From positions 1 to 59,150 of the IMG/VR virus record IMGVR_UViG_3300043015_001357: 59,150 nt of DNA; one strand, given 5' to 3'. This DNA is from a virus. Its lineage: Duplodnaviria > Caudoviricetes. A program made the position numbers and the translations under genes. The first letter of the stretch is position 1, and each line of letters begins with the position of its first letter. The notes under the pieces were generated by a model. It did not search any database and had not been told where the DNA came from. It worked only from the letters and a program-made list of their open reading frames with translations. Shown piece by piece: positions 1-59,150 of the stretch.

Positions 1-240
1 AAACTCAACATATGCATCAAGAAACTCTTTCTGAGCAACAACGGCTTTTGAATATGCTTTCACATCTTTATACTGTCCCTTAATGGTGAACTTCGAAGTG
101 TTCTGTTCATTAAGATTCGCAATCATCTTAACGTCATCTCCATACATATATTTCAACAACTGCTTTGTCCACCAACCAATGGCCTCGGCTTCTGTCTCAT
201 TGAGCGTTCTTTTCGCTCTTTCCAAATCAATAACAAGCAT
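1..240 (-). CDS. Hypothetical phage protein, partial (runs off the left edge)
   Basis: Read manually: ATG at 240 after AAGGAG, open to position 1 (MLVIDLERAKRTLNETEAEAIGWWTKQLLKYMYGDD...). Absent from the ORF track because it is truncated. Confidence 0.75.
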   Translation of the reverse strand, partial: MLVIDLERAKRTLNETEAEAIGWWTKQLLKYMYGDDVKMIANLNEQNTSKFTIKGQYKDVKAYSKAVVAQKEFLDAYVEF

Positions 241-258
241 ACAAATTTCTCCTTAACA

Positions 259-266
259 TAAATAGT
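259..266 (-). promoter_or_regulatory. Putative late promoter motif ACTATTTA
   Basis: One copy of a motif recurring just upstream of many structural genes. Confidence 0.55.
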
Positions 267-272
267 TTCCAT

Positions 273-295
273 AAAAAAATGCCCTGAAAGGGCAT
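273..295 (-). terminator. Intrinsic terminator
   Basis: ATGCCC-TTTCA-GGGCAT hairpin followed by a T-run on the minus strand. Confidence 0.8.
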
Positions 296-490
296 CAACT
301 TCTTTTCTTTGAGGCTTTTTCCATTTCCTTCTTCTCGTCTTCAAACTGTTTTCTCATTCTCTCACAGAACCAGTTTCGAAGTCCAATTGGAAGGTTATAT
401 ATCTCAGTAAATGACCATCCACCAAAATGCTTCATGATGAATATTTGTTCATATAAGGCTTGAGAATATTTATCGGTCAGGCCAAAAAAA
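295..490 (-). CDS. gp51-like baseplate hub/tail assembly chaperone segment, probably expressed by frameshift from the upstream gene
   Basis: YSQALYEQIFIMKHFGGWSFTEIYNLPIGLRNWF resembles gp51-type small proteins. No good start or SD; the frame overlaps the upstream gene at a T7 run. Confidence 0.6.
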
Positions 491-1321
491 GTCCGTATTA
501 AACGGCACCTCCATTTCTTGCGAATATCCACAAGAATTACACTCAAAAGCGCTTGTAACTTTTACATCGGGTGAAGCTAGCTTATAACATCCACGAAGCT
601 GTGTAGAGTCTAAAGTCGGCATATTATCAACATATCTTGCTATAATTGACCTATCGCTGTGACCTTCGATTGAGACGATCATTTGTTTGAACTGATCTGT
701 CAATATTGTGTCGGCCATTTTGCGTTTCTTTTTGTCTGTTGCAAGTTTAGCTAAGAACTGCTCGTCTCTTCCATCAAGAAGTCGGAACTCAATATTGAAG
801 CCGGAATATGGCATCTTGGTTGTGAAGTTTCCGTTTGGAAGTTTCTTGAGGTTGAGTTTTTCATTCTCTTGAGACTCATGTACATGTTGTTGCGTCAAGT
901 CAAAGTCAAACTGGGTTCTGGTTCCACAAGATGGACAACCAATTTGAGTTTTATAGTTTGCTCCATATCCTGAGATGCGAGCGGCAATAATGAGAGCGTT
1001 TCTGTCTCCAATCAAAAGGTCTTGTGCTTTGATGGACTTATCAACGATAAGAGAGTCAAGCATGCGTTCAATAGCAAGCCCCTTCTTGAGAAGTGTTTGA
1101 GAAGATAGAATGTCTTCCTCTTTTGCCGTCATGAATCTCATTTCAAGAACTTCTTTGCCGTGAAGTGGATGTCCTTCTGGGTAGCTTCCTTTTGATGGTA
1201 GCTCAACGAATTCTGTTGGCGCAACAAAGCTTAATGGGTCAAAAGCTTTTTCTACCGGTTGTTGTGGAGCCTCTGCTGGCTCTGGAGTGTGTCCTCCAAG
1301 TCTATCTTTGTTTCTGCTCAT
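470..1321 (-). CDS. T4 gp26-like baseplate hub assembly protein
   Basis: VELPSKG, FMTAKEEDIL, DLLIGDRNALIIAARISGYG, two CxxC motifs, FFWP end; lies after the tube genes. Confidence 0.75.
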   Translation of the reverse strand: MSRNKDRLGGHTPEPAEAPQQPVEKAFDPLSFVAPTEFVELPSKGSYPEGHPLHGKEVLEMRFMTAKEEDILSSQTLLKKGLAIERMLDSLIVDKSIKAQDLLIGDRNALIIAARISGYGANYKTQIGCPSCGTRTQFDFDLTQQHVHESQENEKLNLKKLPNGNFTTKMPYSGFNIEFRLLDGRDEQFLAKLATDKKKRKMADTILTDQFKQMIVSIEGHSDRSIIARYVDNMPTLDSTQLRGCYKLASPDVKVTSAFECNSCGYSQEMEVPFNTDFFWPDR

Positions 1322-1330
1322 TTATACCTC

Positions 1331-1834
1331 TTAAGTTAATGTTGCTGAGTCATATGCAACTGTGATTGTTATTTCAAGTAATTCATCTGAGGAGTAATCA
1401 AGGTCTCCGTATTTTATTGACTTGATGAATGGGTTTTTAAGGTTCCAAGTTTCAAGCGTGTTGCCATCTGCGTCTATCTTGCTTATAACAAAGTCTTTTT
1501 CGCCGTTATATTGGTTTTTTCTTATCCCATCCTCTCCTTTACTAGGAGGCAATGGACTATAACCGTTCATCCTTAATGAATCCAACAGTTCTTGCCCTTT
1601 GGTTGGCAAAAAATCATCTCCTGTGGGGAGATCAACAATTGTAATATCGATATCGTTCCAAGTAACAATGCCGGGATACTTTATCTTATGGTTGATAAGT
1701 TGATGCTCTGATACTGAAACCTCTGGAGATGGCTGAGTGACGGTCTTAGCATACCACATAGTTTCATCTCCAAATTGAATTTGAAAACGAAACTTGCGTA
1801 GTGGTTCAAGAGTACTTTCTGTCCAAAAAGCCAT
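1331..1834 (-). CDS. Tail tube protein (gp19-like), paralog 2
   Basis: EPLRKFRF, YPGIVTWNDI, ETWNLKNPFIKSIKYGDLDYSSDELLEITITVAYD. Confidence 0.8.
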   Translation of the reverse strand: MAFWTESTLEPLRKFRFQIQFGDETMWYAKTVTQPSPEVSVSEHQLINHKIKYPGIVTWNDIDITIVDLPTGDDFLPTKGQELLDSLRMNGYSPLPPSKGEDGIRKNQYNGEKDFVISKIDADGNTLETWNLKNPFIKSIKYGDLDYSSDELLEITITVAYDSATLT

Positions 1835-1842
1835 TTATGCTC

Positions 1843-2391
1843 CTAGCTTGATGTAGTTGTAACGAATTGACCAGTTCCATCAGCAGTTTCACAAGAAGCC
1901 CAATCATACTTAAAAGTCATATCAATAGTTCTGAGTTCGTCATTATCATAAGCAAGATCGCCGTATTTAGCAGATAGTATAAAAGCATTATTGAGAGTCC
2001 AAGTTTCTACAGCGTCTCCACCTGCATCTAATATTGTTATAACAACTTGCCCAAGAGCTTCTGTGGCTTTTGCTTTAGAAACTGTAGTCTCAAGATCTGT
2101 TTCTTGCTTAACTTTATAATTTAGATTAGAAGTGTTCTTCCCAATGACATACTCATTGGTTTTCTTTACTGCATCGATGGAAATAGGATCAACAAGAGTC
2201 AAGGAAACGTCTTGCCAAGTCACACGACCAGGGAAGAAGTATTTGTTATCCAAGTAATTGTGTTCAACTGTTGCAACATCGAAACTAGGTGTGGTTACAT
2301 TCTTCGCCCACCAGATTACGTCATCTCCGAGTTGAACCTGAAATCTAAAGTTTCTTTTTGGTTCTATAGAACTTTCTGTCCAAAATGCCAT
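1843..2391 (-). CDS. gp19: Tail tube protein (gp19-like)
   Basis: EPKRNFRF, FPGRVTWQDV, ETWTLNNAF, YGDLAY, FKYDWA; directly follows the sheath gene. Confidence 0.85.
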   Translation of the reverse strand: MAFWTESSIEPKRNFRFQVQLGDDVIWWAKNVTTPSFDVATVEHNYLDNKYFFPGRVTWQDVSLTLVDPISIDAVKKTNEYVIGKNTSNLNYKVKQETDLETTVSKAKATEALGQVVITILDAGGDAVETWTLNNAFILSAKYGDLAYDNDELRTIDMTFKYDWASCETADGTGQFVTTTSS

Positions 2392-2417
2392 TGTATATAT
2401 CTCCTATTAGTATACAG

Positions 2418-2425
2418 TAAATAGT
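2418..2425 (-). promoter_or_regulatory. Putative late promoter motif ACTATTTA
   Basis: Between sheath stop and tube SD (AGGAG). Confidence 0.55.
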
Positions 2426-5266
2426 TTAGAACTCAATTCCGGAGCGTGTGATATTGAAATCGATAGCAATGAACTCAATAGCTTTAGCAGGTTTGATGAA
2501 AACCTTAGCATACATGATATTGCGATCTTGATAATCAGGTGTTGTTGTAGTCTCATCTAGAACAAGTTTGTATTCTGAAATACCAAAACGAGTCTTAGCA
2601 TCTGAGAGAACTGGATTAGCACCAGCCTTGAAACGGTTCCAAGTAGCGCGAACGTTGCTATCGAATAAAATGTTCTGAGCAACAACGCCAATCTTCTTCT
2701 TAAGGTGAACCATCAAGCGGCGAACGTTGATACGGTCAAGAGCGGAAGGTGCCTGTTGAAGAGTCTTCTGTCCGAATACAACCGGTCCTTCACCAGGGAA
2801 GTTAGCGATAGGGTTGATGTTTACTTGATACAAGTCATCACGATCTGCTTTGTTAAGGTTCTCAACTGGACGCTGAACACGAGGTCCTTGATTTCCACCA
2901 AGTTGACGGATACCACCACGGTTGAAGCCAGCAGGTGCAAACCATGGAGCACCAGATGCAGCATCACTTTGAGCGAGAACACCAAGCCCAGCAACAGATG
3001 CAGGAACACGGAGACCCATATCCTCACCAGCAAGAACTACAGGTGGGTAGTATGCAGCAGCATAGCTTGTATTGAAATCTTGTTCGTTTGCATCTGTGAT
3101 AGCTTCAGCAGCAGTACCGTTAGCATATACACCTTGATTATCGTGTTCTGCTTTATGACCAGAGTCAAAGTCAATGATAGCGAGAGCATCCCCACGATCT
3201 TCTGTATTGCTAACAAGTTCTCTTCTCAAATCATCTTGAAGAAGACCAGGCATTGAGATAACGTCATATTGAACAACTTCTTTATCACTGGTGATATCAA
3301 GTACTTTCTGAACTGAGTAGTGAGCATAATGCCTAGTTGGTGAAGTGCTATCCGATAATGCTTGAGTGCTTGTGCTTGAGAATGGGTCAACAAGAGTGAT
3401 ATCAACACCATCTGTTCCACCAAAGAATGGAGCTTGGAACTGCTTGACTTTTTTAACTTGAATAAGTTCAGCAGAGCCTGATTCGGCAGTCACAGCATCA
3501 CCAGTAGCATGAGAACCTGCTTTCCAATAGTAACGGTTAGAGTTAGAGTCGTGCACGATTTCATCAAGAGTAAAGATGAAACTAGTTTCTGTCTGCGCAC
3601 CAGCATCATGGATATCATGTCCATTAGCTAGAGGACGAACGAGGTCGATGTAATCATCTTGCTTACGGAAGTATTGTGTAGGTTGGTCATCGCTACGGAA
3701 TTGTCTTACACCAAATACATCGCTATATTTGTAGTCTTGACCTTTCTTGGAGCCGGTTGTTGTAAGCTGAAGTTCAGGGAAAGTCAGTGAGCAAGTAACA
3801 TCGACTTGAAGATCTGCAAAGAAACTCTGTTCGTGACCCAAAGCAACAACACTATCCTTTGGTGAAGTTACATATGCAGTTGCCTCACCTTCAGAAAGTT
3901 CGGTAGACCCAGAAGTGATTTGGAAGTCTTTGAATTTAGCAGGTCCATAGAATCCGAATGGAAGTGTATATTTATCATCGATACCAGCTTTCCAATCATC
4001 AGCCATCTCAACATAAACATAGTTTGAGTTGTTAGGGTAGTTTCCTTTAACAACATATTTTTCAGTAGCTGTATTCCACTCTTGGAATGTATCACCAATT
4101 TTCTTTCCAACGAAGTCATCGGAGTTTTCATTGAGGTTACATCCACTGAACTGTTCTACAATTTGACCACCGTTATCAACGATAGATACAGTGAAAGTAG
4201 AGTTAGGGTTCTCTTGGGTTCCAAGAAGAAGGTCAGAGATACGAGCAACGTATGCTTTCTGGAAGTAGTCACCAGTATGAAGAGAATTCAAACGGAAAAG
4301 CTTCTTCATATTTGAAGCACTGTATGAAGCAGTTTCTTGTTGAGGACTTGGGTCTCGTGCAATGAACCAACCTGTTTTAGAAACAGAAGCTTCACCTTCG
4401 TGGTTTGCAAGGTTATTATCGTCAGCAGAACCAGAAGTCAATGGAAGAAGGATAGCATATTGCTTACCGTTAGCTTCCGAATCAGCAGCTAATAGAGTTT
4501 CATAAACATGTGTTTCGAATGTTTCACCCAAGAAATATTTTTCTGTATTGACTTGGTTGATACCATTAAGTAACTGTGGATTTGTGTTAAGTTTGTTACG
4601 AATGAAACCGTTCTTGTTAGCAACGTTGAAATCAACAGGATACTTTTCTGTTGTAGTGCCATCATGAATCTCAATGGTAATACCAGCAAAGAACTTAGAC
4701 TCACACTGCATCAATACACCAACAGATGAAGTTGTATCTAGAGTACCAGCGATAGTACCGGATAGAGATACCGCAGCGCCTTTGGTGTAAATAACCGCTC
4801 CGAGCGTACCATTTGATTCCGCACCAGCACTTGCAGAAGGCATAATGAAAAGGCCGTAAGCAGCAGAAGTCCCAGCCTCAGTTGTGTCAAGTGTTTCACC
4901 GGTATTCCAACCAGCAGTAGTATATCCTGAATCTTGATTAGCAGAATCTTCACCAGCAAGACGAACAAAAGTCACAGGGGAAGTCTGTGTGCTCAACCAT
5001 GCTTGTGCAGCATAGAGTCCGTAAGTTGGAAGTTTTGTGTTGCCTGATCTCCAAATATCGCTATTGGCATCTTTACCGCTTTGAGGGCGACCAAAAACTG
5101 TGTATAGATCATCCAAGTTCTTAACACGAACTGGTTGCATTGCTGGCCCACGAAAGGCTTGACCGATAATAAGAGCGCCATCTTCAGTTGTCTCAACGGC
5201 AACTTGACTCTCATCAACTTCACGAAGAAGGATGTCGGGTGATATAAAATCAAATTTACTAGGCAT
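2426..5266 (-). CDS. gp18: Contractile tail sheath protein
   Basis: SPDILLREVD N-terminus; PWFAPAGFNRG, LYQVNINPIANFPGEGPVVFGQKTLQ, ALDRINVRRL, FIKPAKAIEFIAIDF. Confidence 0.95.
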   Translation of the reverse strand: MPSKFDFISPDILLREVDESQVAVETTEDGALIIGQAFRGPAMQPVRVKNLDDLYTVFGRPQSGKDANSDIWRSGNTKLPTYGLYAAQAWLSTQTSPVTFVRLAGEDSANQDSGYTTAGWNTGETLDTTEAGTSAAYGLFIMPSASAGAESNGTLGAVIYTKGAAVSLSGTIAGTLDTTSSVGVLMQCESKFFAGITIEIHDGTTTEKYPVDFNVANKNGFIRNKLNTNPQLLNGINQVNTEKYFLGETFETHVYETLLAADSEANGKQYAILLPLTSGSADDNNLANHEGEASVSKTGWFIARDPSPQQETASYSASNMKKLFRLNSLHTGDYFQKAYVARISDLLLGTQENPNSTFTVSIVDNGGQIVEQFSGCNLNENSDDFVGKKIGDTFQEWNTATEKYVVKGNYPNNSNYVYVEMADDWKAGIDDKYTLPFGFYGPAKFKDFQITSGSTELSEGEATAYVTSPKDSVVALGHEQSFFADLQVDVTCSLTFPELQLTTTGSKKGQDYKYSDVFGVRQFRSDDQPTQYFRKQDDYIDLVRPLANGHDIHDAGAQTETSFIFTLDEIVHDSNSNRYYWKAGSHATGDAVTAESGSAELIQVKKVKQFQAPFFGGTDGVDITLVDPFSSTSTQALSDSTSPTRHYAHYSVQKVLDITSDKEVVQYDVISMPGLLQDDLRRELVSNTEDRGDALAIIDFDSGHKAEHDNQGVYANGTAAEAITDANEQDFNTSYAAAYYPPVVLAGEDMGLRVPASVAGLGVLAQSDAASGAPWFAPAGFNRGGIRQLGGNQGPRVQRPVENLNKADRDDLYQVNINPIANFPGEGPVVFGQKTLQQAPSALDRINVRRLMVHLKKKIGVVAQNILFDSNVRATWNRFKAGANPVLSDAKTRFGISEYKLVLDETTTTPDYQDRNIMYAKVFIKPAKAIEFIAIDFNITRSGIEF

Positions 5267-5294
5267 TAGTATCTCCTTAATATGTTATTCTCTA

Positions 5295-5302
5295 TAAATA
5301 GT
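5295..5302 (-). promoter_or_regulatory. Putative late promoter motif ACTATTTA
   Basis: Upstream of sheath SD AAGGAG. Confidence 0.55.
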
Positions 5303-5322
5303 GCTGTATTTTCTCAAACGAA

Positions 5323-6171
5323 CTATTCGCGATAGTCTTTGTCTTTCTTTTTCCATGGAGCTTTATCACCAGTGATAACACGCTCTCTGGATATCTTAAC
5401 TTCAACCGCATTTTCTCTAATGGTTATTTGCGGCTTTTCTCTGTTGACTCCGTCTCCAATCAAGTAGCCGAGAACCTTAATATTGATTTTGGTCTCAAAC
5501 ATTCTTTCATCTTCGTTGAGTGCTGTGGTGTTTTTGTTTTCAGCAAAGTTGCCATCAATAAAAGCTTCATAACGGTGACCATCGTGATTAAACAAGAAAC
5601 TGTTCAACTGCCCTGTTCTCGTGAAGAACGGTGTCATTAGGTCATTCATTTGCTGTTGGTATTCTGTTCTCAAGGTGATTGAATACATAACCGTTACATA
5701 TGTTGGTATTGGAGATGTAAGAAACTCATAGACAATCTTTTGGTTGTCGTTTGGCTTACCGGTCTCGGAAGCATTGCTCTTAGCTCTCGCAACTTTTGCA
5801 TTGGCATGGTTTCTTGTTTTCTCTTGTCCAATGCGTCTTGCTCTTGTTATAACGCCACCTTTATAGTCTCCAACCTCATACATGTGTGCTTGAAAGGAGC
5901 CTTTGAAAGCAGGATCTTTGTTGATAGAGTCTCGGTTGATTGTTATGAGAGGAAGCTTGAGTTTGCCAACAGAGTCACGTATCTCTTTATTATTTTTAAC
6001 TTGAGATAGCCTATCTGTGCCAAGCCATATAACAGGAGCCTTTTGAAAGCCTGCATTTGTCGTTGTATGGAGATCAAGATTTTCATTGATGTAGTTATAC
6101 ATACCAAGATCTATTGTCTCAATGGTTGAGGGTTCTAATGTTTCTACTTTATTCGGCATTGAATACTCCAT
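5323..6171 (-). CDS. Tail terminator/sheath stabiliser (gp15-like); start may be 6159
   Basis: LKLPLITINR, PTYVTVMYSITLRTEYQQQMN; position between neck and sheath genes. Confidence 0.65.
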   Translation of the reverse strand: MEYSMPNKVETLEPSTIETIDLGMYNYINENLDLHTTTNAGFQKAPVIWLGTDRLSQVKNNKEIRDSVGKLKLPLITINRDSINKDPAFKGSFQAHMYEVGDYKGGVITRARRIGQEKTRNHANAKVARAKSNASETGKPNDNQKIVYEFLTSPIPTYVTVMYSITLRTEYQQQMNDLMTPFFTRTGQLNSFLFNHDGHRYEAFIDGNFAENKNTTALNEDERMFETKINIKVLGYLIGDGVNREKPQITIRENAVEVKISRERVITGDKAPWKKKDKDYRE

Positions 6172-6643
6172 CTCTTGCTCTTATACATTCGGCTTGAATC
6201 TCAAAGCGATGCTCCACTTGACCAAACAGAAGTCTCGGTTCAATCAGTTTTACAATCTCGTAATATACTTCACCATATCTTACGAAGTCGCCTTCTCTTA
6301 CATAGAGGTCTTGGTCTTCCGTTAAACGTCTTTTGTGAAAGTTAACCTTTATCTTAGTTGCTTTGTCGATAGCAACGTTGTCCATGAATGATGTCTCAAC
6401 CCCTTGGAACTCAACGAGAGCATGAACTCTCAAAGGAGGAAGAAATGTCTTCTCAATAGCTTCTCCATATAGAGGGTGATAAGCTGTAGCTTCAAGGTCA
6501 ATAGGGAAATACAGAACCTGCTGGCCAACAACACGCTCAATGATCTCGTCATTGACTTGTTTTACAAGATCACGTTCCTTTTCTCCAAAGAACATTGGAG
6601 GAGGAGGGGATGCTGGTTTTTTCCATTTGTTATCTTCTGACAC
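6149..6643 (-). CDS. Neck/head completion protein (gp14-like)
   Basis: EIIERVVGQQVLYFPID, HPLYGEA, VREGDFVRYGEVYYEI; synteny. Confidence 0.7.
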   Translation of the reverse strand: MSEDNKWKKPASPPPPMFFGEKERDLVKQVNDEIIERVVGQQVLYFPIDLEATAYHPLYGEAIEKTFLPPLRVHALVEFQGVETSFMDNVAIDKATKIKVNFHKRRLTEDQDLYVREGDFVRYGEVYYEIVKLIEPRLLFGQVEHRFEIQAECIRARDGVFNAE

Positions 6644-9104
6644 GGACTCTTATCCTCTTTTTATTTTCTGTTATGTTTTGTTGTGGCTTTAGCATTTTCG
6701 CTAAATACTTTTCAAGTTCCATTTGCATTCTCTCTGCAATGTCATCAATGCTTGCGTTATTCTTGAGAAAGTCTCCTGTTTTTTCTAGAATTTCTTTTGA
6801 GTAATCACTGTACATGCTAACACCAGCCTTAAATTCAATCTCATCATATTCTTCGATCTGTTCTGGAGTTACGTCTCCTCGCTCTGCATGCATTATTACA
6901 ATGTTTGGGTCTGTTTCTTTGTTCCATGCATCTTGACTTAAAGCTAACTTACCAGCTAGTTCATCATTTCCAAAAATTGTGTTGAAGAACTTAGCCATAA
7001 GTTCATAAGCGTTTTGTTGCATATTTTCCGGAATCTTTTCTTTGATCTCGGAAATATCGACGCTGCTTTCATCTCGGAAAGCAATGAAAGAAATATATTC
7101 TCCGCCAAAATAATCGTGCGCCTCTTCTTCTCTTTCGTCTTCGGGCCACCAAGAATCTTCAGGAAGACCATAGTCTTTGAGAACGTTTTGAATTACTTGT
7201 CTTTCTGATTCAATGACACCAAATTCTTCTAGTTTGTACTCTATCAATTGAATGGGGCCGTTATCATAATAATAATCAAAAGCATCAAATTTTTTCATAA
7301 TGTCTGGTAATGCCCCTTCAAGACCTCCTAGGTAAGCTGTCTCATCATCTAAGTCATAGCCTTGATAAACAATTTTAATCATCCAACTACCTTCATCATT
7401 TCTTTCAACAAATATATTGTTTGATTTTGGTAATTGATAATAATCATAAAATTCCCAATCAACAACCTCTGTAACAACAGAGTTAATTTCAGAACCATTA
7501 GCGCCTGGTGCGTTGATTTTAAACTTAACAATCAAATCCCACACATATGTGATTTCTCCGTCATATCCTTCGGAAGTGTCCCAATCAAAGGAAATAAATC
7601 CACCAGTATGTTCGTCAAAAATCTCATTTAATCTTCGCCTAATCATTTCCTCAGAACTTCCTCCGATTGAAGCCATTAAAGCTTCTTCGACATCGGGTTC
7701 GTATCTAACAGAGGTTCCTTGGAGAACAACGTCTCTATTGAACTTGCGGAACAACATAGGCAAAGTTTGAGCAACAGAGTGACCTGTGTCTTGATAACTT
7801 CCGCCATATCTTGTGAAGTTTGATAGAAATATTGTTGGCTTACCAAGATCTTGTGATCCTTGCTTGATAATCTCTTTAACTTCTTTTTCTTGCGCTTTGG
7901 AGACTCTATTATTGACAGCGTCTAAAAACCCCGGAACTTGTGGGCCGTAAATTTTTCCTTGTGGTACCGCAAGCCTTATTGGTTCTGAGTTTTCGTCTTT
8001 ATGAAACGCGACATTTTTGATTCTAATTCTAGAAGTTGGAACTAGTAAGTGAGCAGTTGCATCTCGTCGCATTTGATCAAAAAATATTTCTTGATCTCCT
8101 TCAACATCTAATGACTCTTGTGTTGGAGGAAACATTATGAAGTTCTTTGCCGGAACAATGTAGGCAATCATTCCATTGCCATACGCTTCAGAAAGAGCGC
8201 ATTTATTATAGTCATCAAAACCCATTTCACCTTTCATACTTGGAAGAGAATGACAAGATCTGATGCTTTGGTGATCGGACATTCTAAAGACATCAACAGG
8301 ATGGCGAGAATAGATTATGTAATTTCTCTCAAGGTATTGATCCATGTTTCTAACAAGATCATCAAAAGATTCAATAGCATATTTTGCAAAGTTTTCAAAA
8401 GATTCAAAATCGATTCTACTTTTTGTGAAGAATTCCTTCATTGTTAAGGAGGTAGATGTACCAAGCCAATAATCTTGAGCATCATAAAATTTCATAACCT
8501 TTCTGTATTCGTCTGCTGTGTGTTTTACAACTGGGTCACTAATTTTTGCTGGTAAAGAATATTTAGCTTCAGCAGGAAGTTTATCTAGTTTGCCTATTTT
8601 TGAGAGTTTTGCGTATCTTTTGGCTGCTTCAAAATGTTCTGCTCCGGCTTCTCTTTGAATTTTGTTTCTACTATTGTTAACAAAGTTGATAATGCCACCT
8701 AAAACCTTTGGTAAATTAAGAGTGATTGTTTTTCTAGAAACGCCTTGGTTTCCTTTTCCATCAATGAAATGAGAGACTTTTGTTTTGGAGCAAAGAATTT
8801 TTCCGCCTTTGACTTTACCAGCTAGTTTGCCTTTTGTTTCATCATGATATTCTAGATTGGATGCTGGATCTACTTGCCACCCAAAGGCATTGAGAGCAGA
8901 AATTGTGTTAGCTAGAGGTGTCTCTTTTTTGAGACCAGAAACAGGTTCGATAATTCTATAGGAATTTCCAAAGATGTTTCCAAAAGGTAATTCACTAACA
9001 GGGATTTCCAAAGCATCATTAAGGTATTCAATTTCTTGTTCTGTTGCTTCTTTGAGTTCTTGTTCTTTTAAAAATTTATTCCAATTTTCTAATATTAATT
9101 TCAT
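6630..9104 (-). CDS. Large hypothetical protein with capsid-targeting-like leader, inserted between neck genes
   Basis: 824 aa; N-terminus MKLILENWNKFLKEQELKE; core SRHPVDVFRMSD-SCHS; acidic C-terminal half. Confidence 0.8.
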   Translation of the reverse strand: MKLILENWNKFLKEQELKEATEQEIEYLNDALEIPVSELPFGNIFGNSYRIIEPVSGLKKETPLANTISALNAFGWQVDPASNLEYHDETKGKLAGKVKGGKILCSKTKVSHFIDGKGNQGVSRKTITLNLPKVLGGIINFVNNSRNKIQREAGAEHFEAAKRYAKLSKIGKLDKLPAEAKYSLPAKISDPVVKHTADEYRKVMKFYDAQDYWLGTSTSLTMKEFFTKSRIDFESFENFAKYAIESFDDLVRNMDQYLERNYIIYSRHPVDVFRMSDHQSIRSCHSLPSMKGEMGFDDYNKCALSEAYGNGMIAYIVPAKNFIMFPPTQESLDVEGDQEIFFDQMRRDATAHLLVPTSRIRIKNVAFHKDENSEPIRLAVPQGKIYGPQVPGFLDAVNNRVSKAQEKEVKEIIKQGSQDLGKPTIFLSNFTRYGGSYQDTGHSVAQTLPMLFRKFNRDVVLQGTSVRYEPDVEEALMASIGGSSEEMIRRRLNEIFDEHTGGFISFDWDTSEGYDGEITYVWDLIVKFKINAPGANGSEINSVVTEVVDWEFYDYYQLPKSNNIFVERNDEGSWMIKIVYQGYDLDDETAYLGGLEGALPDIMKKFDAFDYYYDNGPIQLIEYKLEEFGVIESERQVIQNVLKDYGLPEDSWWPEDEREEEAHDYFGGEYISFIAFRDESSVDISEIKEKIPENMQQNAYELMAKFFNTIFGNDELAGKLALSQDAWNKETDPNIVIMHAERGDVTPEQIEEYDEIEFKAGVSMYSDYSKEILEKTGDFLKNNASIDDIAERMQMELEKYLAKMLKPQQNITENKKRIRVRVRR

Positions 9105-9107
9105 TTC

Positions 9108-10334
9108 TTATCCTACAAATATTTTCAATGGAGATTCGGCGACAATAGCTTTTGCATTATCAATCATCCCTTTGTCTGTTTCAAGCAACTTAGGATAAGT
9201 CAATTCGTCAAGTATTGTCTTTAATTCGTCTCGGAGAGCTTGCTGCTCTTCCTTAGCCTGGCTTAATAAGTCCGACGCGTTTAAGCTCACATTCTCTCCA
9301 GGAATCGGCACGTTTCCACCAAACTTTCCACGCACCTGTCCGAGTGTTTCTTTAGATAGAGCGAGTGCAAATCTTCTGATCCATTGATGACCAATTGAGT
9401 TGATGTTCTCATATGGAATATTCTCAAATGGTAGAGTATTCATGTTATTGATGCCATCTTGACCGCTGTTATTATCATCTTCCCAAATGTCTGTATTATC
9501 AACCGTGAATCTAAACCAGAACTTCTCAGGTGAGACAGTATCTGGGATAGGGTAAATTCTTAGCTTATTATTGATAACCTCGTAGCTATAATGCGATGTA
9601 CGAGTATAAAGGTGGTCTTCATATGATATAGCTTGAATCTTGTTTTGCCAAGCCGGAATTACCTGAAATGACGAATCATCAGCATACTGTCCATAAGTAT
9701 GCATATCACCAACAACATTAAGTCCGCCATAGTATCCATAGAATCTCCACATTTGACGTGGCGTTACATAGAAGACTTGACGTATCTTAACTCTTTTATC
9801 TCCAACAATAGATGGAAACGAAGAAGATACAATCTCTTGAAGATCATAATCTTGCTGTTCAGAAACGGTATCAAATGAAGCAGAGTATATTGTCTGTTCT
9901 CCACCAATACCAGCTTCTGTTGCAAACTTGTTGCCTATCTGAAACGCAACTTCAAAGTTAAGCTTTGGATATTTAAGTTGAACATTTTCTGGGCCTGTAG
10001 CAATCTCACCTCTATGGTTGAACGAGCCTGTGGTTCCACCAAGAGCGGAGCCAAGGATGTTCTTTGATTGATGGATGTTAATGAGATATGAGTACTCAAG
10101 AACAGCATCTTCAAAGTTAGCGTATACGTTTTCTTCTGTAAGTTCGATATCTAGAACGTCACCACCCAAGCGCTTATAAGTAAAAGCAACCTGAGCGGCA
10201 GCACCAGATAAGAACTCATCAGAACTTGAGTATACACCTAAAGGCAAAGCATCAGCTACATTTAAAACATTACCCGTTGCTGGCAATATAATAGCTGATG
10301 TTTGAGATGTTGGTGTTAGTGTTGGTAATGACAT
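9108..10334 (-). CDS. Neck/head-tail adaptor protein (gp13-like)
   Basis: RLGGDVLDIELTEE, WIRRFALALSKETLGQVRGKFGG-IPG-VSLNASDL. Confidence 0.8.
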   Translation of the reverse strand: MSLPTLTPTSQTSAIILPATGNVLNVADALPLGVYSSSDEFLSGAAAQVAFTYKRLGGDVLDIELTEENVYANFEDAVLEYSYLINIHQSKNILGSALGGTTGSFNHRGEIATGPENVQLKYPKLNFEVAFQIGNKFATEAGIGGEQTIYSASFDTVSEQQDYDLQEIVSSSFPSIVGDKRVKIRQVFYVTPRQMWRFYGYYGGLNVVGDMHTYGQYADDSSFQVIPAWQNKIQAISYEDHLYTRTSHYSYEVINNKLRIYPIPDTVSPEKFWFRFTVDNTDIWEDDNNSGQDGINNMNTLPFENIPYENINSIGHQWIRRFALALSKETLGQVRGKFGGNVPIPGENVSLNASDLLSQAKEEQQALRDELKTILDELTYPKLLETDKGMIDNAKAIVAESPLKIFVG

Positions 10335-10355
10335 TCAATTCCCTCCGAGTCGTAG

Positions 10356-10363
10356 TAAATAGT
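10356..10363 (-). promoter_or_regulatory. Putative late promoter motif ACTATTTA
   Basis: Upstream of the gp13-like gene SD GGAGG. Confidence 0.55.
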
Positions 10364-10370
10364 TTTATTG

Positions 10371-10613
10371 CTACTCTTCGGACTTCTTGGAACGTTTTGA
10401 TTTGCGCTTAGGCTTGTCTTCTTTCTGTTCTTCAGCAGCCTTTGCTTCTTTTTCAGCAGCAAGTTTAGCAGCCTTTTCTGCTTCTTCTTTTGCTTTCTTT
10501 TCAGCAGCAGCTTTCTTTGCTGCTTCTTCAGCAAGACGCTTGGTTTCAAGTTCTTTTGATGCTTTCTCAGCAGCAAGTCTTTTAACAAGAAGTCTTTTTT
10601 GTTTGGGTTTCAT
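10371..10613 (-). CDS. Small Lys/Ala/Glu-rich helical protein
   Basis: 80 aa with AAEK repeats and basic ends; SD AAGGAG and promoter motif upstream. Confidence 0.7.
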   Translation of the reverse strand: MKPKQKRLLVKRLAAEKASKELETKRLAEEAAKKAAAEKKAKEEAEKAAKLAAEKEAKAAEEQKEDKPKRKSKRSKKSEE

Positions 10614-10638
10614 ATTGAGTCTCCTTAAATGAATATTG

Positions 10639-10729
10639 TAATTAGTTTAAAAAAAGAAAACCCCCAACCGAAAGGAAGGGGGCTCTTATGAGTTAATCTA
10701 AGTTATAGATTAAGCTCCAGACTCTCCGA
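10639..10729. repeat. Direct repeat copy 1 (gene end GESGA + terminator + promoter motif)
   Basis: Near-identical to 11216-11311. Confidence 0.9.
10647..10683 (-). terminator. Intrinsic terminator
   Basis: CCCCC...GGGGG stem followed by TTTTCTTTTTTT. Confidence 0.75.
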
Positions 10730-11210
10730 AGATCTCTTTTTTTGCTGCCATTAGTTGTTGGATTTTTTCTTGATAATTACATCCGCCGAATTGCTCAATA
10801 AGTTCTTCTGTGGTTGGTTGGATTTTAACAACTTCATATGCTGCTTCTTCATCTGGAAAATCATAGCTAGGGTCTTCAAAATCCAGCATTCCCCAAGATT
10901 CTATATCTAACCAGCCCTTTTCGCCTTCGGTATCCCAATAGGTTCCCTCCGGCTCATAATACACTGCGACATGGCCGATCATTCTACCGTGGTTTTTCCA
11001 CATGTACTTGTTTGCGGCCACAACAAGGGTTCCTTCGCCATCAAATAAAACATTATTAATAGCCATGGCCGCCTCGGCACAAGCCCCGCCAAATCCCTTT
11101 ATATTGGCTTTTTCTAATATTTTAAATACGATATCTAAATCTTTCTGTGTTTTTGGTGCACCCTGATATTCGGCTAAGTATTTTCGCCAACTTTCAATTA
11201 TTACTTTCAT
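10710..11210 (-). CDS. Hypothetical protein with capsid-targeting-like leader; possible Cys-His-Asp (papain/transglutaminase-like) enzyme
   Basis: MKVIIESWRKYLAE leader; GGACAEAA, GHVAV and YWD motifs. Confidence 0.7.
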   Translation of the reverse strand: MKVIIESWRKYLAEYQGAPKTQKDLDIVFKILEKANIKGFGGACAEAAMAINNVLFDGEGTLVVAANKYMWKNHGRMIGHVAVYYEPEGTYWDTEGEKGWLDIESWGMLDFEDPSYDFPDEEAAYEVVKIQPTTEELIEQFGGCNYQEKIQQLMAAKKEIFGESGA

Positions 11211-11215
11211 ACAAA

Positions 11216-11311
11216 TAATTAGTTTAAAAAAAAGAAAACCCCCAACCGTAATGGAAGGGGGCTCTTATGGTCTAATCTAAGCTATAGATTAGGACGCTCC
11301 GGACTCTCCGA
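11216..11311. repeat. Direct repeat copy 2 (capsid gene end + terminator + promoter motif)
   Basis: Near-identical to 10639-10729. Confidence 0.9.
11226..11262 (-). terminator. Intrinsic terminator after the major capsid gene
   Basis: CCCCC...GGGGG stem followed by a T-rich tail. Confidence 0.8.
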
Positions 11312-13037
11312 GAAGGCCACGGACGATTACAAGACCGTACATGTCAGGGCGTACCATTTTCTTCGCATAGCGAGTCATGACACCCTTACGAGGTACGAAA
11401 TCCTCTGGGCCAAAGATTGTAGGAGTAGTTTGGAGCGGTACATACGGAGCATATACATATCCAGACTCAAGGAAGCTATTTCCTTTACGTCCTACAAGAA
11501 CCACATTACGTGGGAAGTAAGGATCAACGATAACGTCGAACTTACGGCTGAGAGATCCAACCTTAACAGCACCGATATCACCCTTGTCAGCATCAGCAGT
11601 TACGTTTGCACGGAATCCGCTAGTGAATTCAAGAATGTTAGCAACTTCAGGAGAAACGATTACGAAGTTCGCTCCACCACGAAGTGTCTTACGGTGGATT
11701 TGAGCAGAAACGTCATTGATAGTTTCAATGAGAGTCTCATACCATTCGCTAACTGTACCGGTGAAATCTGGAGCAGCAGCAGATGCACCAATCTCAGCAC
11801 CAGTAGTGCGGTTAACAAAAAGACCAGGTGAACGCGCCCAGTAGTAAGTTCCAGCAGTAGCGCCTTTGATGAGGTCTTCAAGGATCTCACGGTCGATTTC
11901 AAGAGCAATTTGCTCAGAAAGGATAGAAGTCAATTCTACTTCAGCATCCAAGTTGTGGTAAGCGTTCAAGTCTTGTCCAAGTTCTGGAGTCCACTTTGCT
12001 TTCAACTTCTTGGTCATTGCTGTGATAGCAATTGAATCAACCTTGATATCGATTTCAGGGATGTTTTCGTTTCCTTCAAGTCCCCAATAATCTGTACCCT
12101 TGATAGCACCAAGAGCAAGTCCTGAAGTTGTAAGATTATCAGTTTGTGTCCACTGAATTTCGTTACCAGCATCATTCATAGCAGCAATCATGTCAGTTGA
12201 CAATTGTGCTGGAGTACCAGAAGAAGCACCATCAGTATCAGTACCAACGAAAACCAACTTGATACGCTCGTTAGCTGCATCATAGCTGCTCAAACGACGG
12301 ATAAGACGACCGTGATATCCGTTAGAACCAGAAGCAATACCGTTTCCAATAGAAGAAGAAACGTTGATAGCAACAAGGTTCTTAAGGTTTACTTGGTCAA
12401 GACCGCTAGCAAGCACAGAAACAACAGCGAACTCAGTAGAGCCAGAAACGAAGTCTGGATCAAAACGAACAAGTTTGTCGTTAGAACCACCAAATGTGTC
12501 TTTACCACCATCTTGTGCAGTCAAAGTTACAGCATTAGTAGCAGAAGAACCAGTTGGAGAAGAATAACCGTTGTTCATTCCGTAAGGACCAACATCACGG
12601 TCAGCGTCGATACCATCAAGCGTAACACCTTCTGAGATTTCAGAAGCAAGTTTATCAGTACCATACAAAGATTGTCCTTGTGCATTTCCAAGACGCTCAC
12701 GGTCAAAAGAAAAATCAAGGAAGAAAATGAGACCAGATGGAAGGCTCATTGGCTGAACAGATACAAGATCGTTAGCGATAAGTCCGGCGAATACACGACG
12801 AACGATTGGGAATGCAACAGCAGCGAAACCTTCTACGTCTCCACCAGCCATTGTGTTAGATTCGCGAAGAAGTTCCTTCGCTTGGTTTTCAAGCAAACGA
12901 GCCATAGTTGACTTCTGATGCTCATTTTGAAGACCTTCAAGTAGACCGGTTTTTCCCCACTTGGAAAGAAGAGCAGAGCCTTCCTTCTTCATGTCACGGT
13001 TTACGATGCCTTCTGTAAGTGTTTCAATAATAGACAT
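11289..13037 (-). CDS. gp23: Major capsid protein (T4 gp23 family)
   Basis: FPIVRRVF, VSVQPMSLPSGLIFFLDF, KLKAKWTPELGQDLNAYHNLDAEVELTSILSEQIALEIDREI, GYVYAPYVPL, PRKGVMTRY. Confidence 0.97.
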   Translation of the reverse strand: MSIIETLTEGIVNRDMKKEGSALLSKWGKTGLLEGLQNEHQKSTMARLLENQAKELLRESNTMAGGDVEGFAAVAFPIVRRVFAGLIANDLVSVQPMSLPSGLIFFLDFSFDRERLGNAQGQSLYGTDKLASEISEGVTLDGIDADRDVGPYGMNNGYSSPTGSSATNAVTLTAQDGGKDTFGGSNDKLVRFDPDFVSGSTEFAVVSVLASGLDQVNLKNLVAINVSSSIGNGIASGSNGYHGRLIRRLSSYDAANERIKLVFVGTDTDGASSGTPAQLSTDMIAAMNDAGNEIQWTQTDNLTTSGLALGAIKGTDYWGLEGNENIPEIDIKVDSIAITAMTKKLKAKWTPELGQDLNAYHNLDAEVELTSILSEQIALEIDREILEDLIKGATAGTYYWARSPGLFVNRTTGAEIGASAAAPDFTGTVSEWYETLIETINDVSAQIHRKTLRGGANFVIVSPEVANILEFTSGFRANVTADADKGDIGAVKVGSLSRKFDVIVDPYFPRNVVLVGRKGNSFLESGYVYAPYVPLQTTPTIFGPEDFVPRKGVMTRYAKKMVRPDMYGLVIVRGLLGESGAS

Positions 13038-13059
13038 TTTTTAACCTCCTTAAATATTG

Positions 13060-14274
13060 TTATTTAATGCCCGCAAGTTTTTTCATCTGCTCTGCAAATG
13101 TATGCTCGGAAGATTCATTAACTTGCTGTTTTTTGCGTGGAAGAATTCCAGATAAGTTAGATTTTCTCTGTACAGACTCGCTTAGGGTTCTGGGTGACTT
13201 GTTTTCAGTACCAGAAGTTACCGTAGCATTTAGAGCCTCGTGAAGATTCTTAGCTTCTTCGGGAGTTCTTGCCTTGGCGATGGCTTCAACAATTTTATTT
13301 TTTTGTCGCTCATTCAAGGAGGCATCGCCTAAAGTTTTGTTAGAATAAATCAATTTAGCGTTGGAAAGAAGTGTCTCGTTGAGTTTTTGAGAAAGCTTCT
13401 CAACAGCGTCTTTATATTGCTTATTCTTCAATTTAAATCGTTTGAGGATTTCTTTAAGGTCCTCATTTTCCTTTGCCTTTTCTTCGGCTGCTTCTTTAGC
13501 TTTTTGCATCTCCATTTCATATTGGAGAGTTGGTTCGAATGTTTCATGATATCCAGTCTTTTCTTGACCCATATCTACGGTCAATTCTTCTTCGATGACT
13601 TCAGTATCATCACTATACATTTCGTTCATAAGATTCATGATCTCATTTACAAGAGCATCTTCATCTTCTTCTTTTTCTTCTTGGAGTTCAAGCCCTAGAT
13701 CTAATTCATCATCACCACCTTGTTCAGGAGCTTGTTCTCCGCCAAGGTCAAGGTCACCAAGCAATTCTTCTGGACCTTCAAGTGAAGACTTCGGAGCATC
13801 CGCTTCACCAGAAAGCTCTGCTTTGATGGCATCTAAATCTAAAACAAATTCATCAGATGGAACTTCCATAGTCATTTCAACAGAACGGTCATCATTCATG
13901 GGATTACCAGCAAATGGAACCCCTTCAATATTACCAGCACCCATTTCAGAACCACCACCCATGGCCATTCCTTCTTCTTCTTGAAGCAAATCTTCTTCTG
14001 TAAGATCTGAAATTTCTGATTCAGAAACAACAAATGGTTTTGTTGATTCGTTTTGCAGTGTATATTTGCCACCCTCAACTTCCATTACATTGTAGATTTG
14101 TCCTTCATATTTTACTTGTTTGTGAGAAGGTCTAGAATCTGATTCCAAAAGACTTTCAACTGCATCTTTAATCTGTGGTGCAAATTTCTCAATAAGTGCT
14201 TGCTCTGCGTTTTTGAGAGCAGCTTCACGCAACGCCTGTGCGTCGACGATAGCTTGTTCTAACATTGAAGACAT
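13060..14274 (-). CDS. Prohead core scaffold protein (gp22-like)
   Basis: Acidic coiled coil directly upstream of the capsid gene; many LxE sites; LSNAKLIYSNK; MKKLAGIK end. Confidence 0.8.
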   Translation of the reverse strand: MSSMLEQAIVDAQALREAALKNAEQALIEKFAPQIKDAVESLLESDSRPSHKQVKYEGQIYNVMEVEGGKYTLQNESTKPFVVSESEISDLTEEDLLQEEEGMAMGGGSEMGAGNIEGVPFAGNPMNDDRSVEMTMEVPSDEFVLDLDAIKAELSGEADAPKSSLEGPEELLGDLDLGGEQAPEQGGDDELDLGLELQEEKEEDEDALVNEIMNLMNEMYSDDTEVIEEELTVDMGQEKTGYHETFEPTLQYEMEMQKAKEAAEEKAKENEDLKEILKRFKLKNKQYKDAVEKLSQKLNETLLSNAKLIYSNKTLGDASLNERQKNKIVEAIAKARTPEEAKNLHEALNATVTSGTENKSPRTLSESVQRKSNLSGILPRKKQQVNESSEHTFAEQMKKLAGIK

Positions 14275-14305
14275 TAAGTTAACTCCTAAATAATACGTAT
14301 CATTC

Positions 14306-14313
14306 TAAATAGT
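14306..14313 (-). promoter_or_regulatory. Putative late promoter motif ACTATTTA
   Basis: Upstream of the scaffold/capsid operon. Confidence 0.55.
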
Positions 14314-14335
14314 GATAACCCATGGAAAAAGCCAA

Positions 14336-15946
14336 TTATACAACTTTATTGATAATATTCCATCCACTGGCTCCAACACACAACAATGTAACGGCTCCTC
14401 CGTCTGTATTTATGACGTAATCTTCATTGCCACTAATATAGTCTCCAGATGCTGCGTTGATGGTTACATTGTTCGTACCAGCCATACCAGATATGTCTGT
14501 TATAATCAAAATTCGTCCGGCATCATCATTCGTCGGAGAAGGTAGATTAATTGTTCTAGAAGACCTTGTATCGACTGTCAAACAATGATGGTTGTCTCCA
14601 ACAGAGAAAGGTGAAGAAGAAACAAGGTCAACTTGAATCTTTCTCTGCCCACCGGTTTGTAAGCCTTTGGATATCTCAAGATCTCCGGAAGATCCTAGAG
14701 TCATTAGCGACGTACCAGTCGTATTGAGATTGCCCATTCCATTTGTGCCATAATATGGAATATTGTTTTTCCATTCAAAGCCAGCCGAGTTATATTGTGA
14801 AAAGAACACAAGCTTTTGATCACTGTTTGTTGTGTTTCCGTTGAGAGCGATACCAGCAAAGTGAGAATTGTTCTTCATTAAGGTAAAGACAACGTTCTCA
14901 ACTGTTGAACTGTTTGAGATATATCCTAAACCTTCGCCTGATGTATAGTTTCCGATAGGGAGAGTATCTTTGTTGATAGAGATACCGAAGCCACCCTTAT
15001 CATATATTGGGTGCGTTCCACCTAACTTAAGGGATTCAAAGGCTACTAGATTGTTTCCTTGGATATTTTCAAACCTATGTGTAGAGCCGCCAATTGACGC
15101 TCCACCATTTGTAATAGGAATGATACCAGAAGACCCAATGACCATTTGATCTTGGACTTTTACTTGATTATTATAACATTCGATAGCAACATTATCAATA
15201 TCCCCGGCTTTTGTTACATAAAATTTAAGCCTACCGTCTCCATCTGAGTCGGTTTGTGCTAAAATGAGAGCAGAGCGCTTAAGTGTAGAAGAACCTGTAT
15301 GGGCAAAGAATGCTATTCTTGCTATTTCATCGTTTGTATTAACTCCTCTTGGTGCCGATGGCGTGCCTCTAGTTTTTGTAAAAGCCCAATAAGATCCACC
15401 TACTGAGTCTGCCGCTGTATCTACTGAAAATGTAGCCGACTCATTGATATCTCCAATAACTTGAAATTTATGTTGAGGTTGTGTTGTTGATACCCATTCA
15501 TCACTAGGACTTCTTCCTCCTCCAAGTTCCATACCAACACCAATAGACTCTTTACCAATCAGAGAACCAGATACTTTGAGGTTGAAGTTTTCGTCAACAA
15601 GAATACCCGAATTACCAGCAAATGAGCCATTATCGTTAAATTGAACCTGTCTATCTGAACCACCGGGAGGGTTTGCCCCTGAGCCCGTCGCTGGTGCTTG
15701 GAAAGATAGATTACCATTCCCGTCTGTTGTGAGAACTTGATTTGTATTTCCATCTGTTGTTGGAAAGGTAAAAGTGTCATTAAATGTAATATTTCCTTGT
15801 GAACCTGAAATCTTAATTCTTGACTGCCCAGCCGTTTTAAGATCAATGAAATCTTCATCAAAGTCAATAAGGGTATCCCCCTCTGCATCATTTTGTGCCT
15901 TTATATCTCCGAACTTTCGTTCACCAACTGAATATTTATAAGCCAT
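14336..15946 (-). CDS. Fibre/decoration-type virion protein (MAYK family)
   Basis: MAYKY N-terminus; PTTDGNTNQVLTTDGNGNLSF and GSDRQVQFNDNG fibre motifs; shared C-terminal beta module. Confidence 0.7.
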   Translation of the reverse strand: MAYKYSVGERKFGDIKAQNDAEGDTLIDFDEDFIDLKTAGQSRIKISGSQGNITFNDTFTFPTTDGNTNQVLTTDGNGNLSFQAPATGSGANPPGGSDRQVQFNDNGSFAGNSGILVDENFNLKVSGSLIGKESIGVGMELGGGRSPSDEWVSTTQPQHKFQVIGDINESATFSVDTAADSVGGSYWAFTKTRGTPSAPRGVNTNDEIARIAFFAHTGSSTLKRSALILAQTDSDGDGRLKFYVTKAGDIDNVAIECYNNQVKVQDQMVIGSSGIIPITNGGASIGGSTHRFENIQGNNLVAFESLKLGGTHPIYDKGGFGISINKDTLPIGNYTSGEGLGYISNSSTVENVVFTLMKNNSHFAGIALNGNTTNSDQKLVFFSQYNSAGFEWKNNIPYYGTNGMGNLNTTGTSLMTLGSSGDLEISKGLQTGGQRKIQVDLVSSSPFSVGDNHHCLTVDTRSSRTINLPSPTNDDAGRILIITDISGMAGTNNVTINAASGDYISGNEDYVINTDGGAVTLLCVGASGWNIINKVV

Positions 15947-15969
15947 ATTTTGTTCTCCTCATCTATCTT

Positions 15970-16004
15970 TAAATAGTAAAAAGGGCCGAGCAAAGCCCGA
16001 CCCC
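15970..16004 (-). terminator. Intrinsic terminator abutting the ACTATTTA promoter motif
   Basis: GGGTCGGGC-TTT-GCTCGGCCC followed by TTTTT, then ACTATTTA at 15970-15977. Confidence 0.75.
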
Positions 16005-16028
16005 ATATGTGTTTTATATTTGATTTTA

Positions 16029-17525
16029 TTAACTAGAAACCAAACCTGCTTTGATGTTATTGAGTTGAGCAGAACTGTGGAACCCAACACGAACTTCAAC
16101 ATCGTCACCGGTGGTAATAGTACCGATACCAGAACTATCGACTTCCCAATATTCCCCATCGTCACCCTTTTGGTAAACTTTGAAAGCATGAGTTCCATCA
16201 CTCTGGTCTTCCCAGACCATTTTAAAGTTATTATCTGCATCACCAGAATCTGGTGCAGTAAGTGCTCCGTTCGTCCAGCCCCAATGTGCTGTATCTCCAG
16301 AACTTTTGTCAGAAGCAAACGGACTAACAAACGCTCTAGAAGCAGCAGCAGAAGAATTGCCATTAGATGTCATATGGATCTTGTAATTTTGTGTCTTAAA
16401 TAAAACACCGCCTTTGAGTGTTGAGCCAACATAGAAAGTAACGTAAGCATGGGTCCACGCACCATTTGCAGGCCCGCCACCAGGACGTGGTGCTGCGATA
16501 ACTTCAAGATTATAACCAGAGCTTAGAGTAAATGTATCACCTGTAGCGGCTCCGATCCATGTATCTGAGGTAACTGAGGGCTTCAAGGAGTCGTTTGTTC
16601 CATCACCATCCATATCCCAAGCGGTCATATTTGTTGTATTGGTGTATGACATTACAGAAAGACTAGCATCCGGATCACTTGAACCACTACCACTAGAAAC
16701 AGTAACTTCGTGTTCGTGTCTGGTGTATTCTGCGATAGTTGTATAAGCATCGGACATTCTCATGATACGCATTTCAACTTTATCAACAGAGCCGCTAGCT
16801 GGTGTGGGCTCTGATTCTCCTTCCCAATGAATAGCAGATCCAGTTCCATTAACCTTAACAGCATTCGGAATATAACCAGTTGCTCCTTGGTCTAGAACCA
16901 AAGTTGCTTTTGTGGTCTCATTATTTGAGATAGTGAGTTCTGTAAATGCAGCAGTGAAATTGGCTGCAATGCTACTGTGATAGAAAACGTGAGAGTTGCT
17001 ACAATCGTGTGTAGTATCTCCGGTTGCTCCAGTGATTACATTGAGAGTCTCAACCAAAGAAGCGTCTCCACCAGCACCACCAGAACCTGTAGCATCTGTT
17101 TTCCAATAAATACTTCCAGCACCATCAGTAGCCAATACTTGCCCTGCTGTACCGTCTGCTGTAGGTAGTGAGAAAGCGTCTCTCATTTCAAAAGAGTCGC
17201 AGATAACATCAAGTGAATCGTTTGTATTGAGACCAGCAACTGCGGTACTCACAACAGTCCAGCCAGTACCGGTTGATTCTAGAACAACTCTTTGGTTGTT
17301 AGTGCTGATTGTCAGGCTTGCACTTCCATCAATATCTTCACCAGAAGCAGCATTGATAGTGACATTATTAGCAGCAGCATCTCCAACTGTATCTTCAACT
17401 GAAATTTTACGAACAGCACGAGGTGCATCTGCGAGGTTAATTGTTTTTCTAGCAGTTGAATCAGCAAGGATTCTCCAACCACCAAGCGGTGCAATAGTAT
17501 CACCGTTTGCATCTGTAATAGGCAT
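16029..17525 (-). CDS. Fibre-like virion protein
   Basis: Family beta module at the N-terminus; LPTADGTAGQVLATDGAG motif; beta-rich C-terminus. Confidence 0.7.
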   Translation of the reverse strand: MPITDANGDTIAPLGGWRILADSTARKTINLADAPRAVRKISVEDTVGDAAANNVTINAASGEDIDGSASLTISTNNQRVVLESTGTGWTVVSTAVAGLNTNDSLDVICDSFEMRDAFSLPTADGTAGQVLATDGAGSIYWKTDATGSGGAGGDASLVETLNVITGATGDTTHDCSNSHVFYHSSIAANFTAAFTELTISNNETTKATLVLDQGATGYIPNAVKVNGTGSAIHWEGESEPTPASGSVDKVEMRIMRMSDAYTTIAEYTRHEHEVTVSSGSGSSDPDASLSVMSYTNTTNMTAWDMDGDGTNDSLKPSVTSDTWIGAATGDTFTLSSGYNLEVIAAPRPGGGPANGAWTHAYVTFYVGSTLKGGVLFKTQNYKIHMTSNGNSSAAASRAFVSPFASDKSSGDTAHWGWTNGALTAPDSGDADNNFKMVWEDQSDGTHAFKVYQKGDDGEYWEVDSSGIGTITTGDDVEVRVGFHSSAQLNNIKAGLVSS

Positions 17526-17573
17526 AATATATCTCCATATGTTAGTTTGTATTAAATAGTATTTTGGGAGTAG

Positions 17574-17610
17574 AAAAGAAGCCGGTCAACAAATAAATGC
17601 TAACCGGCTT
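17574..17610 (-). terminator. Probable intrinsic terminator
   Basis: AAGCCGGT...ACCGGCTT stem with a T-rich tail; ACTATTTA follows at 17553-17560. Confidence 0.55.
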
Positions 17611-17646
17611 TGACATGTCAAGCAATGCTTTGACTAGTCGATGAAA

Positions 17647-18315
17647 TTAGAACAGTTTCCAAAGGTTAGTAGCAACATATACAACTTCAATAGCAGCATT
17701 TGGCGACTCAAGAATGATTGAGGAAACCCCATCAATAGTATGAGAGCCTTGTGCGCTGATTGTGATAGTGTAAGAATTAGAGCAATCCGCTGGTGCTTTA
17801 ATCTTTACAATATCTCCAACTGAAGGAGCCAATGGTAAGCTTACGCTCTTGGCTTGGCCAAGTGTAGCGAAGTAGTTATAACCATTGTCAAGTGTTTCTC
17901 CGTTATCTGCAAGGTTAACATTCTCACGAATATCACCAGCAAAAACTTCACCAGAGATTGTAGAAGCAGACAAGTGCGCTTGTAGAGTAACACTCTGTTC
18001 GAAAACAGCGATACCACGAGCACTTAGAGAACCGTCAACAACAACGTCATCGCTAAACAATGCGTCTTCATCAACAGTAAGTCCACCACGAATACTAGTA
18101 GAAACACCGCTAGCAGCAAGGTCAACTTCACCAGCAACATCCAATGTACCAGCCAAAGATGATGCACCGGCGATAGTGAGGTCACCACCAGCCTGTAATG
18201 CTGCAGAAGCCGAAACTTCAACCGCAGAAACATCAGAAGAGTCAGCAGTAATACTACCCTCCTGAACAAGGGAACCGCTTAGTACAGCAGTGCCCACCTG
18301 AAATTTATAAGCCAT
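17647..18315 (-). CDS. Fibre/decoration-type virion protein (MAYK family)
   Basis: MAYKFQVGTAVLSGSLVQEG; C-terminal module VSLPLAPSVGDIVKIK...IDG...ILESPNAA. Confidence 0.7.
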   Translation of the reverse strand: MAYKFQVGTAVLSGSLVQEGSITADSSDVSAVEVSASAALQAGGDLTIAGASSLAGTLDVAGEVDLAASGVSTSIRGGLTVDEDALFSDDVVVDGSLSARGIAVFEQSVTLQAHLSASTISGEVFAGDIRENVNLADNGETLDNGYNYFATLGQAKSVSLPLAPSVGDIVKIKAPADCSNSYTITISAQGSHTIDGVSSIILESPNAAIEVVYVATNLWKLF

Positions 18316-18352
18316 ATCATAATTCCTCCCAAAATTTTAAATATAGTTAAGT

Positions 18353-18382
18353 AAAAAGGGGTCGGGCCATAGACCCGACCCC
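18353..18382 (-). terminator. Intrinsic terminator
   Basis: GGGGTCGGG-N7-CCCGACCCC followed by TTTTT. Confidence 0.85.
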
Positions 18383-18407
18383 AGCAAGGTATTCTTGCGA
18401 ACAAGAA

Positions 18408-20186
18408 TTAGATTACGAAGTAGTTAGAACCATCTGAGATAATGCTAACAGCAGCGCCTTGAGATTCAAGACGAATCTGGCCAGCACCTTCAAGTTCTTC
18501 AGCACCAGCAGGTTCGATTACGGATTCACCGGAACCGATACGCTTGATCTTAAGAACAAGACCTTCCATCTGGCTAGCAGCAGGAAGAGTGAAAGTTTGC
18601 TCTGTAGCATGATCCAAAAGGATTTGAGTACCGTTATCAGAATCGATAGCCGCACCAGCAGAAAGAGTCTGAATGCTTTCAACCATAGCACCAACAACTT
18701 CACCGTAGAAACGAGAAGCCTTGATTGGGTGAGAGAATTCGAAACCGTTTACGCCAGTATCAACTTCAGCAGTCTTCATAGAAGCCCAACCACCATCAAC
18801 ATCACCGAACTCAACACCGTAGTTGTTAGCGAAAGCAGAACTTCCGGAACCAACAGTGATAAGAGCATCAGAGATAGCGAGGTTTGTAGTTTCGATGTAA
18901 GTCAAAGAACCTTGTACATTCAAGCCACCTTGGATCTCAACGTCACCAGAGAAAGTGCGTGAACCAGCGATAGTACTCTTAAGAGCAACACCGTTAGCAG
19001 TAACTTCAAGAGCGTCTGCATCAACAAGAACGTCTGCAGAGAAAATACCAGTGCCAGAAGCATAAGACATATCTACAGAGTTAGAGTCACTAACAGAAAC
19101 AGAAGCACGAGAACGAGCCTCAGTGAAGTACAAGTTAGCAGCACCTTCAGCCAAATCGTCTGTGTCAGCAGCAGCCATCTTAGAATCCCAACGAGCCTCT
19201 GTGTAGTAAAGGTTAGAACCTTCAGCCAAATCAGAAGTGCTGAAATCGTTAAGCTCAGCAATTTTGCTAGAAGCAATTGCACCGCTCAACATTGCATTAG
19301 TTACACCAAGTGGTTGGATAACAGCAGAGAACTCACCAGCAGAATCGTAAGACATATCGATAGAAGTACTATCAGCTACAGAAAGAGCAGCATGTACACG
19401 AGCGTCTGTGTAGTAAAGGTTAGAACCTTCTGCAAGATCACCAGTATCTTTTGCCGCAAGAGCAGAATCAAAACGAGCCTGTGTATAATACAAGTTAGAG
19501 CCTTCAGCCAAATCACCTGTATCGAAAGCATTCAATTCAGCAATTTTAGAAGAAGCGATAGCACCAGAAAGCATAGCATTGGTGATACCGAGAGCCTTAA
19601 CGCGGATACCTTGAACAGCGTCGATCTCCAAAGAAGAACCGTCAACGATAGCGTCTGCAGAAAACTGACCAGAACCGTCATAAGACATGTCGATAGAGTT
19701 AGAATCTGCTACAGAAACTGCTGCGTGAACGCGAGCGTCTGTATAGTAAAGGTTAGAGCCTTCAGCGAGGTCACCTGTATCAGCAGCAGCAAGTTTGTTG
19801 TCGAACATAGTTTCACCGCGAGCAGTTGTCCAGTAAAGGTTTGAACCTTCAGCAAGATCACCTGTGTCGGCTGCAGCCATTTTGCTGTCCCAGCGTGCTT
19901 CTGTATAATACAAGTTAGAACCTTCGGAAAGGTCAGAAGTACTAAAGTCATTAAGTTCTGCGATTTTAGCAGAAGAGATGCCACCACTCAACATAGAGTT
20001 AGTTACACCACCAGCAGCAATACCAAGATTACCGCTTTGGTCTTCCATACCGTCACCAGCGATACCAGAAGCATCAGTAAGATCGATAGTAGAAGCATTA
20101 AGTTGTGAAGATTCTGCAGTAACATCACCTTCTTGAATAACGGACCCACTCAAACGAGCTTGTCCCAATTGAAATTTATAAGCCAT
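18408..20186 (-). CDS. Repeat-containing fibre protein (MAYK family)
   Basis: MAYKFQLGQARLSGS; seven DLxEGxNLYxTxAR repeats; shared C-terminal module. Confidence 0.8.
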   Translation of the reverse strand: MAYKFQLGQARLSGSVIQEGDVTAESSQLNASTIDLTDASGIAGDGMEDQSGNLGIAAGGVTNSMLSGGISSAKIAELNDFSTSDLSEGSNLYYTEARWDSKMAAADTGDLAEGSNLYWTTARGETMFDNKLAAADTGDLAEGSNLYYTDARVHAAVSVADSNSIDMSYDGSGQFSADAIVDGSSLEIDAVQGIRVKALGITNAMLSGAIASSKIAELNAFDTGDLAEGSNLYYTQARFDSALAAKDTGDLAEGSNLYYTDARVHAALSVADSTSIDMSYDSAGEFSAVIQPLGVTNAMLSGAIASSKIAELNDFSTSDLAEGSNLYYTEARWDSKMAAADTDDLAEGAANLYFTEARSRASVSVSDSNSVDMSYASGTGIFSADVLVDADALEVTANGVALKSTIAGSRTFSGDVEIQGGLNVQGSLTYIETTNLAISDALITVGSGSSAFANNYGVEFGDVDGGWASMKTAEVDTGVNGFEFSHPIKASRFYGEVVGAMVESIQTLSAGAAIDSDNGTQILLDHATEQTFTLPAASQMEGLVLKIKRIGSGESVIEPAGAEELEGAGQIRLESQGAAVSIISDGSNYFVI

Positions 20187-20265
20187 AAAAAATCCTCCAA
20201 GAAAATATAGCTAAAGCCCATGTGGGCTTCAATATCTAAGTAGTAGCTAGGAGTCTCAACGGGAA

Positions 20266-21342
20266 TTAGTAGATGAAGAATTTTTCAGAACCGTCACAAT
20301 AGATATTGATTGCTGAATATGGTGATTCAAGTGTTACTGAAAGCACTCCATCGATGGTTTGTGAATTTGTTGTCAAAATTGTAATATTATTGGTATTTGC
20401 GTTTCCACCTTCATCTTTGATGGTGAAAAACTGTCCGCTAGAATAGGTTGATGCATCGGGTAGTCTTATTTCTAAAGGAGCAGAGGCATTGACTCCCAAG
20501 ATACGATCGCTCACAGAAGCGGTAATTGTTGAAGTGACCGCAGTCCTAGAAAAACCAGACGCTCCACCATTAATTGTTACTGTTACGTCTCCACCTGAAT
20601 TGGTAGCAGTTACACCAGCACCGACAAAATCAAGTGAAGTTGCAGTTGTTGTTAAGGTAGTTCCTTCGTCCTTAACTGTTATTGATCCACCACCTCCAGA
20701 GATACCATCAATAACCTCATCAGCCATTTGGCCAACATATAAGAATGCTCTTGCTGTTGTAGGAACTTTTGATAATAGCGGGTCTTGTACAAAGATAACG
20801 CCGTTGTAGTAGTCAATACTCCAGTCTATATCATCTGCTGGGAAGATTCTGTTTCCATTCTGATCGTACAAGGAGAGGTTATATTTGTTGGCCGCAGCAT
20901 TGGATAGAAATGGAGGAACAAGTTGTAGTTTACCTCTCGTATCATATATCTCTTGGCTATCAACAAAGAAACTGGTTCCAGCGTTAGGATTTGAACTACT
21001 AACTTCATAATCACTTGGTAGAGATAAATAATAACCATGGTATGTGTTATCAGAATTCTCAGAGCCTCCTGTTCCAGTGTGACTATCTTCATCATAGTCT
21101 GTACCAAGAATATAATTTACATCAAACTCTATATACTCAACGGTACCGCTTTGTATAGAAAAGAAAGAGGTTGTATCAACAGTATTCGGAACAGACTCTC
21201 CAAAAGTAGTTTGAGTCGTTGCTTGGGTGTTTGAGGGAAAATTCTCGTTATCTATTTCTTTGAGGTTACTGGTGTGTGCTTTACCAAGAACCTTTTTAAC
21301 CGCAATATTGATAAGTGTATCATTTACTCTTTCGTTAGCCAT
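20266..21342 (-). CDS. Virion structural protein with the shared C-terminal fibre module
   Basis: KKVLGKAHTS, DWSIDYYNGVIFVQD, ITVKDEGTTLTT-LDFVGAGVTAT, IKDEGGNANTNNITI. Confidence 0.7.
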   Translation of the reverse strand: MANERVNDTLINIAVKKVLGKAHTSNLKEIDNENFPSNTQATTQTTFGESVPNTVDTTSFFSIQSGTVEYIEFDVNYILGTDYDEDSHTGTGGSENSDNTYHGYYLSLPSDYEVSSSNPNAGTSFFVDSQEIYDTRGKLQLVPPFLSNAAANKYNLSLYDQNGNRIFPADDIDWSIDYYNGVIFVQDPLLSKVPTTARAFLYVGQMADEVIDGISGGGGSITVKDEGTTLTTTATSLDFVGAGVTATNSGGDVTVTINGGASGFSRTAVTSTITASVSDRILGVNASAPLEIRLPDASTYSSGQFFTIKDEGGNANTNNITILTTNSQTIDGVLSVTLESPYSAINIYCDGSEKFFIY

Positions 21343-21343
21343 T

Positions 21344-24300
21344 TTAGTATGCCATCCTTATCTCAGACAGATAACCTGTCCAATCTTTATGTGCGGTTAT
21401 TTTAACGACAAAGTATTGGTTGTTATAGATACCTTTGCTTTGGAATCCGAGGTTGACTTGAGCACCATCTCCGTCAACATTTGAATCCAAAGTACCAGTA
21501 TACAAACCCGCTCCATCAACAGTCAAGTCTTGCTGGTCATCTAGTGGAGAACCTACATCACACCATCCGGTTGATTTGTCATTGTTACCAGTGTAAGTAG
21601 GGTCACTTGGAACCTTAAGTTCTACCTTAATATTGTTATTTGCTCCGACAGTTCCATCAGCAGCAATGATTGTTGCATCTCCGAATAATGTAATACTTGG
21701 TGAAGTTACAAGAACACCGGAAGTGTTTCTAAAATATCTATAGAACGTTCTTTCGCTCTCGGCCAATCCAGCATCAGAATAGTTTGGATTTCCTGCAGGA
21801 GCCTGAAGTCCGGTTGAACCTTCACTATCATTTCTTGTATCCCCAGCATTACCAATTTGTAAAGGAGAAATAGCATATCCATTTATAGTAACAAGACCAT
21901 CAGAATGTTCAACATAAGAAAGAGTATCGTTCATTGAGACTGTTGAATCCCAAGTATTAGCAGAAGAAGTTACTGCTGCTTGGTTTGCGTAGTTGCCGGA
22001 TACAATACGATAATCTTCTGAAGTGAAGTATTCGTTTATATTTTCATTTGAAGTGTTAGAGCCAGAGAAAACCATGAAACTGGTTTTTGTTTCACTTGCG
22101 CCTCGTGCATATCCACCGTTCTTAAATGGATGCTTGATCTCGGAACGAGCAAGAACATCATAAGCAGTAAACAAACCAAGACCACCACTAATAGAATTGT
22201 CTAGTCTAGAATATGTTAGAGAACCGGTCATTTGGAAAGATTGCTCTTCACAGTCATTTGTATTGTTTAGAACAGCCATTGGTATACCATTATTTGATAC
22301 AGGGGCAGAAGAAGTGGTGATGATACCAGAGCCACTCACGCGAATATTACTAACGGCAAGGTTTGTAATTTGATACATACGAACTGCATCGTTATCATCG
22401 CTATATACATTTCTATAGAAGTTATTTGCAACACAAGTGTAACTTGCTGTTGGAGATGAAGCGAAGTATCCAATACCTGATTGATAATATACATCTGTGT
22501 GATTGAAGTCTGTCATCGCTGTGTTAGTAACAGATAGGTCATCAACAGAACCAGAAGGGTCAACTACCCATTCAATATAATTTGTTGTTTGATCTCCACT
22601 ACCTGGTATTCTGTGTATAATTCTGGCGTAGTTCCAGCCTTCACGTTGTTCAGAAGAATCAATATTGTAGGTACCGGTACGATATGGTTTTGTGTAGTGT
22701 GGTATACCAGAAAGAGTGCTGAAAGAAACCCCTGAGAGGTTAAACCCAGAGCCGTTTGCATTTGTAGAAGAAATTAAAGCCAAGTCCTGATCTAGGTCAA
22801 CAGAATGAACTTCAGTTCCATTAATTTCTAAAATAAGATCTCCGACATATCCGTCGAAGAAAGCGTCATCGGGATACCCAGAACCTCCACCAATAGCGTC
22901 ATTTATCGTGCCTTCAATATCAACCGAAGCAGAAAAAATACCTCGTCTGTTGTCTGTGATATTATAAAGGTCATTTGAGTCAAATGTATCCAGCGGTATA
23001 CCAGAAGGGGTTACATTTGTGTAATCAGGTATGCTGTTTGATGAGCCAAACGATAAGTTTGCCGCTATACCAGTTACGTCTCCATTAATATCACTTAGTG
23101 TTTGCGGAGTTGCTTGATTTTGGTTTGCAGGAAGTGTAAAGGACATCTGCGCGATATAGCCAGACCATGATGCATCACCAACAAACTTAATAACAACATA
23201 ATCATTAGCAGAAACGTTTAGGGTTCCAAAAGTGATATAGTGAGTATTGTTACCAGAATCAGTATCGTTTGCTGCTGTGCTGATTAAGGCACCATCGCCA
23301 TCAGAAGTGTTTCCATAAGAAAATGCTTGGCTTATATCCATCCACCCTGTTGTTCCGGGAACTTTGATGTAAGCATTAAGATTTCCGGTTCCAAGAGCAG
23401 AATTGTTGAATAGTGTTGCCGATTTGGTTGTTGATATCAACATGTTATATACATCATATGTATTTGTGTTCTGAATCTTTCTGAACCATGTTCTTGTTCC
23501 TGTTACACTAGAATAATTTGGATTACCAGATTCTCCGTTTGCAAGAGCAGAAAAGTCTCCACTGTTTGGCAAGTCTGCATCTCGTGGAGAATAAAGCCTT
23601 CCACTGAACTCTGATGTGCCAATCTGAAGAAGTCCATTTGCATGATCTCCTGCTCCTTGCTCAGTCATATCCACAAGACTGCTCCAACCAGCCGCTTGGT
23701 CTGTGACTGAACCCTGTGTATCATAAGACCCTGAGACTAGTCGTCTTGCTTCGTCAATAAAAGTCTCAGTTGTATTGGAACTTACAGGTGGAGTGTTATC
23801 GAATATTAGAAACCCAGTTGCTGTTGCAACCCCAGAGTTATTTAGATTTGCTTTTAAAGGGTGGGTAACATTTATCCCTAGTCCGATGGTCTGCGATGGA
23901 TATAGAACGCCTTGTAGGTTAAAACTTGCTGTAATAGGCAGAACCTTTGTCTCATCTTCACCAAGTCCGAGGTCTGGAACACTTTGAGCAGAAGGTTGAG
24001 TTGCTCTTGTTGTTGAGAACGATATTGGAGTTCCGGTTGGAAAAACATTTCTGTATATGTTGTTTATCTCTGCCTTATAACTGGCTGTGATTTGTGTGTT
24101 ATATTCAACACCTGAGAGGTAGATACTTCCATTTGTTACAATGTCTTCTACTCTTTCGTTTGAGATTGAGAGTGCTTGTGCTGCTCCATCTGGGTCGTTA
24201 ACCCATTCGATATAGTTTGAAGCGTAATCTGTTGATCCGATTGTGTGAATAACTCTCAGATAGTTCCAGCCTTTGTTTTGGTCTCCGGAGTCAATCTGAT

Positions 24301-25348
24301 ACTTTGCTGTTCTGTATTGATATTGAACCCATTCAGATCCGTTACCATCATATGAAGAAGCGGAGACAGAAACATCAATGAAGCCTGAGTTGCTAGTTAG
24401 AGAGTCTGCTGTACCTGACCCTGGATCACCTGCTCCCGTAAATGAACTAAGGTCAACAGAATGTATGACTGTACCATTGAGTTCAAGTTTGAGTGTACCG
24501 TTATTTGCTTGCCCGAAAGCATCTGCTGTATACACAACATTAGAATTGATTTCATTAAGAGTGACATCGTAATTTACTGTACCTGTGAATGTCTGTCCGT
24601 TATAGATTCCAAGCTTGAAGTTTGAGTCTGCTGTGTCCGCCTCATAAATACCATTTCTCGGAATTGCAGTAAAACCACCTTCTGTTGAAGAGGCAGTGTA
24701 ATCTGTGATAGGGTTGGAGTCATCAAATGATAATTTGGCTGAGATACCATTCGATTGGTCATAATCAATTGACTGAACCTTTGGCGTTATTGGTGGAGAT
24801 ATGATTTTTAATATCTCATTGAATCTATCAATGGCTGTTCCAATTGGAGTTGTTGGGGTAAAATCTGTATAAAGGCCGTCTGTATAGTCTCCGTCCTCTG
24901 CTTCTCCAATAACGCCTGTGGCTTCTCCACCACCTGCTGATGATGTGAGGATAACGTTATTATTTGAATCAAGAGCAAGATAACTTGAAGCATTTGCGCC
25001 TGTTCCGGAAGCAAGACCACTAAAGTTTGCTGTCGATGAAGTGACTGAGTTAACGGACATGCTGAGAGTTGAAGTATTTCCAACTGTCAATACATCATCC
25101 AAAGAACGGTCTGGGTGTGATATACCTGTGAGGTTAGAACCATCTCCATAAAAGTAAGAAGCAGAGATATTAGCAGATGCGCTAACGTCTCCGTCTACTT
25201 CTAGAACATTGGAACCAGTATTGAATATAAGAGCACTAGACCCTGTTAGCCTCTGTTGATCTCTTTTTAATAATACGGACCCCGATGGTCCCGGAACATC
25301 GGTGACACCATTACCGTCACCAACGTATGCCCAGCCGAATTCAGCCAT
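21344..25348 (-). CDS. Large virion structural protein with internal duplication
   Basis: 1334 aa, Ser/Thr/Gly/Asn rich; two homologous halves. Confidence 0.75.
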   Translation of the reverse strand: MAEFGWAYVGDGNGVTDVPGPSGSVLLKRDQQRLTGSSALIFNTGSNVLEVDGDVSASANISASYFYGDGSNLTGISHPDRSLDDVLTVGNTSTLSMSVNSVTSSTANFSGLASGTGANASSYLALDSNNNVILTSSAGGGEATGVIGEAEDGDYTDGLYTDFTPTTPIGTAIDRFNEILKIISPPITPKVQSIDYDQSNGISAKLSFDDSNPITDYTASSTEGGFTAIPRNGIYEADTADSNFKLGIYNGQTFTGTVNYDVTLNEINSNVVYTADAFGQANNGTLKLELNGTVIHSVDLSSFTGAGDPGSGTADSLTSNSGFIDVSVSASSYDGNGSEWVQYQYRTAKYQIDSGDQNKGWNYLRVIHTIGSTDYASNYIEWVNDPDGAAQALSISNERVEDIVTNGSIYLSGVEYNTQITASYKAEINNIYRNVFPTGTPISFSTTRATQPSAQSVPDLGLGEDETKVLPITASFNLQGVLYPSQTIGLGINVTHPLKANLNNSGVATATGFLIFDNTPPVSSNTTETFIDEARRLVSGSYDTQGSVTDQAAGWSSLVDMTEQGAGDHANGLLQIGTSEFSGRLYSPRDADLPNSGDFSALANGESGNPNYSSVTGTRTWFRKIQNTNTYDVYNMLISTTKSATLFNNSALGTGNLNAYIKVPGTTGWMDISQAFSYGNTSDGDGALISTAANDTDSGNNTHYITFGTLNVSANDYVVIKFVGDASWSGYIAQMSFTLPANQNQATPQTLSDINGDVTGIAANLSFGSSNSIPDYTNVTPSGIPLDTFDSNDLYNITDNRRGIFSASVDIEGTINDAIGGGSGYPDDAFFDGYVGDLILEINGTEVHSVDLDQDLALISSTNANGSGFNLSGVSFSTLSGIPHYTKPYRTGTYNIDSSEQREGWNYARIIHRIPGSGDQTTNYIEWVVDPSGSVDDLSVTNTAMTDFNHTDVYYQSGIGYFASSPTASYTCVANNFYRNVYSDDNDAVRMYQITNLAVSNIRVSGSGIITTSSAPVSNNGIPMAVLNNTNDCEEQSFQMTGSLTYSRLDNSISGGLGLFTAYDVLARSEIKHPFKNGGYARGASETKTSFMVFSGSNTSNENINEYFTSEDYRIVSGNYANQAAVTSSANTWDSTVSMNDTLSYVEHSDGLVTINGYAISPLQIGNAGDTRNDSEGSTGLQAPAGNPNYSDAGLAESERTFYRYFRNTSGVLVTSPSITLFGDATIIAADGTVGANNNIKVELKVPSDPTYTGNNDKSTGWCDVGSPLDDQQDLTVDGAGLYTGTLDSNVDGDGAQVNLGFQSKGIYNNQYFVVKITAHKDWTGYLSEIRMAY

Positions 25349-25358
25349 TTATCCTCCC

Positions 25359-25742
25359 TTAGCCTACACCAACAGAACCAGACCAGTTATTTCCAACTAT
25401 AGTGCCATCTCCAGCGAGTAAATTAACCCTTTCAACTGGAATATTTGTAAGACCTGCAACTATTGAAATATCAGTTGTAGCATCTAGATATAGCTCAGTT
25501 ATCTTGAGATGCAAAGGTTCAGTTGAGGATTCACCAGGAACAACAAAGTTTTCTGTGCCGCTCAATCCCAACTCTGAAAATGCGATGGTTCTATCGGTAG
25601 AACCGCTGTTAATAATTTTAACCCAACTCGTTACATATGGGAATTCTACAGTTGTCGTCGAAGGCGTAATAGCAAATGGTCGACCCGATACTTGATATGA
25701 GCCGACGTTATTCAAACCGACTGTATATGTAAAACTTGACAT
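25359..25742 (-). CDS. Small putative virion protein
   Basis: VGLNNVGSYQVSGRPF; SD GGAG and ACTAATTA motif (25762-25769) upstream. Confidence 0.7.
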   Translation of the reverse strand: MSSFTYTVGLNNVGSYQVSGRPFAITPSTTTVEFPYVTSWVKIINSGSTDRTIAFSELGLSGTENFVVPGESSTEPLHLKITELYLDATTDISIVAGLTNIPVERVNLLAGDGTIVGNNWSGSVGVG

Positions 25743-25760
25743 AATTTCTCCAAAACTAAC

Positions 25761-25976
25761 TTAATTAGTGTTTTTTTTATCTTTTTGTTCTTTTTTCTTT
25801 CGACGAGCAATAGCACGTTGCTTAGCACGTCTTTTAACATCTGATTTCTTTGTGTGATGTCTTCTCTCTCTTACTTCTTCCAAAAGTCCGAGTTTCTTGA
25901 TCTTTCTTGTGAAACGTTTGATCAAACGATCACCGCTTTCGTTTCTACGCGGTTTAATTGTTAGTCTTGAAGCCAT
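25761..25976 (-). CDS. rpsU: Ribosomal protein bS21 (phage-encoded)
   Basis: 71 aa, very basic; NESGDRLIKRFTRKIKKLGLLEEVRERRHHTKKSDVKRR matches the bS21 pattern. Confidence 0.88.
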   Translation of the reverse strand: MASRLTIKPRRNESGDRLIKRFTRKIKKLGLLEEVRERRHHTKKSDVKRRAKQRAIARRKKKEQKDKKNTN

Positions 25977-26386
25977 TAATCCTTTCCTGATAGTTTCTGC
26001 CAGATCTTTGCTGAATGACCTGAGAAAATGTTTGATATATCAACTCCGGGGTCATTTGGAGCAACACTATCAAGTGGTCCTTGTCCATGACTAGATCTTG
26101 GAGCAGGTGTAGGTGTTGTGCCTTCGAATAGATCAACACCATTATAAGCATCTTTACCTATTGAATCAAGGAGTTGACGCTTTCTCATTTTTGCTTCTTT
26201 CAATTTTCTCTCACGTTCAGCGAAGTCTTGTTTGGGTTGTTTGGTCTCAACAATTCGTTCAGAACCAGAGGTGCCTTTCATAACTTCGCTTATAATAGTA
26301 GAAAGAGCGCCCTCTTCAAAGATCACCTCTTTGATGCACTCTTTAATTAGCGGCTTTAGCATATTTTTCAATTCGTTCTTTTTCAT
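25976..26386 (-). CDS. Hypothetical protein
   Basis: MKKNELKNMLKPLIKECIKEVIFEE; GVDLFEGT; DPGVDIS. Confidence 0.75.
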   Translation of the reverse strand: MKKNELKNMLKPLIKECIKEVIFEEGALSTIISEVMKGTSGSERIVETKQPKQDFAERERKLKEAKMRKRQLLDSIGKDAYNGVDLFEGTTPTPAPRSSHGQGPLDSVAPNDPGVDISNIFSGHSAKIWQKLSGKD

Positions 26387-26950
26387 TTATTCTCCAAAGG
26401 GTAGTGGCATTTGTTCGGCTTCAAATTGAGCACCTTTAACTAGTGATGTATACTTACCGTCTTCTGAGGCATGAAAGTATACTTGTTCTGCACTAACTAG
26501 TTTTTTTCCATCTATGTGAAAGAATTTGTTCTCTCCAAATGGATTGAACCCAAAAGGCACAAAGTCTTCAAGATCTTGTCCTTCCTTGGTCTCAATCACT
26601 GTACCAGAAACACCAGCAACCAAAGTTCTGTGTCCGGTCTGTGCTACTTTTTCTGCACCAGCTTCACTAATTTGAAACACTATTGGGCTTCCAAGACGAA
26701 TACAATTAGTGTAATAGAGAGGGGAACCTTTTCTGTTTCCTTTATTGTTAACTCCGTAGAGACCAATCATACCGTTCTTGCCTTGATTTCTATGAGTTCT
26801 ATTTGTATGACTCCATAATCTTTCACCTATTAGGTCGTCTCCATCTTTATAGTTCTCAACCGGTTTTAGCGAGTCATAATACTGCTCGTCTATCACCGCT
26901 TGCAATTCTTCTTTAACAATATTCTTTAGTTGTTCTGATGTGATTTCCAT
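26387..26950 (-). CDS. Hypothetical protein with IxKEEL-type leader
   Basis: MEITSEQLKNIVKEELQAVIDE; TAATG-coupled to the protease gene. Confidence 0.75.
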   Translation of the reverse strand: MEITSEQLKNIVKEELQAVIDEQYYDSLKPVENYKDGDDLIGERLWSHTNRTHRNQGKNGMIGLYGVNNKGNRKGSPLYYTNCIRLGSPIVFQISEAGAEKVAQTGHRTLVAGVSGTVIETKEGQDLEDFVPFGFNPFGENKFFHIDGKKLVSAEQVYFHASEDGKYTSLVKGAQFEAEQMPLPFGE

Positions 26951-27564
26951 TAGTCTTCCAATATCTTCTTAAATAAATCATCAACAATGTTTTGTTTTGC
27001 TTCGTTGATTTTATTCTCGTACATTCCACGTTGAGATTTAGGATATACAAAAGCATTTGGTGTTGATGGCTCGGAAACAATATCAAAACAGATGAGTTCA
27101 AAGTCTTCTTGAACAACAATTCCGCCACCCATTGATTCTTTTACAGAGCCAAGCCCACGAGAAGATATTCCAAGTTTAACACCAGCATTGATAAGATCTT
27201 TAAGGATACGACCAGAAGGCGTATCAAGGACTTTGATCTTACCCATAACATCCTTACCTTCCCACCATACATCTGTAATCATATGGGAGACATTCTTAAG
27301 GTTGATAACAGAATCATCAGGGTGATCAAGTTCACCACAGGCACGATTATCTTGAACAATCTTCTTGTAATTGTCAACTTCACGCTTTAAAACCTTAAAA
27401 GGATAAGATCTTCCGTTTCCGTTTTTCTTATCAGCAGTTTGAATACGACCGGACAAATATAGTGTGCCGTTTTCAACTTCTCTCTTTTCTCTCTCAGAAA
27501 GAAGATCTCGGCAAATTCCATCTTTGCAAAGTTCGTTAAATTCTGTTAATAGTTGTTTTGGCAT
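26950..27564 (-). CDS. gp21: Prohead core protease (T4 gp21 family)
   Basis: KNGNGRSYP, GELDHP, NVSH, LDTPSGRIL, LGISSRGLGS, FDIVSEPSTPNAF. Confidence 0.95.
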   Translation of the reverse strand: MPKQLLTEFNELCKDGICRDLLSEREKREVENGTLYLSGRIQTADKKNGNGRSYPFKVLKREVDNYKKIVQDNRACGELDHPDDSVINLKNVSHMITDVWWEGKDVMGKIKVLDTPSGRILKDLINAGVKLGISSRGLGSVKESMGGGIVVQEDFELICFDIVSEPSTPNAFVYPKSQRGMYENKINEAKQNIVDDLFKKILED

Positions 27565-28319
27565 TATGGTTCCTCTGCTATTTTTTTTAATAATTCTGTA
27601 TTATCAATAGATACAATTTCATCAAAACCCTCTTCCACAGAGGGGGGCTCATATCTAGAAATCATACTTTTAATCAATTTTAAATCAATTGTTTTAGATT
27701 TTCCCTGTTTTTTTGCTTCTTGATTTCTTTTCTCTGCAACTGCTGCGACAATTTCCGGCGATGGATATTTAAAGTCTACTGCGATTTTCTTATACTCGTC
27801 CTCACGTCCTTCAATAGCTCCAAGAGCACCTTTTCGTGCACCAGCGCTCATATTGGTCATATCTACTACAATATCTAAACCACTATCCTTAGCAGCATTA
27901 AAATTAGTCATATGTTCAGAATGCACCTCACCATTCGCTTTCATAACCTTTGAATAAACCTGTTTTGGAGCACCTGGCCATTTCATATATGAAGGAGCAG
28001 GTTCCACAAACCCATACTTAGAATGATGAGGTATTTTTTGTTTTGTTCCATCTTCAAGCTCTATCTCTTTCTCTTCGTTCGGAGGTATTAATGATGGGTC
28101 CACAAACATATCATCGTATGTCCATCCATAACTTTCAGCAATTTTTTCTGCTATAACATCTCTATTAATAATATATGGGTTGGTATCACCAAATGTACTT
28201 CTAATCCATGATGATTTGCCAACAGATGGCGGACCGACAAGAACAAAAATTTTCTTCATACCTTCCGTTTCTTCTTTTAAAAATCTTCTCCAAGATTCCA
28301 TAATCATTTTTGTTTTCAC
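27564..28319 (-). CDS. P-loop kinase (AAA_33/PNK-like) with capsid-targeting-like leader
   Basis: GTG start after GGAG; leader MIMESWRRFLKEE; Walker A GPPSVGKS; IVVDMTN...R. Confidence 0.8.
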   Translation of the reverse strand: MKTKMIMESWRRFLKEETEGMKKIFVLVGPPSVGKSSWIRSTFGDTNPYIINRDVIAEKIAESYGWTYDDMFVDPSLIPPNEEKEIELEDGTKQKIPHHSKYGFVEPAPSYMKWPGAPKQVYSKVMKANGEVHSEHMTNFNAAKDSGLDIVVDMTNMSAGARKGALGAIEGREDEYKKIAVDFKYPSPEIVAAVAEKRNQEAKKQGKSKTIDLKLIKSMISRYEPPSVEEGFDEIVSIDNTELLKKIAEEP

Positions 28320-28329
28320 TAAATTCTCC

Positions 28330-28355
28330 AAAAAATAAGCGGGCGCTACCCGCTC
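28330..28355 (-). terminator. GC-rich hairpin with T-tail (probable terminator)
   Basis: AGCGGG-TAGCG-CCCGCT followed by TATTTTTT. Confidence 0.6.
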
Positions 28356-28358
28356 GTG

Positions 28359-28415
28359 TCAGGACCCTGAACAGCAGCGTCGTACAGGTTGTAGCATCCA
28401 TTTTTTACTAATCAT
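28359..28415 (-). CDS. Micro-ORF, 18 aa (MISKKWMLQPVRRCCSGS)
   Basis: GGAG 6 nt before ATG; overlaps the upstream stop; fills the intergenic gap. Confidence 0.55.
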   Translation of the reverse strand: MISKKWMLQPVRRCCSGS

Positions 28416-28719
28416 TTTTAACTCCATGTTTAAAACCGAAATCATCAACCAACATCGATAGTATGTATGATGTACCAGCAGAGATACATCCGCACAAAAA
28501 TGCGTTAATTAATGAATATTCAAATGTAAATAGTTCCGTAAAACCATTTATCGCCCACATAAATACACCAACCCACCAACCTATGCACAACGGACAGTGA
28601 AATAATGTGTTCCATTTCTTCGTGTAGTCTTTCTCTGGTCTCAAGTCTTCGAATATTTTTCCGTAGACGAGAATGAAAGTCATACCATAACAGGCAAGAA
28701 TAAAATGTAATGTTTCCAC
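28408..28719 (-). CDS. Small membrane protein with CxxC (DUF1360-like)
   Basis: Three hydrophobic segments; LFHCPLCIGWWVG. Confidence 0.7.
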   Translation of the reverse strand: METLHFILACYGMTFILVYGKIFEDLRPEKDYTKKWNTLFHCPLCIGWWVGVFMWAINGFTELFTFEYSLINAFLCGCISAGTSYILSMLVDDFGFKHGVKND

Positions 28720-28727
28720 GATAACCT

Positions 28728-29441
28728 CTAGTTTACTAAAGAAGAATATATTTGACCAAATCTATATGAAGCAAAAGAAAACACTTTCTTCTCAAAATCT
28801 TCTTTATTTAAATAGTCATTTGATTCATGGTTTGCTTTGTACATATCCAACAAGGTGTCGCCGGCTGAATTATTAACTTTCTCTAGAGAATGATGTGAGG
28901 CGTTTTTATCATCGTGTTTTTTATATGGCGTTCCACAGTCATCTTCTGGGTCATCTGGTGTTTCATGTGTTGTGTAATCAAACTCATCATTACCTTTAGC
29001 GGTCTTTCTCTTGGTATATTCAGAACTATTGGCCATCTTATTCCATACTCGCTTTGCTCCCGGAAGTGTTCCGGAATACTTATCAGATGTTAAACCGGCT
29101 CCATCGGGAATAGCAGCAAAAGCAAGAGAGTATAAGAGTTTACCAAATTCTTGACCTTGCAAAGAAGGTTCGACATAAACAGCAGAGACTTGAAATGTGT
29201 TTGGGATACATTGTAATCTATCATCACCGGGCTCTGTTATTTGCATTGCTGCAATATAACCAATAACATAAAAGTCATCAACGTACTTTTGCTTTCTATA
29301 TAAAACAATGTGATGCTCTTCGTCATCATCATCCCAATGATAAACACACAAGTCTTTTTCTAAATGGTCATCGTCATAAGGAACAGTCGGCGCTGCCTCA
29401 TTTAAAACAAACTTTCGCCATTCATTCAATATCTTTTTCAT
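28728..29441 (-). CDS. GNAT-like acetyltransferase with capsid-targeting-like leader
   Basis: MKKILNEWRKFVLNE; motif A VYVEPSLQGQEFGKLLY. Confidence 0.75.
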   Translation of the reverse strand: MKKILNEWRKFVLNEAAPTVPYDDDHLEKDLCVYHWDDDDEEHHIVLYRKQKYVDDFYVIGYIAAMQITEPGDDRLQCIPNTFQVSAVYVEPSLQGQEFGKLLYSLAFAAIPDGAGLTSDKYSGTLPGAKRVWNKMANSSEYTKRKTAKGNDEFDYTTHETPDDPEDDCGTPYKKHDDKNASHHSLEKVNNSAGDTLLDMYKANHESNDYLNKEDFEKKVFSFASYRFGQIYSSLVN

Positions 29442-30043
29442 CAGTATGTATACCTCCCGTAAAGATAAGGGGCAAAAAGGTTCTTTTGAAGGATTGAGCC
29501 TTTCTCTTCTTCGTGTGGAACCTCACCAAGTTCTGTTGCATGCTCATCATCCGGATTCAATAGAGCATCATCCATCAAGTCATCATGAGCTTCTAGAGAA
29601 TCAGTTAGGGGTTTCTCAACCTTAAACCACTCAGCGATATTCAAAAGAGCGGCTTTAACAGAGTTATATTTCTTTGAATCAAGAATCTTAGCTTCCATTG
29701 AGCCATAAATATTACCACCTTGAATAGAGTCATAAGCAACAATACCTTTCTTTCTAAGAAACTCAAACAAACGAGACTCAGCGCCATAAACGTTATCAGT
29801 AAGCATGTCTTTTGCAAATGCAATAATCTTCTTTTGTTCTTGCATTAAGACAATATCAATATCTTTGTGATCATATATCATTAGGTTTCCGTCTAGAGAC
29901 TCTCTAACATACAACTCAAAAGTATATTTGTTGACATCTGTTCTGGCTATATTGATTTTAGTTGTTGGTTTGATATCAATCCCAACTTCATCATCTTGTA
30001 TTACTTCTGTACCTTGAGGTTTTATGAGATTAACACGAACCAT
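29441..30043 (-). CDS. Hypothetical protein (head module)
   Basis: 200 aa ORF, translationally coupled on both sides. Confidence 0.75.
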   Translation of the reverse strand: MVRVNLIKPQGTEVIQDDEVGIDIKPTTKINIARTDVNKYTFELYVRESLDGNLMIYDHKDIDIVLMQEQKKIIAFAKDMLTDNVYGAESRLFEFLRKKGIVAYDSIQGGNIYGSMEAKILDSKKYNSVKAALLNIAEWFKVEKPLTDSLEAHDDLMDDALLNPDDEHATELGEVPHEEEKGSILQKNLFAPYLYGRYTY

Positions 30044-30855
30044 TATAATTCCTCCACAAGATCTTGGATATAAAACAGCTTCTTAACCATTTTCTCATTC
30101 AATGGTTTTTGGGTAAAATCTTCCAATATTTCCGAGACTTTTTCAAGTTTTTGACGTTTTTCTTGAGAAAAGGTATCAACACTGCTTGAGAGTTTTTCGG
30201 TGAGTTTTTGTTTCAAACTTCCGACTTCTTCGTTAACAAAAGTTTTTAGCCCAAGACCATTGTCTGAGAACGAAACAATATAATTTGTTAGAAGCTTCTT
30301 TTGGTTCTCTTTGAGAGAGTTCTTATAAGTTTCATTAAATTTATTGACAAATGTCTTGTATGTGAGATTATCAATATGCTTCATTTCCTTCTCTTGTGTT
30401 TCGGAAGGAACAAGCAAGGATTTGACTTTTGTTTCAACAATAAGACGAGATTTAGCATGTGGAATATTATCTTGGAACCAAGCGCCAACTGTTGCAATAT
30501 CTTTATAGTTTGGAACAAAGTTTTTGAATACATCCGATCCTAGTTGTTGATTTATCTGTGTTATAACTTTTGTTTGAGCATTGAAAACAGATTTACGATC
30601 AATGGCATTGTAGTCTTTCTTTGTCTCAACAAGAAAACGATCTGTAAAGTCTTTAGTCATCTTATCTTTGTTTTCCAAGATAGACTTGTAGAGTTCTAAG
30701 TCTCGTTGCAATAGAGACCCCTTTACAAAGTTCTCTTTGATAATTTTTACAATCTTTCCTTTTCTTTCTTCTTGTTGTCTTACAATCGCTTTTGTTAGTT
30801 CTTTTACAAGAGATTCGTAAAGAAAAGCGGTATTTCTTTTCTTATTGTGCTTCAT
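30043..30855 (-). CDS. Hypothetical protein downstream of the portal gene
   Basis: MKHNKKRNTAFLYESL; helical; overlaps the portal stop. Confidence 0.8.
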   Translation of the reverse strand: MKHNKKRNTAFLYESLVKELTKAIVRQQEERKGKIVKIIKENFVKGSLLQRDLELYKSILENKDKMTKDFTDRFLVETKKDYNAIDRKSVFNAQTKVITQINQQLGSDVFKNFVPNYKDIATVGAWFQDNIPHAKSRLIVETKVKSLLVPSETQEKEMKHIDNLTYKTFVNKFNETYKNSLKENQKKLLTNYIVSFSDNGLGLKTFVNEEVGSLKQKLTEKLSSSVDTFSQEKRQKLEKVSEILEDFTQKPLNEKMVKKLFYIQDLVEEL

Positions 30856-32776
30856 CTTCTTTTACCTTCTTTAGTAGACTCTCAATCAAGTTATCAACTT
30901 GTTTTGATGTTTTAAATAGTTTCTCTTCTTCTGTTTCGTTATCTTCTGTAATTCCACGAGCAAGAGAATCTAAGCCACCAAAACCGGACTTACCTTGAAA
31001 AGTTGTTCTATATGTGTTTCCATATTCTCCGGTGGCTTGATTTTTCATCTGTTTACTTCTACCACCTTTTGAATATGATGTTTGATGACGCTTGTATTTG
31101 CCACGCTTATATGATGGCTCGTCATCTCGTTTAGCGGGTGGTTCAGCCAAGAGAACATCGTCATTTTGATCACCCCCTTCGGCACCAGGGCTCTCGTCCC
31201 CAGCAGCCTGTTCTCCGGCATCACCACCTAAATCTAAATCTCCACCAGTGTCTCCACCTAGGTCAAGATCACCACCTCCAAGATCTCCTAGGTCACCGCC
31301 ACCGCCTTCAGCAGGTGGTTGACCAGCAGCTTCAAGACTAGCAGCCATTTTTCTATCGTAGAACATTTCACGCTGCATACGAACAAACTCTTCATCAGAA
31401 AGTCCGAAGAGGTTCTCAGCAACCCAACGACGAGAGAAATAACCTTCAGTTGCGTTTCCAGCAACAGAAAATTTCTTGTCCCAATGTTCAAGCTCTTGAA
31501 GTTCAGCAATCTTTGATGGATTGTTTAACTGTAATTTAAACCCAAGAAGATCATCATTGCGGAAACCCATGGTGAATAGGTGAATGATTCCAATCTTCTC
31601 AAGTTCAGCAATAACAACTCGTTGTAGTCTTTGAATTGTTCTTGCGAATCTAATATCTTTTTGTGCAAGTGTTGTTTTATCTTCTTGTGCGCCTTCTCCC
31701 ATTGTAAGGTAAGACTGTGGTATCTTAAGTGCGGAGAATAGCTTGTCTCTGAGATACTTAACATCTTCAATCGTAGCAGTCATAGCTCCACCGGGTAGGT
31801 TCTGTATGTCTGTATTTGAGGTTCCACGAATAGGAATGTAATAATCTTCTTCAATTGATAGTGGGTTGTATCTTAAATCAAGTCGACCTGTTGATGGGTC
31901 CACGACTTGATGACGCTTCATTTGAGTCATAACTTTTTGCATGTATTGTTCGACATCTTGTGGAGGAATGTTGCCGACATCAATTTTGAATACGCGTCTC
32001 TCTGGAGCACGTACGATTCGGTATGCCATCATAGCGTCTTCTAGAAGAGTAAGTTGTCTCCAAATTCTTCTTGCTGGTTCCAATACAGATGTTCCATAAG
32101 GAGCATGTTTGTCGTTTCCTAGAATACGGAAGTGAGCCATTTGCCAATTTTCTAAAGTCATGCCGCCAGAATTCCACTGAAACTGTACATAGTTGGGGTT
32201 AGACTCATCTTCGCCTTCTAAGCGCTCAATTTCTTGAGGAGGAAGGCCGATAGCGGCTCTTACACCCATACCCTCTTCGATATCTAAGTAAAGAAAGAGA
32301 TCTCCGTACTTACACATTGTTCTACACCAACCAAACAGATTGTGTTCAATATTAAGAACATTATGATAAAGATTATCAAGGATTGTCTTGATCTCGTCAT
32401 TTGGACATTTAATTCTCAACATTGGTTGCAAAGATGAATGAGTTGTCATTTCATCTGCGTAAATATCTAGGGATGATGCACATTCTGGTGTATATTCCAT
32501 CTGATCAAAGTCAACGTATCGTTCTGCTCTGTTTCGGTTTGATATCATGTTAACTGTCATGATATTCATTGGGTTGTATTCTTGCTTCTTAAATTGTTTA
32601 CCAGAAGCAGAAGTGAAACGAGAAGCATAAGCATCTAAGTGTCGTCTTCTTAGAGCGCGACCTTGTTGGGTTCTTCTTTGAGTAATCGGACCAGAAAATA
32701 ATCTTGTTAATGAACGAAAAAGACCATTCTCCGGATTATAGGGGTTACGCCCTAGGTTCTTCTTTCTATTAGCCAT
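30842..32776 (-). CDS. gp20: Portal protein (T4 gp20 family)
   Basis: PYGTSVLEPARRIWRQLTLLEDAMMAYRIVRAPERRVFKIDVGNIPP, EEDYYIP, LFSALKIP. Confidence 0.95.
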   Translation of the reverse strand: MANRKKNLGRNPYNPENGLFRSLTRLFSGPITQRRTQQGRALRRRHLDAYASRFTSASGKQFKKQEYNPMNIMTVNMISNRNRAERYVDFDQMEYTPECASSLDIYADEMTTHSSLQPMLRIKCPNDEIKTILDNLYHNVLNIEHNLFGWCRTMCKYGDLFLYLDIEEGMGVRAAIGLPPQEIERLEGEDESNPNYVQFQWNSGGMTLENWQMAHFRILGNDKHAPYGTSVLEPARRIWRQLTLLEDAMMAYRIVRAPERRVFKIDVGNIPPQDVEQYMQKVMTQMKRHQVVDPSTGRLDLRYNPLSIEEDYYIPIRGTSNTDIQNLPGGAMTATIEDVKYLRDKLFSALKIPQSYLTMGEGAQEDKTTLAQKDIRFARTIQRLQRVVIAELEKIGIIHLFTMGFRNDDLLGFKLQLNNPSKIAELQELEHWDKKFSVAGNATEGYFSRRWVAENLFGLSDEEFVRMQREMFYDRKMAASLEAAGQPPAEGGGGDLGDLGGGDLDLGGDTGGDLDLGGDAGEQAAGDESPGAEGGDQNDDVLLAEPPAKRDDEPSYKRGKYKRHQTSYSKGGRSKQMKNQATGEYGNTYRTTFQGKSGFGGLDSLARGITEDNETEEEKLFKTSKQVDNLIESLLKKVKEDEAQ

Positions 32777-32779
32777 TTA

Positions 32780-34363
32780 TTATCCTTTGAATATCCATGC
32801 AAAATTTCTTGCTTTATTTAATTCTTCTTTATATTTAGTTTCGAAATCAGCATTATACCCATCTTGCCCTTTTATCGTTGTGTTCATAATGCTCTTTTTC
32901 ATATACATTCCGTCAATCATAGCTTTCCGATATTCAAGATCTTTTTGTGAAACTTCAAGCGCTGTGTCTCTTACCCAACACATAATAGAGAGACACATGA
33001 CGATATCGTCGTGATAAGATCTCATTGCTTCTGGCTTTCCGTTATTCCAAATAAAAGTCCTGAACTCATCGAAGGCTCTTGCTGATGGTATCTTGATAAT
33101 TCTATTGCGGATAAACTCTTCAAGTTTTGCTACAATAAGAGGTCGGGTCTTTGTTGAAGTTGTAAAACCACCAACCGCATTGTTCATAAACTCGCCTTGA
33201 GATGCATCAACAAATTCATGGGTTCCTTTTACGGAATAATAAAGATTCTCATATCCCATGTCTTTAAGTTTCTCAAATACAGAAATACCAATACCGTTAT
33301 TCTCAACAACTAGAAGGCATTTCCCATATTCCATTCCTGCTGAATATAGCATTTGTGAATACATATCAAGCGAAGGTTTGCCTTGATACTCGGCAACTAT
33401 CTCCATCTTTCCTACATCTAATACATGAAATACAGAGTTGTCAGCGCCATCGCCTCTAGCAACATCGGCAACGAGAAGGTAATGACCTCCATCTCGGTAC
33501 TTCTCCCATATCCAAAAATTTCTATCATATCCTGTCCTATATATTGGTTCTTTAATTTGTTCTTGCAACCAAGCAATATCCTCTGGATGTATAACTGTAT
33601 CACCAGAAGTATTGAAGTTGCATTCTAATTCTTGTGCAATTTGACGACGAGACATATTTTTTGTCTCTTTCTTAAACCATGCTTGGTCTCTTTCGGGATG
33701 AACGTCCCACGGAAGATTAACCGGTTTGAAATCCGATTCTCCATTATCCGCTGCTACATAAGTCTTATGAAACCAGTTACCAACACCATTCGGAGTTGAT
33801 AGTGCAATACAGCGTCCACCTGTTGATAGTGTGGGATAAAGACCAGTCCATAGATCGTCAAGACCATCGATATGGGCAGCCTCGTCAATAATAAGAAGTG
33901 ACAATGCTTCCGAACGACCAGCGTCTCCAGAAGTTGATGCGGCTTTGATTTGTGATCCGTTTGAAAGTTCAAACGATGTTCTGTTGTCAACTTTAATCTT
34001 AGCGACCTTCATCCACTCCGGAAGATATTGCATTATGTTCTTAACTTTCTTTACAAGGTTTGCTGCGGTTTGAAATTTTGTGGCTATCACAAGTATGTTT
34101 TTATCTCTGTGGAATAACATGAACCAAACAGCATAAGCAGCGGATATCGTTGAAATACCAAGCTGTCTTGCTTTTAGAATAACTGTAAAACGGAAATCGT
34201 TAAAATCATTTATCAAGTCGTTTTGATAAGGGTAGGTCTTGAACGGAATAAGTCCGTGCATCGGATGCGAAATACGACAATAATTATTTATGAAGTATTC
34301 GGGATCTTTGCCGGACTTAACAATTTCCTTTACGATTTCTTTCTTTGAAAGAGAGAAAGCCAT
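32780..34363 (-). CDS. terL: Terminase large subunit
   Basis: LKARQLGIST, LLIIDEAAH, LSTPNG, ADVARGDGAD, VVENN, HDDIVM. Confidence 0.95.
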   Translation of the reverse strand: MAFSLSKKEIVKEIVKSGKDPEYFINNYCRISHPMHGLIPFKTYPYQNDLINDFNDFRFTVILKARQLGISTISAAYAVWFMLFHRDKNILVIATKFQTAANLVKKVKNIMQYLPEWMKVAKIKVDNRTSFELSNGSQIKAASTSGDAGRSEALSLLIIDEAAHIDGLDDLWTGLYPTLSTGGRCIALSTPNGVGNWFHKTYVAADNGESDFKPVNLPWDVHPERDQAWFKKETKNMSRRQIAQELECNFNTSGDTVIHPEDIAWLQEQIKEPIYRTGYDRNFWIWEKYRDGGHYLLVADVARGDGADNSVFHVLDVGKMEIVAEYQGKPSLDMYSQMLYSAGMEYGKCLLVVENNGIGISVFEKLKDMGYENLYYSVKGTHEFVDASQGEFMNNAVGGFTTSTKTRPLIVAKLEEFIRNRIIKIPSARAFDEFRTFIWNNGKPEAMRSYHDDIVMCLSIMCWVRDTALEVSQKDLEYRKAMIDGMYMKKSIMNTTIKGQDGYNADFETKYKEELNKARNFAWIFKG

Positions 34364-34929
34364 TATTTCCTCTCGTTATCACTCTTCTTGATTTTTTCAT
34401 TACTAGGGCGTTTTGCAGCCTTTACTTGCTCTAAAAACTTTCGTGTTATTGAACGACTGTTCTCAACAGCAGGATCAAGAATAGGTTCTTCTTTCACACC
34501 ACCAATTTTATAATGCTGGTATGCTTGAACAAATGAACGAACACGAGACGTTGATTGAGCAAGAACTTTAGGTTCTCCATCCGCTGTAAGTGTGACGGAT
34601 TTACCGGTAATTGCTTTGTATTCTTTTTGAAGAAACTTTTTTACTTGCTCAATTTGGCGAACGATATCGCCTTCAAAATCTTTTGAGCCATGAATCTCAC
34701 GAAGTTGAATGTCAGTTTGATAATTGATAACCATCTTATTTCCATAAAACTTAACAGAAAACCCATCGTTTACTCTCTTATCCATGAGAGGGCATCCTTC
34801 TTCACGGCGAAGTCCAACTTTGCGAACTTGTCCATCAAGAGAAAATCTTTCGTCATGTACGCCATCATAAGCATTTGCTGCTGCTTGTGATAGTCCTTGT
34901 ATAATTTCTAGTGTTGTTGATTCAGCCAT
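34363..34929 (-). CDS. Hypothetical protein upstream of terL
   Basis: 188 aa, SD AAGGA, TAATG-coupled to terL. Confidence 0.75.
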   Translation of the reverse strand: MAESTTLEIIQGLSQAAANAYDGVHDERFSLDGQVRKVGLRREEGCPLMDKRVNDGFSVKFYGNKMVINYQTDIQLREIHGSKDFEGDIVRQIEQVKKFLQKEYKAITGKSVTLTADGEPKVLAQSTSRVRSFVQAYQHYKIGGVKEEPILDPAVENSRSITRKFLEQVKAAKRPSNEKIKKSDNERK

Positions 34930-34943
34930 AATTTATTCCTTTT

Positions 34944-35330
34944 TTAATATTCCAAAAGCTCTTCTTCTAGACCATCTAAATAATCTTCTAAAACATGTTT
35001 TTCTCTTGGAGTTTTAGCATTTTTAATATCTTCTATAGTTTTATCTATTTCATACTCAATTGCTGCCTTTGGTCGCTTACCATATGGCATAGCAAACATT
35101 TGTTCTCTTGTTTTAAAATCTTGTGCTCCTGCCGCATCAATCTTGTCTTGGTCTACACCATCAAACATAAGTGCTAATTCTTTTGCTTGTTTGTAACCCT
35201 CTGGTCCTGTGCTTGCAATTTTAAGCAGTTTATCTAATTGTTCAGGAGTTATAGACATTTTTTGAGACTCTTTTAAATGCTCTAGTTCTTCACGGATAAG
35301 TTTTTTAAGCCTTTGTGTTGTTATTTTCAT
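34944..35330 (-). CDS. Hypothetical protein with IxKEEL-type leader
   Basis: MKITTQRLKKLIREELEHLKE. Confidence 0.7.
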   Translation of the reverse strand: MKITTQRLKKLIREELEHLKESQKMSITPEQLDKLLKIASTGPEGYKQAKELALMFDGVDQDKIDAAGAQDFKTREQMFAMPYGKRPKAAIEYEIDKTIEDIKNAKTPREKHVLEDYLDGLEEELLEY

Positions 35331-35697
35331 CTGGTCTCCATCCTGTTTTCCAACGTTCCTCGCGTCCTTCTACATATTGAATGTAACACTTTTCACAACA
35401 ATCAAATTTTGACATATAAACATCATCATTTGATTTGAATGAATAAACATTACATACAGGACAAGAACGTTTAGAATTCTTCGTAATTAGTTTGTTTGGG
35501 ATAAAAACTCCGTTTATTTCTTGTTCTTCGCTCAATCCAGACTCTTCGTACTTATAAAATCCTTTGAGATCGTTAAGATACTCTTTTTCTTTCTCATCGT
35601 TCCAGCCTTTCTTTGGATGTTGAACTGTTTCTTCACCATACTTTTCTGTTATGGCTTTCTCAACCTTTACGGCATAATTCGGATCTTTACTTTTCAT
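35305..35697 (-). CDS. Hypothetical Zn-binding protein
   Basis: CPVC...CCEKC...VEGREERWKTGWRP. Confidence 0.75.
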   Translation of the reverse strand: MKSKDPNYAVKVEKAITEKYGEETVQHPKKGWNDEKEKEYLNDLKGFYKYEESGLSEEQEINGVFIPNKLITKNSKRSCPVCNVYSFKSNDDVYMSKFDCCEKCYIQYVEGREERWKTGWRPDENNNTKA

Positions 35698-36774
35698 TTA
35701 AACCTCAATAATAGCATTTGGGTCTGTTCTCAACTGAACGACCATCTGTTCGATCTGTTTTGGTGGTAAAGCACGAAGTGCCTTGTACACACTTCTCAAT
35801 TGTCTTTTTTCTATTTGGCCTTTGTTGAGCATGTGGTTTACAATTTCAACATGCATTTTCTTAATGTCTTTATCGGAGAACTCGTCATAGGCTGCTCCAC
35901 CTTGCTCTAGAATTTCTTCAACTTTTCTATAGATTGTAAAAAATACATCAACCAACTGTTTGGTATCATCATCAGCAGTGTGGAGTTGAATTCGATTTGG
36001 GTCTCCAAAAACATTCATAAGTTGTTGAAGTTTCATTGACATGTATCTTTTTCCTTTCTCGGACATAACATACATAGCGTTTGCTTGTTCGTCTCCTTTA
36101 TCAGCAGCGTCTATCATAGCTTTCTTGAATAAGGTTCTAGAAAACAAAACTGTATCAAAAATATCAATGTCCGCAAATGCCGTGGAATCAATTCCATATT
36201 TATCACACAATTCAATGATTCTTCTTCTATCAAAGCTCATAATGTTGTGACCAACAGACACTTTGTTTTCTTGAGAATTAAACCAATCAACAAATTTTCT
36301 TAATGCTTGTTCTTCTTTCATTTCTTCTTCGCCTTGTTCGAAATCGTCATAATGAGTGTAGGCTAACATATCATCAACAGTCACGGGAAATTCTTGCCCT
36401 TTTTCTTTCATTTTCTGCTTTTTCATCGATAACTCAGAATTAGGATCTTTAAGTTCTTCTCGTTCCATTGCTTGTTGTTCAAGTGTCTCTGGGTTGAGAG
36501 AACATTTGATTACAATGCTGTCGTGATAATCAGATGGAGGAGGTTTTGAGATGTCATCAATTTTATAAGAGAAAGCAGCAAATTGCGTGATTTGTCCGTC
36601 AAATCCAATTGTCTCTAAATCCCAAAACACCCAAGTTTTTCCATTTAGTTCGTCTTTCATAAATTTTAAAGCAGCATTTGGTGAAATAAAACCAAGATTG
36701 CTTAGGTCTTCGTCTAATACGGCTTCAAGCTCTTCTTTGATAATTCTTCTTATAGTTTGTTGATCTATTCTCAT
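35698..36774 (-). CDS. DEDDh 3'-5' exonuclease (DnaQ-like) with IxKEEL-type leader
   Basis: ExoI WDLET, ExoII GHNIMSFD, ExoIII HTADDD; leader MRIDQQTIRRIIKEELEAVLDE. Confidence 0.85.
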   Translation of the reverse strand: MRIDQQTIRRIIKEELEAVLDEDLSNLGFISPNAALKFMKDELNGKTWVFWDLETIGFDGQITQFAAFSYKIDDISKPPPSDYHDSIVIKCSLNPETLEQQAMEREELKDPNSELSMKKQKMKEKGQEFPVTVDDMLAYTHYDDFEQGEEEMKEEQALRKFVDWFNSQENKVSVGHNIMSFDRRRIIELCDKYGIDSTAFADIDIFDTVLFSRTLFKKAMIDAADKGDEQANAMYVMSEKGKRYMSMKLQQLMNVFGDPNRIQLHTADDDTKQLVDVFFTIYRKVEEILEQGGAAYDEFSDKDIKKMHVEIVNHMLNKGQIEKRQLRSVYKALRALPPKQIEQMVVQLRTDPNAIIEV

Positions 36775-37163
36775 TGTGTAATTCCGGGTTTAACTGCATA
36801 CATAATTCCAATTGATATTCCTGCTCCAGCGATGAACCCACCGATAACAGGCCAAATATTGTTTTGCGGTCTCAATTCTTTGATATGTTCGTCTTGTAAT
36901 TTAATTAGTTCGTTAAGCTTGTTGATCTCCGCATCTGTCTTTACTTTGAGAACATCATATTTATATTTTTCTTCAATTCTTAATTTGTTTAATTCATAAG
37001 CTGTTTTTGCTTCACAGTTTAAATCTTTGGTAGCAGACTCTTCAACAAGAATTCTCATAGCAGATTCATTCAGTAAACGACCAGACCACGGAGCAACATC
37101 GCCTTCTTTTAAGTCTTTATATTTTGGTTCTTCGGCAAATAAGAGAGATAACAAGAAGATCAC
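36771..37163 (-). CDS. Envelope coiled-coil protein (spanin-like candidate)
   Basis: Short hydrophobic N-terminus, coiled coil, C-terminal TM helix. Confidence 0.55.
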   Translation of the reverse strand: MIFLLSLLFAEEPKYKDLKEGDVAPWSGRLLNESAMRILVEESATKDLNCEAKTAYELNKLRIEEKYKYDVLKVKTDAEINKLNELIKLQDEHIKELRPQNNIWPVIGGFIAGAGISIGIMYAVKPGITQ

Positions 37164-37855
37164 ATTTCCTCCATCTCTAATTGTCCGTTATCATAGAGTT
37201 CATCCATTATTTTGGTACCTCTCTTTATATAACCATAGGACACACTTTGTTCATGCCACTTTGCTGCTTTTTCAGGATAATCAATAGAAGCCATTCTTGC
37301 ATGAGATGGATTGTGCTTTTTCCAATCTCCTTTTCCAACTGCATAATAAACTGATGTATCTTGTGTACAGTCATCACTTTTATCATCTGGAGTCAACTGT
37401 TTAAATGGAGCCATTCTTTTGCTTCCATAAATCCACTCTAATGTTTGATCACTGATGTCAAGCCTAACTTTTTCAACATCAGAACGATTATTTAAATAAA
37501 AGTCCCAAACGTTTTTTGCATCCCCAGAAACCATACCTCTATCTGAGGTTAGAGTAGCATTTCTAGAACTTGTAAGATACTCCATCATGACATCGTATAA
37601 TAACGGCCCCCAACCTTTAGTGGCCTCTGCGCTTGTTATTTCATAGCTATTTGCTATACAATCTTGTGGTTTCATTTTTTCTGCTACAAGTATACCTTCG
37701 ATGCTATCATCTAAATTATCTCTGTGTTGGTAACTTATCTCAACAAAATCTCCATATGCTTCAAGTTTAATATAGAAATCTTCTGGTAAATCAGCAGGAG
37801 ACATCGCTGCTTCTTTTATTATTTGTTTGTTTTTTCTTACAATTCTAATCTTCAT
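37160..37855 (-). CDS. GNAT-like protein, paralog of 28728-29441, with KIRI-type leader
   Basis: ATKGWGPLLYDVMME, LTSDR, AKNVW, TPDDKSDDC; leader MKIRIVRKNKQIIKE. Confidence 0.65.
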   Translation of the reverse strand: MKIRIVRKNKQIIKEAAMSPADLPEDFYIKLEAYGDFVEISYQHRDNLDDSIEGILVAEKMKPQDCIANSYEITSAEATKGWGPLLYDVMMEYLTSSRNATLTSDRGMVSGDAKNVWDFYLNNRSDVEKVRLDISDQTLEWIYGSKRMAPFKQLTPDDKSDDCTQDTSVYYAVGKGDWKKHNPSHARMASIDYPEKAAKWHEQSVSYGYIKRGTKIMDELYDNGQLEMEEM

Positions 37856-38171
37856 CTCTGCTTATTCCTCTTGATGCGAGAAAATCTTCGGTGTCAACTT
37901 CCTTTGCTTCCTCTAAAATCTTTGCCTTTTTTTCTTCATAATCTAGAACGTTTTGGACCAAGGAGGTGTGTGTAGCGTCCGCAAGGTCTTCTATGTCCTC
38001 TATTACTTCTTCGCGCTGTTCTTCCTCTAAATCTTTCCATTTTTCGTAAAATTTTACTTGTTGTTGTTTTGCGTCTTTGGAGCGACCAAGAAGATAAAAA
38101 GCAATGGCCGTGATAACCATCACGATCCACTGCCAATATTTTATAACAAAGTTTTTAACTTTGCTAAACAT
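37845..38171 (-). CDS. N-terminally anchored membrane coiled-coil protein (i-spanin-like candidate)
   Basis: TM WQWIVMVITAIAFYLLG followed by a charged coiled coil; TAATG-coupled to the holin-like gene. Confidence 0.55.
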   Translation of the reverse strand: MFSKVKNFVIKYWQWIVMVITAIAFYLLGRSKDAKQQQVKFYEKWKDLEEEQREEVIEDIEDLADATHTSLVQNVLDYEEKKAKILEEAKEVDTEDFLASRGISRDED

Positions 38172-38431
38172 TACATACCCTTCCAAACTTTAGCAACGTC
38201 AATAACTGACTGTCCGCCGATATACATAGCAGCAATCATTGCCCAAGTGTCTGGATCGAGTGATGACCAAATAAGAAGTCCTGTCGCACAAGCAAAAACA
38301 AGAAGTTTTCGGGAAACCGCCTTGCCTAATACTGAGTCGATGAGACCTCCTTTAACATGAGAACATTCTTGATCGCAATCGTGTTCGTCAAGATGTCCGC
38401 AGTTTTCGTCATGAATGTGTTCGTTTTCCAT
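38171..38431 (-). CDS. Holin-like two-TM membrane protein with His/Cys-rich N-terminus
   Basis: SRKLLVFACATGLL...WAMIAAMYIGGQSVID; SD GGAG. Confidence 0.55.
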   Translation of the reverse strand: MENEHIHDENCGHLDEHDCDQECSHVKGGLIDSVLGKAVSRKLLVFACATGLLIWSSLDPDTWAMIAAMYIGGQSVIDVAKVWKGM

Positions 38432-38488
38432 AATGTTCTCCAAATAAAAAGACCTATTTAGATCTTACACTAAATAGGTCGTTATTTA

Positions 38489-41400
38489 CTAAATGTTTAC
38501 TTTTGCATAGCCATCAATCTTATCAATGTCTATCGTCATGTCCACCACATCTTTTAGATGGTCAAGGTGTGATATAATTAGAACAGTCTTGAATTGGTTC
38601 TTTATCATTTGAAGAAGCCTTGTAAAGCCTTCCATATGTTCTTGATCTAATGCCGTTGCCGGCTCATCAAGAATAAACAGTTCGGACTTTGGAAGATTGG
38701 TTATCGCAATCATCGCAAGACGAATAGCCATAGAAGCAATTGTCTTTTCTGCTCCTGATCCCATAGACAACGGACGAGCCGCATAGTTGGGATGTTTGAT
38801 GGACAATTCAAGTTTATTGGAATGATTCTCAAAGAATACTTCGAAGTCAACAATATTGGAGAGAACCTTGGAGATCTCTTGATTGATGATCGGCAGCTTT
38901 TGCTGAATGATTTCATATGAGATACCATTGGCATGCATACAAGTCATGTAGATATCATAAGCACGATATTCATTCATAACATCAGTAAACTCGTTTCTTT
39001 CCTCATGGATAGAGCGAATCATTTCTTTTGTTGTTGCTTCTTCAATCAGATACTCTTGTGTAAGGGCATCACACTTCTTAAGCAATACTTTGTTTTCTTT
39101 GATCTTCTTCTCAACCGCAGAGCGTTCTCCATAAAGTTGTTCTTTATTTTCGATTGCTTCACGATTATCTTCGTACTCTTTTGCTTTTGCTTCAAGATCT
39201 TCAATCTCGTTTGTCAATAGGGCAACAGTAGCTTCGTTTGTCTTGATAGACATTCTTGCACGTTCGGAGTTTCTGGAAGCGGCATCATAGTCTTCACTTA
39301 GTTCTTTGAATTTTTCAATATTTCTTTCTATGGTCTCAATGCCATAGTCTTCATATTTTTGAGTAGCCAGAGCTAAGGAATCACCAAGATTGTTCAAGAG
39401 ATTTTGATTGTAAGGAAGGTCTGCTTTTGCTTTCTCTGCATTCTTTACGAATTCGTTGTCGCAACAGAACTTACAGTCAGGGTCATATTCGTGGGTATGA
39501 AGCATAGCTGCTGTTTTGCTGAGGTTCTTAACAACAGTCTTTTGATGACGTACTTGTTGTTCAAAACCTTTTACAAGTTCTTTTTGGTGTTTTGCTTCTT
39601 TCTGTAGTTGAATAAGTCGCCCATAGTTATCATGATCAAGTTCATCATAAGCAAGAGCCATATATTTCTCAAGCTTTTGTATGTTCTCTTGATCGGAAAG
39701 GATACGAGAAAGAAGTTTAGTTTTCTTAACTCTTTTGAAAGCAATCTCTTTTTGCACAGCGAGAATATCAATAATCTCCGCAGGAATTGCGTTGATAGTT
39801 TCGTTAATCTCTGCAAGTTCAGATTCAAGTCGCTCAATAGAGCAATTGTAAATCTTGCACTTATCAATCTGCTCGTCGATATCTCGTTGAATATCTTGGA
39901 GAAGATCGTTCTTCTTCATAAGTTGTTCTTCGAACTTCTTGCTTTCCATTCGCTTAATAACACCACGGAGGTCAGCAGCATCCTTTCTAGCCAACTTATA
40001 CTTCTGGTCGAAGATTTGCAGGTCAAGAAATTTGGCTATAATCTCTTTTCTCTTGGTAGAGCCTTCTTTAAGGAACGACATAGAATCCATTTGAGAAGCC
40101 ATGGAGGTCAAAAAGAAGTCATCAATGGTTCCGAAGTGCTTACGAATGTTCGCATCAGTTTCATTACGAGTTGTGCCGTTTTTAGACTCAAAAACGCCGC
40201 CGGTTGTTTTAGTGAAGTCAAGGTCCACCTTCGCTTCAAAAGTCTCAACACCTTTGGATTTCTTAGTGTATTTATTGAGATTTCGGGTAATTTGATAAGA
40301 GTCGTTACCAGCTTCAATCTTGATCTTGCACTTAGCGTAATCTTTGTTTTGATTTACAATGTGGACATTCTTTCTTTCCCCTTTAGAAGTCGTGTTAAAA
40401 ATATTATATAACACGCTGTCGATAATAGAGGACTTTCCTGAATAGTTTTTACCAAAGATTCCGACAAGTCCGGATAGTTTTTCGAAATTAATCTTATTTT
40501 TCTCACCGTAGTTAAACAAGTTATCCCACTGGAGTTCTTTAATTTTCCAAACAACATTACGTGATACCTCCTCTGATTCTTCAACGATTTGATTGTATTT
40601 CTTGTTAAGTTCAAGGATCTTATCCATAACCTCTGGTTTGAGATTGAGATCTTTACAATACGTTCTGATATACTTCTCCTGCACTGTGATATCTCGTAGA
40701 TTCTCATTTTGAACGGCTTTACCGATAAGAGAAGTAGATGATGACTGCATTGTTCCGTTATTCACAAAAGAAACGGAATATGGTTGCCACTTTGATTGAG
40801 CATAGTCACACGCTGCTTTAAGCATCATTGGAGATACGTTAGCAGAAGAACGAATACGTAAACGACACCCTTTGGGCACAAGAGTAGCTGGAAGCTTACC
40901 TTCTGGTGTTAGATCGATAGTAATAAACGGACGAGGATTTACGATGGAGACATGTTGGCAATCCCAATCATATCTATCTCGGATATTCCACATCAAGAAT
41001 CCTTTGTTTATTGATTCCCCAAAGTTTTGTTGGATTGTGGATCCAGCATAACGGACTCGTCCTTTGAGATCCATCTTCTGTTGCTTATGAATGTCGCCAA
41101 GAAGAGCAAAGTCAAAATCATTGAATATATCAAGAGAGTCTTCACCTTCTTCAATTGTGAAGCCTTGGGAAGTTTGACATCCATGAATAGAACCGTGATA
41201 AAGAGCGATATTAATAGCCTCTCCATCAGTAGGTTTAATCCAATTTTCTCTATCAAATACTGATAGAACATTGAGAGTGATTTTTTCATTTACCTTTGTC
41301 TCTCCTGAATTCTTCAGTAGGTGAATATTGCTATGTTCCAAAGCTTCAACAATTGGAGTAATAGCGTCTTGGCGATTATCATTCTTGAGATTCCCATCGT

Positions 41401-41638
41401 GATTACCTAATATAATATAAGTAGGTGCGATCTCTGCGAGATTATACAAGAAAGACGTACACATTTGGAAAAACTCTGGTGATAGTTGAGTTTTTGTATG
41501 TGCTATATCTCCTGTATGAACAATAATGTCCGGTGACATTTGTTTAAGCTTCTTGTACATATCAGCAAAAGCCAACTTGTACTCATAGTGATATTTAAGA
41601 TTACGAATGTGTGTATCAGATATGTGTGCTATTTTCAT
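38489..41638 (-). CDS. Fused Mre11/SbcD nuclease and Rad50/SbcC ATPase (gp47-gp46 equivalent)
   Basis: HISDTH, HTGD, GNHD, LGDIH; Walker A GKNYSGKS; hook CKFC; SGAE signature; Walker B FILDEP; IISH. Confidence 0.92.
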   Translation of the reverse strand: MKIAHISDTHIRNLKYHYEYKLAFADMYKKLKQMSPDIIVHTGDIAHTKTQLSPEFFQMCTSFLYNLAEIAPTYIILGNHDGNLKNDNRQDAITPIVEALEHSNIHLLKNSGETKVNEKITLNVLSVFDRENWIKPTDGEAINIALYHGSIHGCQTSQGFTIEEGEDSLDIFNDFDFALLGDIHKQQKMDLKGRVRYAGSTIQQNFGESINKGFLMWNIRDRYDWDCQHVSIVNPRPFITIDLTPEGKLPATLVPKGCRLRIRSSANVSPMMLKAACDYAQSKWQPYSVSFVNNGTMQSSSTSLIGKAVQNENLRDITVQEKYIRTYCKDLNLKPEVMDKILELNKKYNQIVEESEEVSRNVVWKIKELQWDNLFNYGEKNKINFEKLSGLVGIFGKNYSGKSSIIDSVLYNIFNTTSKGERKNVHIVNQNKDYAKCKIKIEAGNDSYQITRNLNKYTKKSKGVETFEAKVDLDFTKTTGGVFESKNGTTRNETDANIRKHFGTIDDFFLTSMASQMDSMSFLKEGSTKRKEIIAKFLDLQIFDQKYKLARKDAADLRGVIKRMESKKFEEQLMKKNDLLQDIQRDIDEQIDKCKIYNCSIERLESELAEINETINAIPAEIIDILAVQKEIAFKRVKKTKLLSRILSDQENIQKLEKYMALAYDELDHDNYGRLIQLQKEAKHQKELVKGFEQQVRHQKTVVKNLSKTAAMLHTHEYDPDCKFCCDNEFVKNAEKAKADLPYNQNLLNNLGDSLALATQKYEDYGIETIERNIEKFKELSEDYDAASRNSERARMSIKTNEATVALLTNEIEDLEAKAKEYEDNREAIENKEQLYGERSAVEKKIKENKVLLKKCDALTQEYLIEEATTKEMIRSIHEERNEFTDVMNEYRAYDIYMTCMHANGISYEIIQQKLPIINQEISKVLSNIVDFEVFFENHSNKLELSIKHPNYAARPLSMGSGAEKTIASMAIRLAMIAITNLPKSELFILDEPATALDQEHMEGFTRLLQMIKNQFKTVLIISHLDHLKDVVDMTIDIDKIDGYAKVNI

Positions 41639-41666
41639 ATTTCCTCCTCATGATTAGCATATTTAT

Positions 41667-41694
41667 ATTATAACATGTCCTCCAGGTTTGTCAA
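41667..41694 (-). promoter_or_regulatory. Sigma70-type promoter
   Basis: TTGACA-16nt-TATAAT with extended TG. Confidence 0.8.
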
Positions 41695-41739
41695 GTATTT
41701 TTTTCTATTTATTTTATACAGGACTTGGGAGGGTTTAAT

Positions 41740-41910
41740 GTGGAACTTATTATTATTGCGGCTGGGCTTATTGTTGCTCTAGCAGGCTATGAACTACTTG
41801 AAGGTATTTTTGCCAGCGGAACTTTCAATGGAGACGATGAAGAAATTTTTTCTCCAGTTGCTATTTTTTCTTTATTGATGTTTGTAGCCAGTCTATCATA
41901 TTTTGGCTAG
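41740..41910 (+). CDS. Small two-TM membrane protein, lone plus-strand gene
   Basis: GGAGG then GTG; two hydrophobic helices flanking an acidic loop; occupies the intergenic gap. Confidence 0.5.
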   Translation: MELIIIAAGLIVALAGYELLEGIFASGTFNGDDEEIFSPVAIFSLLMFVASLSYFG

Positions 41911-42831
41911 TTGATTAAAGAAGTTGATCTCGTCAATATCAGGCTCGTAAGCAGCAGAGTATCTCTCTTGGAATTGCTCTTTGCTCATGGAACCTACGTC
42001 ATCGACATTTGTGGTATCAATAACTCTCATATCAATATCATACCTATACATTGTGCGAATCATATGCTCTTGTTTCTTTTGAGCATCTTCGTCAAGTGCT
42101 AGATATACCGGTGTATCATTGAGAACAATTGCTTGGAACAGCTTGCTTTCTTCTCGTAATGTTGAGCCGAGAATAGGTATGGCGTTCTGTCCTCCAACAA
42201 TTGCATCAAACAAACCTTCAACAAGAATGACGGGTTCATCCCAATCAACAAACAGTTCATTGAATACAACGTTCTTACTGATAGGTGGGTTGAGATATTT
42301 CATTCTGTGTCCAACATATGAACGCGCAATAAAATAATTGAGATTACCTGCGTTATTGAATGATGGCACGATAATACGGCCGCCATATCTTCCCTCGGTA
42401 CAATAGCCGATCTTCCACATCAAAATCTCACTCTTTGTGATACCTCGTTCTCTCAGATAGTCTAAAGGACGTTGAGATGACTTAGGTAAGTGTTTGTTAC
42501 ACAGAGACACAAAATGTGGTGGTAATTCAGTGACTTGTTCGATCTCTTCGTCATTCATTTCCATAAACATTTTGTCAAACTCGGACAGATCAAGACGGCC
42601 ATCTAGTTCAAGCCATTTCTGTTTCTGTTGATATGTTCCGAACTTACGAACGAGACGATATATATTTTTACCGCGTGTATCACAAACCCAACATTTAAAT
42701 GCGTTGATACCAAAGTTTACCGACATCTTCTTTTTGTGATGACCGCAAAACGGACATTGAAATAAAAACTCGTTGGATGATTGACGGTAACCTCCGAGAA
42801 TGTCTCGGATAATTCTTAATTTCTCTTCCAT
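41896..42831 (-). CDS. dnaG: DNA primase (Zn finger + TOPRIM)
   Basis: CPFC...CWVC; YLRERGI; ILVEGLFDAI; LALDED. Confidence 0.9.
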   Translation of the reverse strand: MEEKLRIIRDILGGYRQSSNEFLFQCPFCGHHKKKMSVNFGINAFKCWVCDTRGKNIYRLVRKFGTYQQKQKWLELDGRLDLSEFDKMFMEMNDEEIEQVTELPPHFVSLCNKHLPKSSQRPLDYLRERGITKSEILMWKIGYCTEGRYGGRIIVPSFNNAGNLNYFIARSYVGHRMKYLNPPISKNVVFNELFVDWDEPVILVEGLFDAIVGGQNAIPILGSTLREESKLFQAIVLNDTPVYLALDEDAQKKQEHMIRTMYRYDIDMRVIDTTNVDDVGSMSKEQFQERYSAAYEPDIDEINFFNQLAKI

Positions 42832-42855
42832 ACTCCCTCCTCAAGGATATAATAT

Positions 42856-42884
42856 ATCATAACATGAGAAGAGAAGTTTGTCAA
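42856..42884 (-). promoter_or_regulatory. Sigma70-type promoter
   Basis: TTGACA-17nt-TATGAT with extended TG. Confidence 0.8.
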
Positions 42885-43396
42885 GAATTTATTTGAGATA
42901 ATCCTGCAAGTGCTATAACAACTGCATCCGCTTTGTCATCAGTACCTGGTTTTGGGTTTCCATGTCTTGTAAGTTCATAAACAAAGTCTTTAGGATATTG
43001 AGTCTCAACCCATTCAATAATTTTCTTTTTTGTGTCTTCGCCTCTCTTGATTTTGAGACCAACTGACTTTCTTGCTTGGTTTGCTGGTATGAGAACAGGA
43101 TTGATTTTAAATATTCTCCTGACAGCAAATGAACACATACCATTGAACCTCTGAAGTTTGGCCATAGTACCAGCAGTGGTTCTACCACCTCCAAACATAG
43201 AGAATGGTTCTTCAATAAATATATGATCTATATTATGTTTCTTACTAAGAACACATAAGAACTCATAGAATATCTCTGCTCTATCTTCTAGTTGCAATGG
43301 TTTAAGTTTCATGAACTCATTTGCAATTATATTCTTATTCTCATCAAGAACACAGTATCCTATTTTACTTGTACTAATATCTAATCCTAATATCAT
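42881..43396 (-). CDS. ruvC: RuvC-like Holliday junction resolvase
   Basis: ILGLDISTSKIG, IFIEE, DDKADAVVIA. Confidence 0.85.
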   Translation of the reverse strand: MILGLDISTSKIGYCVLDENKNIIANEFMKLKPLQLEDRAEIFYEFLCVLSKKHNIDHIFIEEPFSMFGGGRTTAGTMAKLQRFNGMCSFAVRRIFKINPVLIPANQARKSVGLKIKRGEDTKKKIIEWVETQYPKDFVYELTRHGNPKPGTDDKADAVVIALAGLSQINS

Positions 43397-43414
43397 ATTA
43401 AACTCCTATTATAT

Positions 43415-43443
43415 AATATAACATGTTAACGGAACATTGTCAA
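43415..43443 (-). promoter_or_regulatory. Sigma70-type promoter
   Basis: TTGACA-17nt-TATTAT with extended TG. Confidence 0.75.
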
Positions 43444-43472
43444 GAAAATATTACTATTTTTTACACTAAAGC

Positions 43473-43889
43473 TCAATCTTTGATTTCTATGCTTTTGTTT
43501 TTTTGAACTAATTTTTTAGCCCACTCTAGATCCTTTTGGTTAGCATTTTTTAAAAAGTTATCGATAGTGCGTAAAAGACCCTGTGCTTCTTGGTTCAAGC
43601 TTTCTTTCTTTTCTGTTTCAGGTGTTTTATTTGCTATTTGTAAATCTTCCAAAGCTTTCGAATATATAATACTTTTATCAACATCCTTTGAATTTTTTAT
43701 TCCTTCTTTGGCAAATGCCGTTGCTAATTCTACAGTATCAGCAGAATATCCTTCAACACCTGCTTTAGCGGTCTTGCTTCCACCAAACATACTTCCAAGA
43801 GCCAATGCCCCACCGAGAACATAATCTCTCAATGCTTCATCTAATTGTTCTTGTCTTTTTTTGTTTTCTTTTAAGATTCTAATTTTCAT
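43473..43889 (-). CDS. Putative internal head protein with KIRI-type leader and Gly/Ala hydrophobic segment
   Basis: ATG at 43889 after GGAGAGG; MKIRILKENKKRQEQLDE-ALRDYVLGGALALGSMFGG. Confidence 0.7.
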   Translation of the reverse strand: MKIRILKENKKRQEQLDEALRDYVLGGALALGSMFGGSKTAKAGVEGYSADTVELATAFAKEGIKNSKDVDKSIIYSKALEDLQIANKTPETEKKESLNQEAQGLLRTIDNFLKNANQKDLEWAKKLVQKNKSIEIKD

Positions 43890-43905
43890 ATCAATTTCCT
43901 CTCCA

Positions 43906-45051
43906 CTAAATATCAAGTTTAAGCTTGAATGTATATTGTTTCTCCTCAGTCTTACGAACAGGGGTCGCAACTTTTGCTATACCAATAAGGTTTTTATCTT
44001 TATCATATATCGCAACCTTTGAGATGTAAGTTGTCTTTTGGAAGTCAGGCTCAACATCAAGAAAGTCAGAATGAACAATATTCTTTATCTTCTTTGGTTG
44101 TTCGATGTATTGAAGCTCTCCAGCAGTGATGCCTTGTGTATCAGAGGAATCAAAATACGTTGGGTTGTTTGAGTGATTGAGTTCTCCATATGGTGCGTGA
44201 GCAAACATTGTGAGAGTCTGAGTGTGTGTTGTGCCTTTATAATCCATTGAGAACGAAGCGGACAAAGTTGATGAAGCAGGAGAATTGCCATCATTAGCTC
44301 CATAATTGAAGTGAAGCCACTTGGAAGGACCGGTTACATCTGTCTCAATAGAATTGGAATCCAAGTCCCAAGACCCCGTCAATACAATGAGTCCTTCGCG
44401 ATACAAACAAACACCAGCAACAGATCCAGATCCGGTTGAACCTTCAGGGCCAACTTGAACTAACTCGCCGTTATAGTTTTTATCTTGTAGTTCTCCGACC
44501 AATGTCCCAGAGACATAATACTTGAGAGACATTGAACCTTTCTTTATCTTTGAACCATACATGATTGATGGTATGGAAATCAAGTTGATATCTTGGGAGT
44601 CTTTGTCTCCAAAACTTGAAGAATATTGATAGTGGGGGGAGTGTATAGCATATTCATTTAGAACGTTTTTTAGAGCCAAAACTCTTGGTCTTTCGGCAGA
44701 ATTTACATAATAACGAGAGATAGATGCGGATAGGTTGTATGCACCACTGTCAACATCACCAAATAAGAAAGATGTGTTATATGTTGTCTTGCTTGTTGTT
44801 TTGAATGAAACCCTATGACCATCTTTCTCAATGAATGGATATATCTGGCTACCTGCTGGTCTATCGATGTTATATTCATACAAGGATATATACCCCTTTG
44901 GAACACCGGTGATGTGGTCGGTGTTGGCTCCGGAGAGATGTGGAGTTGAGTTGATATATATAGACCCGCTCTGAACATAGAAACTATATTCGGGATATGC
45001 TTCTATTGTGTTCGTGAACAGGTCATCTTGATCAAATTTGTACAATGACAT
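43906..45051 (-). CDS. Baseplate/tail structural protein
   Basis: C-terminus YISKVAIYDKDKNLIGIAKVATPVRK-FKLKLD; paralog of the next gene. Confidence 0.7.
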   Translation of the reverse strand: MSLYKFDQDDLFTNTIEAYPEYSFYVQSGSIYINSTPHLSGANTDHITGVPKGYISLYEYNIDRPAGSQIYPFIEKDGHRVSFKTTSKTTYNTSFLFGDVDSGAYNLSASISRYYVNSAERPRVLALKNVLNEYAIHSPHYQYSSSFGDKDSQDINLISIPSIMYGSKIKKGSMSLKYYVSGTLVGELQDKNYNGELVQVGPEGSTGSGSVAGVCLYREGLIVLTGSWDLDSNSIETDVTGPSKWLHFNYGANDGNSPASSTLSASFSMDYKGTTHTQTLTMFAHAPYGELNHSNNPTYFDSSDTQGITAGELQYIEQPKKIKNIVHSDFLDVEPDFQKTTYISKVAIYDKDKNLIGIAKVATPVRKTEEKQYTFKLKLDI

Positions 45052-45060
45052 GAGTACCTC

Positions 45061-46125
45061 CTAGTAGTCTAGGCGAACTCTGATTGTGAATTCTGTATCT
45101 GAAGTCTTCTTAAGAGGCTCGCTGAGCTTTGCTGTTGCAAGAAGCTCATTATTGTCGTTGTATAGTCCAACTGTTGTGATATAAGAAACAGGGAGGTCGG
45201 ATGCTTGAGTCTTAACTCGGATCTTACTTCCGCTGAGATAAGTTGGGTTTGTTGAGTAGTTGAACTCGTTGTGGTTAATACGACAGAAGTAAACAGAAGA
45301 GTTAAGTTCAACTGTGTTGTTGAACTGGAGATTATAAATTCTGTGTCTCAAAGCATTTGCGATATTTGGAATGGTTGAACCTGTGAGAATAGTTTCTATA
45401 TCTTCACCTGAGGAATTCATCACGCATTGCGCATCAAGAAGCCCACCAGAAGCAGCATCATGAAAAACAGAAGCAGTTAAAACACAAACACCTGCTTGAT
45501 AAAAGATAAGACCACATTTTGCTTCATCACCGCTCAATGGGCTGTTTGTATCGTTTGTCGCATACAGAACCCCATATTCTCCAACAGGTGAGTTAACGAG
45601 GTATCCATCCGAACCAGAAGTATCTTGGATAAGAATTCTGTCATCCATTGCAGATGCATATACTGGGTCAACTCCGAGAGTTAATGCGAATGTTCCTTTC
45701 TTGATTTCATCTTTTGTAAGCAAACGAGCAAAGTTAAGGAAAACTGCATCGTTAATCTTGTTTCCACCTGCAAGGATATCTCCATCTTCGTCAAATGCTT
45801 GGATAGAACCTGTGTGGTCATAACCAACAAGAACTTGAGCCATTTGGTTATAGATGTTAAGTTTCTTTGTCGCTTGTTCTTCAACAGTCAAAGATGAACC
45901 TGCTCCAATGCCAACTGTGATATCAAACACATGGTTTGCGGATGAACTGAGATAAGGATAGTCATATACGGACTGAAACATTTCGTGAGCGTAATCTTTG
46001 ATATTATCGTCTCCATATGTTCCAGAGATAATTGTCCCTGTTAACGGAATAGCTTCATGAAGAAGTGTTCTCGTTGCTACAACATCTTTTCCGATGTCTA
46101 ATGATTTGTAAAAACTTTCTGCCAT
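45061..46125 (-). CDS. Baseplate/tail structural protein
   Basis: EFNYSTNPT, YITTVGLYNDNNELLATAKLSEPLKK-IRVRLDY. Confidence 0.7.
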   Translation of the reverse strand: MAESFYKSLDIGKDVVATRTLLHEAIPLTGTIISGTYGDDNIKDYAHEMFQSVYDYPYLSSSANHVFDITVGIGAGSSLTVEEQATKKLNIYNQMAQVLVGYDHTGSIQAFDEDGDILAGGNKINDAVFLNFARLLTKDEIKKGTFALTLGVDPVYASAMDDRILIQDTSGSDGYLVNSPVGEYGVLYATNDTNSPLSGDEAKCGLIFYQAGVCVLTASVFHDAASGGLLDAQCVMNSSGEDIETILTGSTIPNIANALRHRIYNLQFNNTVELNSSVYFCRINHNEFNYSTNPTYLSGSKIRVKTQASDLPVSYITTVGLYNDNNELLATAKLSEPLKKTSDTEFTIRVRLDY

Positions 46126-46135
46126 TTTATTCTCT

Positions 46136-47053
46136 CTATGTTAAAATTGATTTGACGTAACGAACAGGAATATCAACTGAGTATCCTGTTTTCATACCTG
46201 TGACTCGTACAATTGAGTCGATGTGGCGAACATTTTGCCCTTCAAGTGTTGATGTACCACCAAGTTGCGAGAAGAGATAAGTTCCTGTATTAAGGTCAAT
46301 TGAAGAAGCAATCTTGAATTCCAAACGCGTTCCACGAGGACCTCCGATGGTTTGTGTTTGAGCATTGCTGTCATCTGTGATCTGTGTAACGAGACCAACG
46401 TCAACTGTATAGAATGCAACATTATCATCATCGATATAATCTTCTGGTACAAGGTCTCCATCTTTGGTCGCAATCTTTCCGAGACGGTTATCGATTTGGA
46501 TGACGTATGAGTCTTCGATAAGGTCTGGATCAAGTGTTTGTTTAGGTGAGATCTCATCTGAGTCTAAACCTTGGTCAAGACGAATAAAGTTATCACCTGT
46601 TAGAGACTCTCCGAACAACACACCAGCAACAGGAGTATCGCCGTTATATCCAACAGCATAATTGTTATTGTTATTTGTTGTCCCTTCTGTTTCTGAGTCA
46701 ACAGCAACCATGAACGAGCCTGACTCGTGCATCTTAGTTGTATTTGCTTGTTGATTAAGCTTCACAACTGGAAGATACAAAAGGTTCATTGAGCTATAAG
46801 AAATAAGCTTGGTCTTAACTGAACCTGCATTGTCTGTAAACGCTTCCAAAATTGGTGTTTGTAGAATGCTGATATCATAATAAGCTGAACCGCTTGCATG
46901 GTTAATGTCATACTGAGTGTAGTTAATTTCTTCATCTCCAAGAGCGAACTTTGTGATTTGAAAAGAGCCATCGCCCTTTGCTAATAGTTTTCTACCGTGA
47001 TCTGTTAATACGGCATCTAATATAATGTCGCCGCTATTGTCAAGGAATCCCAT
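46136..47053 (-). CDS. Baseplate/tail structural protein
   Basis: DIILDAVLTDHGRKLLAKG-FQITKFALGDEEINY; ACTACTTA motif at 47078-47085. Confidence 0.7.
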   Translation of the reverse strand: MGFLDNSGDIILDAVLTDHGRKLLAKGDGSFQITKFALGDEEINYTQYDINHASGSAYYDISILQTPILEAFTDNAGSVKTKLISYSSMNLLYLPVVKLNQQANTTKMHESGSFMVAVDSETEGTTNNNNNYAVGYNGDTPVAGVLFGESLTGDNFIRLDQGLDSDEISPKQTLDPDLIEDSYVIQIDNRLGKIATKDGDLVPEDYIDDDNVAFYTVDVGLVTQITDDSNAQTQTIGGPRGTRLEFKIASSIDLNTGTYLFSQLGGTSTLEGQNVRHIDSIVRVTGMKTGYSVDIPVRYVKSILT

Positions 47054-47087
47054 AAATTTCTCCTAAAATATTCATAATAAGTAGTTT

Positions 47088-48971
47088 CTACTTGATATTG
47101 TCCTTTATCAAATTGAATTTTACGTTTAAATCGATAATTTTACCTGAGTCTTTTGACTTGACTCTTATCTTAAACTTCTTCCCCCATACTTTATCAGTCG
47201 CAGTACCCAATGATATGTCGTTGATTTTCTTTCTGAAAGATGGTAATTCTTGAACCATTTCATTCTGATCATCAAAGATATCTTGTTGGAATGCTGGCCT
47301 TATTTGCAATAGGTTCTTAAAATTTTTGTCTAAATACACTTTGTCGGTGTCTAACTCAATCTTCTTGAAATTAACCTTTGATTTTGATGCATCTTTTATT
47401 AGCTCAACCTCATAAACGGGCGTAGGATTAGACGGAGTGCCTATCATATTTACAGCGCGGAACATATAATAGTATTTTTTATTTGGCAAAACGTTATCTT
47501 TGAAAACAACAGAGGTCGATGAGTGTCTATTTCTCACGTCCAATATCTTTGCGTTCTCAAATGAAAGATAACTATCTGGTCTTTCGGAAAGTCTAAACAC
47601 TTCGAACTTACCGTCCTCTTTTGAGTATTCAAATGAAACCTTACCTTCTTCATCTGTAACCACGCCTTCCATCATCGTTGAATCACTCGGTGTTATGTTT
47701 ACGAACTGCTCTTTCATTGATGAGTTTTTGAGGTCAAGATATATTTTGATGAAGTTCATTGAGTTAGATTCGTTTTGAAACGATACAAATGGCGGCATTT
47801 GGATCTTTGGTGTAACCTTTAGCAATATTTCATCAAAGTCCAAAATAGCCATGCGATATGATGGAGAACGAACAAATTTGATAGAAACTTGATTGCCTCG
47901 CTCTTCTTTTATATCTTCAATCCTTGTTGTTGTACCATAGATAATAGTATAGGCCGTGAAGAGATAACGATATGTTGAGTCAAGCTTGATTTGAGTGTCG
48001 ATATATTCCTTAAAACTCTCATCGTATGCCCAGAATGTTTGGGTTGGAAATGAGTCTGTGTCTTTGAACTTTTGTATCTTGTATATAATATATTCTTTCT
48101 CACATGGTTGGTTGTTGTATATCTCGGAGAACCTCTTTGTGAAGTGAAACATTTTGTTGTTAAGGTAGTTTATCAACAGATACTTCTTGAAATTGTTTGC
48201 AATATAGTTTGAGTTTTGCTTTGATGTTGCGAGAATAAGCTTATCTGATTCATCAAGTGTAAAGTCGCTATTCTGCACGATATCTAATAGGTCATAAGTT
48301 GATATTTGAGTTTCTTCGCCATTGACCTGAAGTGTTGTTGCAATTGCATTGGAAGGATTGATCAGGCTCCCAAACATTTCTTCTTGAAACTTATATTTCT
48401 TAAGCATGCTTCCAACGAAGTCATTGTTCTCCAAACAAACATATTGAAGCCTGTTGTGATAAGGGAACTCGTTTAGAAACTTTTTTGAGCGAGATTGGCG
48501 AAAGTCTGTTCCGAAAAATATATTTTGAAACTTATTGGTTTGTGGTGTTGATCTTGGAAGAAGCGTTTGTTGGAGATTCAAGATATTCATGATGTGATTC
48601 TTGTTCATGTTCTTGGTCTCAATAGCTTTTAAGTCTTCGTATTTTTCATTTTGAACGTTTGTGTTCTCTAAATAATGTAATGGTAGCTCAAGCTCAGCAT
48701 TGTTTGCTATCATATTTTCATATTGATTGGAGATATAGTTATACTCATTAATAACAGCAGGGTCAACCTGAACTACGGAGTCATGGTATAAACCAGAGCC
48801 GTAACCATTGAGAAGAGACAAGAGTTCGTTCTTTTGTCCAAATGTTCTCGGAGAAAATATAACTTTCTCGGAGTTACCCTGATCGTCGCCAACAGAAAAT
48901 GATATTTGGTTCTTCTTAAGGTACGCAAACAAAGAGTTGAGTTGAGAGTTTTTGATTTGAAATTTTGACAT
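47088..48971 (-). CDS. Hypothetical (probable structural) protein
   Basis: 627 aa; FN3-like strands (FKDNVLPNKKYYYMFRAVN). Confidence 0.7.
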   Translation of the reverse strand: MSKFQIKNSQLNSLFAYLKKNQISFSVGDDQGNSEKVIFSPRTFGQKNELLSLLNGYGSGLYHDSVVQVDPAVINEYNYISNQYENMIANNAELELPLHYLENTNVQNEKYEDLKAIETKNMNKNHIMNILNLQQTLLPRSTPQTNKFQNIFFGTDFRQSRSKKFLNEFPYHNRLQYVCLENNDFVGSMLKKYKFQEEMFGSLINPSNAIATTLQVNGEETQISTYDLLDIVQNSDFTLDESDKLILATSKQNSNYIANNFKKYLLINYLNNKMFHFTKRFSEIYNNQPCEKEYIIYKIQKFKDTDSFPTQTFWAYDESFKEYIDTQIKLDSTYRYLFTAYTIIYGTTTRIEDIKEERGNQVSIKFVRSPSYRMAILDFDEILLKVTPKIQMPPFVSFQNESNSMNFIKIYLDLKNSSMKEQFVNITPSDSTMMEGVVTDEEGKVSFEYSKEDGKFEVFRLSERPDSYLSFENAKILDVRNRHSSTSVVFKDNVLPNKKYYYMFRAVNMIGTPSNPTPVYEVELIKDASKSKVNFKKIELDTDKVYLDKNFKNLLQIRPAFQQDIFDDQNEMVQELPSFRKKINDISLGTATDKVWGKKFKIRVKSKDSGKIIDLNVKFNLIKDNIK

Positions 48972-51781
48972 TAGTAGCTTCCAAACAGATTTACATTGGT
49001 GCTTACAATTGGAACAGTAGATGTTTGTTCGGTGTCGTCATTAGTTTGAACTATTTCAACAGTAACCGGTTGGTTTGTTTGAACTACTATCTCAGATCTC
49101 ATTGTAATATAATCTAAATCTTGTATATTATAATTAGGTTGTCTTTGATTAGTTGCTCTATCTGGAACACCTGTCACATCTCTGTCCGTCAATACAAATA
49201 CAGAGTCCAAAACGCTAGTTGAACTTTCATCTGTAATATTGAACTTATTATTAGTGTAGGCTTGCAGAAAACAAAGCACTGGCTTATCCAATACACTGAA
49301 GTTATTGAGAGACATAAGTTTGTAAACTGGCTTATTCAACATGATGTTATTATTGGTATCTCGCATAAACCCATCAATATAAGCGACTTGTTGGACGGAG
49401 AAGTTATTGACTTCATAATAGTTCTTGGTTGTTGGAGCAGCAAGCAAGTCTCCGGCTGATGATACATAGTTGTTTCTTGTAGCCGATGTTGTGCCGCCTA
49501 TAACTGCTTTGAGTTGATTAGGTAGGGCTGTCGCTTCTGCTGCCGACAATAACTTTGTGTTATCTAACGTTACATCAAATGTTCGATTGTTTGTATAACC
49601 ACTCATTGAGTTATCAACCTTAACACCAGAATTGGTTTGTTTATCTACAACATTGTAAGAGTCTTTCATCTCACTGTAGGTCACAAATTCATGACTTGAG
49701 CCGATGATTTTAGAAGCATCGATAAATGGCTCTTCTCCTTCTGTTGTTGGTTCTTGTGTAGGAACCGATGGGGATTGAGTTGTGATGCCTCCTGAGTTAT
49801 TATTAACTTCTGTTTTCTTTGCACTTTTGATAAGCAAATTTACTTGGCCAAATGGGATAGTCTTATCAAGGCCCATATTTATTGTGATTGAACCCATTTT
49901 TCCAATCATAGGAGCAAGAAATGCTGGACTGAATGTTGAAATATTTCTGAGACCTGCGAGTACATCTTGTGATAGGTCTGGGCTGTCGATGTTTGGCTCT
50001 GAAATATAATTTGAATTAGTCTCTTGTTGAACGCGTTCTTGATATTCTCTTTTAGAAAGCATTCTCATTGAATCCATTTTACCTTCACCCATATATCCAA
50101 AGCCATATTTATTACGAGAAGGTTTGACTATCTTATCAAAAGTCTTATCAACAATAACTCTCGCTGTTGCTGAATCTTTCGATTTAACAGATACAGGAAG
50201 ATTGCGCCTCATAGGCACTTCTGGATCATAGTCTAAGAAAGCCATAAACTCTGAGTATAGTTCTTTGTATTCTTTTTCAAACTTCTTTGTTGACTCTAAT
50301 GTAGCCGTTGTCGGATTCATGAGATTGAGTTTCTTGGAGATCATATTTCTCTTTTCTCTCTCTGTTATTTCATATACATAAGAATAGTTGTCAACATATG
50401 ACTCAACTAACCTCTGATAATCAACATTGGCCAAAGTTAAATTTCTCATTCGGGAAGCATATCCGACATATCTCTTAACTTGAGACAAGTCCTCTTTCAT
50501 TATTCTTGTGGCTTGACGCAAAAAGATATCGATGGGATCTATGAAACTGATGTTTGTTCTATATTGATACTCACCGGGAGTCTTGTCAGTCATCTCATAG
50601 TCGTTGAATTGGAACGTTCTTATCTCCTCTCCATAGTCGAAGAATAACTCGGTTATTTTTGAGACTCTCTTATAGTCAGCCAATTGCTCTTTGAATATCT
50701 CGCTTGTTTTTCTATTTGGTTCTGCGGAGTTTGAACGAAGTTCACTTTCAACAACATCAAAAGTACCGCGTCTTTCAAGTCTTGTCATGTTTCTCAAAAC
50801 ACCATTCTGATCATATGACTTGCATATCATCTTCTTGGAATATACTCTCTGTGCTTTCATTGATGCACTACGTAGAGTGCCTGACTGTTTGTGCGTTTTG
50901 ATTCTCATTCTCTCAATGGTCATGAGTTTTATAGTAAAGTCTCGCAAGATTTGAGATACAACTGCACTTGATGCTCTTTCCAAGAATGAACCATATTTGG
51001 TTTTCTGCTTGAGAACAGACTTGACGTTAAGCATAAACAAAGCATTAACATCTGTATTTGAATTATAAGAAACTTGAAGGTCGCTTAGAATATTGGAGGC
51101 CTCTGTGGACTTCTTTTCTTGGTTGCGTCTTACATCTCTCATATCTTTGAGTTTTGTGTTTTTGATAATGATTCTTCTCACATACTCATGAGCAACATCT
51201 TTATGATATGAACCAATCATATATCTTCCGTCTTCTGCTTGATGAATAGGGCCGGACCAATACTCTCCATTATCCCTTGCAAAGACATAAGTGTTATCAA
51301 CCAATTTGGAGCCGTTGAATATTCTTTCGGCCTTGATGGGCCCTAAGTAACTCTTTGGCACCATGATACCGAGATTCTCCAATATCTGCTCTTTGCTGAT
51401 ATGACAGAAAGCATAAACGTTTAGATGGTTTGGGTTTTTCTTTATGACATGAGAAAACGTATATTGATATACAAGATTGCCTTCTGTCTTCATCGGTTTC
51501 TTGATACTTTTACTTTGGATGTTCTTGAGTGTTGTTATGTCAATAGTCCCATTGTTTATCTGGTTACTCTGGTTTGTATCTTCTGAGAACAACACTGATA
51601 TCTTAATAAACTGAGCCAAGAACTCTGATGTATCTGACCATATCGAACCATCTTGCAAGTCATGAACGCAAACGGTTGTTCGAACTTCCATTTCAGTATC
51701 AGAATATTCATAGAGAGCAACCTCTTTGATATATGCATTTGGTAAATTCTCAAACCCAACAAGCTCTATAGACATTAGCAA
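48971..51781 (-). CDS. Large hypothetical (probable structural) protein
   Basis: 936 aa ORF coupled to its neighbours in the baseplate block. Confidence 0.7.
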   Translation of the reverse strand: MLMSIELVGFENLPNAYIKEVALYEYSDTEMEVRTTVCVHDLQDGSIWSDTSEFLAQFIKISVLFSEDTNQSNQINNGTIDITTLKNIQSKSIKKPMKTEGNLVYQYTFSHVIKKNPNHLNVYAFCHISKEQILENLGIMVPKSYLGPIKAERIFNGSKLVDNTYVFARDNGEYWSGPIHQAEDGRYMIGSYHKDVAHEYVRRIIIKNTKLKDMRDVRRNQEKKSTEASNILSDLQVSYNSNTDVNALFMLNVKSVLKQKTKYGSFLERASSAVVSQILRDFTIKLMTIERMRIKTHKQSGTLRSASMKAQRVYSKKMICKSYDQNGVLRNMTRLERRGTFDVVESELRSNSAEPNRKTSEIFKEQLADYKRVSKITELFFDYGEEIRTFQFNDYEMTDKTPGEYQYRTNISFIDPIDIFLRQATRIMKEDLSQVKRYVGYASRMRNLTLANVDYQRLVESYVDNYSYVYEITEREKRNMISKKLNLMNPTTATLESTKKFEKEYKELYSEFMAFLDYDPEVPMRRNLPVSVKSKDSATARVIVDKTFDKIVKPSRNKYGFGYMGEGKMDSMRMLSKREYQERVQQETNSNYISEPNIDSPDLSQDVLAGLRNISTFSPAFLAPMIGKMGSITINMGLDKTIPFGQVNLLIKSAKKTEVNNNSGGITTQSPSVPTQEPTTEGEEPFIDASKIIGSSHEFVTYSEMKDSYNVVDKQTNSGVKVDNSMSGYTNNRTFDVTLDNTKLLSAAEATALPNQLKAVIGGTTSATRNNYVSSAGDLLAAPTTKNYYEVNNFSVQQVAYIDGFMRDTNNNIMLNKPVYKLMSLNNFSVLDKPVLCFLQAYTNNKFNITDESSTSVLDSVFVLTDRDVTGVPDRATNQRQPNYNIQDLDYITMRSEIVVQTNQPVTVEIVQTNDDTEQTSTVPIVSTNVNLFGSY

Positions 51782-52707
51782 TCCTCCAAATCTTCGTTTC
51801 TAACTCTTGTGCCGTAGATATTTACATCCATATCGTCACGGTCTGGACATTCAACTTCAATGTCTAAGAAAATATCTTTTGCTTTCAACCTTCTCAACCC
51901 CTTGCATATGTCCTCTTCGGGAATCTCTTTATCTACGCTAATATCTAAATAGTATTCCACAAACTCATTTGTTATCTCTTCATCTGTCTGGTTCACATCA
52001 TCAACCAACATATTGTTTTTGATTTGCATATCTTGCTCAAAGAATTTGAGCTTTCTATCGATCTTCGTTTCATCTTGTTCATATAGGTAGACTTCAATCT
52101 CGTAAGAGTCTTTGTGGAAGAAACCATTACGCTCAAATATGTTAAGCAATATCTGTTCTGGGACAATATCAACAAATGAGCCATCTGGCTTAACAAGTGT
52201 TGGGAGTTGTCTGTTGAACATGAGACCTTGGTTTGCTATTTCAAGATTTGCTGCATTTCCTGCTGACATTGTGTAGTTGAGTTCCATCTCAAGTTGTGGT
52301 ATCGGCTGGGTTGCGATATCTGAACCTGATAAAGCATTTTGTGAAGATTCTATCTCGCCCAATAGCGCTGTGACATTCCATCCTGATGCTCTTGATTCTG
52401 CTGTGTTATTAGAGCCAATCTTTTGCTGTAAAAACGTTGCTTGTTCTGCTTTGGTACTCATATCACTCTTTGATGAATCAACGCCCTTGTAGTTCGTCTG
52501 AGGCTTCATATATGGTGTTTCTGAGAGTATTCTCTGTTTACTTTGAGAGTTGTTCTCTGATACGCCACCCTGAGATGCATCATAAAGAATATCATCGTCA
52601 AGAAAAGCATAATATGAAGGCATAAGTTTGCCTTGAGCTAACAACTTCCTTCCGTGAGGTGTTAGCTCAATTTTTAAAACGTCTTCTTTCTTATTAAAAA
52701 ATGTCAT
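51775..52707 (-). CDS. Baseplate/tail structural protein, related to 46136-47053
   Basis: DVLKIELTPHGRKLLAQG-YYAFLDDDILYD. Confidence 0.7.
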   Translation of the reverse strand: MTFFNKKEDVLKIELTPHGRKLLAQGKLMPSYYAFLDDDILYDASQGGVSENNSQSKQRILSETPYMKPQTNYKGVDSSKSDMSTKAEQATFLQQKIGSNNTAESRASGWNVTALLGEIESSQNALSGSDIATQPIPQLEMELNYTMSAGNAANLEIANQGLMFNRQLPTLVKPDGSFVDIVPEQILLNIFERNGFFHKDSYEIEVYLYEQDETKIDRKLKFFEQDMQIKNNMLVDDVNQTDEEITNEFVEYYLDISVDKEIPEEDICKGLRRLKAKDIFLDIEVECPDRDDMDVNIYGTRVRNEDLEDC

Positions 52708-52718
52708 ATTATGTTACC

Positions 52719-55700
52719 TTATGTTTCCGTTGAGCCATCATTATTTATGTCTGTTGGGTCATAACCACCATCTTCGGGATCTCTTTTACCATCACCATCA
52801 TAATCTGAATTGGTCATTCTCTTGGTCATTCTACCGCCGCTTGTTGTTCGACCCAAATATTCACCAGTTCCGAGAGCATATTCAGATTTCAATCTTGCTC
52901 TTTCTTCGGCTTCTTCCGGAGTTCTTCCGAACTCGTCTAGAGTAGCTAAATATTCTTCTGTTTTTTGTTGTATTCTGGCTTGTCTTTCTGCTGCTCTGTT
53001 CTGTCTAGTTCTTATTCTAGCGGCCTCGTCAATACCTACTTTATTCGCAGCATCTATAGAAGTTCCTTCACCGAAGAACTTCGTGCCATATTTAGGAACA
53101 ATAGTCTCACGAGGTTCTTGTCCGGACTTAACCAGTCTCTCCGAGAATGTAACTTCGGCTTCAACCTTGGCCAATTCAACCAAAGAAAAGAAGTCGTAAG
53201 GCCAATTATAAGATATTTTGGGAGCATTTTCTTCAAAGATATCTATATTTTGTCTTCCGATGATTCTTTTGTTGTAATTTATTGCCGCTCTTTGCTTAAC
53301 TTTAAAAACCATCCAGCGAACTTTATTCGGTATTTCGTTACCCACAGCGTTCACATCAAGTGTACCTTGCGGGTTTAGTTTTGCACCGCCACCCAGTAGT
53401 TCATGTGCCAATAGTTCATGAGATACTGTTGATTCTGCTGTTTCAAACGTTTGACCAATCTCAGGATATAGGTTTTGCCATATGTTTGCAAGGTCTTGCT
53501 TCTTAAGGGTGTGCGAGAACTCAAAAATATACATTGCGAATGGATCAATATTAGTGTTGTTGATAAAGTCCATAGGTGGAGGAAACACATAGTTTTGCAT
53601 TTTTGAGATCATTTTGAGAACTGAGTCGCCCACTAATGCTCGGCTAACTGAAGTTCCGAATGCTCTTTCTATGTCAACACGAGGTATTCGAAAGAATTTT
53701 CTTTGCCCTTCTTCTTCGATAAATGGTACCGCAACAACTGCTTCGCTTATCTTTTTCTCATCTGCTATCTCTCCGAGACGCTTTGCTTCTGTTGAAAAAC
53801 CACAAAGATCTGCTAAAGACTCAAAATCAGCAGGATCTTCTTCTAGGACATTTGTAATCCATGCATCTGGTACATCTGTGACTTGTAAAAAGACACCCTT
53901 TGTTGGATCTTCTTCAATAAGCCCGTATTGATGCCACATTCCACGAGGTACAGACTGAGAAGCATTATTTGGAAGCGTGATACTATCTGATGCTGAAAGG
54001 TGATTGAAATTTAACATTGGTGTTTCAAACTTGGTCTGGATAACCCAACGAGAAGGATTATCGCTAGCATCTTGCACCACTTGACCGCCTTCTGCTATTT
54101 GCTCTTCGGTGTAGTCTAATTGAGAAAACAAATTTACACTTGAACCTACATGCATTGCGTTGTCTTTTATATACACCCTCTTAGAAGCTTCGTCAAAACT
54201 TGTATCTGCGGAAGAATAACGATGATATGTTACAGAAGCTTGTTGTATTATTTCATTGATTGAATATTTTTTTGTTTGAGATGGAGTAAAAGATATGTCT
54301 GCCCACGCTTCACCATAATAATATGGAGGAGTAAAAGGATAATTTTCTCCCTGATCTGCCAAAGGAACGTCATAGGTCAATAAACCTTCTGCTCCTGTTA
54401 AATATTGAGGAGGACCAAACGCTGTTGGTCTTGAGTACATTGTAAATGTTTCACGCGATGAGGAAGGGTATTGTGGGGGTGTATAAAAGCCACCTGAAGA
54501 AGATACAAATGGTAATGTTGCTTCATCTTTGCTTTTATACATCTTAACACGCATTGTATAAGTTTTGCCATTTTCAGCAAGACCAGTGTTTGGGTCACTT
54601 GATGGTCGTGAAGAAATAGATGTAAAAGTTTTTTTCTCCATGAAAAAATCAGCAACCTCTGCTAAAAAGTTGTTAGACATAAGTTTATATCTGTTGTTTC
54701 CTTCACCTGTCCAATTAATAGAGCCAGAATTATTCGCATATAGATGTGGTTCATTACAATATACTTCAAAGCCTGCAAGATGTTTTTCTGGTTCAATCAA
54801 TGCTTCAAAGGGAATTCTTTTATTAAATGTTGGCACAGTGGATGGAGTAGCAATAATATAATAATCATCACCGGATGACGTTACATTCGTTGGGATATCT
54901 AAACTGGAAGTTATAATAGGATAATCAACAGCAACGCCGGACTTTATTGTATTGAAGAAAATACCGGGAGCAAACGTTGGAACCATAAGGTTTTGAAATA
55001 AATATGGAGAAGCAGAAGAAGTACCATAAGCATTTGAGGCTCCAGATATTGCTGTGAAGTCTTTATAAGAATTATAAAACTGTTTTGCTAAATCAACAGA
55101 ACGTTGAGCAGGATAAAAACCTTCGTATGGAAGAAACTTTTTTATAGCCTTACACTTAAGAGAAATCGAACTTGCTGGTACAAACTCTTTGTGGTCTTCT
55201 TTTATAACTTCAAAATGCTTCATAAATTCGCTTGTTGAATATATTTGGTAGAAATTATCTTTTGATGAGTCTGTTATATCAGATAGAGCACCTGTAAGTG
55301 AAAATAAATTCTCCACATCTTCGGTTAAACCTTTTTGTTGATAAGTCTCAATATGTTCACTAATTCTAAACTCCGGAATGATTGAGTATTCTTTTCCGGC
55401 TTGCTTTGCACCTTGAATATATTTATCGTATGAGTCATAGAATGGGTTAAGACCAGATTGAGAACCGGCTTCCCACTTGGCTTCGCCGCCTGGGTTGTGA
55501 TAAAGAGGCATATCTCCCATAGTTGTACCGGTATTAATACCCTCAATATTCATACCATTAGGAGAGACAACAGAAGATGATGGACCTAGTGTGTGCTTTC
55601 TATTATATAAAGGACTAACTCCTACCAATGTATCCAGAACACCAAAGTCTAATGAAGCAGATAATGAAAAATGCCCAAAACAATAAGGGTTTTGTAATAT

Positions 55701-56693
55701 TCCATAGTCTCCGAGCGGCAAAAGCGTTGCTACTGGGAACCCATAAAACGAATTCCATCTCACGTTATCTGCAGATGTATTTAGGGCTTGTGTCTCCCAT
55801 GTGGAATATGCATCCATAGGCCAGACACTTTGTTTAAAATCACTGCTACGATCTACAAAACCATTGTTTCTTAAAGTCTCAGTTCTATCCTCTCTCTCAT
55901 CTCGCCATGGAAAAGAAAATGTTGTTCTTTGTCTCACATAATTCTTGTATTGATGAACACGAGAAGGATAAACACATTCGCCATACTTGAAAAATTCAAA
56001 TGAGTCAAGCGGGGAGCCGTCTTTGTCAAGTCCACCATTGAGATAGAAATCTTTAACGGTCTCATATTGACGAGACCTCAAGTGTCTTAAATTGTAATAT
56101 TTGTTTATTTCTTCATTGTTGAAGAATAGGGTTTCGTTACCATAAGAGCCAACAATCTCAAAACGCTCGGCTGTCCCGTCATCAACAATAGTCGCGCCGC
56201 CAACAATAAATGGCTTGAATCGGGAAGATACAGGGTTCTCGGTATATTTTTGGATAGCACCGTACCTAGACCTCAAGGTATTGAGTCGACCGTTGTTATT
56301 GTATACAAACTCTTCGCCGGGCTCTTTCACAAATGTAAAAACATTCTCTTTACGTTGCTTGCGAGACAATGGGTTTTCGCTTATTCTTATCTGCTTCCAA
56401 GTTGGAAAACCGTATGGTCCGTTTCTTTTAAGCATAAGAGCAGGAAAGAAGGATGCGGTTGTTGGGAGGTCATGAGAGAAACGATAGTTCTTGTACCAAC
56501 TTATAGGACGAGAAATAAATGTTATATAATCATAAGAAACGAAGTTGCCTAAATGATTTAAACCAGCATAGATATCCACTGCGCTTGCAGGAGGACCGTA
56601 TAATTCTGAATCACCAGGGCCCTCTGAGCCTTCCCAGCCATTCATCTCATATATAAAAGTATTCAATCCAACAAAGTCTAAATAATGCGCCAT
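52719..56693 (-). CDS. Very large virion structural (baseplate-region) protein
   Basis: ATG at 56693 after GGAG; about 1324 aa; YNWPYDFFSLVEL near the C-terminus, then a charged tail. Confidence 0.75.
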   Translation of the reverse strand: MAHYLDFVGLNTFIYEMNGWEGSEGPGDSELYGPPASAVDIYAGLNHLGNFVSYDYITFISRPISWYKNYRFSHDLPTTASFFPALMLKRNGPYGFPTWKQIRISENPLSRKQRKENVFTFVKEPGEEFVYNNNGRLNTLRSRYGAIQKYTENPVSSRFKPFIVGGATIVDDGTAERFEIVGSYGNETLFFNNEEINKYYNLRHLRSRQYETVKDFYLNGGLDKDGSPLDSFEFFKYGECVYPSRVHQYKNYVRQRTTFSFPWRDEREDRTETLRNNGFVDRSSDFKQSVWPMDAYSTWETQALNTSADNVRWNSFYGFPVATLLPLGDYGILQNPYCFGHFSLSASLDFGVLDTLVGVSPLYNRKHTLGPSSSVVSPNGMNIEGINTGTTMGDMPLYHNPGGEAKWEAGSQSGLNPFYDSYDKYIQGAKQAGKEYSIIPEFRISEHIETYQQKGLTEDVENLFSLTGALSDITDSSKDNFYQIYSTSEFMKHFEVIKEDHKEFVPASSISLKCKAIKKFLPYEGFYPAQRSVDLAKQFYNSYKDFTAISGASNAYGTSSASPYLFQNLMVPTFAPGIFFNTIKSGVAVDYPIITSSLDIPTNVTSSGDDYYIIATPSTVPTFNKRIPFEALIEPEKHLAGFEVYCNEPHLYANNSGSINWTGEGNNRYKLMSNNFLAEVADFFMEKKTFTSISSRPSSDPNTGLAENGKTYTMRVKMYKSKDEATLPFVSSSGGFYTPPQYPSSSRETFTMYSRPTAFGPPQYLTGAEGLLTYDVPLADQGENYPFTPPYYYGEAWADISFTPSQTKKYSINEIIQQASVTYHRYSSADTSFDEASKRVYIKDNAMHVGSSVNLFSQLDYTEEQIAEGGQVVQDASDNPSRWVIQTKFETPMLNFNHLSASDSITLPNNASQSVPRGMWHQYGLIEEDPTKGVFLQVTDVPDAWITNVLEEDPADFESLADLCGFSTEAKRLGEIADEKKISEAVVAVPFIEEEGQRKFFRIPRVDIERAFGTSVSRALVGDSVLKMISKMQNYVFPPPMDFINNTNIDPFAMYIFEFSHTLKKQDLANIWQNLYPEIGQTFETAESTVSHELLAHELLGGGAKLNPQGTLDVNAVGNEIPNKVRWMVFKVKQRAAINYNKRIIGRQNIDIFEENAPKISYNWPYDFFSLVELAKVEAEVTFSERLVKSGQEPRETIVPKYGTKFFGEGTSIDAANKVGIDEAARIRTRQNRAAERQARIQQKTEEYLATLDEFGRTPEEAEERARLKSEYALGTGEYLGRTTSGGRMTKRMTNSDYDGDGKRDPEDGGYDPTDINNDGSTET

Positions 56694-56694
56694 T

Positions 56695-59150
56695 CTACTC
56701 TCCAAATATCTCTGAGGCTGTTGGGAAAGTTATTGCCGGAACGAAACCGGAATCTCCATCTATCTCAACAGATGAACTTAGGATTCCTGTTGGGTGTGCG
56801 TATCCATACATTCTTTGCTTTCCACTTGTGATACTATAATTATCTCCTAGAGAAGAAGTTACCCATTTATATTGGAAGTCGGATCTCGGAATGGCCGAGT
56901 TCACATACATATTGTCGTGTCTCGTTACAAAGACAGGCGATGAAATGGTTGAAGTATCACTTGGTCTTCTATTCTCATTACGTTGTTGTTTGTGGAATGA
57001 CGGATCAGGATTGGCTTCTTCTAATGGGTCAGAGCCAAGTTCAGAAGCATATCGTGGGTCAATACCAAACTTTCCGGAATGACGAGATAACAATGCTTTA
57101 TGACTGTCTCTTTCTCCTCTATGGTCATCAACTCTTATTGTTCCAGCCTCTCCAGAACCTCCGAAGTTATAGAAGTCAGAACCATCAGCAGAAGATGAGA
57201 CACGAACCGCTGAACCACGAACGGAAAGGTTACGGTAGTTAAGACTGTTATATACGGAGTATTCTTGCGAATATGCATCCAAGAAGCCATAAGTCAATGT
57301 GTCGATAGAGCCGGGAGCAGAGAAACGAGATGATATAACGGTTCTTGTTACACTCTCAGTTGCTATCGTTGTTGTGTTGAGGTAACCAGTCTCTATAATA
57401 GAAGGATATATACCAGATGTGGTATATATATTGAAAAAGTCATCACCAGAAGATACAGTAGAAATATTTACATCGGCTAAACTGTCTTGATTGAATGCAA
57501 AACGTGCAGACCTACTACCAGATGCATAGGTCATAGTAAAGCCAGAAAAACTATTTTCCAAAGAAGAAGACAAGCGGCCCCAAAATTGATCATTATCTTT
57601 GTTCCCTTTACCAACTATAAATGTAAAATCTTCATCAAATGATGTTCCCACTTGAAGACTTTGACCGTTTGAGCCCGCACTTGAACTAATATATTTAGAA
57701 ACAGTAGGACTAATATCTTGTAAAGTATCCCCTACTAACAGGCCGTGATCTTCATACCAATATTCTTCATTTCCCATCTGCCACCAGTCGACTAATATTG
57801 TACTAGGTGATGTACTTGAAGGATCTATCCAATTACCACCGTTATATAGTTCATTTATTGTAGGTGTATCATTTATAACATTATCCCATATTACAACATC
57901 TTGAATTGCATTTTGATCATCAATTCTAATATACACTTGATCAATTGTACCTTGTGTGATGGGTGAACCAGGAATTGTATAATTTGTATCTGCTACTTCG
58001 TTACTATTAAGCCATAATCTTGGTTTTACGTTTTGCAAATCAGTTGCTTCTATTGCAATATGAACATGGATCCATTGATTTGGATAGTTTGTAGGGATAT
58101 CTATTGGAAATTCACAAGTCCCCAATGATGTATTGCTAGAATCTCTAACTTGGATTGTGATATCTCTATTGATATTTATATTGTAAAGATTGGAATTCGG
58201 ACCAATTTGTCTTAATAGTATGCCGGAAAGACTAGTTGTTGTTTCTCCAGTTGTATTGTTAAACCAAAATGTTATAGAAAAATCCCCAGTATCCAACCCA
58301 GAATAGCTCCCTACTGTAATAACACCTTGGCCATAATTGGCTCCTGTTGCACGAAATGCTCTTCTATATTTTTCCAATACAATATCACTTGATGGATTGG
58401 AAGAGCCATTGGTGTCTGTTTCCACTATAACATTTGTTGCTCCTACATCAATATCTAATATTGTACCGTCACTAACAGAACTGGCTTCTTTTATTTCAAA
58501 CCCTAAAGACCCTAACCGCTCAGGTATTAAAGTTTCTACGACAGCATTCAAAATACCAGACTCTCCAATACCAAACACATTTCCGCTTGGATGGTTAGAT
58601 ACACCAATCAATGTTTGATAGTTTGTTGTCTCAGGAAGAATATCTCCAATAGCATCAGGTAAGAAGTCATGTGTCTCACTATTCTTACGGAAGAACAGGT
58701 TGTTCTCTTTCTTACCACCAGCAACACTCACTATTTCGTAATTTTCCGTGAAATTTCCGTGGTTAACACTTGAGGTAGTGGTTTGTATATTGGCGATGTT
58801 CATAGCACGTTTTGTGCGGCCATCTCTGTAAAGTCTGGCTGATTTTTTAGCAGCATCAGGGTAGCTTCCAGTGTTTGGATGTCCAAAGATTCCTGTTAGA
58901 CCATATTGAGGGTCTGTCAGGCCAAGAGCGCCATCAGAGTCTCCACCAGATTCAACAACAAGGAATCTCCATGCTTCTGGTCTTGTGTAGAGGTTGTGAA
59001 TGTTATTTGGAGGCGCTGTAGCTGCTTCCTCATCGTAAAGTGAAGTATCGTATCTATTCAAATCAACATGTCTTGCTTGGTGGCCACCTACCCACTGTTG
59101 TGTAAAAGGACCTTGCAATGGGATATCATTTGAGAAGTCTGTTATATCTG
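56695..59150 (-). CDS. Large virion protein with LamG/concanavalin-like insert, partial (start beyond the right edge)
   Basis: Frame open to the window edge; FSITFWF...WIHVHI...IQDVVIWD LamG-like pattern. Confidence 0.75.
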   Translation of the reverse strand, partial: DITDFSNDIPLQGPFTQQWVGGHQARHVDLNRYDTSLYDEEAATAPPNNIHNLYTRPEAWRFLVVESGGDSDGALGLTDPQYGLTGIFGHPNTGSYPDAAKKSARLYRDGRTKRAMNIANIQTTTSSVNHGNFTENYEIVSVAGGKKENNLFFRKNSETHDFLPDAIGDILPETTNYQTLIGVSNHPSGNVFGIGESGILNAVVETLIPERLGSLGFEIKEASSVSDGTILDIDVGATNVIVETDTNGSSNPSSDIVLEKYRRAFRATGANYGQGVITVGSYSGLDTGDFSITFWFNNTTGETTTSLSGILLRQIGPNSNLYNININRDITIQVRDSSNTSLGTCEFPIDIPTNYPNQWIHVHIAIEATDLQNVKPRLWLNSNEVADTNYTIPGSPITQGTIDQVYIRIDDQNAIQDVVIWDNVINDTPTINELYNGGNWIDPSSTSPSTILVDWWQMGNEEYWYEDHGLLVGDTLQDISPTVSKYISSSAGSNGQSLQVGTSFDEDFTFIVGKGNKDNDQFWGRLSSSLENSFSGFTMTYASGSRSARFAFNQDSLADVNISTVSSGDDFFNIYTTSGIYPSIIETGYLNTTTIATESVTRTVISSRFSAPGSIDTLTYGFLDAYSQEYSVYNSLNYRNLSVRGSAVRVSSSADGSDFYNFGGSGEAGTIRVDDHRGERDSHKALLSRHSGKFGIDPRYASELGSDPLEEANPDPSFHKQQRNENRRPSDTSTISSPVFVTRHDNMYVNSAIPRSDFQYKWVTSSLGDNYSITSGKQRMYGYAHPTGILSSSVEIDGDSGFVPAITFPTASEIFGE

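Follow-up and report, generated by a model that had tools for sequence, protein, structure and literature searches.

We found that about ten unrelated proteins encoded on a contig of an uncultured marine Far-T4-type phage, a relative of phage T4, share interchangeable short N-terminal peptides. Within this 59-kb contig, analyzed over its full length of 59,150 bases (the window), a W-type leader with the consensus MKxxxExWxKFLxE starts four genes, a KEEL-type leader with the consensus MKITxxxLKxIIKEELxxVLxE starts three or four, and two genes start with MKIRI (KIRI-type). The W and KEEL tags are portable, interchangeable between homologous bodies and under selection at the peptide level; they are restricted to one clade of phages with T4-type heads and end at a conserved protease-type motif. 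We consider it fairly likely that both are T4-style capsid-targeting propeptides; the KIRI-type leader is probably one as well, on weak grounds. Since the leaders resemble a T4 tag that loads a protein and is then cut off, the tagged proteins probably end up packaged inside the virus head. In the mechanism that we propose, the short amphipathic N-terminal helix would confer affinity for the scaffold core of the prohead during assembly, the protease of gp21 type would then cleave behind the Glu that closes (L/I)xE, and the mature protein freed inside the head would be able to exit with the DNA at infection. Core binding, cleavage, presence in the virion, ejection and a role in host takeover or counter-defence are putative steps modelled on the T4 precedent. 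A literature search on leader tags of this kind found no paper, and none of the cultured relatives and phages searched carried these exact leaders.

Leader-bearing genes of the window

All nine leaders claimed in the preliminary description were present, on the minus strand and at the starts given there, with one ambiguous start codon: the kinase leader gene is real, but the coordinate reported for it, 28319, marks a GTG, and the ATG at 28307, where MIMESWRRFLKE begins, follows four codons later. Since GGAG lies 6 nt before the GTG, both starts are possible. The gene starting at 26386 carries a fourth, KEEL-like leader that was absent from the original list (Table 1).

Table 1. Leaders and head genes in the window
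Feature	Position	Strand	Protein, gene or evidence
W-type leader MKLILENWNKFLKE	9063..9104	-	824-aa protein, gene 6630-9104, no family match
W-type leader MKVIIESWRKYLAE	11169..11210	-	166-aa protein, gene 10710-11210
W-type leader (M)KTKMIMESWRRFLKE	28272..28319	-	AAA_33 P-loop kinase
W-type leader MKKILNEWRKFVLNE	29397..29441	-	GNAT-like protein, gene 28728-29441
KEEL-type leader MEITSEQLKNIVKEELQAVIDE	26885..26950	-	187-aa Phage_L5_gp82-family protein (Pfam), gene 26387-26950
KEEL-type leader MKITTQRLKKLIREELEHLKE	35268..35330	-	128-aa protein, gene 34944-35330
KEEL-type leader MRIDQQTIRRIIKEELEAVLDE	36709..36774	-	DEDDh/RNase_T exonuclease, gene 35698-36774
KEEL-like N-terminus MKKNELKNMLKPLIKECIKEVIFEE	26312..26386	-	136-aa protein, gene 25976-26386
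KIRI-type leader MKIRIVRKNKQIIKE	37811..37855	-	231-aa GNAT-family protein, gene 37160-37855
KIRI-type leader MKIRILKENKKRQEQLDE	43836..43889	-	138-aa protein, gene 43473-43889
AAA_33 P-loop kinase gene	27564-28319 (GTG) or 27564-28307 (ATG)	-	Pfam; directly upstream of protease gene
Prohead protease, gp21 type (Peptidase_S77)	26950..27564	-	Pfam E 5.1e-34; PHROG 207 E 1.7e-61
Major capsid protein, gp23 type	11289..13037	-	Family matches
Scaffold-like 404-aa protein	13060..14274	-	Directly upstream of capsid gene, gp22 position
Portal protein, gp20 type	30842..32776	-	Pfam Portal_T4 E 7.2e-77

The bodies behind these leaders, described earlier as including two GNAT-like proteins, a P-loop kinase and a DEDDh exonuclease, were identified as such by Pfam, Foldseek or homology. 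The W-type GNAT body scored 23 bits in Pfam (cut-off 20.7) and its top Foldseek matches were all GNAT acetyltransferases (best E 1.3e-3); the 231-aa KIRI-type protein is a second member of the same family. The putative Cys-His-Asp enzyme and the lysis genes of the preliminary description had no match in Pfam, PHROGs or PADLOC. Homologs of several tagged proteins kept their leaders. The W core was present in 73 of 77 homologs of the W-type GNAT-like protein, with I4, W8, F11 and E15 nearly invariant (alignment A2), and the exonuclease leader in 36 of 39 homologs, with E22 invariant, as are the catalytic residues (alignment A3). Orthologs of the 824-aa protein at IMG/VR loci L056 and L105 and at position 146372 of the related genome G010 retain the W leader with body identities of 25-36%, and locus L102 also has a W-leader kinase. 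The leader of the 166-aa protein, whose gene comes next after that of the major capsid protein, matched the leader HMM over residues 1-14 (E 9.3e-5). The start of the Phage_L5_gp82-family gene overlaps the protease stop. The protein of locus L364 appears to be an ortholog of the 138-aa KIRI-type protein; their shared N-terminal sequence was compared by eye.

Distribution and exchange of the leaders

The leader motifs are rare in the window and placed at gene starts. W[RNK][RK][FY][LVI] occurs four times in its six frames, each time with the Trp as residue 6-8 of a minus-strand gene. Three of the four copies of [IVL][KR]EE[LI] fall at residues 13-17 of the genes starting at 26950, 35330 and 36774, and the fourth lies on the plus strand in a non-gene frame; both copies of MKIRI[LV][KR] are gene starts. 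When the called genes were compared pairwise by ungapped BLOSUM62 score, 9 of 1378 pairs of N-terminal 25-mers reached the threshold of 35, whereas none of the 990 internal-segment pairs did. Some high-scoring N-terminal pairs may be true paralogs; at a threshold of 33, the tail-tube pair, the MAYKF pair and the 46136/51775 pair group as paralogs. Leader HMMs, run against 539 called proteins from the window plus two complete genomes related to it, matched 9 proteins (W) and 8 proteins (KEEL) at E below 1e-3. The best matches were all N-terminal, beginning at residue 1-5 except for one KEEL match from residue 10.

Similar placement was seen in IMG/VR, which was searched with DNA patterns carrying no start-codon requirement. 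Of 63 unique matches to ExWRKFLKE, 58 lay 5-13 residues past an ORF start (55 ATG, 3 GTG or similar). LKxIIKEEL was found at no fewer than 133 loci, of which 80 were fetched, giving 87 distinct contexts; in 70 of these a Met or Val stood exactly 7 residues upstream, and 68 of the 70 were non-terminase. A scan of 185,579 prokaryote genomes found 100 stretches, of which 80 were fetched and examined. All but one of these (79/80) were non-leader matches, most of them inside two cellular protein families; three (L370, L387 and L425) had a nearby Met but no leader form. The single leader-type match was on a phage contig in a MAG also holding S77 and a gp23-type capsid gene. On this evidence, the tags are virus-specific. 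That the likeness merely reflects chance or composition, i.e. Lys/Glu/Leu-rich N-terminal helices in an AT-rich phage genome, is hardly credible: the pair scores, the placement of 58/63 and 68/87 matches at ORF starts with fixed spacing to Met, and the prokaryote scan refute it for W and KEEL. In its favor are the KEEL-like N-terminus of the terminase and the KIRI pair, which shares five residues; a scan with MKIRIxKE gave 35 heterogeneous matches with no coherent family apparent. Of the three leader classes proposed originally, W and KEEL stand; KIRI is much weaker.

Leaders of one class are joined to very different bodies. The 106 distinct W-leader proteins fell into 45 body clusters (about 40 unrelated bodies) and the 62 KEEL proteins into 58; Pfam domains were found in 5 of 41 W-body representatives (HD, NUDIX, DUF2608 and Zeta_toxin/AAA_33). 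Conversely, bodies that are homologous may have leaders of different classes or lack one. The 231-aa KIRI body of the window matches the W-leader proteins L104 and L041 (40% identity, E 2e-18), the KEEL exonuclease matches a protein of the related genome G002 with leader MNDIKWQQFLTE (E 1.3e-4), the KEEL protein L270 is 60% identical to the W proteins L145 and L146 (E 3e-51), and a NUDIX body has a leader in L012 and none in G010. These swaps, together with the number of clusters, bear out the earlier claim that the tags are interchangeable and sit on varied bodies. G002 has W, KEEL and KIRI-like genes next to one another at 131.9-139.8 kb, five W genes form a tandem array at 90.7-94.5 kb of G010, and leader presence or absence differs between close relatives.

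Such variable gene arrays between conserved genes suggest frequent cassette exchange and resemble PeSL cassettes. PeSLs, which consist of a promoter and a stem-loop in conserved non-coding DNA, act as mobile regulatory cassettes shuffling genes in T4-type phages. The tandem arrays at variable loci would fit shared gene starts that serve mainly as DNA-level recombination handles, the peptide having no function of its own; we regard this as very improbable. The W leaders of the window share only 22-30 of 42 nt and the KEEL leaders 36-39 of 66 nt, the conserved positions of 70 IMG/VR leaders use all synonymous codons, the 30 nt upstream of them are unconserved, and at positions 3-5 it is the amino-acid class (Leu, Ile, Met or Phe) that is conserved. 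Unlike in PeSLs, the common element is the peptide.

The leader end and its T4 counterpart

Conservation ends at the Glu of a closing (L/I)xE, the cutting rule of T4 gp21. With positions 13 and 14 left free in the pattern, Glu was at 14 in 62 of 70 W products, while position 13 and all positions past 14 vary. The claim that the leaders end in a T4-type (L/I)xE held for the GNAT family (71/73) and the exonuclease family (36/36) in the form [LIVM]xE. Among KEEL leaders, [LIVM]xE at positions 17-24 was found in only 41 of 70, compared with 29 of 269 control windows; all 70 have I-K-E at 12-14 because the search pattern requires it. Proteins rich in Lys, Glu and Leu often contain [LI]xE. AF2 models give each leader as a helix of its own that runs into coil and is less confident than the body: at 2-15 in the GNAT protein, and at 5-19, with low confidence and apart from a confident body, in the exonuclease.

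In the T4 capsid-targeting sequence (CTS), residues 4 and 7 serve targeting and residues 8 and 10 processing, and the gp21 cleavage motif is L/I-X-E (PMC9026906). The leader of IPII and IPIII in the T4 record is MKTYQEFIAE↓A; W8, F11, L12 and E14 are spaced as its Y4, F7, I8 and E10, and the KEEL counterparts are L8, I11, I12 and E14. Like the CTS of IPI, IPII and IPIII and the Alt propeptide, which gp21 removes, the leaders are N-terminal, short and amphipathic, have an aromatic or hydrophobic residue at -6, Phe/Ile at -3 and Leu/Ile at -2 from the Glu, end in (L/I)xE ahead of a body that varies, and occur on unrelated proteins, often in small gene arrays. They differ in length (14-22 residues versus 10) and are unrelated in sequence beyond this four-position pattern, a likeness which in a 10-residue peptide is no demonstrable homology. 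At least two, perhaps three, leader classes per genome are swapped here between homologous bodies, and about 40 (W) and 58 (KEEL) bodies contrast with a handful in T4. The bodies, which include recognizable enzymes, are mostly acidic (72% of W and 61% of KEEL versus 57% of background proteins), and T4 internal proteins are basic, according to PMC9026906. The phages concerned here are uncultured, marine and of Far-T4 type.

Two other systems invite comparison. The encapsulin cargo-loading peptide, a functional analogy only, is a short portable tag that sends unrelated enzymes inside an HK97-fold shell; such peptides usually sit at the C-terminus, bind to the shell protein itself and are not known to be cleaved off by a protease, and no virus or DNA is involved. 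In the giant phages phiKZ, 201phi2-1 and SPN3US, diverged gp21 homologs cut head propeptides at (S/A/G)-x-E, and many head-internal and ejected proteins are cut after Glu by a T4-related prohead protease (PMC9026906). The propeptides of these phages are long, have the motif S/A-x-E and are not known to share a portable tag; here, one short tag with L/I-x-E is found on unrelated proteins.

Head genes and the destination of the tagged proteins

As in T4, the genome encodes an S77 gp21-type protease, a gp23-type capsid protein and a gp20-type portal. The gp21 homolog reported previously is indeed present: the protease conserves His and Ser at T4 positions 85 and 140, and its N-terminus has LLTE (LLIE in the T4 counterpart). 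LLRE↓S of the capsid protein aligns with the T4 cleavage site FLTE↓A. The 404-aa protein has an invariant N-terminus, MLEQAIVDAQALRE, similar to MLKEQLIAEAQ of T4 gp22, and has no family match; its N-terminus and position point to a putative scaffold. Of the W-bearing records, 12 of 20 had S77, as did 12 of 19 KEEL-bearing ones; for those at least 90% complete, the counts were 6/6 and 2/3, respectively. The lone complete record without S77 holds only an internal, non-leader KEEL match, and every truly leader-bearing record at least 90% complete encodes the protease. In all 24 leader-bearing S77 records tested, the capsid protein is 45-71% identical to that of the window, so common descent confounds the association of leader with protease, which does not count as independent evidence.

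The tagged proteins might instead be prohead core or scaffold proteins like T4 gp67, gp68 and gp22, degraded and expelled and not delivered to the host as effectors. Core proteins are cut to fragments that leave the head (PMC9026906), T4 gp22 itself begins with the CTS-like MLKEQLIAEA, KEEL proteins are small, with a median of 104.5 aa, and many of them are acidic, and in three genomes the KEEL-like 136-aa gene keeps its position just downstream of the protease (next to it in G002, with one gene between them in G010 and the window). We think this quite improbable: bodies so extremely diverse (62 KEEL proteins in 58 clusters, 106 W proteins in 45), with folded enzyme domains, are unfit for a structural role, and presence or absence varies among close relatives.

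It is also conceivable, although unlikely, that the leader helix serves for addressing or docking to a destination other than the capsid, e.g. a membrane, a host protein or a complex for replication or nucleotide metabolism, in which case (L/I)xE would simply belong to the helix without being cut. Where Pfam domains were found, the bodies are of HD, NUDIX, HAD-like and kinase types, to which the window adds GNAT and DEDDh exonuclease, and the bodies are mostly acidic, unlike T4 internal proteins. Many bodies belong to enzyme families (NUDIX, HD, kinase) whose action would ordinarily be expected in the cytoplasm, which counts against a capsid destination. Many leader genes lie outside the head module, the G010 array being between RuvC and primase. 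The N-terminus of the large terminase (34363, MAFSLSKKEIVKEIV...) clusters with the KEEL type, and since terminase is not packaged and is implausible cargo, likeness to the KEEL helix alone is no mark of cargo. Capsid targeting is favored over docking elsewhere by conservation that ends exactly at the Glu, by four key residues spaced as the targeting and processing residues of the T4 CTS, and by the finding of leaders in no phages other than those whose head and protease are of T4 type; several leader genes directly adjoin the protease, capsid and portal genes.

Leaders at gene starts in the window and beyond

The window is the entire record available for this phage genome (59,150 bases), and every plausible gene in it lies on the minus strand. 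By capsid protein, the closest relatives in culture are Flavobacterium phage immuto (45% identity to the window's protein, 79% of the query aligned), Microcystis phage Mel-JY01 (46%, 63% of the query aligned) and Rhodothermus phage RM378 (34%). Since these relatives are distant, the window is, as judged from its sequence, part of an uncultured Far-T4-type myophage genome.

Features of the window with their coordinates and the basis of each assignment
Feature	Coordinates	Strand	Basis
Major capsid protein, gp23 type	11289-13037	-	Pfam Gp23, E 1.3e-74
Scaffold-like protein	13060-14274	-	
Protein with MAYK(F/Y)xxG start	14336-15946	-	
Protein with MAYK(F/Y)xxG start	17647-18315	-	
Protein with MAYK(F/Y)xxG start	18408-20186	-	
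Ribosomal protein S21	25761-25976	-	Pfam, E 6.6e-11; Pfam/PHROGs
Prohead protease, gp21 type (Peptidase_S77)	26950-27564	-	Pfam, E 5.1e-34
Terminator-like hairpin	28337-28355	-	8 pairs, then T run
GNAT-like protein, W-tagged	28728-29441	-	
Portal, gp20 type	30842-32776	-	Pfam Portal_T4, E 7.2e-77
Large terminase	32780-34363	-	Pfam/PHROGs
DEDDh exonuclease, KEEL-tagged	35698-36774	-	
GNAT-like protein, KIRI-tagged	37160-37855	-	
SbcD-SbcC fusion, 1049 aa	38489-41638	-	Pfam/PHROGs
Promoter-like site	41694-41667	-	Sigma-70 consensus, 12/12, with TG extension
Tail sheath, two tail-tube paralogs, baseplate hub	within the window	-	Pfam/PHROGs
Primase, RuvC-like resolvase	within the window	-	Pfam/PHROGs

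All nine leaders named in the preliminary description, which fall into W, KEEL and KIRI types, are present in the window's sequence; for one W leader the peptide stood while its coordinate did not, position 28319 being a GTG and MIMESWRRFLKE starting from the ATG at 28307. The W core, W[RNK][RK][FY][LVI], occurs four times in the six frames of the window, always with Trp as residue 6-8 of a gene. The KEEL core, [IVL][KR]EE[LI], has three coding-strand occurrences, each at residues 13-17, and one more in an opposite-strand frame that is not a gene. Comparison of N-terminal 25-mers gave 9 of 1378 pairs with a score of at least 35 compared with none among 990 internal-segment pairs, and the N-terminal pairs may include real paralogs, three such pairs being grouped at a threshold of 33. 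HMMs of the leaders, run over the window and two complete relatives (539 called proteins in all), had every best-scoring match at an N-terminus; at E < 1e-3 they matched 9 proteins (W) and 8 (KEEL), and the best-scoring matches start at residues 1-5, one KEEL match excepted, which aligns from residue 10. An additional KEEL-like N-terminus, absent from the first list, belongs to the gene starting at 26386.

Across IMG/VR, the unanchored DNA pattern for ExWRKFLKE was found at 63 unique places, 58 of which are leader-type, of the form MKLLxExWRKFLKE and 5-13 residues past the ORF start (55 with ATG, 3 with GTG or similar); the remaining five are internal or without a start. Anchoring the pattern as MKxxxExWRKFL and leaving the downstream residues free gave 108 loci, and the 80 retrieved from these encode 70 distinct products. 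The LKxIIKEEL pattern occurs at at least 133 loci; the 80 retrieved gave 87 distinct contexts, in 70 of which Met or Val stands exactly seven residues before it. Two of these 70 and one further match are terminase N-termini, and 68 of the 87 are leader-type. The consensus from the same 80 loci is MKITKxQLKQIIKEELExVLxE. An anchored MKIRIxKE scan returned 35 heterogeneous loci, and KIRI is not claimed as a broad family beyond the window and the swap evidence. This class is based on two genes, one swap and that heterogeneous scan; chance similarity as the explanation of the leaders has next to no probability in our judgement, and would concern the KIRI type at most.

Over 185,579 prokaryote genomes the W pattern gave 100 stretches. 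Of the 80 stretches examined, 79 were not leader-type and lay mostly inside two cellular protein families. The sole leader-type match among these 80 (L443) is in a MAG labelled Candidatus Pelagibacter; since this MAG also contains two S77 protease genes and a gp23-type capsid gene, L443 is a phage contig, either mis-binned or a pointer to the host. No cultured phage with exactly these leaders was found in the searches run: a tblastn search for cultured relatives with a 24-aa consensus-like KEEL leader gave no match, IIKEE[LIM] in immuto, RM378, Mel-JY01, S-SSM7 and LR756508 matched only the uncultured LR756508, and a W-type pattern tried on these five had only a non-gene match, in RM378. Looser variants of the W and KEEL leaders are present in immuto. 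In that phage a looser W-like/KEEL-like start stands immediately past the protease gene, and the neighbouring genes 10730-11731 and 11731-12030 have another common N-terminus, MxxNFxLKxFLxENKLT...

Bodies behind the leaders and selection on the peptide

With the leader trimmed, 106 distinct W proteins fell into 45 BLAST clusters and 62 KEEL proteins into 58, and Pfam domains were found in 5 of 41 W-body representatives (HD, NUDIX + DUF5661, DUF2608, Zeta_toxin/AAA_33). The complete relatives carry tagged genes as arrays whose loci vary: five tandem W genes at 90.7-94.5 kb in one (G010), and adjoining W, KEEL and KIRI-like genes at 131.9-139.8 kb in the other (G002). Leaders are exchanged between bodies that are homologous. 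Within the window, the KIRI-tagged protein of 231 aa and a W-tagged protein of 237 aa belong to one GNAT-like family, the former sharing 40% identity with W-tagged proteins (E 2e-18), and the KEEL-tagged exonuclease has a homologue in G002 that starts MNDIKWQQFLTE. One KEEL-tagged protein from IMG/VR shares 60% identity with two W-tagged proteins (E 3e-51), a NUDIX body is found both with and without a leader, and the long W leader MKLLFESWRKFLKE and the short MNKKWKNFINE stand on bodies that are 49% identical.

Searches with individual bodies gave little: the sole PADLOC match was of a DEDDh model on the exonuclease, and a 166-aa protein yielded only viral hypothetical clusters in the ESM Atlas. 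For an 824-aa protein, tblastn against 50,697 phage records gave no match and a PDB sequence search nothing credible (best, an Rpb6 chain, E 0.0031, 75 residues). Its 840-aa homologue in G010 (146372-148894, + strand) has a short W leader at its start and ends in ...VMNSWRKFLNG right before the stop codon; this C-terminal stretch may be the leftover leader of a former downstream gene.

Selection acts on the peptide and not on the DNA. Among the 70 distinct IMG/VR W leaders every synonymous codon is used at the conserved positions (six each for Arg9 and Leu12), and no conserved DNA was found in the 30 bases 5' of them, the top base frequency per column being 0.30-0.56. Within the window, the W leaders have 22-30 of 42 nucleotides in common and the KEEL leaders 36-39 of 66, and the sequences 5' of the leaders differ. 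The window's DNA data oppose the view of the leaders as DNA recombination handles, which we regard as very improbable. PeSL-type mobile regulatory cassettes were rejected as well: these hold conserved non-coding DNA (a promoter and a stem-loop) beside shuffled genes, whereas upstream of the window's leaders the DNA is not conserved and the leaders themselves are 52-71% identical in nucleotides. Sec and Tat signal peptides, in which a basic N-region leads into a hydrophobic core some 10 residues long or longer, were discarded as an explanation, since charged and hydrophobic residues alternate in the leaders (e.g. MKLILENWNKFLKE) and a long hydrophobic run is absent. T4-type late promoters were likewise dismissed as a feature of leader genes, TATAAATA being present in 4 coding-strand copies (5.5 in shuffles), one of them 5' of the SbcCD fusion gene and not one close to a leader gene.

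Correspondence to the T4 capsid targeting sequence

The prohead protease of the window shares conserved His and Ser columns with T4 gp21, which we take, by numbering, to fall on the T4 catalytic residues; together with the S77 match and the gp23- and gp20-type genes, this upholds the gp21 homologue reported earlier. T4 substrate sites could be aligned with the window's, the capsid protein having FLTE↓A in T4 and LLRE↓S in the window, and the protease N-terminus LLIE and LLTE, respectively. T4 gp21 cleaves after L/I-X-E, residues 1-10 of the internal protein IPIII are enough for loading, and in the capsid targeting sequence (CTS) residues 4 and 7 matter most for targeting, residues 8 and 10 for processing (PMC9026906, in part). 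T4 IPII and IPIII both begin MKTYQEFIAE↓A. In T4 a change of the Glu to Asp is reported to block the cut. Both this CTS and the leaders lie at the extreme N-terminus from Met1, the leaders being 14-22 aa long compared with 10 in T4. The spacing of Y4, F7, I8 and E10 in the T4 CTS is that of W8, F11, L12 and E14 in the W leader and of L8, I11, I12 and E14 in the KEEL leader, a likeness that consists of this four-position pattern only, the leaders being too short for a homology test.

The leaders had been described as ending in a gp21-type (L/I)xE, and this was found repeatedly. Among the 70 distinct W products residue 13 varies, 62 have Glu at position 14, and conservation drops sharply thereafter. 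Homologues of the GNAT family keep the W core in 73 of 77 cases and, among these, [LIVM]xE in 71, with I4, W8, F11 and E15 nearly invariant in the alignment; the exonuclease family keeps the KEEL core in 36 of 39 and [LIVM]xE in all 36, E22 being invariant as are the DEDDh residues. A second [LIVM]xE near residue 22 is present in 41 of 70 KEEL leaders compared with 29 of 269 control windows. AF2 models place the leader in a separate helix followed by coil, both in the GNAT protein (residues 2-15; pLDDT ~74 compared with 88-96 in the body) and in the exonuclease (residues 5-19; pLDDT 67 and 45 compared with >90). Co-folding of the scaffold-like protein with the first 40 residues of the GNAT family, run without controls, returned 'no answer' (score 0.00) and counts neither way.

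The best reading of the leaders, by analogy with T4, is that they would be capsid-targeting propeptides: the leader would direct the precursor into the prohead core, as the T4 CTS does, and the gp21-type protease would remove it after the Glu during maturation. That the tagged proteins are core components which are degraded and not delivered is decidedly unlikely. Counted against the CTS reading are the bodies, since T4 internal proteins are basic (PMC9026906, in part) whereas the W and KEEL cargo here, with median lengths of 237 and 104.5 aa, is mostly acidic. Also counted against it is the N-terminus of the window's large terminase, a KEEL-like helix (MAFSLSKKEIVKEIVKSG), so that KEEL-like N-terminal helices are not confined to putative cargo. 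The leader might then be an address helix for a destination other than the capsid, a view we consider unlikely. The terminases of three relatives (IMG/VR loci L196, L221 and L238) also start KEEL-like, with ...NLKDIIKEEFAKC...

An S77 protease accompanies W in 12 of 20 records and KEEL in 12 of 19; for records at least 90% complete the figures are 6 of 6 with W and 2 of 3 with KEEL (8 of 9), the exception having an internal, non-leader match only. Identity to the window's capsid protein is 45-71% in every one of the 24 leader-bearing S77 records tested, so the link between leader and protease may reflect one clade only. The W type resembles the gp23 propeptide, LLxKWxK..LLE, and KEEL the scaffold start, LKQAIAEA, the registers not being exactly matched; we speculate that the leader classes imitate the helices with which the shell and scaffold proteins of the phage itself begin.

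Reach of the proposal and other features of the window

We put forward tentatively, as a possibility somewhat short of an even chance, that an abundant, uncultured marine T4-type clade uses two to three interchangeable tags to pack some hundred unrelated protein families into the capsid, which would be injected with the DNA for takeover or counter-defence. Candidate packed families may include NUDIX and HD hydrolases, kinases, GNAT acetyltransferases and DEDDh exonucleases. If the tags act as the T4 CTS does, the packed and probably injected proteome of very common ocean phages would be legible from genome sequence, providing a list of candidate early-acting effectors, mostly of unknown families; in a metagenome protein collection the scaffold-like protein has 2713 relatives at E < 1e-5. 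It would also be a natural case of cargo exchange between tags, offering new portable peptides to load foreign proteins into heads, and a mechanism demonstrated to date in T-even coliphages alone would reach a distant uncultured branch.

The CTS concept is already known from T-even phages, whose internal proteins are diverse and have the CTS alone in common (PMC3012670, in part), and its wider use has been voiced, the CTS being suggested as a possible evolutionary device of T4-like phages (PMC9026906, in part); if the tags do act like the T4 CTS, this long-standing suggestion of a general device would become directly testable. In the literature searched, which took in part of a study of Far-T4 genomics (PMC4360716) and few subscription journals, we found no account of such leaders beyond T-even and giant phages. 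New here are the longer tags, the several interchangeable classes, many more and different bodies, and the distant uncultured clade.

The window has further features of its own. The gene for ribosomal protein S21 lies within the head-gene module, two genes 3' of the prohead protease. A strong terminator-like hairpin stands immediately 5' of the W-tagged kinase gene and falls within the portal-to-protease gene block. The SbcCD fusion joins an SbcD/Mre11-type phosphoesterase to an SbcC/Rad50-type ATPase, and the promoter-like site 5' of it is a perfect sigma-70 match; near-consensus sites are also present 5' of the RuvC and primase genes, and the sigma-70 scan overall was uninformative (59 sites, 58 expected). 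The N-terminus MAYK(F/Y)xxG... is common to three proteins of the structural module, and one of them, of 592 aa, matches a structural, fibre-like PHROG family; this start looks like an N-terminal attachment domain common to paralogs and distinct from the short leaders.
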